Assembly (NCBI GenBank): GCA_029938235.1
Contig: JAOZVH010000004.1
Location: 1 to 37,372, forward strand
Origin: Bacteroidales bacterium
Lineage (GTDB): Bacteria > Bacteroidota > Bacteroidia > Bacteroidales > 4572-128
Length of the DNA: 37,372 bases
Direction: 5' to 3'
In this document: one piece after another, positions 1-37,372 of the stretch
Layout of the letters: the number at the start of each line of letters is the position of its first letter
Position numbering within the stretch: position 1 is the stretch's first letter
Notes under the pieces: model-generated
What the model was told of the DNA's origin: nothing
What the model saw: the letters and a program-made list of their open reading frames with translations, nothing else
Database searches by the model: none
Position numbers and translations under genes: made by a program

Positions 1-8
1 TGTAAATG

Positions 9-16
9 CAAAGATA
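9..16 (-). promoter_or_regulatory. Bacteroidota -7 promoter core TATCTTTG firing out of the left window edge
   Basis: The reverse strand reads TATCTTTGCA, matching the Bacteroidota primary-sigma TAnnTTTG consensus. Confidence 0.5.
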
Positions 17-21
17 ATATT

Positions 22-1272
22 TTATACGGAAAAACTTTTAAAAGAGTACTTATCACTTCCAGAATATTTATAATTCTTTCCAGCTTTCGCTGCATATTCC
101 CATTCTACTTCTGTTGGCAATCTTCCTCCTGCCCATTTACAATATGCTTTTGCTCCATACCAAGTAACTTCAATCACAGGATGATTATTTTTTCCTGACT
201 TAGATACAAAACGCCCATTACTTTTTTCTATCTGACAATCACTATCATCAATATCAAGCCAAGTTACTCCGCCTTCTGTTTGGTTTCCTTTTTCATTTAA
301 AAATTCGCAATATTCTTTATTTGTTACTTCATATTTTCCTATATAAAAATCAGAAACTGTTACCTGATGAATAGGTTTTTCATCATCGTCAGCTTCGCTA
401 TCATTACTTCCCATATTAAAAGTTCCTCCCTTTACAAAAATAAGACCTTCTTTTTCTTCTTTTTTCTTGTTACTTTTTTTAATTTTTTGTAAAAAAATAT
501 CTTTTTCATTTTGGTTTAAACTTTTCCAAGTTTCATAAATATCACAATTTTTATTATCTACAATTTCAATATTTCCAATATCTTTTTTAAAATTAGTTTT
601 TTCATTTTCTGATAAATTTCCCCAAATTTCATAAATATCATGGTCTTTATTATTTCCAATATTTTTTTTCAAAAATTTTTCTTTAATATTTTCATTTTGA
701 TTTTTATACAAGTTTTCGAATAAATTATCAATTAAATTAATACTTACAATTTTAAACCTTTCGAAATCTTTTGAATTTTTCTTTTTCCTAAAAGAGATTT
801 GAAATTGCAAATAAGACAATTCTTTATGTTGAGTTTCTGTTATGGTATAATTTCCATCTATATATAATTTGAGGTACAAATTGATATAAAATTTATTTTT
901 TTCATATTCAGTAATTTTTCCCTCAGTAATAAAACTTTCGAAACTAACTTTAGTTTCTCCATACCACGCACGAATATTTCCTAAATATTCGTCTATGCTA
1001 TATGTTCCGTTTTCAATTTCAGGAACCAAATTATTATAAACGGGTACCATTTTATTAGAAAATAATTTTAAAACGGCATTTTTAAAAATTGTAATTTCAT
1101 AATTATCTTCTTCATAACTTGCGTCTAAATAATTTTGCAAATGATTTATATAATCATCAGTAACATTTTTATAGTTCGCTCTGATAATTCTTTTTTGTAT
1201 TATGTCAAAATCCTGTGAATACGAAAATTTAAACATCAAAAACAATATTATTAACAAAATATTTTTTTTCAT
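22..1272 (-). CDS. Secreted protein with N-terminal NTF2-like domain and C-terminal formylglycine-generating enzyme (FGE-sulfatase/SUMF1) domain, 3'-truncated (possible pseudogene)
   Basis: Signal peptide MKKNILLIILFLMFKFSYSQ. FGE motifs IFVKGGTFNMGS, DEKPIHQVTVSDFYIGKYEVTN, HPVIEVTWYGAKAYCKW and RLPTEVEWEYAA are present. The ORF stops soon after YSGSD, before the usual N-x-x-GLYDMSGNVWEW and GFR half of the domain. Confidence 0.85.
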   Translation of the reverse strand: MKKNILLIILFLMFKFSYSQDFDIIQKRIIRANYKNVTDDYINHLQNYLDASYEEDNYEITIFKNAVLKLFSNKMVPVYNNLVPEIENGTYSIDEYLGNIRAWYGETKVSFESFITEGKITEYEKNKFYINLYLKLYIDGNYTITETQHKELSYLQFQISFRKKKNSKDFERFKIVSINLIDNLFENLYKNQNENIKEKFLKKNIGNNKDHDIYEIWGNLSENEKTNFKKDIGNIEIVDNKNCDIYETWKSLNQNEKDIFLQKIKKSNKKKEEKEGLIFVKGGTFNMGSNDSEADDDEKPIHQVTVSDFYIGKYEVTNKEYCEFLNEKGNQTEGGVTWLDIDDSDCQIEKSNGRFVSKSGKNNHPVIEVTWYGAKAYCKWAGGRLPTEVEWEYAAKAGKNYKYSGSDKYSFKSFSV

Positions 1273-1310
1273 TTTTTTTTCATTTTTTTTTAATAAAATT
1301 AAAAAAAATT

Positions 1311-1318
1311 TAATTTTG
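1311..1318 (+). promoter_or_regulatory. -7 promoter core TAATTTTG for the 1333/1782 gene pair
   Basis: TAnnTTTG match 14 nt upstream of ATG 1333. Confidence 0.5.
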
Positions 1319-1332
1319 TAAAAAAAAAATTT

Positions 1333-1758
1333 ATGAAAAATATTTCATTAAAAAAACTTTATATTATTACTTCTATTTTATTTTTTGTTCTTGTTATATT
1401 AACAATAATTAATGTTAAAAATAAAAAAAATGGTATTGAAATAATAGAAAAAAAAGTTCGATATAAAAATTATCTAAAAATTATTTCAGATGTTTCAAAT
1501 ATTTTAAATGAAATAATTAATGACAATAATGAAAATGATTCTTTAAAAAAAGACAAATTAAAGCATTTTTTTAAAACAAATGCTATAGTAATAATTAAAA
1601 AAGGTAAACGTCTTTCTGACGTTAAAAAAATAAATGAATATTTGACAAATATTTCTATAAATAAAAAAACTATTAAAGAGATTATTGTTGAAGAAATTCT
1701 TTTGAATAAAGATAGTTTAATAAATAAAGTTAGTTTAAGCGAGACTTGGAAAAATTAA
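1333..1758 (+). CDS. Hypothetical membrane-anchored protein (small NTF2-like domain)
   Basis: N-terminal TM helix. The motif HFFKTNAIVII...KKINEYLTNI resembles segments of both neighbouring ORFs. Confidence 0.7.
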   Translation: MKNISLKKLYIITSILFFVLVILTIINVKNKKNGIEIIEKKVRYKNYLKIISDVSNILNEIINDNNENDSLKKDKLKHFFKTNAIVIIKKGKRLSDVKKINEYLTNISINKKTIKEIIVEEILLNKDSLINKVSLSETWKN

Positions 1759-1781
1759 AATTTAATTTAAAAATATAAAAA

Positions 1782-2387
1782 ATGTATAAAAAAAAAGTTC
1801 TATTTTTGATTTTTATGATTTTAATAAAAATCACGGTTTATTCTCAGGACAGCTTAAATCTTGTTAATGAATTTAATCTTGATCATCAAGCTTTGAAAGA
1901 TTTTAAAAAAGCAACAAATGATAAATTGATTTCTTTAACGAATAATATCATAAAAATTACTTCTAAAACAACAAAAGAATCGAAAAAAGACATTATTATA
2001 AATAATACGGTTTTATTATTTACTAAGAAAGCAAAAATAGAAGTTTCTAAAATTTCTTCTGACGGGAAAAAAAAATTTGTAAAGTCTTATCCTATAAGAG
2101 AATATCTTACAAGATTAAAAAAACTCCTCTATACAAAATGCGAAATTTCATATTATGATCTTTCTTATTTGTCTAATTTTCAATTGGGTCCAGACGGTCA
2201 TTATTATGCTGTTGCTACGGTTTTTCAAAAGTTTGTCGGATATCAAGATGAAAATGTTATTTATTATGATAAAACAAAAAAGCAAATAAGTATCAGATTA
2301 GAATGGCGATATGACGAAGTTTTTAAAAAATATAGATGGATGATATTATTTGGAGATACACAAGTTATTGAAACAAAAAAACACTGA
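1782..2387 (+). CDS. Hypothetical secreted protein (Bacteroidota-type, probable NTF2/SnoaL-like fold)
   Basis: Signal peptide ending VYS-Q; motifs YPIREYLTRL, PDGHYYAVATVFQKFVG, YYDKTKK, WMILFGD. Confidence 0.8.
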   Translation: MYKKKVLFLIFMILIKITVYSQDSLNLVNEFNLDHQALKDFKKATNDKLISLTNNIIKITSKTTKESKKDIIINNTVLLFTKKAKIEVSKISSDGKKKFVKSYPIREYLTRLKKLLYTKCEISYYDLSYLSNFQLGPDGHYYAVATVFQKFVGYQDENVIYYDKTKKQISIRLEWRYDEVFKKYRWMILFGDTQVIETKKH

Positions 2388-2412
2388 TTTTTTACGAATT
2401 TTATAATTTATA

Positions 2413-2758
2413 AAAAAATTTTTTTCAAAATTCGTCCAAAATTTTAATATTTTTAAATTTCAAAATAAAAAAAATTTTTTTCAAAAATCGTAAAAATTTT
2501 AAGATTTTTAAATTTCAAAATAAAAAAAATTTTTTTTTCAAAAAACGTAAAAATTTTAAGATTTTTAAATTTCAAAATAAAAAAAATTTTTTTCAAAAAA
2601 CGCCCAAAATTTCAAATATTTTAATTTCAAGATAAAAAATTTTTTTTCAAAAAACGCTCAAAATTTCAAATATTTTAATTTCAAAATAAAAAAATTTTTT
2701 TTTTCAAAAAACGCTCAAAATTTCAAATATTTTAATTTCAAAATTAAAAAAAATTTTT
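2413..2758 (+). repeat. Tandem array of 6 units (~54-57 bp) of the A/T-tract satellite
   Basis: Cores TCAAAA(A/T)(A/T)CG start at about 2425, 2481, 2538, 2593, 2647 and 2704. Unit approximates TTTTTTCAAAAATCGTCCAAAATTTTAATATTTTTAAATTTCAAAATAAAAAAAA. Confidence 0.9.
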
Positions 2759-3406
2759 TGGCAAATTTGCAATAATTTCAATTTCTTCTTTTTTAACAGG
2801 GTGTATAAATTTTATTCTTTTAGAATGCAAAGATATTCCAAGATTTTTATTTGGAAAAGAAAAACCATATTTTACATCACCAATAATTGGCGAACCAATT
2901 TTAGATAATTGACTTCTAATTTGATGATGTCGTCCTGTTTCCAAATTTATTTCTAATAGAAATTTATTTTTTATTTTTTTTTTTACATAATAATGCATTA
3001 TTGCCATTTTGGAATTTGCAATTTCTTTATCATAAGAATATGATTTATTTTGTTTTCTATTTCTGTAAATAAAATGTTTTAAAGTTGCATCTTTTTTTTG
3101 GGGACATTTTTTTACCAAAGCGAAATATGTTTTTTCAATATCTCTTTCTTTAAATAATTTATTCAAACGACTAAGAGATTTAGATGTTTTCGCAAATAAA
3201 ACCACACCACTAACAGGTCTATCTATTCGATGAACAATTCCTAAAAAAACATTGCCTTTTTTAAAATATTTTTTTTTTATGAAAATTTTCAACTTTTCCG
3301 ACAAACTTAAATCATTAGTTTTGTCGGATTGAACAATGTCAGAAGTTTTTTTATTTACTGCTATGATATGATTATCTTCATACAAAATTGAAATGTCATC
3401 AATCAT
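2744..3406 (-). CDS. RluA-family RNA pseudouridine synthase
   Basis: ILYEDNHIIAVNK, catalytic HRIDRPVSG, LETGRHHQIR, PIIGDVKYG. Confidence 0.95.
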   Translation of the reverse strand: MIDDISILYEDNHIIAVNKKTSDIVQSDKTNDLSLSEKLKIFIKKKYFKKGNVFLGIVHRIDRPVSGVVLFAKTSKSLSRLNKLFKERDIEKTYFALVKKCPQKKDATLKHFIYRNRKQNKSYSYDKEIANSKMAIMHYYVKKKIKNKFLLEINLETGRHHQIRSQLSKIGSPIIGDVKYGFSFPNKNLGISLHSKRIKFIHPVKKEEIEIIANLPKNFF

Positions 3407-3412
3407 TTAAAT

Positions 3413-4720
3413 TTATTTTTTTCTCATAAAAATATTAATTGGAACTCCGGTAAAATTAAATTTTTTTCGCAAAGAATTTTCAAGATAACGTTTATAAGAC
3501 TCTTTAATATATTGCGGTAAATTACAAAAAAACGCAAAATTTGGTGCGTGAGTTGGTAATTGCATTACATATTTAATTTTTACAAATTTCCCTTTCAAAG
3601 ACGGAGGTTTTATCGCATCAATCAATGGTAACATAACTTCATTTAATTTGGAAGTGGAAATTTTTTGTTTTCTATTTTTATAAACTCCTATAGCTTCATC
3701 TAAACTTTTTAAAACTCTTTGTTTATTTTTTACAGAAGCAAAAATAATCGGAATATCAACAAAAGGAGCAAATTTTTTTAAAATTTCCTCTTGATAATTT
3801 TTTGCTGTGTTTGTTTCTTTTTCTTCTACTAAATCCCACTTATTTATTATTATAACTACACCTTTATGATTTTTTCTTATTATTTCAAAAATATTTACGT
3901 CCTGAGACTCAACTCCATGGGTTGCATCTATCATCAATAAACAAACATCAGAACTTTCTATTGCACGTATAGAACGAATGACAGAATAAAATTCTACATC
4001 TTCATTAACTTTATTTTTTTTCCTAACTCCGGCTGTATCCACAAGAATAAAATTATGTCCAAATTTATTATAAGGAGTGTTTATTGTGTCTCGTGTTGTT
4101 CCGGAAATTTTAGTTACAATATTTCGTTCCTCTCCTATTAAAGCATTAATTAGAGATGATTTACCAACATTTGGACGACCAACAATTGCAAATTTTGGAA
4201 TCTCAATTTCTTCTTCTTCATTTTCTTTGGTAAAAGAACTTACAACTTCATCTAATAAATCACCAGTTCCGGAACCGTTAATGGAAGAAATCGGATAAAT
4301 TTCACCCATTCCAAGGGAATAAAAAACATTCGCATCCATTAAAAGTTGGTTATTATCTGTTTTATTTACAACAAGAAAAACTTTTTTTTCACTTTTTCGC
4401 AAAATATTTGCAACTTCTTCGTCAGAAATTGTTATTCCGGAAAAAACATCAACAAGAAATAAAATAATATCTGCTTCTTCTATGGCAAGAACAACCTGTT
4501 TTTTTATTTCTTTTTCAAAAATATCTTCTGAATTATTTATATAACCTCCAGTATCAACAACAGAAAAATCTATTCCGTTCCAGAAAGATTTTCCATAATG
4601 TCTATCTCTTGTTACTCCGCTACTTTCGTGAACGATTGCTTTTTTTTGACCTGTTAATCTATTAAAAAAAGTCGATTTACCAACATTTGGTCTTCCAACT
4701 ATTGCAACTAAATTGCCCAT
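3413..4720 (-). CDS. der: Ribosome biogenesis GTPase Der (EngA)
   Basis: Two G domains (GRPNVGKS twice; DTGG/DTAG; NKTD/NKWD) plus a C-terminal KH-like domain. Confidence 0.98.
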
Positions 4721-4738
4721 TTTATTTTATTTTTTTTG

Positions 4739-4746
4739 CAAATTTA
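4739..4746 (-). promoter_or_regulatory. -7 promoter core TAAATTTG for der-rluA
   Basis: The reverse strand reads TAAATTTGCA, 18 nt upstream of the der ATG. Confidence 0.55.
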
Positions 4747-5268
4747 GAAAATTTATTAAAAAAAAACTTAATTTCAATAATTTTTTTTTATTCGTTTTTT
4801 ATATATAAAAATATCCTTCATTTTTTTATGATAAAATAGAATTTTTATATGATGTATCTGGATATATTTTATCCAAAATAATATTCATTGTAATTCTATA
4901 TTATTTGCAAAAAATATATTATATATATTCAAAAACATCAATACAATTAATAGATTTTGGATATAACATAATTGGCAAATTATGATAATAATAATAAAAA
5001 ATGTTAATTTATTACCAAAAAATTTAATTTTTGTATAAATATGGTGGTCATACAAAATGTTAATTTTACGTTATGCATAAAATTGGAAATATCAAATTAA
5101 TGAAAAATCTTTATAATGACATAATAAGATATATCTAAAAACAATTTGATTTCAAAATCTTGTTTAATGTATGACATTATTATTTGCTCATTTATTATAG
5201 ATAAAATTTTAAGCCATGACATTTTTTTAACATTTGTGTTTAAAAAAACACAAATGTTAAAAAAATTA

Positions 5269-6489
5269 TTAATTAATATTCCAATTTTCATTTAAAATTT
5301 TAAGTTTTATAGCAAGAGAAATAATTTTTTCAGCACGTTTTACAACAGGTGGGTCTATCATTTTTGTACCAAGAGAAACTACTCCGAGACCTTTTTTTTC
5401 TGCTTCTTGAAATGCAATAATTATTTTTTTCGCTTTTTCTATTTCGTCCTTTTTAGGAGCAAAATTTTCATTAATAACTTTTATTTGTCTTGGATGTATG
5501 CAACCCATACCTTCGAAACCTAATGCTCTGGAAACTTTTACTGTTTCTTCTAAGGCTTTCATATCAGCAACATCAGAAAAAACAGAATCTATCGCCTGAA
5601 TTCCAACAGCTTTACAAGCATTTACAATTCTTGTTCTTGCATAAAAAGATTCTCTTGCTCCTTTTGTTCTGCTTACTCCTAAATCTGCGGTGAAATCTTC
5701 CAAACCTATGGCTAAAGAAACAACATTTTCTGAAGAAGATGCAATTTCAAAAGCATTTTCAACTCCCAATGCACTTTCAATAATTGGCATAAAATAAATT
5801 TTAGAAATTTCTTTTTTGTTTTTCAAAAAAATTTCTTTTATTTTATCTTCAATTTTTAGAATTTGTTTTGCATTTTCGCACTTTGGAACAAGAATTAAAT
5901 TAACATTATGAGGAACAATAAAATTTAAATCTTCCAATCCTCTTTCACCTTGATTAATTCGCACCATACGTTCTGCACCATAAAAATTAACCGCTCTGAG
6001 AGAATTTCTAATTAACAAACGAGCCTCTTCTTTTTTTGTAATTGCTACAGAATCTTCTAAATCGAGAATAATACCATTTGGTTTGTGAATACCTGCATTT
6101 AACATCATACTCGGAGTATTTCCGGGCAAATACAATCTTGAAAAACGAAAATTATCTTTTCCAATGGAATAAGAATTTTCTTCCAAAAAATCAGGCAAAA
6201 ACTCTAAATCTGTTTTCATTAATTGTCGAACACAAGCCTCAAACCTTGCCATTAAAACATGAACCAAAGCTCCTTTATCTAAAATATCAATCCTCACATT
6301 TTCTATGGAAAAAAAATTACACCCATCTTTTATTAATTTAACAATAGATTTTCCAAAAATTGCTTTTACTTTGCTTTTTAAAAAAATTTCTATTCCACCA
6401 TTTTTTGTTAATTCCATAGAAATAAAACAATCAGAACGAACTTTTTTTCCATTATTCCCAGCAAAAACCACTTTATTATAAATTCCCAT
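5269..6489 (-). CDS. citE: Citrate lyase acyl-carrier (CitD-like) domain fused to citrate lyase beta subunit (CitE, HpcH/HpaI aldolase fold)
   Basis: N-terminal ~90 aa are CitD-like (GGIEIFLKSKVKAIFG, DKGAL...ARFE). The C-terminal part has CitE motifs RLYLPGN, ILDLEDSV, VRIN, PIIESALG, GLEDFTADLG, GMGCIHPRQI and MIDPPVV. Confidence 0.9.
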   Translation of the reverse strand: MGIYNKVVFAGNNGKKVRSDCFISMELTKNGGIEIFLKSKVKAIFGKSIVKLIKDGCNFFSIENVRIDILDKGALVHVLMARFEACVRQLMKTDLEFLPDFLEENSYSIGKDNFRFSRLYLPGNTPSMMLNAGIHKPNGIILDLEDSVAITKKEEARLLIRNSLRAVNFYGAERMVRINQGERGLEDLNFIVPHNVNLILVPKCENAKQILKIEDKIKEIFLKNKKEISKIYFMPIIESALGVENAFEIASSSENVVSLAIGLEDFTADLGVSRTKGARESFYARTRIVNACKAVGIQAIDSVFSDVADMKALEETVKVSRALGFEGMGCIHPRQIKVINENFAPKKDEIEKAKKIIIAFQEAEKKGLGVVSLGTKMIDPPVVKRAEKIISLAIKLKILNENWNIN

Positions 6490-6576
6490 TTTTTTTATTT
6501 AAAAATTTTAAAAAATTAAAATTAAAATTAAAATTAAAAAAAAAACGTTTTTTTTGAAAAAATTTTTTTTATTATT

Positions 6577-7668
6577 ATGAAATACTTTTTGGTTATAGCA
6601 ATTTTTTTATCTTTTTTTATTGAAAAAAATTATTCACAAACACAAGATGATTTGAATTTTGGTTTAATTTTATCAGCAGAACAAAATGAAAAAGATTCAT
6701 TAATAAAATTTATTGAAAAAGGTGCAAATGTAAATTCTATGACAAAAAACGGTGTAACTTCGTTAATGTATGCTTGCCAGAATAAAAATAAAGAAATAGT
6801 ATCTATTTTAATTAAAAACGGTGCTGATTTAAATATTTCTCCGAAAGATGGAGTTAGTGCCTTAATTCGTTCTTGTATGAATAATGATTTAGAGATTGTT
6901 AAACTGTTAATTTTTGCATTAGCAGAAGTAAATGTCTCTGATTCCATTTCAAAAAAAACCCCTTTACATTACGCTTTGGATTGGAAAAATAAAGAAATTA
7001 TAAATTATTTACTTGAAAATGAAGCAGATATTTATTATTCAAAAAATGACGAAATTTTAAATCCCATAGAATATTCGGATAAATATGAAGACAAAGAACT
7101 CTATAATTTATTATTAAATTATCAATGTAAAAAACCAATGGAGAATTTTGAAGAAGAAGAAAACTTTGAAGAGGAAGAAAATTTAGAAAAAATAAGTGCC
7201 GCTGAATTTTTTGAATATAAAAAACATTCCTTAGGTTTATCTGCTCATTTTTCATCAGATTTTATTTGGGGAGGAAATTTTGGAATACATGATATTATTA
7301 ATAATTACAGTTTATTTTTTGGTTTTGATGGTCGTATGTTTGCTAAAAGAATTATGATAGAAAAATCAAAAAATATTTTTTATCAATATTGGGAGAGGCG
7401 ATTTTTACTTTATGCTAATGCAAATAAAACTTTTAAAATAAATGAAAATATTGGTTTTTTAATTGGAATGCGAGTAAGTTCAACATGGGGAAGTTATAGA
7501 GGTTCAGATGAAGGTACAGAAACGAAATTTATAATATCTCCACAATTGGGATTTTCAAATGTTTCAAATGAAAATTTATTAATGAGAATTTTTTACGAAT
7601 ATATGGATTTTGCAGTGGAAGAATTTTCTCCACATAGATTTAATATAAGTTTTTCTTACATGTTTTAA
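6577..7668 (+). CDS. Ankyrin-repeat protein with predicted C-terminal outer-membrane beta-barrel
   Basis: Signal peptide; about 4 ankyrin repeats (GANVN...GVTSLMYAC, GADLN...GVSALIRSC, KTPLHYAL); acidic linker; amphipathic beta strands ending FNISFSYMF with terminal Phe. Confidence 0.8.
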   Translation: MKYFLVIAIFLSFFIEKNYSQTQDDLNFGLILSAEQNEKDSLIKFIEKGANVNSMTKNGVTSLMYACQNKNKEIVSILIKNGADLNISPKDGVSALIRSCMNNDLEIVKLLIFALAEVNVSDSISKKTPLHYALDWKNKEIINYLLENEADIYYSKNDEILNPIEYSDKYEDKELYNLLLNYQCKKPMENFEEEENFEEEENLEKISAAEFFEYKKHSLGLSAHFSSDFIWGGNFGIHDIINNYSLFFGFDGRMFAKRIMIEKSKNIFYQYWERRFLLYANANKTFKINENIGFLIGMRVSSTWGSYRGSDEGTETKFIISPQLGFSNVSNENLLMRIFYEYMDFAVEEFSPHRFNISFSYMF

Positions 7669-7682
7669 AAAATTTACGTTTT

Positions 7683-8096
7683 ATGAAAAAAATTTTTTTT
7701 ATTATTTTTTTTATTATTTTTTCTTTAAATTCTTGTTCTCTTATTTATGACGAAGAATTTTGCGAGGATTATAATTATAGCGGTTGTGATACTTATGAAC
7801 CTTATTCTTTCGATATGGAAATAGTAATTAGTTCCAGAAGCGAAGGTGTACCTGTTTGGTTTTATTCTGGAAATGTAGAAAATGGAACACTCTTATTTGC
7901 GGATACCGTTTATAGTACTTTTTATGAGGAGGTTATTTTTGGTGGAGAGTATTCTATAAAAGCAGAATATAAAGAAGGAGATAAAATAATTTTCGCAGTG
8001 GACGGTTGTAAACCGATAAAAAGGTCTACAAATAAATGTGATTCTGTTTGCTGGACAAGTTCACATTGTGATTTAGATGTTTCTTTGATATATTAA
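7683..8096 (+). CDS. Hypothetical Cys-rich lipoprotein
   Basis: Lipobox LNSC after a hydrophobic stretch; six further Cys residues. Confidence 0.75.
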   Translation: MKKIFFIIFFIIFSLNSCSLIYDEEFCEDYNYSGCDTYEPYSFDMEIVISSRSEGVPVWFYSGNVENGTLLFADTVYSTFYEEVIFGGEYSIKAEYKEGDKIIFAVDGCKPIKRSTNKCDSVCWTSSHCDLDVSLIY

Positions 8097-8139
8097 ATTT
8101 ATTTTTTTTCAAAAAATTTTTTTTTAAGAAAAAAGATTT

Positions 8140-8147
8140 TAAATTTG
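8140..8147 (+). promoter_or_regulatory. -7 promoter core TAAATTTG upstream of the Rpn gene
   Basis: TAnnTTTG match 19 nt before TTG 8167. Confidence 0.5.
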
Positions 8148-8166
8148 CTTTTTTTAAAAAAATAAT

Positions 8167-9195
8167 TTGAAAAAATCAATGAAAACACATGATGCATTTT
8201 TTAAGAATTTGTTTAGCAAGCTGGAAGAAGCAAAACATTTTATCAAAAAAACGTTTCCACAAGAATTTTTAAAAAATCTTGATGTTGATTCTTTGAAAAT
8301 TGATACAACTAATTATGTAAGTAATGACCTAAATGAATTTTTTGCAGATGTAGTTTATGATTGTAATTATTTTATCAATAAGAAAAAGGAAAAAATAAAA
8401 ATTTCTTTGCTCTTCGAACATAAAAGTTACGTAGAAAATTTTATTCATTTGCAGCTTTTGAAGTACCTTGTGAGTATATGGGACCTACAAATAAAGCAAG
8501 CAAAAGATAAGAAATTAAAAATGAAATCTTTCCGTTTACGTCCAGTTATTTTAATGGTTTTTTATCATGGAAAACAAAAATGGGAGAAAAAACATTTTAA
8601 AGAACATTTCGAGTACATGGACGAAAATTTGATAAAATATCTCCCAAAATTTGATTATGAACTAATTAATATTAATGAATTTTCTGACGAAAAAATAAAA
8701 AATTTATTTAGTCGTGAACAATTGCAAGCAAGTTTACTTCTATTAAAAAATATTTTTGATAAAGAAAAGATCATTAAATTATTAAAAAACATAATTATGA
8801 TGGATGGCTTTATAGATAAAAGCCAAAAAAAACAATTTTTAGAGACAATTTCGAGTTATATTTATAATAAAACAGAAATAAGAGTTAATGAATTATTTAA
8901 TATTATGGAAAGTATAGAAACAAAATCCAAAAGAATTTTTATTTCTACAGCTATGCAGCTTGAAATGAAAGGAAAAAAAGAAGGAAGAAGAGAAGGAATA
9001 TTGGAAGGAATTATTCTAGGTAGAACCGAAGGTAGAACCGAAGGAAAAAACGAAGGAAGAAAAGAAGGAAGAAACGAAAGTAGAATAGAAATAGCTTTTT
9101 CTATGTTGAAAAAAAAATATCCAGATGAAGTTATTATGGAGCTTACAGGCTTAGATATTTCTAATATAAAATTACTTAAATCCATAGACGGATAG
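8167..9195 (+). CDS. Rpn family recombination-promoting nuclease / YhgA-like putative transposase (start may be ATG 8179)
   Basis: HDAFFKNLFS, FADVVY, LLFEHKS, LQLLKY and PVILMVFYHG motifs; C-terminal (EGRx)n repeats followed by an IAFSML...IMELTGL tail. Confidence 0.93.
   Translation: MKKSMKTHDAFFKNLFSKLEEAKHFIKKTFPQEFLKNLDVDSLKIDTTNYVSNDLNEFFADVVYDCNYFINKKKEKIKISLLFEHKSYVENFIHLQLLKYLVSIWDLQIKQAKDKKLKMKSFRLRPVILMVFYHGKQKWEKKHFKEHFEYMDENLIKYLPKFDYELININEFSDEKIKNLFSREQLQASLLLLKNIFDKEKIIKLLKNIIMMDGFIDKSQKKQFLETISSYIYNKTEIRVNELFNIMESIETKSKRIFISTAMQLEMKGKKEGRREGILEGIILGRTEGRTEGKNEGRKEGRNESRIEIAFSMLKKKYPDEVIMELTGLDISNIKLLKSIDG
8968..9078 (+). repeat. 12-nt in-frame repeats encoding EG(R/K/I)x in the Rpn C-terminus
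   Basis: GAAGGAAGAAAA- and GAAGGTAGAACC-type units; protein KGKKEGRREGILEGIILGRTEGRTEGKNEGRKEGRNE. Confidence 0.85.
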
Positions 9196-9327
9196 ATTAT
9201 TGACAAAACTTCTAAAAATAAGATTAAATTAAAATATTAATATTTTTTTCAAAAAAAGCAAAAATTTTATTATTTTATTTTGAAAAAAAATTTTTTAATT
9301 ATAAATTTTATTATTTTATTTTGGATT

Positions 9328-9756
9328 ATGAAAATAAGAAAGACATTTTTTTATTTATTTTTTTATTTATTTTTAATTGGTGTTTCTTGTCAAGAAGAGA
9401 ACAATTATAAAGAAATTGATATGATTGGAACTTGGGATATTGATGTGTATTTAAGATATAAATATGTTAATGATGGTGTTTTTAAAATGGACACATTTCC
9501 ATTATCAGGAAAATTTATTTTTGAAAAAAATGGAATTGGAAGAAAAATACTTTTAAATAAAACAAGTTTTATTAAGTGGACTAAAGAAAAGTATGCAGCA
9601 AAAATTATAGAAGACGAAATAGAAACTTCTTTTGTTGTAAAAACAGACTTAGAAAACGAACAAACTTGGATTGGAAATACTTACGAAAGAGACAGTTCTT
9701 TCCAACAAATTAGAATAGAACACACTTTTTTTTTAGAAAGGAAAAAAAACAAATAA
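9328..9756 (+). CDS. Hypothetical lipoprotein (lipocalin-like)
   Basis: ATG 9328 gives MKIRKTFFYLFFYLFLIGVSC with a lipobox; IGTW motif and a beta-rich body. The ORF track start at TTG 9280 is probably too far upstream. Confidence 0.7.
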   Translation: MKIRKTFFYLFFYLFLIGVSCQEENNYKEIDMIGTWDIDVYLRYKYVNDGVFKMDTFPLSGKFIFEKNGIGRKILLNKTSFIKWTKEKYAAKIIEDEIETSFVVKTDLENEQTWIGNTYERDSSFQQIRIEHTFFLERKKNK

Positions 9757-9757
9757 T

Positions 9758-11188
9758 ATGTTAAAATTTAATTTAATAGAAAATTTTTCTGATAATAATT
9801 TAATTATTATAGCAGATAAAAATAGTGATCTTTCAAAATTTAATTTCTCTGAAAAGGAATTAAATTTTATAAAGAAATCTATTAAAGACAAAAAAAAACA
9901 AATTACAATAAATCATTATGATAAATTTGTTTTTGTAAATATTTTAGAAAAAAGCAAAAAAAAACTGGAATATAAAGACAAAGAAAATGCAAGAAAATCA
10001 GCATTTGCTTTGTGGAACACAATTCAAAATTATAAATTGAAAGAGATAGAAATTTGTGATATTGAAAATAGAAGTTCAATTGTTCTTGCTTTTGCAGAAG
10101 GACTTGCCCTCAGTAATTATCAATTTTTAAAATATTTTAGTAAAAAAAATTTTGAAAAAAAGAGGTCTTTTCTTGAAAAAATTTCTTTTGTAAATTTAAA
10201 AGAAGAAGATATTTCTGAATTGAAAAATTTAATGGAAGCAGTTTATTTAACAAGAGATTTAGTTAATGAGCCAGTTAATTTTTTAAATACAGAAAAATTC
10301 TCTTGTGAAATTAAAAGAATTTCTGAAGAAATTGGATTTTCTGCGGAAATTTTTGATAAGAAAAAAATAGAGAGTTTAAAAATGGGTGGAATTATTGCGG
10401 TGAATAAAGGGAGTATAGATCCACCAAGTTTTGCCATTTTAGAATGGAAACCAGAAAATCCGAAAAACAAAAAGGCAATAGTTCTTGTTGGAAAAGGCAT
10501 CGTTTACGACACAGGAGGTTTAAGTTTGAAACCTTCAAATTCTATGACGAGTATGAAATCTGATGTTTCCGGAGCCTGCTCTGTTTTGGGAACTTTTTAT
10601 GCTGTCGCAAAAAACAAATTAGATGTTCATATTATTGGTTTAATTCCAATTACAGATAATCGTCCTTCGCATAATGCTTATGCTCCGGATGATATTATAA
10701 AAATGTACGATGGAACAACTGTTGAAGTTCAAAATACTGATGCTGAAGGTCGTATGATACTTGCTGATGCTTTATCATATGCAAAAAGATATGAGCCAAA
10801 ACTTGTTATAGATTTAGCAACTTTGACTGGTGCTTCGGCATATTTCATTGGGAAAGAAGCTATTGTTAGTATGACAAACGAAGATGCTGAACCTCACTTA
10901 AAAAATTTACAAAAAAGTGGAGAAAATGTTTATGAACGTTTAGTAAATCTTCCTATGTGGGAAGAATATGCAGAGCAAATAAAATCTAATATTGCTGACA
11001 TTCGTAATATTGGAGATTACGCTGGTTCTATAACCGCAGGAAAATTTTTAGAACATTTTACTGATTATCCTTGGATCCATTTAGATATTGCCGGAACGGC
11101 TTTTCTTGATAGAAAAGATAATTACAGAGGAAAAGGAGGAACTGGTTCTGGAGTTCGTTTGTTGTATGATTTTCTAAAAAATTATTAA
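9758..11188 (+). CDS. pepA: Leucyl aminopeptidase (peptidase M17)
   Basis: TRDLVNEP, VGKGIVYDTGGLSLK, MKSD, NTDAEGRMILADAL, DLATLTGA, WIHLDIAG. Confidence 0.96.
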   Translation: MLKFNLIENFSDNNLIIIADKNSDLSKFNFSEKELNFIKKSIKDKKKQITINHYDKFVFVNILEKSKKKLEYKDKENARKSAFALWNTIQNYKLKEIEICDIENRSSIVLAFAEGLALSNYQFLKYFSKKNFEKKRSFLEKISFVNLKEEDISELKNLMEAVYLTRDLVNEPVNFLNTEKFSCEIKRISEEIGFSAEIFDKKKIESLKMGGIIAVNKGSIDPPSFAILEWKPENPKNKKAIVLVGKGIVYDTGGLSLKPSNSMTSMKSDVSGACSVLGTFYAVAKNKLDVHIIGLIPITDNRPSHNAYAPDDIIKMYDGTTVEVQNTDAEGRMILADALSYAKRYEPKLVIDLATLTGASAYFIGKEAIVSMTNEDAEPHLKNLQKSGENVYERLVNLPMWEEYAEQIKSNIADIRNIGDYAGSITAGKFLEHFTDYPWIHLDIAGTAFLDRKDNYRGKGGTGSGVRLLYDFLKNY

Positions 11189-11235
11189 AAAAAAATTAAA
11201 AATTTTAAAAAAAATTATTTCGTAAATAAAAAAAT

Positions 11236-11856
11236 ATGGAAAATTTATTAAATATTTTTGTCAAATCAATGTTTATTGATAATATGATATTTGCCTATTT
11301 TTTGGGTATGTGTTCATATTTGGCTGTGTCTAAAACAGTTAAAACTTCTGTTGGACTTGGGCTTGCTGTAATTTTTGTACTTGGAATTACTGTTCCTGTA
11401 AACTATTTATTGGAAAATTACATTTTAAAAAAAGGTGCTTTAGCTTGGGTTCTTGGTGAAAGTGCAAAGGATGTAGATTTAAGTTTTTTAAGTTTTATAA
11501 TGTTTATCGCTGTGATTGCGTCTATGGTTCAGTTGGTTGAAATGATAGTTGAAAAAGTTTCGCCAGCTTTATATAATGCTCTGGGTATTTTTCTACCATT
11601 AATTGCCGTAAATTGTGCGATACTTGGTGGAGCATTATTTATGCAAGAAAGAGCTTATAATTCAATTGTCGAAGCAACAGCTTTTGGAATGGGGTCTGGA
11701 TTAGGATGGTTGCTTGCTGTAATTGGAATTGCTGCCATACGTGAAAAAATACAATATTCTAATGTTTTACCACCTCTAAGAGGTTTAGGAATTACATTCA
11801 TCGCAACAGGAATTATGGGAATTGCATTTATGGCATTTATGGGTATAAAATTATAA
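11236..11856 (+). CDS. nqrE: Na(+)-translocating NADH:quinone reductase subunit E
   Basis: [30 protein letters not shown]...VDLSFL insertion typical of NqrE rather than Rnf[42 protein letters not shown]. Confidence 0.93.
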
Positions 11857-11901
11857 TTAAAATTTATATAAAAAATAATTATTTGAAATAAAGAAACTTG
11901 A

Positions 11902-11957
11902 AAATATTTTTCAAATTTTAAAATAAAATATTTTATTTCAAAATTTGAAAAATATTT
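11902..11957. terminator. 56-bp near-perfect palindrome downstream of nqrE (putative terminator or cruciform)
   Basis: AAATATTTTTCAAATTTTAAAATAAAAT / ATTTTATTTCAAAATTTGAAAAATATTT; one mismatch, no loop. Confidence 0.55.
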
Positions 11958-11974
11958 AAATTTTAAGCAATTTT

Positions 11975-12058
11975 TTCAATTTTTTTTTTTTTAATTATTT
12001 AAAATCTTAAAAATTTTGGCGTTTTTTTTGAAAAAAATTTTTTATTTGAAAATTTTTA
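11975..12058 (-). repeat. Single degenerate satellite unit (reverse orientation)
   Basis: AAAATCTTAAAAATTTTGGCGTTTTTTTTGAAAAAAATTTTTT is the reverse complement of the 2413-2758 unit type. Confidence 0.65.
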
Positions 12059-12116
12059 AAAAGAAAAGTGTTTTGATTTTTAAAGAATAGAGTATTAAAA
12101 AAAATAACAAATAGAA

Positions 12117-13352
12117 ATGAAGAAACTTGATAAACATATTTTTCAACAATTAGAACTTGTTTATAAAAAATATGAATTTTTAAAATCGAAAGAAGAAAAG
12201 TTTAATATTTTTTCAGTATTATACAAAGATTATGAAGAAGTTAAACTGCATTCAAGATTTATTTCAACACTTTTAAATCCTTATGCGTCTCATAAAAAAG
12301 GTTCTATTTTTTTAAAAGAATTTATAAATATATTTTCTGACGATATTTTAAAATTTGATAATTTCGATAAAGCAGTTGTTTATCCAGAAGAATGGAATAA
12401 AAAAGAATATCATCATATTGACATTTTAATAATTGATAGAAAACAACAAAATGCTATCATCATAGAAAATAAACTAAATGCTTATGATAGTAGTAAGGGT
12501 AAACAATTGGAAAGATATTTTAAGTTTGTGAGAGATGAAGAAGAAATTCCTCAAGAAAATATCACTACTTTTTATCTAACATTGGACGGACACGAACCAA
12601 GTGATGATAGTTTAGGAGAGTTTAAAGAATTATCAAATATTAATGGATATTGTATTACATATAATTATCATGTTATAAAATGGTTAAATAGATGTTTAAT
12701 GTACGTTTCTGATAAACCATTTATACGTGAAAGTATTTTTCAATACAAAAATTTAATAAAGAAAATAACAATGGATAATAAAGATATTGAAGAAAGACTT
12801 GAAATTAGAGAAACTATTGCTAAAGATGAGATTTCTATGAACTCAACGAAATACATAATAGATAATTTTAAGCATATTAAATGGCATACTGTGAGAGATT
12901 TTTGGGATGAGTTGAGTTGTAAATTAGTTTCATTAGATTTTGAGGTAGTAGAAGAACCTACTCATGAGCAAATAACAGATATTACTCATTATGAAATATA
13001 TCGTAAAGGACAAAAAGATAAACAATATTGTGGTATTAAATTTAAAGTTAATGAAAATTTAGAATTATTTATTTGGAATGAAGCTGATGACTGGATATAT
13101 TGGGGTGCTTCTATTACAAATGTAAAAAATAGCTCTCTTCATGTTATATTTAATGATTTCTTTTCTTTACAAGAAAAATACAAGTATTGGTGGAAAAATT
13201 CTTTAGAAGATGATAATAGAATTTGGCTTTCAAATTTTTCTCATCAAGCAACTTTTAATCTAATCAATAAAGATAAAAGAGCAAAAGTAGTTGAAAATAT
13301 TATTAAAGAAATAAAAAATTTTTTGATAGTAAAATTACATTTAAAGTTTTAA
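12117..13352 (+). CDS. PD-(D/E)XK nuclease family protein (PDDEXK_4-like)
   Basis: FNIFSVL...EVKLHSRFISTLLNP, IDILI, IIIENK, QLERY, FYLTLDGHEPS. Confidence 0.88.
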   Translation: MKKLDKHIFQQLELVYKKYEFLKSKEEKFNIFSVLYKDYEEVKLHSRFISTLLNPYASHKKGSIFLKEFINIFSDDILKFDNFDKAVVYPEEWNKKEYHHIDILIIDRKQQNAIIIENKLNAYDSSKGKQLERYFKFVRDEEEIPQENITTFYLTLDGHEPSDDSLGEFKELSNINGYCITYNYHVIKWLNRCLMYVSDKPFIRESIFQYKNLIKKITMDNKDIEERLEIRETIAKDEISMNSTKYIIDNFKHIKWHTVRDFWDELSCKLVSLDFEVVEEPTHEQITDITHYEIYRKGQKDKQYCGIKFKVNENLELFIWNEADDWIYWGASITNVKNSSLHVIFNDFFSLQEKYKYWWKNSLEDDNRIWLSNFSHQATFNLINKDKRAKVVENIIKEIKNFLIVKLHLKF

Positions 13353-13614
13353 ATTTAAAATAACTTTGACTAAGTTTAGAATTTCGTCAAAGTTTTTGCG
13401 CCTGCAGTGTTTTTTTATAATGAATAATTGTGTGGTGAAAACTATACAAACCCAAAAAATTGGCATTTTTTTGAAAAATTTTAGGTTTGTACAGTTTGTA
13501 AAAATTTTTACAAAAAAACAACATATTTTTTTATTAAATTTTTTTTTAACAAAATTATTCAAATTTTTAATAGTTTCAAAAAAAAATGCTTTTTTGCGAA
13601 AAAATTAAAAAAAA

Positions 13615-15684
13615 ATGAATTTTTTATATCCTTATTTTTTGTTTGCATTATTTTCAATTTCTATTCCTATAATAATACATTTATTTAATTTTAGGTCTTA
13701 TAAAACGGTCTATTTTAGCAATCTTGAATTTTTAAAAAATATCAAACAAGAAACAAAAGCAAAATCAGAATTAAAACATTTACTAATTTTAATTTCTCGT
13801 ATTTTAATGATTATTTTTCTTGTTTTTGCGTTTGCACAAATTTATATTCCATCAGAGGGAGAAAAAAAAATAGAAAAAGAAAAAATTATTTCTATTTATA
13901 TAGATAATTCTTTTTCTATGGATGCCGAAGGAAAAGATGGTAAATTATTAGAATTAGCAAAAAATAAAGCTGTAAAAATTGCAAATGCTTATGCAAATAA
14001 TACAAAGTTTTTGTTAATTACAAATGATTTTTTTATGGGAAAATCAACATTAATTTCAAAAGAGCAATGCATAGAAATGATTAATGACGTAGAAATTTCT
14101 GCTTCTGTAAAAAATTTAAGCGAAATTTTCAGCCGACAAGAGGATTTTATCTCAGAAGAAAAAGAAGAAATTATTTTTGTTTTATCAGATTTTCAAAAAA
14201 ATTCTAATGATTTTTCAAAAATAAAAAATAATGATAAATTAAAAGTCAATCTTATTCCATTATTTGCGAAAATAAATAATAATTTATATATTGATAGCTG
14301 TTGGTTTGAAACTCCAAGTAGGAAATTAAATCAAACTGAAGAATTATTTGTGAAAATTGTAAATAAATCACAAGAAAATTATCAAAATATTCCGATAAAA
14401 TTATCTTTTTTAAATTCCGAAGATAATGAAAACTATAAAAAAAAATCTGTTGCGAGTTTTAATATAGAAAAAAATTCTAGCGAAATAGTAAAATTAACTT
14501 ACACAAATACAGAAAAAGGTATTTTAAATGGAAAAATTGAAATTTCTGATTATCCAATAACTTATGATAATACATTTTATTTTTCTTATTCCATAGCGAA
14601 TAATGTGAATATTTTAAATATTTTTGAAGAAAAAGAAAATATTTATTTTGATGCACTTTTTGGAAAAGATGAATATTTTGACATTAAACAAGAAAAAGTT
14701 TCTAAGATAAAAGTTTCAGAATTTAATAATTATTCTTTAATTATTCTCGATGAGTTGAAAAAAATTAATTCTGGTTTTTTGCAAGATTTAACAAATTACA
14801 TTTCTTCCGGAGGAACGATTTTATTTTTTCCAAATGAAGAAGGAGATATTGAAAATTATAATTTTTTATTAGAAAATTTGCAAAGCGAAAAAATTCTTTA
14901 TTTAGACGATAAAGAAAGTAAAATTGAAAATATTAATATAGAAAATGAAATTTATAAGAATGTTTTTAAAGAATTAGAAAATAACACAAATTTGCCAGAT
15001 ATTTTTAAACATTTTGTTTTTTCTCAGAATAAAATTAATAAAGAGCAAATAATATTAAGTACAGAAAATAATCATAAAATTTTAAGTTTTACGCCTTTTG
15101 GAAAAGGTGGAATTTATGTTTTTTCCATTCCGAATAAAATTAATGCCAGCAATTTTGTAAAACATCCGATTTTTATTCCAACAATTTATAATATTGCTTT
15201 AAACAGTCAAATTTCCTCCAAAATTTACTATAAATTGGGAGAGAATGAAAATGTTGAAATCAAGAAAAATTATTTAAATTCTGATTTTAATATTTTACAC
15301 ATCACAAATTCTAAATTAAATTTTGATTTCATTCCGGAAAAAAAGTCAGACATTTTAAATTCAAATATTCTTTTGAATGTGGAAGGGAAAATCAAAGAAG
15401 CAAATAATTATTTTGTAAAAAATGGTAAAAAAAATTTATATGGTATTTCTTTTAATTTTAATCGCAAAGAATCTGATTTAATTTATTGGGATATAAACGA
15501 AATAAAAAGTTTAATAAGTTCTAAAAATTTGAAGAATTTTAAATTTTTAGAATTTGAAAATATAAAAGAATTTGCAACAGTCTTAAAAGACATCAGTCAA
15601 GGAAAACAAATATGGAAAATTTTTATTTTATTATCCTTGCTATTTTTTGCAATGGAAATTCTTTTGATAAGAATTTGGAAATAA
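13615..15684 (+). CDS. BatA (aerotolerance regulator N-terminal) and vWA-like domain membrane protein
   Basis: MNFLYPYFLFAL...IPIIIHLFNFR...VYFSNLEFL; MIDAS-like YIDNSFSM and LSDFQ; C-terminal TM WKIFILLSLLFFAMEILLIRIWK. Confidence 0.9.
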   Translation: MNFLYPYFLFALFSISIPIIIHLFNFRSYKTVYFSNLEFLKNIKQETKAKSELKHLLILISRILMIIFLVFAFAQIYIPSEGEKKIEKEKIISIYIDNSFSMDAEGKDGKLLELAKNKAVKIANAYANNTKFLLITNDFFMGKSTLISKEQCIEMINDVEISASVKNLSEIFSRQEDFISEEKEEIIFVLSDFQKNSNDFSKIKNNDKLKVNLIPLFAKINNNLYIDSCWFETPSRKLNQTEELFVKIVNKSQENYQNIPIKLSFLNSEDNENYKKKSVASFNIEKNSSEIVKLTYTNTEKGILNGKIEISDYPITYDNTFYFSYSIANNVNILNIFEEKENIYFDALFGKDEYFDIKQEKVSKIKVSEFNNYSLIILDELKKINSGFLQDLTNYISSGGTILFFPNEEGDIENYNFLLENLQSEKILYLDDKESKIENINIENEIYKNVFKELENNTNLPDIFKHFVFSQNKINKEQIILSTENNHKILSFTPFGKGGIYVFSIPNKINASNFVKHPIFIPTIYNIALNSQISSKIYYKLGENENVEIKKNYLNSDFNILHITNSKLNFDFIPEKKSDILNSNILLNVEGKIKEANNYFVKNGKKNLYGISFNFNRKESDLIYWDINEIKSLISSKNLKNFKFLEFENIKEFATVLKDISQGKQIWKIFILLSLLFFAMEILLIRIWK

Positions 15685-15692
15685 AATTTCAA

Positions 15693-15740
15693 TTTTTAAT
15701 AAAATTTTCATTTAAATTTAAATGAAAATTTTATTAAAAA
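15693..15740. terminator. Perfect 48-bp palindrome between convergent BatA-domain gene and ybaB
   Basis: TTTTTAATAAAATTTTCATTTAAA / TTTAAATGAAAATTTTATTAAAAA; no mismatch, no loop. Confidence 0.6.
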
Positions 15741-15768
15741 ATTGCCGTTTTTTTGAAAAAATTTTTTT

Positions 15769-16077
15769 TTAACCAAACATATTTTGAATATCTGGCATTA
15801 CATTATTAGCAACTCCTTTCATTTCTATTTCAGAAATTTTTTCGGCTTTTTCTAATGCTCTATTAATTGCAACTATTATTAAATCCTCAACACTTTCTTT
15901 GTCATCCATAAGTTCTTGACTAATAATAATATTTTTAATTTTTTTATTTGCTGTGCAAGTTATTTTTATCAAACCGTTTTCTAATATTTCGTCTATTAAA
16001 ATAGTATCCAAACGTTTTTTAGTTGCTTCCATTTTTTGTTGGGCTTCTTGCATTTTGCCCATTATATCTCCAAACAT
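15769..16077 (-). CDS. ybaB: YbaB/EbfC family nucleoid-associated protein
   Basis: MMGK-like start MFGDIMGKMQEAQQKME, GLIKITCTAN, EDLIIVAINRALEKA. Confidence 0.92.
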   Translation of the reverse strand: MFGDIMGKMQEAQQKMEATKKRLDTILIDEILENGLIKITCTANKKIKNIIISQELMDDKESVEDLIIVAINRALEKAEKISEIEMKGVANNVMPDIQNMFG

Positions 16078-16099
16078 AAATTTTTGTATTTGTAAATTG

Positions 16100-16107
16100 C
16101 AAAATTA
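16100..16107 (-). promoter_or_regulatory. -7 promoter core TAATTTTG for ybaB
   Basis: The reverse strand reads TAATTTTGCA, 22 nt upstream of the ATG. Confidence 0.55.
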
Positions 16108-16132
16108 ATTTATTTTTAATAAAAAATTAATT

Positions 16133-17080
16133 TTATTCATAATCATCAATTTCCATTTCCATTAGTTTTTCTAAATTCATATCTAATAATTCTTTTGTAA
16201 TTTTTCTATCTTTTTGTAATTTTTCAAGCTTTTGTTTTGCTTTTTTCATTTTATTCATAAATTTTTCCATAATTTTTTCTTTTTCTTTTCTTATTGGAAC
16301 AGTTCCAGCTTTTCTAATAACTCTTTGTCCTTTTTTTGAAAGTATAAAATTTAAAAAATTCAAAATTTTTTTTTTATTTATATTATCATTATGTACAGTC
16401 AAATAAAGTGGTCTTATTAATTCATATTTCCCTTTTACAATATTTCTAAAAGAAGGTTTAACATTATTTAGTTTAAGAATTTTTAAATTTCTTTTTTTTG
16501 CTGAGGAAATACCTGTTATTCCAATTCCATTTATATCATTTTCTAATGCTTTTTCTAAGGGAGCCGATGATTTATAAATTATAGATTTTGTATATTCAAT
16601 TTCTTGGTCATAAAAAAGGAGAAGTCTTAACATAAAACCAACACCAGATATTTTCCCTTTTCTCGTATGAAGATTTATTTTTTCATCATTACCACCAATT
16701 TCTGACCATTTCGTAATTTCTCCGGAATATATTTTTTTAATATTATCAGTTGTAATGTTATTTATAGGATTTGACTTATTTACAATTACTACAATAGCAT
16801 CCCATGCAACAGGTATTAAAGTTACATTTTTTTCTTTCTCTTCGTTATCTAAACTGTGCCTACAAGTACCACCAATATCTGAGATTTTATTAGAAGTATT
16901 TCTAATCCCTTTTGTTGCTCCGCCACCAGAAAGTTCTATAATTATTCCTTTTTCTTTTTTATAAGCATCAGCTATTTCTTTCATAAAAGCTTTCTTTGTA
17001 ACAGCGCAACCCGTCCATTTTATCTGAGAAAAAGAACAAAAACTGATTAAAATTAAGAAAAAAATAAATATATTTTTCAT
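16133..17080 (-). CDS. PstS-like (PBP2) substrate-binding protein with Lys-rich C-terminal tail
   Basis: GGGATKGI, DIGGTCR, PVAWDAIVVIVN, IYSGEITKWSEIGG, GKYELIRPLY. ATG 17080 gives signal peptide MKNIFIFFLILISFCSFSQ. Confidence 0.85.
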   Translation of the reverse strand: MKNIFIFFLILISFCSFSQIKWTGCAVTKKAFMKEIADAYKKEKGIIIELSGGGATKGIRNTSNKISDIGGTCRHSLDNEEKEKNVTLIPVAWDAIVVIVNKSNPINNITTDNIKKIYSGEITKWSEIGGNDEKINLHTRKGKISGVGFMLRLLLFYDQEIEYTKSIIYKSSAPLEKALENDINGIGITGISSAKKRNLKILKLNNVKPSFRNIVKGKYELIRPLYLTVHNDNINKKKILNFLNFILSKKGQRVIRKAGTVPIRKEKEKIMEKFMNKMKKAKQKLEKLQKDRKITKELLDMNLEKLMEMEIDDYE

Positions 17081-17242
17081 ATTATTTTTTTTGAAAATAT
17101 TTAAAAAAAACGTCATTTTTTAAAAAATATTTTTTTTATTTGAAATTAAAATTAAAAAATTTTATTAAAAAAAAAATATTTTTATTTAATAAAACTTTAT
17201 TTAAAATATTTTTTAAATTTAACGTTTAAAAGAAAAAAAATT

Positions 17243-19495
17243 ATGAAAAAATACATTTTTTTATTATTTATTTTAATAAATACTTCTTGTTTTTCTCAGA
17301 ATGATGAATTAATTTTCACATTTAAAGGTCATTTTGAATATTTGCGCAGTGTATCTTTCAGTTCTAACAATAAATTTGTTGTCAGTGCGGCTGAGGATAA
17401 TACTATAAAAATTTGGGATATAGTTGAAAATCGTGAAGTTTATCCTTATAAAGAAGAAAATGACATTGTAAATTGTGCAGTATTTTCTCCGGACGATAAA
17501 TTTATTGCTACTGCTTCTAATAATAAAAATGTTACTTTATGGGAAGCTTTTGGGGATAAAAAAATTTCTGTTTTTAAAGGACATACAAAAAAAGTTTTAT
17601 CTGTATCTTTTTCTCCGGACGGTAAATTTCTTGTCAGTGCTTCTGCTGATAAAACTTTGAAAATCTGGGATATAGATAAAAAAAAACTTGTGAAAACTTT
17701 AAATGGACACAGCAAAATAGTAAATGATGCCACATTTAATTTGAGTGGAAAACAAATTTTAAGTGCTTCTTCTGATAATACTATAAAATTATGGGATGTA
17801 AAAACAGGTAAATTAATAGATACTTTTAAAGGACATTCGGAAGCAGTTTTATCTGTAAAATACAGTCCAAATGGAGAATATTTTGCAAGTTCTGGCAGAG
17901 ATAATAATATTATTTTATGGGATGCAAATAAAAATAAACCACTTAAAATTTTATCCGGTCATACAAATTATGTTAGAGAAGTTGTATTTAGTCCTTCCAG
18001 CGAATATCTTATAAGTGCTTCAAATGATAATTCTCTGAGGCTTTGGGAAGTTGAAACAGGAAAAAATATAAAATCTTTTAGAGGACATAAAAAATCTATT
18101 TCTTGTGTTGATTTTTCAAAAGATGGTAGAAGTATTGTCAGTGGTTCTAATGATTATCTTGTAAAATTATGGGATACTAAAGAATATCTTACAAAAGAAG
18201 GTAAAATTAGAGTTTTTGTAGAAAATAAAATAAATAAATGGCAAAAAAAAAGACCAAAAGAATTAGAAAAAACTTATAAAAGACGAGTGAATAAAAAAGA
18301 AAAAGAGAAAAAAATTATGTTCGCTATGAATGAAGCCATTTTGAAATTTGAAAATATTGCTTGGCAAAGTGCTATGAGAGATTATAATTTAGACCAGCAA
18401 TCTTTTAAAATTAAAATAGATAATTTTCAAGAAATTTATGTTCAAGTTCCACTTGAAGAAGCTGATGATTTTGATAATAATTTCAATATAGGTTTAAAAT
18501 ATTTAAAAGCTAAAATGGCAATAAAAGATTCTAGTTATGTTTTGTTGTATGTTGAAATAGAAAATCCAAAAAACAATAAAAAATATATTTATAAAAATAA
18601 AGAAAAATATAAATTAGACATAAATAAAATAGGTTTTCATTTTGAAAGTACGGAAAAAGAAAAATTGAAAAAGAAAAAAGAAATTCCGTATATTGAAATT
18701 GACATTCCTATAACAATGAAAAAAAATGATAATATTTTTGCATTAATAATTGGCAATGAAGATTATAATTCAGAAAAAGACACTGTCTTAAAAGATAAAA
18801 ATGTAGATCTTACTTTTGCAATAAATGACGCTAAAATTTTTAAAGAATATCTTGCGAAAACAATAGGCGTAAAAAAAAAAAATATTATTTATATAGAAAA
18901 TGCAAAAGAAAACGAAATGAAAGATGGAATTAAAAATCTTATAGAATTTATGAAAAAAAATGATTCTAAATATACTGAAGTAATTTTTTATTACTCTGGT
19001 CATATTTTACCTTTTACGCATCCACGAAAAAGATTTCCTTATTTAATGCCAACAAATATAAGCGAGAAAAATATAGAAAAAGCTATTAATTTAGAAGATA
19101 TTTATTACGAAATATCAAAAGAAAAATCTCATAAAACAACATTTTTTATAGATGCTTGTATGGGAATAAATGGCAGAGAAGAAAGTCTTTCGGAAAGCAA
19201 TTATAATGTAGAAACAAAATCAAATGCAATAAAAGGAAATATTATTAGTTTTATTGCTTGTGGAGATAAACAAAAAAATATTTATTGGAAAGAAAAAAAA
19301 CATTCTTTATTTACTTATTTTCTTTTAAAGAAATTAAAAGAAACCTCAGGAAATGTAAATTATTCTGATCTGAATAAATATCTTAGTAAACAAGTACGTT
19401 TAAAAGCATCTTCTTTAAAATCAAAAAAACAAAATACAAAATTAATGATAGGAGAAAAAGCAAAATATAGTTGGGAAAAATGGAACATGAAATGA
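17243..19495 (+). CDS. Secreted WD40-repeat protein with C-terminal caspase-like (peptidase C14) domain
   Basis: Signal peptide; 7 WD40 repeats (GH...W[DE]); FALIIGNEDY, FAINDA, FYYSGH and FIDAC, so the His/Cys dyad is present; HSLFTYFLLK. Confidence 0.92.
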   Translation: MKKYIFLLFILINTSCFSQNDELIFTFKGHFEYLRSVSFSSNNKFVVSAAEDNTIKIWDIVENREVYPYKEENDIVNCAVFSPDDKFIATASNNKNVTLWEAFGDKKISVFKGHTKKVLSVSFSPDGKFLVSASADKTLKIWDIDKKKLVKTLNGHSKIVNDATFNLSGKQILSASSDNTIKLWDVKTGKLIDTFKGHSEAVLSVKYSPNGEYFASSGRDNNIILWDANKNKPLKILSGHTNYVREVVFSPSSEYLISASNDNSLRLWEVETGKNIKSFRGHKKSISCVDFSKDGRSIVSGSNDYLVKLWDTKEYLTKEGKIRVFVENKINKWQKKRPKELEKTYKRRVNKKEKEKKIMFAMNEAILKFENIAWQSAMRDYNLDQQSFKIKIDNFQEIYVQVPLEEADDFDNNFNIGLKYLKAKMAIKDSSYVLLYVEIENPKNNKKYIYKNKEKYKLDINKIGFHFESTEKEKLKKKKEIPYIEIDIPITMKKNDNIFALIIGNEDYNSEKDTVLKDKNVDLTFAINDAKIFKEYLAKTIGVKKKNIIYIENAKENEMKDGIKNLIEFMKKNDSKYTEVIFYYSGHILPFTHPRKRFPYLMPTNISEKNIEKAINLEDIYYEISKEKSHKTTFFIDACMGINGREESLSESNYNVETKSNAIKGNIISFIACGDKQKNIYWKEKKHSLFTYFLLKKLKETSGNVNYSDLNKYLSKQVRLKASSLKSKKQNTKLMIGEKAKYSWEKWNMK

Positions 19496-19560
19496 GGAAT
19501 TAAGAATTTTTAATGTAAATGAGGAATAATTTATTTTTTTAAATTTTTTATTTCCCATAA

Positions 19561-19982
19561 AAAATTGCCGTTTTTTGAAAAAAAAATTTTTTTAATTTCA
19601 AATTTAAAAATCATAAAATTTTGAACGATTTTTGAAAAAAAATTTTTTTTTAATTTCAAAATTAAAAATCATAAAATTTTGGACGATTTTTGAAAAAATT
19701 TTTTTAATTTCAAATTTAAAAATCATAAAATTTTAGACGATTTTTGAAAAAATTTTTTTAATTTCAAATTTAAAAATCATAAAATTTTGGACGATTTTGA
19801 AAAAAAAATTTTTTAATTTCAAATTTAAAAATCATAAAATTTTGGACGATTTTTGAAAAAATTTTTTTTAATTTCAAATTTAAAAATCATAAAATTTTGG
19901 ACGATTTTTGAAAATTTTTTTTTTAATTTTGAAATTAAAAATCATAAAATTTTGGACGATTTTTGAAAAAAATTTTTTTTAA
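19561..19982 (-). repeat. Tandem array of about 8 units (~54-58 bp) of the A/T-tract satellite, reverse orientation
   Basis: CG cores near 19569, 19626, 19684, 19738, 19792, 19847, 19902 and 19957; + strand unit AATTTCAAATTTAAAAATCATAAAATTTTGGACGATTTTTGAAAAAATTTTTTT. Confidence 0.95.
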
Positions 19983-21134
19983 TTATATTTTTTGGTAAAA
20001 ATATAATTCATGATTTTTTAAGATTTCCGGATGAAAAATTTTAATTAAATCTTTTAAAATTATATCTGGTTTTATCATTCCTGATTCCCAGTAATCATTT
20101 CCTCCGTTTGAAAATGAGCGTTTATTATTATTAAACATTTTATCATTTGAAAAAGCTTTAAAATGTCTTAATCTTTCATCTATTGCTATAACTTCTTCCA
20201 AACGTTTTGCCGAACCAATATTTATCCAAATATCTGAATTTCTTGCTTTTAAAAGAACATTTTCAAAATTTAATGGTATGCTATTTTTTTTATTACTATC
20301 TTTCCAAATATAATCTCCACCTGCATCTTCTATTAATTTTGCCATATAAGATTTTCCACCCGGCACATACCATAGATCTTTCCACAAAATATTTGTCATA
20401 ATTTTAGGTTTTATTTTAACATTTTTTATTAATTTTTTTAAATTATTATAATTTTTTACAACTTTATTAAATTTATCAATTACAAATTTTTCCTTATCAT
20501 AAAAAGCTGATAAAAATTTTATCCATTCCATCTTTCCCAATGGATGATTTTCTAAATATTCTCCATTCATTAGGACTTTTATGCCTAAGTTTTCTAACTT
20601 ATTTAAATTATTAGACGAATTTACATCGTAAGCAAGAACAAAATCACTTTTCATCTTTAAAATAAGTTCGTAGTTTAAATTTGCATCATAGCCAATTTCT
20701 TTAATTTTATTTTGTGAAATTGAATTTCTAACTTTGTTATTGCTGACAAATTTTGCTCCGGAAATTCCTATCACAGAATGAGTTTCGTTCATAAAATCTA
20801 AAAGAGAAATATGAGTTGTAGATAAACAAATTATGCGTTTTATAGGAATTTTTATAAAAGTAAATTTTTGTAAATATTTAGGAATTAAACTTTTATCTTT
20901 TCCAAGAACATAAGTGTAATTTTTTAAACGGTAAAATACTTGAACGATTTTATAATTTTCAAAATATTTTATATCAAAACCCTTAGCATATTTTATAGAA
21001 AAAGGTGGGTTTATTTCTTTATCTTTATTTTCAATAATTTCTTTTTTAATTTCATTTCTACAAGAAAACATTAAAAATATTAAAGAAAATAAGAAAAAAA
21101 ATTTTTTCGCTTTTTGATTTTTTAATTTTTTCAT
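19983..21134 (-). CDS. ABC transporter substrate-binding lipoprotein (iron-siderophore/cobalamin, BtuF-like)
   Basis: Lipobox MFSC; IKYAKGF, PIKRIICLSTTH, EYLENHPLGKMEWIKF, WYVPGGKSY, GNDYWESG...PDIILKDL. Confidence 0.9.
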   Translation of the reverse strand: MKKLKNQKAKKFFFLFSLIFLMFSCRNEIKKEIIENKDKEINPPFSIKYAKGFDIKYFENYKIVQVFYRLKNYTYVLGKDKSLIPKYLQKFTFIKIPIKRIICLSTTHISLLDFMNETHSVIGISGAKFVSNNKVRNSISQNKIKEIGYDANLNYELILKMKSDFVLAYDVNSSNNLNKLENLGIKVLMNGEYLENHPLGKMEWIKFLSAFYDKEKFVIDKFNKVVKNYNNLKKLIKNVKIKPKIMTNILWKDLWYVPGGKSYMAKLIEDAGGDYIWKDSNKKNSIPLNFENVLLKARNSDIWINIGSAKRLEEVIAIDERLRHFKAFSNDKMFNNNKRSFSNGGNDYWESGMIKPDIILKDLIKIFHPEILKNHELYFYQKI

Positions 21135-21190
21135 TTAATTTAAATTTATTTTTTAATTTCAAAAAAGAATTTTTAATTTATATATTCCAT

Positions 21191-23020
21191 TTAATTAAAT
21201 GGAATGATAAAATGAAAAGTTGAACCTTTATTTATTTCTGATGTAAACCAAATTCTACCATCAAGAAGTTCTATGATTTTTTTTGAAATGGTTAAACCTA
21301 AACCAGCTCCTTGATAATTTTGAAATACATTTTCTTCTACCTTTCTAAATCTTATAAAAATAATATTTTTGTATTCTTTTTTTATTCCAATTCCAGTATC
21401 TTTTACAGAAAATTGCAAATAATTTTCATCATTTATAAAAAATGAGATTTCTATTTTTCCACGCTCTGTAAATTTAAAAGCATTATTTAATAAATTCTTA
21501 ATAACTTGTCTAATTCTCTCTTTATCAGAAAAAATAGCAAAATCTTCTATATTATTATTAATTTTAAATTCTATATTTTTATTTTCTCTTTCTTTTTTTA
21601 TTTTTAATAAATTCATTTCCTCTTTCAAAATACTGCTTATAATAAATTTTTCTTTTTTTAATTTAATTTGTCCGGCTTCCATTTTCGATAAATCCATAAT
21701 ATTGTCTATTAATTGCAAAAGTGTATTTGTACTTTCTTTTAAATAAGAAATATAGGTTTTTCTATCTTTTTCTGGAAAATTAGGCATTGCAAGTATATCA
21801 GAAAAACCAATAATTGCATTCATAGGAGTTCTTATTTCGTGAGAAATATTTGCAAGAAAAAATGATTTTAGTTTATCTGATTCTTCTGCTTTTTTTTTTG
21901 CTTTTCTTAAATTTATTTCAAATTTTTTTTGTTCAGTAATATCTCTCAAAATGACAATCAAATTCCAATCTCCATTAATATATGTTGTTGTAATGGAAGC
22001 ACTTACAATTATTTTTTCAAAGTTTTTTTTTTGTAAAAAAAATTCAATATTATTATAATTTTTCTTTTTTCTTTTTATTTTTTCTAGGTTTGAAAATGTT
22101 TTTTCTAAAACAAGTTTATGTTTTTTTTTTGATAATAAAATATAAAATTTTTTTTCCATTACTTCTTCTTTTTTATAGCCAAACAGTTTTTCAGCTGCTT
22201 TATTCCAAAATACAATATCTGCATTTTTATTTATCATAAAAATTGTATCATTTGCAAATGATGTTATTTTTTCAAATTGCTCTTTACTTTGTTTCAAAAA
22301 TCTTTCTGCGGATAGATATTTGTTTCTTCTTTCTTCTAATTTATTCAACATTTTATTAAAAGATGAATACAAAACACTAAATTCATTATTATGGTATTCT
22401 TTTAATCGAAAAGATGAATAATCGGAAATATTGCTGATTTTTTTTGTGAATTTTGTCAATTGTAAAATAGGCTTTATTATAAAACTTTGAGACCATAAAG
22501 ACAAAATTAAAGATAGTAATATCATAAAAAAAGCAATAACTATAAAAGTTTCCAAATGAATTTTTATTTTATTGTTCAAATTTATTGTAGAATAAGTCAA
22601 ATGTATGTAGGCAATAATTTTATTATTTTCAAATATAGGCTCTGAAACCAGTATATAATCATCGCTAATTTGCTGTAAACCTTCCCTAGAAAAATCGAAA
22701 AGAAAAAATTCAAAATCTCCATAATTACTATAAATAGAAATTATTTCTTTTTCTGCATTGTACAAACGAACATCTTTTACCATTTTTACAAACTTAAGAT
22801 TTTCTAATATACTTTTTGCTTCTTCTTTATTATTCTTTTTCAAAGAACGAAGAGAATGTTGTCCGATTAATTTACTATGTAAAATAGCGTTATTTAACGC
22901 CTCTTTTTTAAAATTATTAATATCTCTTGTTATAATAATTGTCATTCCAATAATTATCACAAGAAAATTAATGAAAAATATAGTAAAAATAATTTTATAT
23001 TTTATGGAAAAATCTTTCAT
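21191..23020 (-). CDS. Membrane sensor histidine kinase (2 TM, HAMP, PAS, HisKA, HATPase_c)
   Basis: WNKAAEKLFGY (PAS); FLANISHEIRTPMNAI (H box); NLLNNAFKFT, DTGIGI and GAGLGL. No receiver domain. Confidence 0.95.
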   Translation of the reverse strand: MKDFSIKYKIIFTIFFINFLVIIIGMTIIITRDINNFKKEALNNAILHSKLIGQHSLRSLKKNNKEEAKSILENLKFVKMVKDVRLYNAEKEIISIYSNYGDFEFFLFDFSREGLQQISDDYILVSEPIFENNKIIAYIHLTYSTINLNNKIKIHLETFIVIAFFMILLSLILSLWSQSFIIKPILQLTKFTKKISNISDYSSFRLKEYHNNEFSVLYSSFNKMLNKLEERRNKYLSAERFLKQSKEQFEKITSFANDTIFMINKNADIVFWNKAAEKLFGYKKEEVMEKKFYILLSKKKHKLVLEKTFSNLEKIKRKKKNYNNIEFFLQKKNFEKIIVSASITTTYINGDWNLIVILRDITEQKKFEINLRKAKKKAEESDKLKSFFLANISHEIRTPMNAIIGFSDILAMPNFPEKDRKTYISYLKESTNTLLQLIDNIMDLSKMEAGQIKLKKEKFIISSILKEEMNLLKIKKERENKNIEFKINNNIEDFAIFSDKERIRQVIKNLLNNAFKFTERGKIEISFFINDENYLQFSVKDTGIGIKKEYKNIIFIRFRKVEENVFQNYQGAGLGLTISKKIIELLDGRIWFTSEINKGSTFHFIIPFN

Positions 23021-23087
23021 ATAAAAAAGTATAAAAATTTATTTATTAAAAATAAAATAAAAATTTTTTTTATTAAAATAAAATTTT

Positions 23088-23095
23088 TATCTTTG
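23088..23095 (+). promoter_or_regulatory. -7 promoter core TATCTTTG for the His-rich lipoprotein
   Basis: TATCTTTGCA 37 nt upstream of ATG 23133. Confidence 0.55.
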
Positions 23096-23132
23096 CAAAA
23101 TAATTTTTATATTTTTTTTATATTTTTTAGTT

Positions 23133-23726
23133 ATGGTTAAGAACTTATTTTTTATCTTATTATTTTCTTCTTTTTTATTTTCTTCTTGCAAAGATTGTGC
23201 TCCTGGTGAAGGAGATGACAAAGAAAAGAAAATGAAATCAGAAAAACTAGCTTCAAGTGCTATTACAGTAGATGATTTGAAAGCTAAAGGGAAAGAATTT
23301 ATTGGCAAAGAAGTTACCGTAAAAGGAACTATTACTCACATTTGTCATACAAGTGGTAAAAAAATGCATATTATAGGAACTGATAAAAAGTTTTCTGTAA
23401 AAGTAGAAACGAATGGAACTCCTTTTGATATAAAATTAGAAAGTTCTCAAAAACAAGAAATAGAAGTTGTTGGTATTCTTAGAGAAATAAAACTTGGTGA
23501 GCATAAAGATGCTGAAGGACATGACCACAAAGATGGTGAAGCACATGAGCATAAAGAAGGTGAAGCACATGACCACAAAGATTGTAAAGGACACAAAGAT
23601 GGTGAAGCACATGACCATAAAGATGGTGAAGCACATGACCACAAAGATGGTGAAGGACACAATTCAACAGATGCTTGTGGAAATTCAGGTTATGTGATAG
23701 AGTATAAATCACATAAATTATTATAA
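23133..23726 (+). CDS. OB-fold-like lipoprotein with His/Asp-rich repeat insertion
   Basis: Lipobox FSSC; ITVDDL...GKEVTVKGTITHICHTSGKK resembles an OB-fold start; (HDHKDGEA)n follows. Confidence 0.8.
   Translation: MVKNLFFILLFSSFLFSSCKDCAPGEGDDKEKKMKSEKLASSAITVDDLKAKGKEFIGKEVTVKGTITHICHTSGKKMHIIGTDKKFSVKVETNGTPFDIKLESSQKQEIEVVGILREIKLGEHKDAEGHDHKDGEAHEHKEGEAHDHKDCKGHKDGEAHDHKDGEAHDHKDGEGHNSTDACGNSGYVIEYKSHKLL
23499..23660 (+). repeat. 24-nt in-frame tandem repeat encoding HDHKDGEA
   Basis: About 7 units of GCACATGACCACAAAGATGGTGAA type, one shortened. Confidence 0.92.
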
Positions 23727-23756
23727 GTTTTTAAATAAATTTTTAATTTTATTTTT

Positions 23757-23800
23757 AAAATGGAATTTTACGAAAAAATTTTTTCGTAAAATTCCATTTT
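23757..23800. terminator. Perfect 44-bp palindrome followed by a T-tract (putative intrinsic terminator)
   Basis: AAAATGGAATTTTACGAAAAAA / TTTTTTCGTAAAATTCCATTTT; no loop. Confidence 0.7.
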
Positions 23801-23814
23801 TTTTTAATTTTTTT

Positions 23815-25638
23815 ATGAAAAATCGTTTAAAATATATATTTTTTTTAACTTTATTTTGGCTTTTTATTTTTTTTATATCAAAAATTTTATTTCTAATATA
23901 TCAATTTGAGTTTTCAAAAGAAATTCAATTTTTAGATTTATTGAGAATTTTTTTTTACGGAATGCCTCTTGACATTTCTATGATTTCTTATTTATTGATA
24001 ATTCCTTTTTTATTTTTTATTTTTTATTTTTCATCAAATGAAAATTTTATTAGGAATTTCCTTAGAATATATAATATCATTTTTATTTTTATTTCATTAC
24101 TTTTAATTGTTTTTAATTTAGAATTATATAGAAATTGGGGCTTTCATATTGATAGTACAATTTTACTTTATATAGAAACACCGAAAGAAATGATGGCTTC
24201 GGTTGATTTATCTACAAGTTTAAAATCTATATTTTTATTAGTTTTTTTATTCTCTTTCTTAATTGTTATTTACAATAAAATTTTTTTCAAAATTAATTTT
24301 GAAAAAAATAATTTCCCTAAGTCATTGATAATGTTTGTTTTAATTTTATTATTAATAATTCCAATTCGCGGAGGAATAGGAATTGCCCCTGTAAATGTTG
24401 GAACAGTTTATTTTCATAAAAAAAAATTTATTAATCATTCTGCTGTAAATGTTATCTGGAATTTTATGTATTCCATTTCAAAAATCGGAAAACATAAAAA
24501 AGTTAAATTTTTTGAAGAAAAAGAAGCAAAAAAAATTTTTTCTGATTTATACAAGGAAAATTTAGAAAATAATTTTATTTTAAAAAATAAAAATCCAAAT
24601 ATTGTTTTTATTATTTTGGAAAGTTTTACAGCAAAAGTTATAGAAAATCTTGACGGTAAAAAAGGAATTACTCCAAATTTTAAAAATTTACAAAAAGATG
24701 GCATATTTTTTAAAAATTTTTACGCAAATGGCGACCGTTCAGATAAAGGCATAGTTTCTATTTTAAGTGGCTATCCTGCTCAGGCAACAACTTCCATAAT
24801 AAAATTTACAAAAAAGACAGAAAATTTGCCTTTTATTTCAAAAGATTTAAAAAAATTAAATTATAAAAGTTCTTTTTATTATGGTGGAGATATAAATTTT
24901 GCAAATTTGAAATCTTATTTTGTAAACGGTGAATTTGATGAAATTATTAGTAAAAAAGATTTTCCAAGCGAATTTCATAATTCTAAATGGGGAGTTCATG
25001 ACCATTTACTTTTTGAAAAATTTTTTGAAGATATTTCTAAAGAAAAGGAAAAATTTTTCAAAGTTCTTTTTACTCTGAGTTCACACGAGCCTTTTGACGT
25101 TCCGATGAAAATAGTTTTTCAAGGTGATGATGAAGAAAATAGATTTTTAAATTCTGTTTATTACACTGATAAATGTATAGGAATTTTTTTTGAAAAAATA
25201 AAGAAAACAAAATTTTGGGAGAATACTTTGTTTATTTTGGTTGCTGACCACGGAAGTCGTTTACCTGATAATACTGCTAATTTTGAAATAAAAAAATTTC
25301 ACATTCCTATGCTTTGGCTCGGCGGAGTTTTGAAAAAAAAAGATACAATAATTAATTTATTTTCTTCGCAAACAGACATCGCAAAAACTCTTATGTCTCA
25401 ATTAAATATTGAAAATAAAAATTATATTTTCAGTAAAAATATTTTTTCTAAAAAAGCAAAATCATTTTCTTTTTATACTTTTAATGATGGTTTTGCTTTT
25501 ATAAACGATGGAAATCAAATTATTTTTGACAATATTAAAAAAGATTTTTTATTAAAAAACGGAATAAATTTTAAAGAAAATGAAAAAAAAGGTAAAGCAT
25601 ATTTTCAAATTTTAAACAATGATTTTTCTCTAAGATAA
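23815..25638 (+). CDS. LTA synthase family / sulfatase-like membrane phosphotransferase
   Basis: About five N-terminal TMs; PIRGG; NIVFIILESF; GDRSDKG; LSSHEPF; VADHG. Confidence 0.92.
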   Translation: MKNRLKYIFFLTLFWLFIFFISKILFLIYQFEFSKEIQFLDLLRIFFYGMPLDISMISYLLIIPFLFFIFYFSSNENFIRNFLRIYNIIFIFISLLLIVFNLELYRNWGFHIDSTILLYIETPKEMMASVDLSTSLKSIFLLVFLFSFLIVIYNKIFFKINFEKNNFPKSLIMFVLILLLIIPIRGGIGIAPVNVGTVYFHKKKFINHSAVNVIWNFMYSISKIGKHKKVKFFEEKEAKKIFSDLYKENLENNFILKNKNPNIVFIILESFTAKVIENLDGKKGITPNFKNLQKDGIFFKNFYANGDRSDKGIVSILSGYPAQATTSIIKFTKKTENLPFISKDLKKLNYKSSFYYGGDINFANLKSYFVNGEFDEIISKKDFPSEFHNSKWGVHDHLLFEKFFEDISKEKEKFFKVLFTLSSHEPFDVPMKIVFQGDDEENRFLNSVYYTDKCIGIFFEKIKKTKFWENTLFILVADHGSRLPDNTANFEIKKFHIPMLWLGGVLKKKDTIINLFSSQTDIAKTLMSQLNIENKNYIFSKNIFSKKAKSFSFYTFNDGFAFINDGNQIIFDNIKKDFLLKNGINFKENEKKGKAYFQILNNDFSLR

Positions 25639-25644
25639 AATATT

Positions 25645-26058
25645 TAATTTTTTTTAATTTCAAAATAAAAAATCGTAAAATTTTGAATTAAAAAAAAATT
25701 TTTTTTCAAAAAAACCACTTTTTTTTATGATTTTTTTATAAAAAAATCATAAAATGCTGAAATTTTCAACATTTTTTAAATTAAAAAAAAATCAAAAAAC
25801 TTAAAATTTTAATGTTTTTTAAATTATTAAAAAAAAATTTTTTTCAAAAATCATTGAAATTTTAATGATTTTAAATTATTAATAATAAAAAATTCAAAAA
25901 ATACCGAAATTTTTATGACTTTTAAATTATTTTATTTTTTTTCAAAAATATTAAAATTTTAATGATTTTAAATTTTTAAAAAAATCAAAAATTTTAATAT
26001 TTTTTATATTAATTTTTTTTTATTAAAAAACGTTTTTTTTTAAAATTTAATTTTTGAA
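25645..26058 (+). repeat. Degenerate satellite-derived A/T-tract region
   Basis: Recurring TTCAAAAA...AAAATTTTAATG(A/T)TTTTAAATT elements with decayed CG cores (AATCGTAAAA, AAACCAC, ATACCGAAA). Confidence 0.6.
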
Positions 26059-26065
26059 ATTGTTT

Positions 26066-26073
26066 TATATTTG
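26066..26073 (+). promoter_or_regulatory. -7 promoter core TATATTTG for the giant T9SS protein
   Basis: TAnnTTTG match about 50-100 nt upstream of the candidate starts. Confidence 0.45.
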
Positions 26074-26170
26074 ATATTTTAAAATTAAAAAAAAAATAAA
26101 AAATTTTATAAAAAATTATATAATTATAAAAAAAATTTTTCTTAAAAAACCGCTATTATTTTTAATTTTC

Positions 26171-29100
26171 ATGTTTTTGTATTTTTCTTTTTTTTCAATA
26201 AATAAAAAAATACAAATAAAAGAAGATCAAGTAAATATTTTTGGTTTAGAAGAAAATTATTGTGAAAATTCCGAAAATGTAACTTTAATAGGAAATCCAG
26301 AAGGAGGAATTTTTGATGGTCCCGGAATATATGGAAATGAATTTAGACCAAATTCTTTAACAGCAGGAACTTATGAAATAAGTTACATTTTTGGTGAATT
26401 AAGTTATAGCAAAATTGTTACTATTAATACGGTTACAGAATTAAATTTTGAAAATTTAGAATTAGAAAACTTTTTTTGTCAGAATGATACAAATAATATC
26501 GTTTTAAAAGCAAATGTGCAAGGAGGAATTTTCTCTGGAGATGGTGTTCAAGACAGTATTTTTTCACCATTTTTGCTGGAAGCAGGAACGCAAACAATTC
26601 ATTATCAATATTATAATGAGTATAATTGTCTAAGTACAATAGAAAAAGAAATTGAAATAAAAGAAAAACCAAATTTAAGTTTTTCAAATTTAGAAAATAG
26701 ATATTGCAAAAATTCTGAGGATATAGTTTTATCTGCTAATCCAGAAAATGGAACTTTTTATGTCGAAAACATTATAAAAAATAATTTTGAAATTTCTAAT
26801 TTAGAAATTGGAAGTTATGCTATTTCTTATTTTTACAAGGATGAAAATAATTGTACCGATAGCATTTCAAAAAATGTTATAATTAATCCAATTCCTGAAT
26901 TAAATTTTAATTCTTTGGAAGCAGAATATTGTTATAATTCTCAGGACATAATTTTAAATGCAGAACCAGAAGGAGGAATTTTTGAAAATGAAGCAGTTGA
27001 TGGAAATATTTTTAATCCATCTTTACTTTCAAGTTCCGGAGAAACTAACATAGTTTATAATTTTACAGATGAAAATAATTGTCAAAATACAATTTCGCAA
27101 ACAATAAATATTCTCGATTTGCCAGAAATTAATTTCTCAGGTTTAGATGAAAATTATTGTAATAATGATAATTCTGGAAACATTTTAAATGGTGAACCTG
27201 CAGGAGGAGTTTTTTCTGGTTCTGGAATAATTGGAAATAAATTTTATCCAAAAAATCTTTCCGAAGGAACTTATGAAATTACATACAATTTTAGTGATGA
27301 AAATCTTTGTTACAACTCTGTAAAAAAAATTGTAAATATTTTTGGAGCTGGAGAAATTTCCATAGAAAATCTTGAAAATGAATATTGTATAAATTCTGAA
27401 AATGTAAATTTAGAAGTAAATATAAACGGAGGAATTTTTTCCGGCGACGGAATAACCGGAAGTATTTTTTCACCGAATGATGCTGGAGTTGGAGCAAAAA
27501 CTATAAATTACTCTGTGGAAGACGCTAATAATTGTCAATTGAATCATTCAAAAAATATTGTTATTTATGATTTGCCAGAAGTAACTATGCAATCTTTGAC
27601 AGAAAATTATTGTGTCAATTCAGATGATGTTGCTATAATTGTTTTTCCTGAGAATGGTGAATTTTCCGGAGATATAGAAATTTTAAACAACACTTTTTCG
27701 CCAAGTAATATTGTCGCAGGAAATTATGAAATTTCATATTCGTACACAAATGAAAAATCTTGTTCTAATACAATAACACAAAATATTTCCATTAATAATT
27801 TACCAATTTTAGATTTTGAAGGTTTGGAAAGTTCTTATTGTGGAAATGAAAATCCTGTAAATTTAACGCCAAATATTGAAGGAGGAATTTTTTCTGGAGT
27901 TGGAGTAAATTCTGCCAACGCAACTTTTAATCCAAACAATCTTATTCCAAATGAGTATGAAATTTATTATACATTTACAGATGAAAATTCCTGTACAAAT
28001 ATAGATACTCAGAAAGTAGAAATTCTTGGTCTTTATGATTTAGAGATTTTAAATCTATATGATTCTTATTGTTCTGATGCTTTGCCTATTTTGTTAGAAA
28101 CAAATTTGAACGGTGGAACTTTTACCGGAAATGGAATGGTTGGAAATCAATTTAGACCGTCAGATGCAGAATATGGAATTTTTGAAATTTCTTATCAATT
28201 TAGCGATGCAAATTTATGTGTCAGTGAAGTTAAAAAGATGGTTACTGTTTATTCTGCTCCGGAAGTTGATTTTGAAAATTTAGAGAGTGATTATTGTGAA
28301 AATTCTAATGTCGTAAATTTAGTTGGAATTCCTGAAAATGGAAGTTTCGAAGGAAATGGAATTGACGAAAAAGCATTTAATCCAGAAATTGCTGGTGAAG
28401 GTATTCATTCTATTTCTTATTCTTATACAGACGAAAATGGTTGTTATGCTTCAAAAATAAAAACCGCTATAGTTCATCCGATAGAAGATATTGATTTTAA
28501 CGGTATAGAGGAAGAATATTGTTTGAATACAGAAGATGCTATTTTAACTTCGGAAACAGAAAATGGAACTTTTTATGGTGATGGAATTTCTGGAAATTTA
28601 TTTAAGCCAAATTTGGCTGGAGTTGGAAATCACACGGTAACTTATTCTGTTACAGATGAATATCTTTGTACACATTCTAAAACTAAAAATCTTGTGGTTT
28701 ATGATTTGCCAAATGCAAATTTTATTAATTTTGACCAAACTTATTGTTTAACAAGTCCAGAAGTAATTTTACTTCCCGGTAATGAAAATGGCATTTTTTC
28801 CGGAGACGGAATAATTGAAAATGAGTTTAAATTTTCGCCAGAACTTGCTGGTCTTGGTGAGCATCAAATTACTTATACAGTAACTGACGAAAATAATTGT
28901 ACAAATACAGAAACAAAAAAAACTGATATTTTGGAAGTTCCTGAATTAGAAATTTTGGGTTTAGAAGACAATTATTGTATTGGAATTACAGAAATTGAAT
29001 TATCTGCAAATTTAGAAGGAGGAACTTTTTCTGGCGATGGAATAGTTGGAAATTATTTTTATCCAAATAATTTAGAAGTTGGAACTTATGAAGTTTTTTA

Positions 29101-32100
29101 TAATTTTAATAATTATTGTGATAATACCATCAGCAAAACTGTAAATATTCGTGGATTACCAGAATTAAATTTTGATGGTTTAGATGAAAATTATTGTCAT
29201 AATGCTGATTTTGTAAATCTTTCCTCAGAGCAAGAAAATGGTATTTTCTCTGGAAATGGAATAATAGAAAATAAATTTTTTCCACAAAATGCAGAAATTG
29301 GAGAAAATGAAATTACATATACTTACACAGACGAATTTAATTGTGAAAATTCAATTTCAAAAAGTGTAAATATTTATGAAATTGCGGAATTAGATTTTGA
29401 TGGTTTAGATGAAAATTATTGCATAAATTCTGTATTTGCTATTTTAACTCCAAATATTGAAGGGGGAAGTTTTTCCGAAAATATAGAAAATAATGAATTT
29501 AATTCTCAAAATTTAGGAGTTGGTACACATCAAATAACTTATTCTTTTACAGATTTAAATAATTGTTTTTTATCAAAAACGAAAAACGTTTCTGTAAATG
29601 ATATTCCAGAAATAAATATTTTAAATTTAGACGATGAATATTGTGAAAATTCTTTTTCTGTAAATTTAGAATCGTCGCCTGCAAATTGTAATTTTTCCGG
29701 AAACGGTGTAATTGATAATGTTTTTACACCGTCTTTAGCTTCGTATGGAATTAACACAATTATTGCAACTTTTACAGATGAAAAAAATTGTTCAAATTCC
29801 ATTTCAAAAGATGTTTCTATTTTTGATATGGAAGATTTAACTATAGAAAATCTCGAAAATGATTATTGCGAAGATGCAGAAAATGTTACTTTATCTGCAA
29901 ATATAGATGGAGGAACTTTTAGCGGAGCTGGTATAAATGAAAATATTTTTAGCATAAATAATTCTGGAATTGGTGAACATACAATTTATTATAATTACAC
30001 AGATTTAAATAATTGTACACAAATAATTTCTCAAAATGTTAATGTCCATCAAAATCCAGTTGTTGATTTTGGTTACACAACAAATATTTTTACAGATACG
30101 CCTGAAAATATTGTTTTAAATGCTGGTGCTGGATTTTCATCTTACGAATGGCAAGATGGCTCTAACGCACAAGCTTTTAATGTTCAAACTTGGGGAGATT
30201 ACAGTGTAGAAGTTACAGATGAAAATTCTTGTAAAAGTATCGCTGAGGTATCTATTTCTTTTAGTACTAATGATTTAGGAATAAAAAAAATCATTTCTCC
30301 TGTTTCAAAATGTGAACTTAGCGATAATGAAAATATTATTTTAGAAATAGAAAATTGCGGAGAAACTATTTTAGCAGGTGAAACTATCACCATAAATTAT
30401 AATATAGGTTCAACTCCTTTTGTTGAAGTAATTACATTAGAAGAAGATTTTCTTGCTTATACAAGTTTAATACATACTTTTTCACAAACAGCAGATTTTT
30501 CTAATTTTGAAAGTTATGATTTTGCGTTTTCTTTGGCAGGTGGAGATGGAAATTTTACTAATGATACAAAAAATGCTGTAATTAAAAATTTAAATTTTGT
30601 TGATTTAGCTTTAGATTTTGAAAATTTAGAAGACAATTATTGTATAAATTCTGAAAATTCTTTATTAACTACAAATGTAGAAGGTGGAATTTTTTCTGGA
30701 AATGGAATTAATGAAAATTATTTTTCTCCGGAATTAGCTGGTGAAGGAATTCATGAAATTAAATATACTTATATAAATGAAAATAATTGTGTTTCTGAAA
30801 TTACAAAAAATGTAGAGGTTTTTGATGTTCCAAATTTTGATTTTGAAATTAATGATTCATATTGTATGGGTTCAAATCCAGTGTTTTTAAATGCTTCTGT
30901 TGAAGGAGGTAATTTTTCTGGAAACGGAATTAATGGAATTAATTTTAATCCTAATGTTGCAGGAGTTGGAAGTCATAATATTTCTTATAATTACACAGAC
31001 GGAAATAGTTGTAATTATGAAATTACAAAATCAGTAAATATTTATGAGCCGCTTATTGCGAATATTAACGGTTTAAATGATGTTTATTGTAAAAATGGAG
31101 AAAGTTCAATTTTAATTGGTTTTCCAGAAAGTGGTTCTTTTTCAGGAACAGGAATTAGTGGAAGTGTTTTTAACCCTAATTTTGCAAATGACGGTGAAAA
31201 TACAATTTATTATAATGCTACAGATTTTAACGGTTGTGCTGTAAATACGACAAAAAATGTTTTTATTAATTCTTTAGAGGATTTAGATTTTGATTTAGAA
31301 GAAAATTATTGTATAAATTCAGAAAATATTTTATTAACACCAAATTTAGAAAATGGTATTTTTTCCGGAGAAGGAATTTTTGAAAATAATTTTTTCAATC
31401 CAAGTGTTTCTGGAATTGGTAATAATGCGATAACTTACACTTATAAAGATGAAAATAATTGTGTTTCTCAAATTACAAAAGAAACTAATATTTTAAGTGT
31501 TGGAGAGGTAGATTTTGACGGTTTAGAAAATGAATATTGTGTAAATTCCGAAGATCTTATTCTTTTACCAACCATTGAAAATGGTATTTTTTCCGGAGAA
31601 GGTATTGATGGAAATACTTTTTCGCCAGAAAATGCCGGAGAAGGTGCAAAAAACATAACTTATTCTGTTACTACAGAAAATAATTGTTTAATTTCTGTTA
31701 CAAAAAATGTAATTATTCACGGTTTACCGTCTTTAGAATTTAAAAATTTAGAAGATTTTTATTGTGTTTCTGAGCAAGGTTTTATTATGAATACAAATTA
31801 TACCGGAGGAATTTTTTCAGGAAACGATGGAATTGCTGGAAATGGATTTTTTCCACAAATTGCAGGTTCAGGAACTCATACTATAAATTATAATTTTACA
31901 GACGAAAATTCTTGTGAAAATACCATTTCAAAAGAAGTAGAAATTATAGAATTGCCTGATGCAAGTTTTACAGAATTAGAAGAAGAATATTGTTTAAATA
32001 CTCCAGATATAGATTTAGAAGCTTCAAATGAAGGAGGAATTTTTTCCGGAGATGGAATAATAGAAAATAAATTTTATCCGGAATTTGCAGGACTTGGAAC

Positions 32101-35100
32101 TCATATTTTAGAATATTCTTATACGGATGAAAATAATTGTAAAAATGATCTTTCACAAAATGTAACAATTAGAAATATTCCAAATGTAAAATTTAGAATG
32201 TTGGATAATAGTTTTTGTAAATCTGACGAAGCCATAGAATTGGAAGCAACTCCAACAGGTGGAACTTTCTCCGGAAATGGTGTTAATGGTGAATTTTTTG
32301 ACCCAAATGATGCTGGCGTAGGAACTCATAATATTGAATATAATTATGTAAATAATTTTAATTGCAGTAACACAGCTATAAAAAGTTTTACTATAAATGA
32401 TGTTCCAAGTTTAGATTTTCAAGGACTTGAAAATGAATATTGTCATAATTCTGACATTGTGAATTTAACACCAAATTTAACTGGTGGAATTTTTAGCGGA
32501 ATAGGAATTTATGAAAATACTTTTAATCCATCTTCATTAGAAACAGGAGTTTATAATATAAGTTACTCTTTGAATACAGAAAATAATTGTTATTCAAGTG
32601 TAGAAAAATCTGTTACTATTTTACCAATAATTGATGTAGATTTTACAAATTTAGATACTGACTTTTGTATAAATGAGACAAATATGACTTTGTCAGCAAA
32701 CGATGAAAATGCAACTTTTTCCGGAACAGCGGTTAATAAAAATATTTTTAATCCAAGTGTTGCAGGAATTGGGACGAATACAATAAATTTACATTTTACT
32801 GACGAAAATAATTGTAATATTGTAAAAAGCGAAATTGTAAATATACATTCTTTGCCGAATGTAGATTTTCAAAATTTAGAAAACGAATATTGTTTAAGTT
32901 CTGATACTGTACATTTACAAGGAAATTTTGAAAATGGAAATTTTTATTTTGATAATTCGGCTCTGGGAGATACTTTTTTTAGAATTGATAATTATAATGT
33001 TGGAAATCATCAAATAAAATTTTCTTATTTAGACGAATTTAATTGTTTTTCTTATAAAACTAAGGATTTTGTTATTGCTAATTTGCCACAAATAGAATTT
33101 GTAAATTTAGAAGAAGAATATTGTAAAAATTCTGAAGAAGTAATTTTACAATCAAATTTTCCAGAAAGTATTTTTTCCGGAGAAGGAGTTGTTGATGGAG
33201 TTTTTTATCCAAATCTTTTAGATGAAAATGTAGAAACTACAATTATTTACTGTTCATATACAGATGAAAAATCTTGTGTAAATTCTATAGAAAAAGAAAT
33301 TACAATAAATTATCCGACAGAAATAAGTTTTGAAAATTTAGAAAATTCCTATTGTTTAAATGATGAAATTGTAGTTTTAAATTCAGAATTTGAAAATTCT
33401 TATTTCTCTGGAAATGGAGTTATCGGAAACACTTTCAATCCAGAACTTGCTGCAGCAGGAGAGCATAATATTTATTTGCATTTTGTAAATGATAATAATT
33501 GTTTTTCTGATATTTCGCAAAGCGTAAATGTTTTAGAATTGCCGAATTTAAGTTTTGAAAATTTAGAAAATTCATATTGTAAAAATGACGAAAAAATTGC
33601 TTTGGAAGCAAATTTTGAAAATGCAATTTTTGAAATTCAAGCAGAAGAAAAAGATACTTTAGATATTCCAAACTTGGAAGTTGGAAGTTATAATATTATT
33701 TGTAATTATACAGATGAAAATTCTTGTTCAAATTCCATTTCAAAAAATGTAATTATAAATAACTTTCCTGACGCAAATTTTCAAGGTTTAGATACTGCAT
33801 ATTGTCAAAATTCTTTATTTTCTGTTTTACAAGCAAATGAAAATGGAGGAGAATTTAATGGTGATGGTCTAATTGAAAATATTTTTTATCCGAATTTATT
33901 AGATTCAGGAAATTATGAAATTTCTTATAATATAACTAATGAAAATAATTGTTCAAATTCTTTTACAAAACTTGTAAAAATTCATCATTTAGAGGAAATT
34001 ATTTTTTTAAATTTAGAAGAAAATTATTGTAAAAATGACATTGTAGTTTTAAAAGCTGCTCCTTCTGATGGATTTTTTGAGGGTTTTGGAATAGAAAGCG
34101 ATTCTATTTTTAAAGCTATTAGCTCTGGCGAACAAATTATTTTTTATAATTACACAGATACAAATAATTGTTTTCAGAAAGTTTCAAGAATTACAAATAT
34201 AAGGAATTTACCAATTATTGAATTTGATGAATTAGAAAAAAATTATTGTAAGAATGATATTTTAATTGCATTAAATGGAAATCAATTATCAGGTATTTTT
34301 TCCGGAGATGGGATAATAGGAAATAATTTAAATCCATCTTTGGCAGATGCTGGAGAAAATCAAATAACTTATTCATATACAGATAATAATAATTGTACAT
34401 CAGAAATATCGCAAAGTTTTAATATTAATCTTTTGCCTGATTTAAGTTTTGAAAATTTAGAAAATCATTATTGTAAAAAAGATGAAATTATAAATATACA
34501 AACATCTCCAACTTATGAAAATACTAATTTTTCTGGTGGAAATACAGATAAAGATGACGAGCTTTCATTAAATGAAATTGGAACTTTTATAATAAATGCA
34601 TCTTATACAGATGAAAATTTATGTGAAAATTCCATTTCACAAAATATAGAAATTCATGATTTACCAACCGTTTCTATTAATTTGGATTCTTTAGATTATT
34701 GCAAAGGTAATTCTTTACACCAATTAAGTGTTTCGCCAGAAGGAGGAACTTTTGAAGGAATGGAAGTTATAGATAATTCTTTCAGTATAGATAAATTGGA
34801 AAGTGGAAATTATAAAATTGTTTATGAGTTTACAGATGGATTTTCTTGTACTGCAAAAGACTCTGTAAATTTCGAAATTCATAGTTTACCGAGTGTAAGT
34901 TTTTCTGGAATAGATGAAGAATATTGTTTAAATAATGATACTGTTCATTTAACAGGAACTCCGGAAAATGGAATTTTCTCTAACTATACAGATACTTCAT
35001 TTTTTGTGCCGTCTATTTCCGGAGATTTTGAAATTAAATATGAGTTTGTGGACGAGTTTTTTTGCAAAAATTCGCAAACAAAAAACTTTACAGTTCATAA

Positions 35101-36763
35101 TTTACCAGATATTTCTTTCGAAGGTTTAGCGGAAAATTATTGTAAAAATAGTGAATTTGATATTTTAACAGCAAGTATTTCTTCGGCGACTTTCTCTGAA
35201 AATATAGAAAATGAAAATGAATTTCATCCGGAAAATGCTGATATTGGAGAAAATACGATTTTTTTAACTTACACAGACCAAAACCTTTGTACTGCTTTGG
35301 ATTCTCAAAAAACCATAGTTTATGAAATTCCAGAGATAACTTTTGAAATTGAAAATAATGTATTTTGTATAAATGATGCACAAATTTTTTTAGATGTAAA
35401 TCCATTAGGAGGAACTTTCGAAGGAAATGCTCTTACAAATAATTCATTTTTCCCATCTGAAGCAGGAGCAGGAACTCAGGAAATTATTTATACTTATACT
35501 GACGAAAATTTTTGTACAAATTTTGTTACGCAAGAAATAATTGTAAATCCTTTGACGGATTTGAGTTTTATAAATTTAGAAGAAAGATATTGTGAAGATT
35601 TTGGAGATATAGAATTGCAAGCATATCCAAGTGGTGGAAAATTTTATAAGAACAATTCTTTTGAAGATGAAATTGAGAATTTTGTATATGAATATCCGGG
35701 GGATTATATTATTACTTATAAACACACAGACGAAAATAGTTGTAAAAATAGCATTTCAAAAAATATCAGAATAATGCCTTTGCCAAATGTTGATATTTTA
35801 AATTTGGATAGTATTTTTTGTGTAAATTCTAATGATATTGAGATTTTGCCATTTCCATTTACAGCAAAACTTTTTTATAATAATGAAGAAATAAATGAAA
35901 ATATTTTTTCTCCGGAAGATTTTGGAGTGGGAAGTTTTGAAATTATTTGTAAATATGAAGACATAAACAATTGTAAAAATTCTAAAACGAAAATAATAAA
36001 AGTCAAAGACATTCCTGATGTGGAATTTTTATTAGATTCAGATACTTTATTATGTCAAAATAGTGATTCTATTTTATTAAAAGCCATTCCAAAAGGTGGA
36101 ACTTTTTCTGGACTTGGTGTTGAAAAAGACTCTTGTTTTTTTCCTGAAATTGCAAATATTGGAACTCATAAAATTAAATATGTTTTCACAGATACTACAG
36201 CTTCTGATAAAAAATGTTCAAATTTTGCGGAAATAAATTTAAAAGTAAATTCTTTACCAAATTTAGAATTTGAAAAAAGTATTATAGAAACAGATTTACC
36301 TTTGAATTTGTATAATACTTTGAATATTGAAAATACTGACACTGATACGAGTTTTTTTAATTTCATTTGGAATGATGGTATTATTGATTTATTAAATTAT
36401 GAAATTAAAAATTACGGTAATTATTCTTTAAAATTGGAAAATAGAGATACAAAATGTTCTATTTTTGAAAATATTTCTATTGAACGAAGTTCTAATTATG
36501 GAAGATTAGTAATTAATGCTTATCCAAATCCATCTTATTCTCGTGATAAGTTAATGATTTCTGTTGACCAACTTGAAGAAAAAGATGTTGTTATTGAACT
36601 TTTAACTTTTATTGGTCAAGTTTTATATCATAAAGAAATTAAAGATGTTTTATTTTTTGTTGATGAATTTGATATTTCTAATTTAGAAGAGGGAATTTAT
36701 TTTATTAGAGTAAATTACGGAGTTCAAGAAAACACAATTAAAAAAGTTGTAATTATGAAATAA
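26171..36763 (+). CDS. Giant T9SS type-A-sorted surface protein: 42 tandem ~75-aa Cys-containing Ig-like repeats, central Ig + CARDB-like insert, C-terminal CTD (true start probably upstream, about 26126)
   Basis: Repeat consensus F-x-x-L-x-x-x-YC-x-N...GGxFSGxG...FxP...G...IxYxYTDENNC...xxP, counted by hand as 17 + 25. CTD has AYPNP...ELLTFIGQ...DISNLEEGIYFIRV...KKVVIMK. Confidence 0.93.
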   Translation: MFLYFSFFSINKKIQIKEDQVNIFGLEENYCENSENVTLIGNPEGGIFDGPGIYGNEFRPNSLTAGTYEISYIFGELSYSKIVTINTVTELNFENLELENFFCQNDTNNIVLKANVQGGIFSGDGVQDSIFSPFLLEAGTQTIHYQYYNEYNCLSTIEKEIEIKEKPNLSFSNLENRYCKNSEDIVLSANPENGTFYVENIIKNNFEISNLEIGSYAISYFYKDENNCTDSISKNVIINPIPELNFNSLEAEYCYNSQDIILNAEPEGGIFENEAVDGNIFNPSLLSSSGETNIVYNFTDENNCQNTISQTINILDLPEINFSGLDENYCNNDNSGNILNGEPAGGVFSGSGIIGNKFYPKNLSEGTYEITYNFSDENLCYNSVKKIVNIFGAGEISIENLENEYCINSENVNLEVNINGGIFSGDGITGSIFSPNDAGVGAKTINYSVEDANNCQLNHSKNIVIYDLPEVTMQSLTENYCVNSDDVAIIVFPENGEFSGDIEILNNTFSPSNIVAGNYEISYSYTNEKSCSNTITQNISINNLPILDFEGLESSYCGNENPVNLTPNIEGGIFSGVGVNSANATFNPNNLIPNEYEIYYTFTDENSCTNIDTQKVEILGLYDLEILNLYDSYCSDALPILLETNLNGGTFTGNGMVGNQFRPSDAEYGIFEISYQFSDANLCVSEVKKMVTVYSAPEVDFENLESDYCENSNVVNLVGIPENGSFEGNGIDEKAFNPEIAGEGIHSISYSYTDENGCYASKIKTAIVHPIEDIDFNGIEEEYCLNTEDAILTSETENGTFYGDGISGNLFKPNLAGVGNHTVTYSVTDEYLCTHSKTKNLVVYDLPNANFINFDQTYCLTSPEVILLPGNENGIFSGDGIIENEFKFSPELAGLGEHQITYTVTDENNCTNTETKKTDILEVPELEILGLEDNYCIGITEIELSANLEGGTFSGDGIVGNYFYPNNLEVGTYEVFYNFNNYCDNTISKTVNIRGLPELNFDGLDENYCHNADFVNLSSEQENGIFSGNGIIENKFFPQNAEIGENEITYTYTDEFNCENSISKSVNIYEIAELDFDGLDENYCINSVFAILTPNIEGGSFSENIENNEFNSQNLGVGTHQITYSFTDLNNCFLSKTKNVSVNDIPEINILNLDDEYCENSFSVNLESSPANCNFSGNGVIDNVFTPSLASYGINTIIATFTDEKNCSNSISKDVSIFDMEDLTIENLENDYCEDAENVTLSANIDGGTFSGAGINENIFSINNSGIGEHTIYYNYTDLNNCTQIISQNVNVHQNPVVDFGYTTNIFTDTPENIVLNAGAGFSSYEWQDGSNAQAFNVQTWGDYSVEVTDENSCKSIAEVSISFSTNDLGIKKIISPVSKCELSDNENIILEIENCGETILAGETITINYNIGSTPFVEVITLEEDFLAYTSLIHTFSQTADFSNFESYDFAFSLAGGDGNFTNDTKNAVIKNLNFVDLALDFENLEDNYCINSENSLLTTNVEGGIFSGNGINENYFSPELAGEGIHEIKYTYINENNCVSEITKNVEVFDVPNFDFEINDSYCMGSNPVFLNASVEGGNFSGNGINGINFNPNVAGVGSHNISYNYTDGNSCNYEITKSVNIYEPLIANINGLNDVYCKNGESSILIGFPESGSFSGTGISGSVFNPNFANDGENTIYYNATDFNGCAVNTTKNVFINSLEDLDFDLEENYCINSENILLTPNLENGIFSGEGIFENNFFNPSVSGIGNNAITYTYKDENNCVSQITKETNILSVGEVDFDGLENEYCVNSEDLILLPTIENGIFSGEGIDGNTFSPENAGEGAKNITYSVTTENNCLISVTKNVIIHGLPSLEFKNLEDFYCVSEQGFIMNTNYTGGIFSGNDGIAGNGFFPQIAGSGTHTINYNFTDENSCENTISKEVEIIELPDASFTELEEEYCLNTPDIDLEASNEGGIFSGDGIIENKFYPEFAGLGTHILEYSYTDENNCKNDLSQNVTIRNIPNVKFRMLDNSFCKSDEAIELEATPTGGTFSGNGVNGEFFDPNDAGVGTHNIEYNYVNNFNCSNTAIKSFTINDVPSLDFQGLENEYCHNSDIVNLTPNLTGGIFSGIGIYENTFNPSSLETGVYNISYSLNTENNCYSSVEKSVTILPIIDVDFTNLDTDFCINETNMTLSANDENATFSGTAVNKNIFNPSVAGIGTNTINLHFTDENNCNIVKSEIVNIHSLPNVDFQNLENEYCLSSDTVHLQGNFENGNFYFDNSALGDTFFRIDNYNVGNHQIKFSYLDEFNCFSYKTKDFVIANLPQIEFVNLEEEYCKNSEEVILQSNFPESIFSGEGVVDGVFYPNLLDENVETTIIYCSYTDEKSCVNSIEKEITINYPTEISFENLENSYCLNDEIVVLNSEFENSYFSGNGVIGNTFNPELAAAGEHNIYLHFVNDNNCFSDISQSVNVLELPNLSFENLENSYCKNDEKIALEANFENAIFEIQAEEKDTLDIPNLEVGSYNIICNYTDENSCSNSISKNVIINNFPDANFQGLDTAYCQNSLFSVLQANENGGEFNGDGLIENIFYPNLLDSGNYEISYNITNENNCSNSFTKLVKIHHLEEIIFLNLEENYCKNDIVVLKAAPSDGFFEGFGIESDSIFKAISSGEQIIFYNYTDTNNCFQKVSRITNIRNLPIIEFDELEKNYCKNDILIALNGNQLSGIFSGDGIIGNNLNPSLADAGENQITYSYTDNNNCTSEISQSFNINLLPDLSFENLENHYCKKDEIINIQTSPTYENTNFSGGNTDKDDELSLNEIGTFIINASYTDENLCENSISQNIEIHDLPTVSINLDSLDYCKGNSLHQLSVSPEGGTFEGMEVIDNSFSIDKLESGNYKIVYEFTDGFSCTAKDSVNFEIHSLPSVSFSGIDEEYCLNNDTVHLTGTPENGIFSNYTDTSFFVPSISGDFEIKYEFVDEFFCKNSQTKNFTVHNLPDISFEGLAENYCKNSEFDILTASISSATFSENIENENEFHPENADIGENTIFLTYTDQNLCTALDSQKTIVYEIPEITFEIENNVFCINDAQIFLDVNPLGGTFEGNALTNNSFFPSEAGAGTQEIIYTYTDENFCTNFVTQEIIVNPLTDLSFINLEERYCEDFGDIELQAYPSGGKFYKNNSFEDEIENFVYEYPGDYIITYKHTDENSCKNSISKNIRIMPLPNVDILNLDSIFCVNSNDIEILPFPFTAKLFYNNEEINENIFSPEDFGVGSFEIICKYEDINNCKNSKTKIIKVKDIPDVEFLLDSDTLLCQNSDSILLKAIPKGGTFSGLGVEKDSCFFPEIANIGTHKIKYVFTDTTASDKKCSNFAEINLKVNSLPNLEFEKSIIETDLPLNLYNTLNIENTDTDTSFFNFIWNDGIIDLLNYEIKNYGNYSLKLENRDTKCSIFENISIERSSNYGRLVINAYPNPSYSRDKLMISVDQLEEKDVVIELLTFIGQVLYHKEIKDVLFFVDEFDISNLEEGIYFIRVNYGVQENTIKKVVIMK

Positions 36764-36780
36764 TTATAATTTAAAAATTT

Positions 36781-36816
36781 AAAAAAATTCCAAAATTAAA
36801 ATTTTGGAATTTTTTT
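36781..36816 (+). terminator. 17-bp stem hairpin right after the giant gene
   Basis: AAAAAAATTCCAAAATT-AA-AATTTTGGAATTTTTTT. Confidence 0.7.
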
Positions 36817-37105
36817 TCAAAAAACTCCCAAAATTTCAACAATTTATTCGAAAAAAATTTTTCAAAATTCACCCCAAAATTTCAACATTTTTTAATTTAA
36901 AAGAATAAAAAAAAAATTTTTTCAAAAATCGTCCAAAATTTCAATATTTTTTAAATTGAAAATAAAAAAATTTTTTTCAAAAAACGTCCAAAATTTTAAT
37001 GTTTTTAAAAAAACAACATTGGAGGTTTTTTTTTAACCTCCAATGTTTCGACATCAAAAATCGTCCAAAATTTCAATATTTTTTAATTTAAAAGAATAAA
37101 AAAAA
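36811..37105 (+). repeat. Array of about 5 satellite units, interrupted by a GC-richer hairpin
   Basis: TCAAAAAACTCCCAAAATTT, TCAAAATTCACCCCAAAATTT, TCAAAAATCGTCCAAAATTT (twice) and TCAAAAAACGTCCAAAATTT. Confidence 0.85.
37015..37047. repeat. 13-bp inverted repeat (REP-like or terminator hairpin)
   Basis: AACATTGGAGGTT-T7-AACCTCCAATGTT. Confidence 0.7.
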
Positions 37106-37111
37106 CATCCA

Positions 37112-37218
37112 TATGCGTCAAGCGTCCACGATGATTTGGTATTCCACGTGTCAAGCGTGGACGCTTGACGCATAATAGGTAAGATACTTCCGTGTCAAGC
37201 GACACGCTTGACGCATAA
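37112..37218. repeat. Cluster of three GC-rich REP-like palindromes
   Basis: CGTGTCAAGCG(TGGA/ACA)CGCTTGACGCATAA at 37147-37175 and 37191-37218, plus an inverted partial copy TATGCGTCAAGCGTCCACG at 37112-37130. Confidence 0.8.
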
Positions 37219-37293
37219 GGTTCTTGGGAGATAATGATAATGCAATGCAATAATTCTTCCATTATTTGCCAATTTTATAATAATGGAAGAATT

Positions 37294-37371
37294 TTAAAAA
37301 ATTCTTCCATTATTATTATCTGAAACTTTCAAATCTACATTAAAATGACATTCCCAATGGTCAATACGTGG
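37294..37371 (-). pseudogene. 3' fragment of a gene entering from the right edge, possibly HNH-endonuclease-like and prematurely stopped
   Basis: The minus frame reads PRIDHWECHFNVDLKVSDNNNGRIF-stop. PRxxxWxxHF resembles the C-terminal LFNPR-x3-W-x2-HF motif of a common HNH family. Only 25 codons are visible. Confidence 0.35.
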
Positions 37372-37372
37372 G

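Follow-up and report, generated by a model that had tools for sequence, protein, structure and literature searches.

The stretch of DNA analysed here (the window, 37,372 nt) belongs to an uncultured, very AT-rich Bacteroidota bacterium and holds three clean arrays of one repeat unit, a decayed array, and scattered fragments. Array 1 (2412..2759, plus strand) consists of six head-to-tail units of 54-57 nt, three copies apiece of two variants; TRF gives it a period of 57, 6.2 copies and 90% matches, and all six units are matched by our profile (E 2e-11 to 8e-4). It fills, stop to stop, the spacer of the convergent ORFs 1782..2387(+) and 2744..3406(-). Array 2 (19558..19984, minus strand) is composed of seven units of 53-58 nt (profile E 6e-12 to 3e-9), with a partial copy, reduced to the core, on its left margin; TRF delimits it at 19580-19984 with a period of 55, 7.3 copies and 92% matches. 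This array also occupies a convergent spacer from stop to stop, between ORFs 17243..19495(+) and 19983..21134(-). Array 3 comprises five plus-strand units at 36816-37103, one of them split by a hairpin at 37015-37047. Its left part (36816..37009) contains four units (E 7e-3, 1e-5, 6e-12 and 2e-6), of which the first is weak and the last is cut short at position 39 of the model, where the hairpin is inserted, and the final unit of the array (37051..37103, plus strand, E 1.5e-9) lies 3' of the hairpin. To the right of array 3 there are an open ORF fragment of 25 codons on the minus strand (37294-37371) and a minus-strand terminator-like hairpin. The initial annotation had recorded these arrays at 2413-2758, 19561-19982 and 36811-37105, placing the two cleanest between convergent genes and, probably, the third as well. 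The profile bears out all three arrays and TRF the first two, the flanking ORFs of arrays 1 and 2 are indeed convergent, and the minus-strand ORF fragment and hairpin make the same placement reasonable for array 3.

The decayed array (25643..26058, strand mixed) lies between the tandem ORFs 23815..25638(+) and 26171..36763(+). A periodicity of ~50 nt is still present there: TRF reports weak periods of 52 and 97 nt with 70-75% matches at 25751-26003, and the profile yields one match at E 1e-4, with several weaker ones (E 0.05-8) on the two strands. The core CG is gone from most units. Thus, weak as they are, periodicity and profile matches agree with the decayed array previously claimed at 25645-26058. 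Two partial copies of the core half (11931..12045, minus strand) were found upstream of ORF 12117..13352(+) in a window-only profile search (E 0.046 and 0.006). Three further core-like fragments, all on the minus strand, were seen by eye and are below significance: ~35 nt at 6536..6570, in a divergent spacer directly upstream of ORF 6577..7668(+) (best profile E 2.6); ~30 nt at 13454..13482 (no profile match under E 5 within 150 nt); and ~35 nt at 15736..15770, adjoining the stop of ORF 15769..16077(-) (best profile E 8). Of the single or half copies listed earlier, the one near 12020 therefore stands, as two partial matches, and those near 6540, 13460 and 15745 reduce to eye-visible core-like fragments of ~30 nt with E of at least 2.6.

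Each unit is built around a conserved core of ~20 nt with the pattern TCAAAAAWCGYCCAAAATTT and close variants, which is the only G/C-bearing part; outside it there are A/T tracts, in part self-complementary, and the GC content of 111 arrays is 12%. The CG-containing core described in the initial annotation is well conserved, C9 being retained in 90% and G10 in 96% of 927 full-length units, and the core pattern occurs at 1626 places genome-wide, versus 5 for a reversed control. Read from the unit sequences, the core looks like two YCAAAA half-sites ~10 nt apart. The units fall into two main length classes (53-57 and 44-47 nt), which emerge as TRF period peaks and differ by ~10 nt, about one helical turn; the spacing of profile matches has its mode at 55-56 nt and ranges over 53-58 nt. 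The core is common to units of the 55-nt and 46-nt classes and to solo copies. Since the units abut head to tail without unique spacers and the entire period is repeated, a CRISPR array was rejected; a tRNA or tmRNA origin was rejected as well, as neither is present in the window.

Phased An/Tn tracts at 10-12 nt, and hence curved DNA, had been proposed for the unit, and neither claim fared well. The 11-bp harmonic is weak (p=0.023 for AA, p=0.036 for TT, p=0.28 for AA/TT combined) and is equalled in strength by a 13.75-bp harmonic. In a wedge-model prediction, with three classic controls behaving correctly, the end-to-end/contour ratio of the 111 real arrays (0.843) equals that of other non-coding DNA of the genome (0.830, p=0.89). 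Shuffled arrays give 0.890, so that the real ones are predicted to be only slightly more curved, versus 0.40-0.44 for phased A-tract controls.

Genome-wide, the profile matches 1834 units at 762 loci (E<=0.01), distributed over 272 of the 328 contigs, with no match in a second-order Markov copy of the genome. When non-coding DNA alone was searched, 2437 matches were obtained, versus 1, 7 and 52 in order-1, -3 and -5 Markov copies; the initial annotation had raised shuffled intergenic composition as a possible source of the motif, and such chance occurrence is excluded. Taken together, both length classes cover 25.7% of 545,585 non-coding bases (E<=0.01), versus 0.1-0.5% in the Markov controls. 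At least four profile units are present at 159 of the 762 loci, and single-match loci lie within degenerate alignments with a median of 173 nt. By TRF, the 3.36-Mb genome has 456 tandem repeats of at least four copies (136 per Mb), 263 of which belong to the satellite. Identity is 90% between neighbouring units and 85.5% between units from different contigs. The satellite is also abundant in the one same-genus genome (strict profile load 3.7% of bases, and 2.8% in the genome studied here). Of the 151 genomes of the order that were examined, it was detected in these two alone, with no match in 148 other families.

Arrays were found in all spacer types and in both orientations. According to our crude in-house ORF calls, the repeat is present in 116 of the 336 convergent spacers, in 220 of the 1457 tandem ones and in 73 of the 375 divergent ones. 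An enrichment by flanking-gene orientation, anticipated earlier, is thus real for convergent over tandem spacers (odds ratio 3.0) and only partial overall, 293 of the 409 occupied spacers not being convergent. The median distance from the repeat is 62 nt to a stop and 108 nt to a start, and 152 of the 220 tandem spacers have it nearer the upstream stop. No overall strand bias was seen: the tandem spacers contain 94 units that run in the direction of the genes and 111 that run against it. Solo cores located within 150 nt upstream of starts are, nevertheless, biased in orientation (83 vs 44, p 7e-4), so that the repeat sequence is not wholly neutral to transcription. Inspection by eye for the canonical Bacteroidetes promoter boxes revealed no perfect -7 box at proper spacing in the unit. 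The TTTG-type boxes of the genes themselves sit nearer the start codons than the repeat unit does.

Comparison with the same-genus genome, which is ~95% identical, points to rapid turnover. Of nine collinear orthologous sites, four short ones (38-86 nt) have the same length in both genomes; the longer arrays differ in length in three cases (364 vs 588, 292 vs 496 and 482 vs 386 nt) and almost match in another (200 vs 206 nt). The ortholog of array 1 has six units of other variants and another left neighbour, and array 2 has no counterpart 3' of the orthologous WD40 gene. Of 132 well-matched flanks, 26 reach an array edge in the same-genus genome at places where the repeat is absent from ours. 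None of the 6 + 9 collinear sites examined was an empty orthologous site, at which an insertion mechanism or a target-site duplication would show. Only 6 of 119 array regions are collinear, versus 255 of 357 matched array-free spans (Fisher p 1e-40), and 240 of the 656 contig ends of our genome are no more than 300 nt away from an array. Since both genomes were binned from short-read metagenomes, copy numbers and joins across arrays, and hence this rearrangement signal, could be partly assembly error.

Overall, we consider it probable that the feature is one non-coding, lineage-specific interspersed minisatellite superfamily, which slippage and recombination maintain and which is tolerated at a distance from promoters. 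A self-propagating, lineage-specific non-coding repeat was the alternative offered in the initial annotation, and it is supported by the restriction to one genus, the thousands of copies and the rapid turnover. In such a scenario, arrays would grow and shrink through replication slippage or unequal recombination, while recombination between arrays, with no transposase involved, would keep copies at different loci alike and seed new spacers. Selection would remove just those copies that disturb promoters, and such purging would explain the nearness to stops, the convergent excess and the preferred orientation near starts. The hundreds of near-identical arrays would incidentally provide dispersed homology that reshuffles gene order and accessory segments, and short-read assemblies would break at them. 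Some observations count against the satellite reading. A core common to both length classes and to solo copies is what would be expected of a protein site, the length classes differ by about one helical turn, and the solo cores near starts are biased in orientation. Moreover, coding density is 84%, yet the genome would carry ~140 kb of functionless DNA, which is unexpected under deletion bias and could mean that the repeat is kept by selection.

The strongest of the rival explanations, to which we give a rather low probability, is an architectural one: the arrays might serve as tracks on which a protein that recognises the CG core, nucleoid-associated or otherwise DNA-binding, is loaded or polymerises, the unit length setting the rotational register of successive sites. 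Its appeal lies in the core, which is the best-conserved part of the unit, the sole one to bear G/C, shared by both classes and solo copies and divisible into two YCAAAA half-sites. The tight period with a second class ~10 nt shorter and the similar load in both genomes also fit an architectural role, and the same case has been argued for the constant-size repeats of Bacillus (PMC8161180). However, many loci are decayed and have lost the core, presence/absence and copy number vary between genomes that are ~95% identical, the predicted curvature is like that of other non-coding DNA, and no candidate protein emerged. A tight period, moreover, is passed on by tandem duplication itself, with no need for selection. 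We may go further and speculate, with even less confidence, that some protein encoded by the lineage assembles into a polymer along the CG cores with their two half-sites, successive sites being kept in a constant rotational register, and that the arrays double as docking homology for a transposase-free exchange of accessory segments between chromosomal sites or between cells. A fixed register of protein sites would explain why the only two common unit lengths are about one helical turn apart.

It is considerably less probable that the arrays act as a terminator, insulator or supercoil sink between convergent genes. Such a role would agree with the threefold odds of occupancy in convergent over tandem spacers, with the stop-to-stop filling of two convergent spacers in the window and with the repeats being nearer stops than starts, but most of the occupied spacers are of other types, and avoidance of promoters by junk DNA would yield an equal pattern. 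The structure of the unit speaks against this role too. A terminator-like scan of 19000-37372 found no G/C-stem hairpin plus T-run in arrays 2 and 3 and flagged only the separate inserted hairpin, and units fold no better than shuffles (RNA and DNA z-scores from -0.03 to -1.76, both strands). The units follow no consistent orientation with respect to the upstream gene, and termination does not need multi-copy arrays. With neither a hairpin plus T-run nor a strand bias in the satellite units, the initial suggestion of a terminator at convergent transcription is not upheld. The inserted hairpin itself (37015..37047, minus strand), a 13-bp stem followed by a T-run and lying within a satellite unit, belongs to a family separate from the satellite. 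This family occurs at 34 places in the genome, and 62 of its 68 strand-hits fall within 100 bp of the satellite, versus 9.4% of the genome.

We assign very little probability to the satellite having come from a MITE, IS or other transposable element, either as a relic of one or as an inner segment, in the manner of BrickBuilt of Porphyromonas gingivalis. Its dispersal over hundreds of loci in both orientations would suit a mobile element, there is a Bacteroidales precedent of a minisatellite inside a MITE (PMC4596501), and small hairpin and GC-palindrome repeats recur beside the arrays. The termini, however, are not fixed: at the 529 of 762 loci that could be analysed, start and end phases spread over nearly all 55 positions. 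No common flank, leader, tail or inverted repeat was detected in 72 left and 91 right flanks, where the commonest G/C-containing words are found in only 7 of each flank set and come from other small repeats. Nor is any multicopy transposase linked to the arrays. The Transposase_31 (YhgA-like) and PDDEXK_4 genes of the window were considered as makers of the repeat and rejected, having 4 and 1 further weak paralogous places, respectively, not consistently beside arrays. Equally improbable are arrays serving as templates for functional small RNAs, as suggested for the transcribed 52-nt repeats of Bacillus coagulans: the transcription of Bacillus repeats (PMC8161180, PMC8625621) offers an analogy, and the orientation bias of solo cores near starts implies some interplay with transcription, but there is no significant secondary structure on either strand, no Rfam family at the gathering threshold across the whole window and no overall strand preference, and the arrays are extremely A/T-rich.

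Dispersed non-coding satellite families have been described as rare in prokaryotes (PMC6749651, PMC8161180). In the genome described here, from a phylum other than the Firmicutes, a single family of this kind reaches roughly 80-136 arrays per Mb and accounts for at least a quarter of the non-coding DNA. Should the arrays prove to be sites of rearrangement, they would rank among the main forces behind changes in gene order and the flux of accessory genes in the lineage, and in practice they would help to make metagenome bins fragmented or chimeric. If they are protein-bound, they would offer a tractable case for why some bacteria keep fixed-length satellites.

Several known systems invite comparison. 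REP/BIME elements are intergenic repeats defined by a stable imperfect palindrome. The satellite resembles them in being intergenic, often 3' of genes, present in both orientations and lineage-specific; unlike them, it lacks a unit that folds better than shuffles, and the inserted 13-bp-stem hairpin family is closer to REP/BIME. MIRUs, in turn, lie inside operons and carry small overlapping reading frames, unlike the satellite, whose units are rich in stop codons, lie mostly outside operons and have no such frames. In Mycobacterium tuberculosis, MIRU/VNTR loci are described as tandem repeats of 46-101 bp at 41 loci, 12 of them variable in copy number (PMC3914561). They share with the satellite the character of an interspersed intergenic minisatellite, a similar unit size and a copy number that varies between close relatives (in our case with the short-read caveat), but the satellite occupies ~20-fold more loci and is AT-rich rather than GC-rich (PMC3914561).

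BrickBuilt of P. gingivalis is reported to have 19 copies, with units of 23 nt and with leader and tail subunits that end in inverted repeats (PMC4596501). Both it and the satellite belong to Bacteroidales, are always intergenic, consist of spacer-free tandem units, have a limited host range and possibly interact with promoters; the satellite differs in having no leader, tail or inverted ends and in its hundreds of loci (PMC4596501). Leptospira interrogans and Methanocella conradii have dispersed non-coding satellite families of 3-6 members each, according to a survey of 261 reference genomes in which more than 4 satellites per Mb counted as rich (PMC6749651). These families are likewise non-coding, with long units (37-69 nt) at several places per genome, but they are far smaller than a set of repeats that TRF detects at 136 per Mb (PMC6749651).

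For Bacillus and other Firmicutes, Subirana and Messeguer (2021) described non-coding tandem repeats of constant size, 52 nt and 20-21 nt, and stated that the 52-nt repeats occur only in Firmicutes (PMC8161180). As far as that description goes, the satellite is like the Bacillus repeats in its short non-coding arrays, mostly of 4-10 units and many per genome, in a unit length that is not a multiple of three, in a short signal common to all units, and in being species- or lineage-specific and shared only in part by close strains, whose arrays rarely keep the same length. Unlike them, it has periods of 53-57 and 44-47 nt, outside the constant sizes of 51-53 and 20-21 nt, a GC content of 12% and a Bacteroidota host, and it forms one superfamily with 85% identity between loci, in place of several unrelated families of equal length (PMC8161180). 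It is also denser, with 456 TRF repeats (263 of them satellite) in 3.36 Mb versus 26-103 repeats per 3-5.5-Mb genome in Tables 1 and 4 of the Bacillus survey, in which the detection software differs (PMC8161180). Overall, the nearest described kinds are the 52-nt constant-size repeats of Bacillus and the MIRU loci, and, as the Bacillus precedent of ~52 nt cited in the initial annotation is genuine (PMC8161180), the satellite is better regarded as a variant of a described kind than as the undescribed system it was first taken for.

The satellite is a non-coding tandem structure, the units of which abut head to tail with zero spacers between them when the window sequence is read directly. In TRF, array 1 (2412-2759, +) has a period of 57 with 6.2 copies and 90% matches, and array 2 (19558-19984, -) appears at 19580-19984 with a period of 55, 7.3 copies and 92% matches. 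Array 3 (36816-37103, +), seen by sequence reading, the profile and the terminator scan, comprises five units, one of them split by a hairpin with a 13-bp stem. Arrays do decay: at 25643-26058, the CG of the core is gone from most units (TRF, sequence and profile). TRF, sequence reading and the profile all place the arrays where the initial annotation had put them. The single or half copies it had listed fared unevenly, since the one near 12020 stands with weak profile significance, while near 6540, 13460 and 15745 only core-like fragments of ~30 nt are visible, by eye.

The hairpin within array 3 (37015-37047, -) consists of the stem halves ACATTGGAGGT and ACCTCCAATGT followed by a T-run, and was flagged as terminator-like. 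It recurs at 33 further places in G000, the source genome of the window, and the satellite is no more than 100 nt away from 62 of its 68 strand-hits, as it is for 9.4% of the genome. One possibility is that this hairpin is the real terminator, the other that it is a small element targeting the A/T run of the unit. Beyond array 3, clustered GC-rich palindromes (37106-37230; 8-bp stem GTCAAGCG / CGCTTGAC, 4-nt loop) stand in surroundings of 12-25% GC. These palindromes are REP/BIME-like; the genome contains 15 complete copies, and 12 of the 30 strand-hits have satellite no more than 100 nt away.

The repeat is abundant in G000 (3.36 Mb, 328 contigs, 23.7% GC), of which the window is one entire contig, C54. 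A first profile, built from 13 window units and used at E≤0.01, gave 1834 matches on 272 of the 328 contigs. A second-order Markov copy of the genome gave none. The matches form 762 loci spanning 94,982 bases together (327 single-match, 159 with at least four matches, maximum 11), and unit-to-unit spacing is mostly 53-58 nt, with a mode of 55-56. A second-round profile from 927 full-length units, run on 545,585 bases outside crude ORF calls, found 2437 matches at E≤0.01, compared with 1, 7 and 52 in Markov copies of this non-coding DNA of order 1, 3 and 5. Whole-genome TRF returned 456 non-redundant repeats (period of at least 10, at least 4 copies), or 136 per Mb, with period peaks at 53-57 and 44-47. 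The core is common to both length classes; the shorter one (44-47 nt) has an A/T part ~10 nt shorter, and is rarer in the sampled contigs of G001, the only same-genus genome compared. The difference from the 53-57-nt class is about one helical turn. With a second profile devoted to the short class, both classes combined cover 31.5% of non-coding DNA at E≤1 (controls 1.7-4.5%); at E≤0.01 they cover 25.7% against 0.1-0.5% in controls, clearly more than shuffled intergenic composition gives, against the refuting condition that the initial annotation had set.

All 55 of the 55 unit positions are fairly conserved among the 927 units, and 19802-19856 (-) is a good real copy in the window. The only G/C-bearing part is the ~20-nt core, with the pattern TCAAAAAWCGYCCAAAATTT, in which C9 and G10 are conserved at 90% and 96% in the same units. 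A looser core pattern matches 1626 genomic places (480 solo, 1146 arrayed), and its reversed-sequence control 5. Neighbouring units are 90% identical, those further apart in the same array 89%, and those on different contigs 85.5%. Weak opposite-strand profile matches lie inside every unit because its second half is partly self-complementary.

We consider the family to be, probably, an interspersed minisatellite. The main rival explanation would give the arrays a protein-loading or architectural role, which seems rather unlikely to us. The CG core common to both length classes, the tight period and the spacing of the two classes by about one helical turn would speak in its favour. The special curvature proposed at first does not hold up. 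In the consensus, AA (p 0.023) and TT (p 0.036) each show a modest 11-bp harmonic, and AA/TT combined show none (p 0.28). Curvature was predicted by a dinucleotide wedge model, which recovers the classic controls (curved A6N4, curved A4T4N2, straight T4A4N2). The end-to-end/contour ratio is 0.843 in 111 real arrays, 0.890 in their shuffles, 0.830 in 683 non-satellite non-coding G000 segments (p 0.89 vs arrays) and 0.40-0.44 in the curved controls. Since the arrays resemble other non-coding DNA and are far from the curved controls, they are not specially curved. The satellite has no fold either: unit dimers folded as RNA and DNA on both strands gave z-scores of only -0.03 to -1.76, and Rfam has no family for it.

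The satellite also has no termini. The phases at which arrays start and end are scattered across nearly all unit positions (529 of the 762 loci, leaving out those near contig ends, mixed-strand or with N), and a comparison of the flanks of arrays with at least three units (72 left, 91 right) showed no common leader or tail. Two genes of the window, Transposase_31 and PDDEXK_4, were rejected as makers of the repeat, having few paralogues and no consistent array association. As for the suggested terminator role, a consensus terminator scan of 19000-37372 flagged zero satellite units and only the inserted hairpin.

Placement relative to genes is promoter-distal. By spacer types resting on crude ORF calls made for G000, the repeat is present in 116 of 336 spacers between convergent genes, 220 of 1457 between tandem genes and 73 of 375 between divergent genes (convergent-vs-tandem odds ratio 3.0). 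The median distance from a repeat edge is 62 nt to the neighbouring stop and 108 nt to the neighbouring start, and when a tandem spacer is occupied, the repeat lies closer to the upstream stop in 152 of 220 cases. There is no orientation bias overall (convergent, 56 vs 57; tandem, 94 co-oriented vs 111 anti-oriented). Of the solo cores located up to 150 nt upstream of a start, however, 83 are anti-oriented and 44 co-oriented (p 7e-4), and within 40 nt, 19 run against the gene and 2 with it; this bias points to an interplay with transcription start regions. Window solo cores in such a setting are 6536-6570 and 11931-12045. The 51 loci 'inside genes' (40 listed) are mostly short ORFs arising from the repeat itself.

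The window, read with the standard bacterial code, encodes BatA and a type IX secretion sorting domain, which indicates Bacteroidota. That domain, C-terminal, is the sole Pfam match of a 3530-aa ORF (26171-36763, +), near which lie a WD40 protein (750 aa) and an ankyrin-repeat protein. A 197-aa ORF without a Pfam family (23133..23726, +) contains a 24-nt coding tandem repeat (23498-23662, 7 copies) with many His/Asp/Lys codons, and is followed by a terminator-like hairpin with a perfect 20-bp stem (23757-23800). The Transposase_31 (YhgA/Rpn-like) gene (8167-9195, +), with a 12-nt coding repeat in its 3' part (8969-9091), is an indel between the window and G001 (~940 nt at 8248-9191 vs 63 nt); an 80%-identical copy lies elsewhere in G001.

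As far as searched, the satellite appears restricted to the lineage of G000 and G001. Allowing at most 1 mismatch, the 20-nt core was counted 1084 times in G000, 741 times in G001 and 0-1 times in each of 29 genomes from 29 other families of the order; the reversed core is absent from G000 and G001 and never exceeds 1 elsewhere. A sequence-only covariance model from 15 window units, with 37 candidates scored per genome, has strong matches in G000 and G001 only among 151 genomes of 148 families, in agreement with the lineage specificity first proposed, and a single marginal match in each of three further genomes. A one-genome-per-species scan gave, among the matches listed, many in one metagenome-assembled Bacteroidetes record and singles elsewhere. 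In a metagenome collection, 35 of 123 loci among the matches listed have at least two units; these 35 have 12-27% GC (one exception, 38%) and flanks mostly 70-99% identical to G000. Such multi-unit copies, together with the confinement of strong matches to G000 and G001, indicate that the repeat is real in independent assemblies and, within what was searched, lineage-restricted.

Genes of G001 are 93-97% identical to those of the window, and in the 63 of its 150 contigs sampled (904,409 bases) there are 641 units in 226 loci, the longest array having 20 units. The ortholog of array 1 there is an array of 6 units, with the same right-hand gene, other unit variants and another left neighbour; after the WD40-gene ortholog there is no array and another downstream gene. 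For 119 testable G001 array regions, the 400-nt flanks were collinear in G000 in 6 cases, on different contigs in 60, found on one side only in 42 and on neither in 11, compared with 255, 37, 43 and 22 of 357 matched array-free spans. Among 132 flanks at ≥90% identity, 74 run to the array edge with repeat also in G000 and 26 with none. On the G000 side of 103 junctions with homology to the array edge, there is repeat running into other sequence (60), repeat and then contig end (18) or no repeat (25). Array length does change at orthologous sites: of 9 collinear sites in the reverse comparison, 4 short ones (38-86 nt) are equal in both genomes, and of the longer arrays three differ and one is nearly equal. 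Some of the breaks and joins at arrays may be assembly artefacts, since the two genomes are bins assembled from short reads, and in G000 an array lies no more than 300 nt away from 240 of the 656 contig ends. At G000 C71:917-2318 and G001 L104:5622-6983, a ~1-kb segment that differs between the genomes is flanked by two arrays, and the G001 segment within the same outer flanks lies in G000 on contig C127, adjoining another array. Either the arrays have exchanged segments like cassettes or the assembly is wrong here.

The evidence fits an interspersed minisatellite, in which slippage or unequal exchange would alter array length and arrays would decay where renewal is absent. Recombination between arrays, rather than transposition, would keep the loci alike and probably seed new spacers; arrays would persist where promoters stay unharmed, and might take part in rearrangements.

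Finally, we would like to compare the family with known satellites. The ~52-nt precedent in Bacillus is genuine: Subirana and Messeguer describe non-coding repeats with a constant length of 52 nt (and 20-21 nt), species-specific, with short signals in common and partial conservation across strains, those of the 52-nt type being transcribed in B. coagulans and stated there as Firmicutes-only, with 26-103 repeats per genome (PMC8161180). In a survey of 261 reference genomes by these authors, Leptospira interrogans and Methanocella conradii were the only ones with dispersed families of non-coding satellites that have long units (PMC6749651). MIRUs are described as 46-101-bp repeats at 41 loci (PMC3914561), and BrickBuilt as a MITE of Bacteroidales that contains a 23-nt minisatellite and ends in inverted repeats (PMC4596501). 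The present family works as the Bacillus, MIRU and BrickBuilt minisatellites do. However, it fails the defining features of each: unlike the Bacillus repeats, its unit is not 52 nt and it is one sequence family, not many; unlike BrickBuilt, it is without inverted-repeat ends; and it has no hairpin. Overall, the family is best classed with bacterial interspersed satellite DNA, among which its phylum, extreme A/T content and density stand out.
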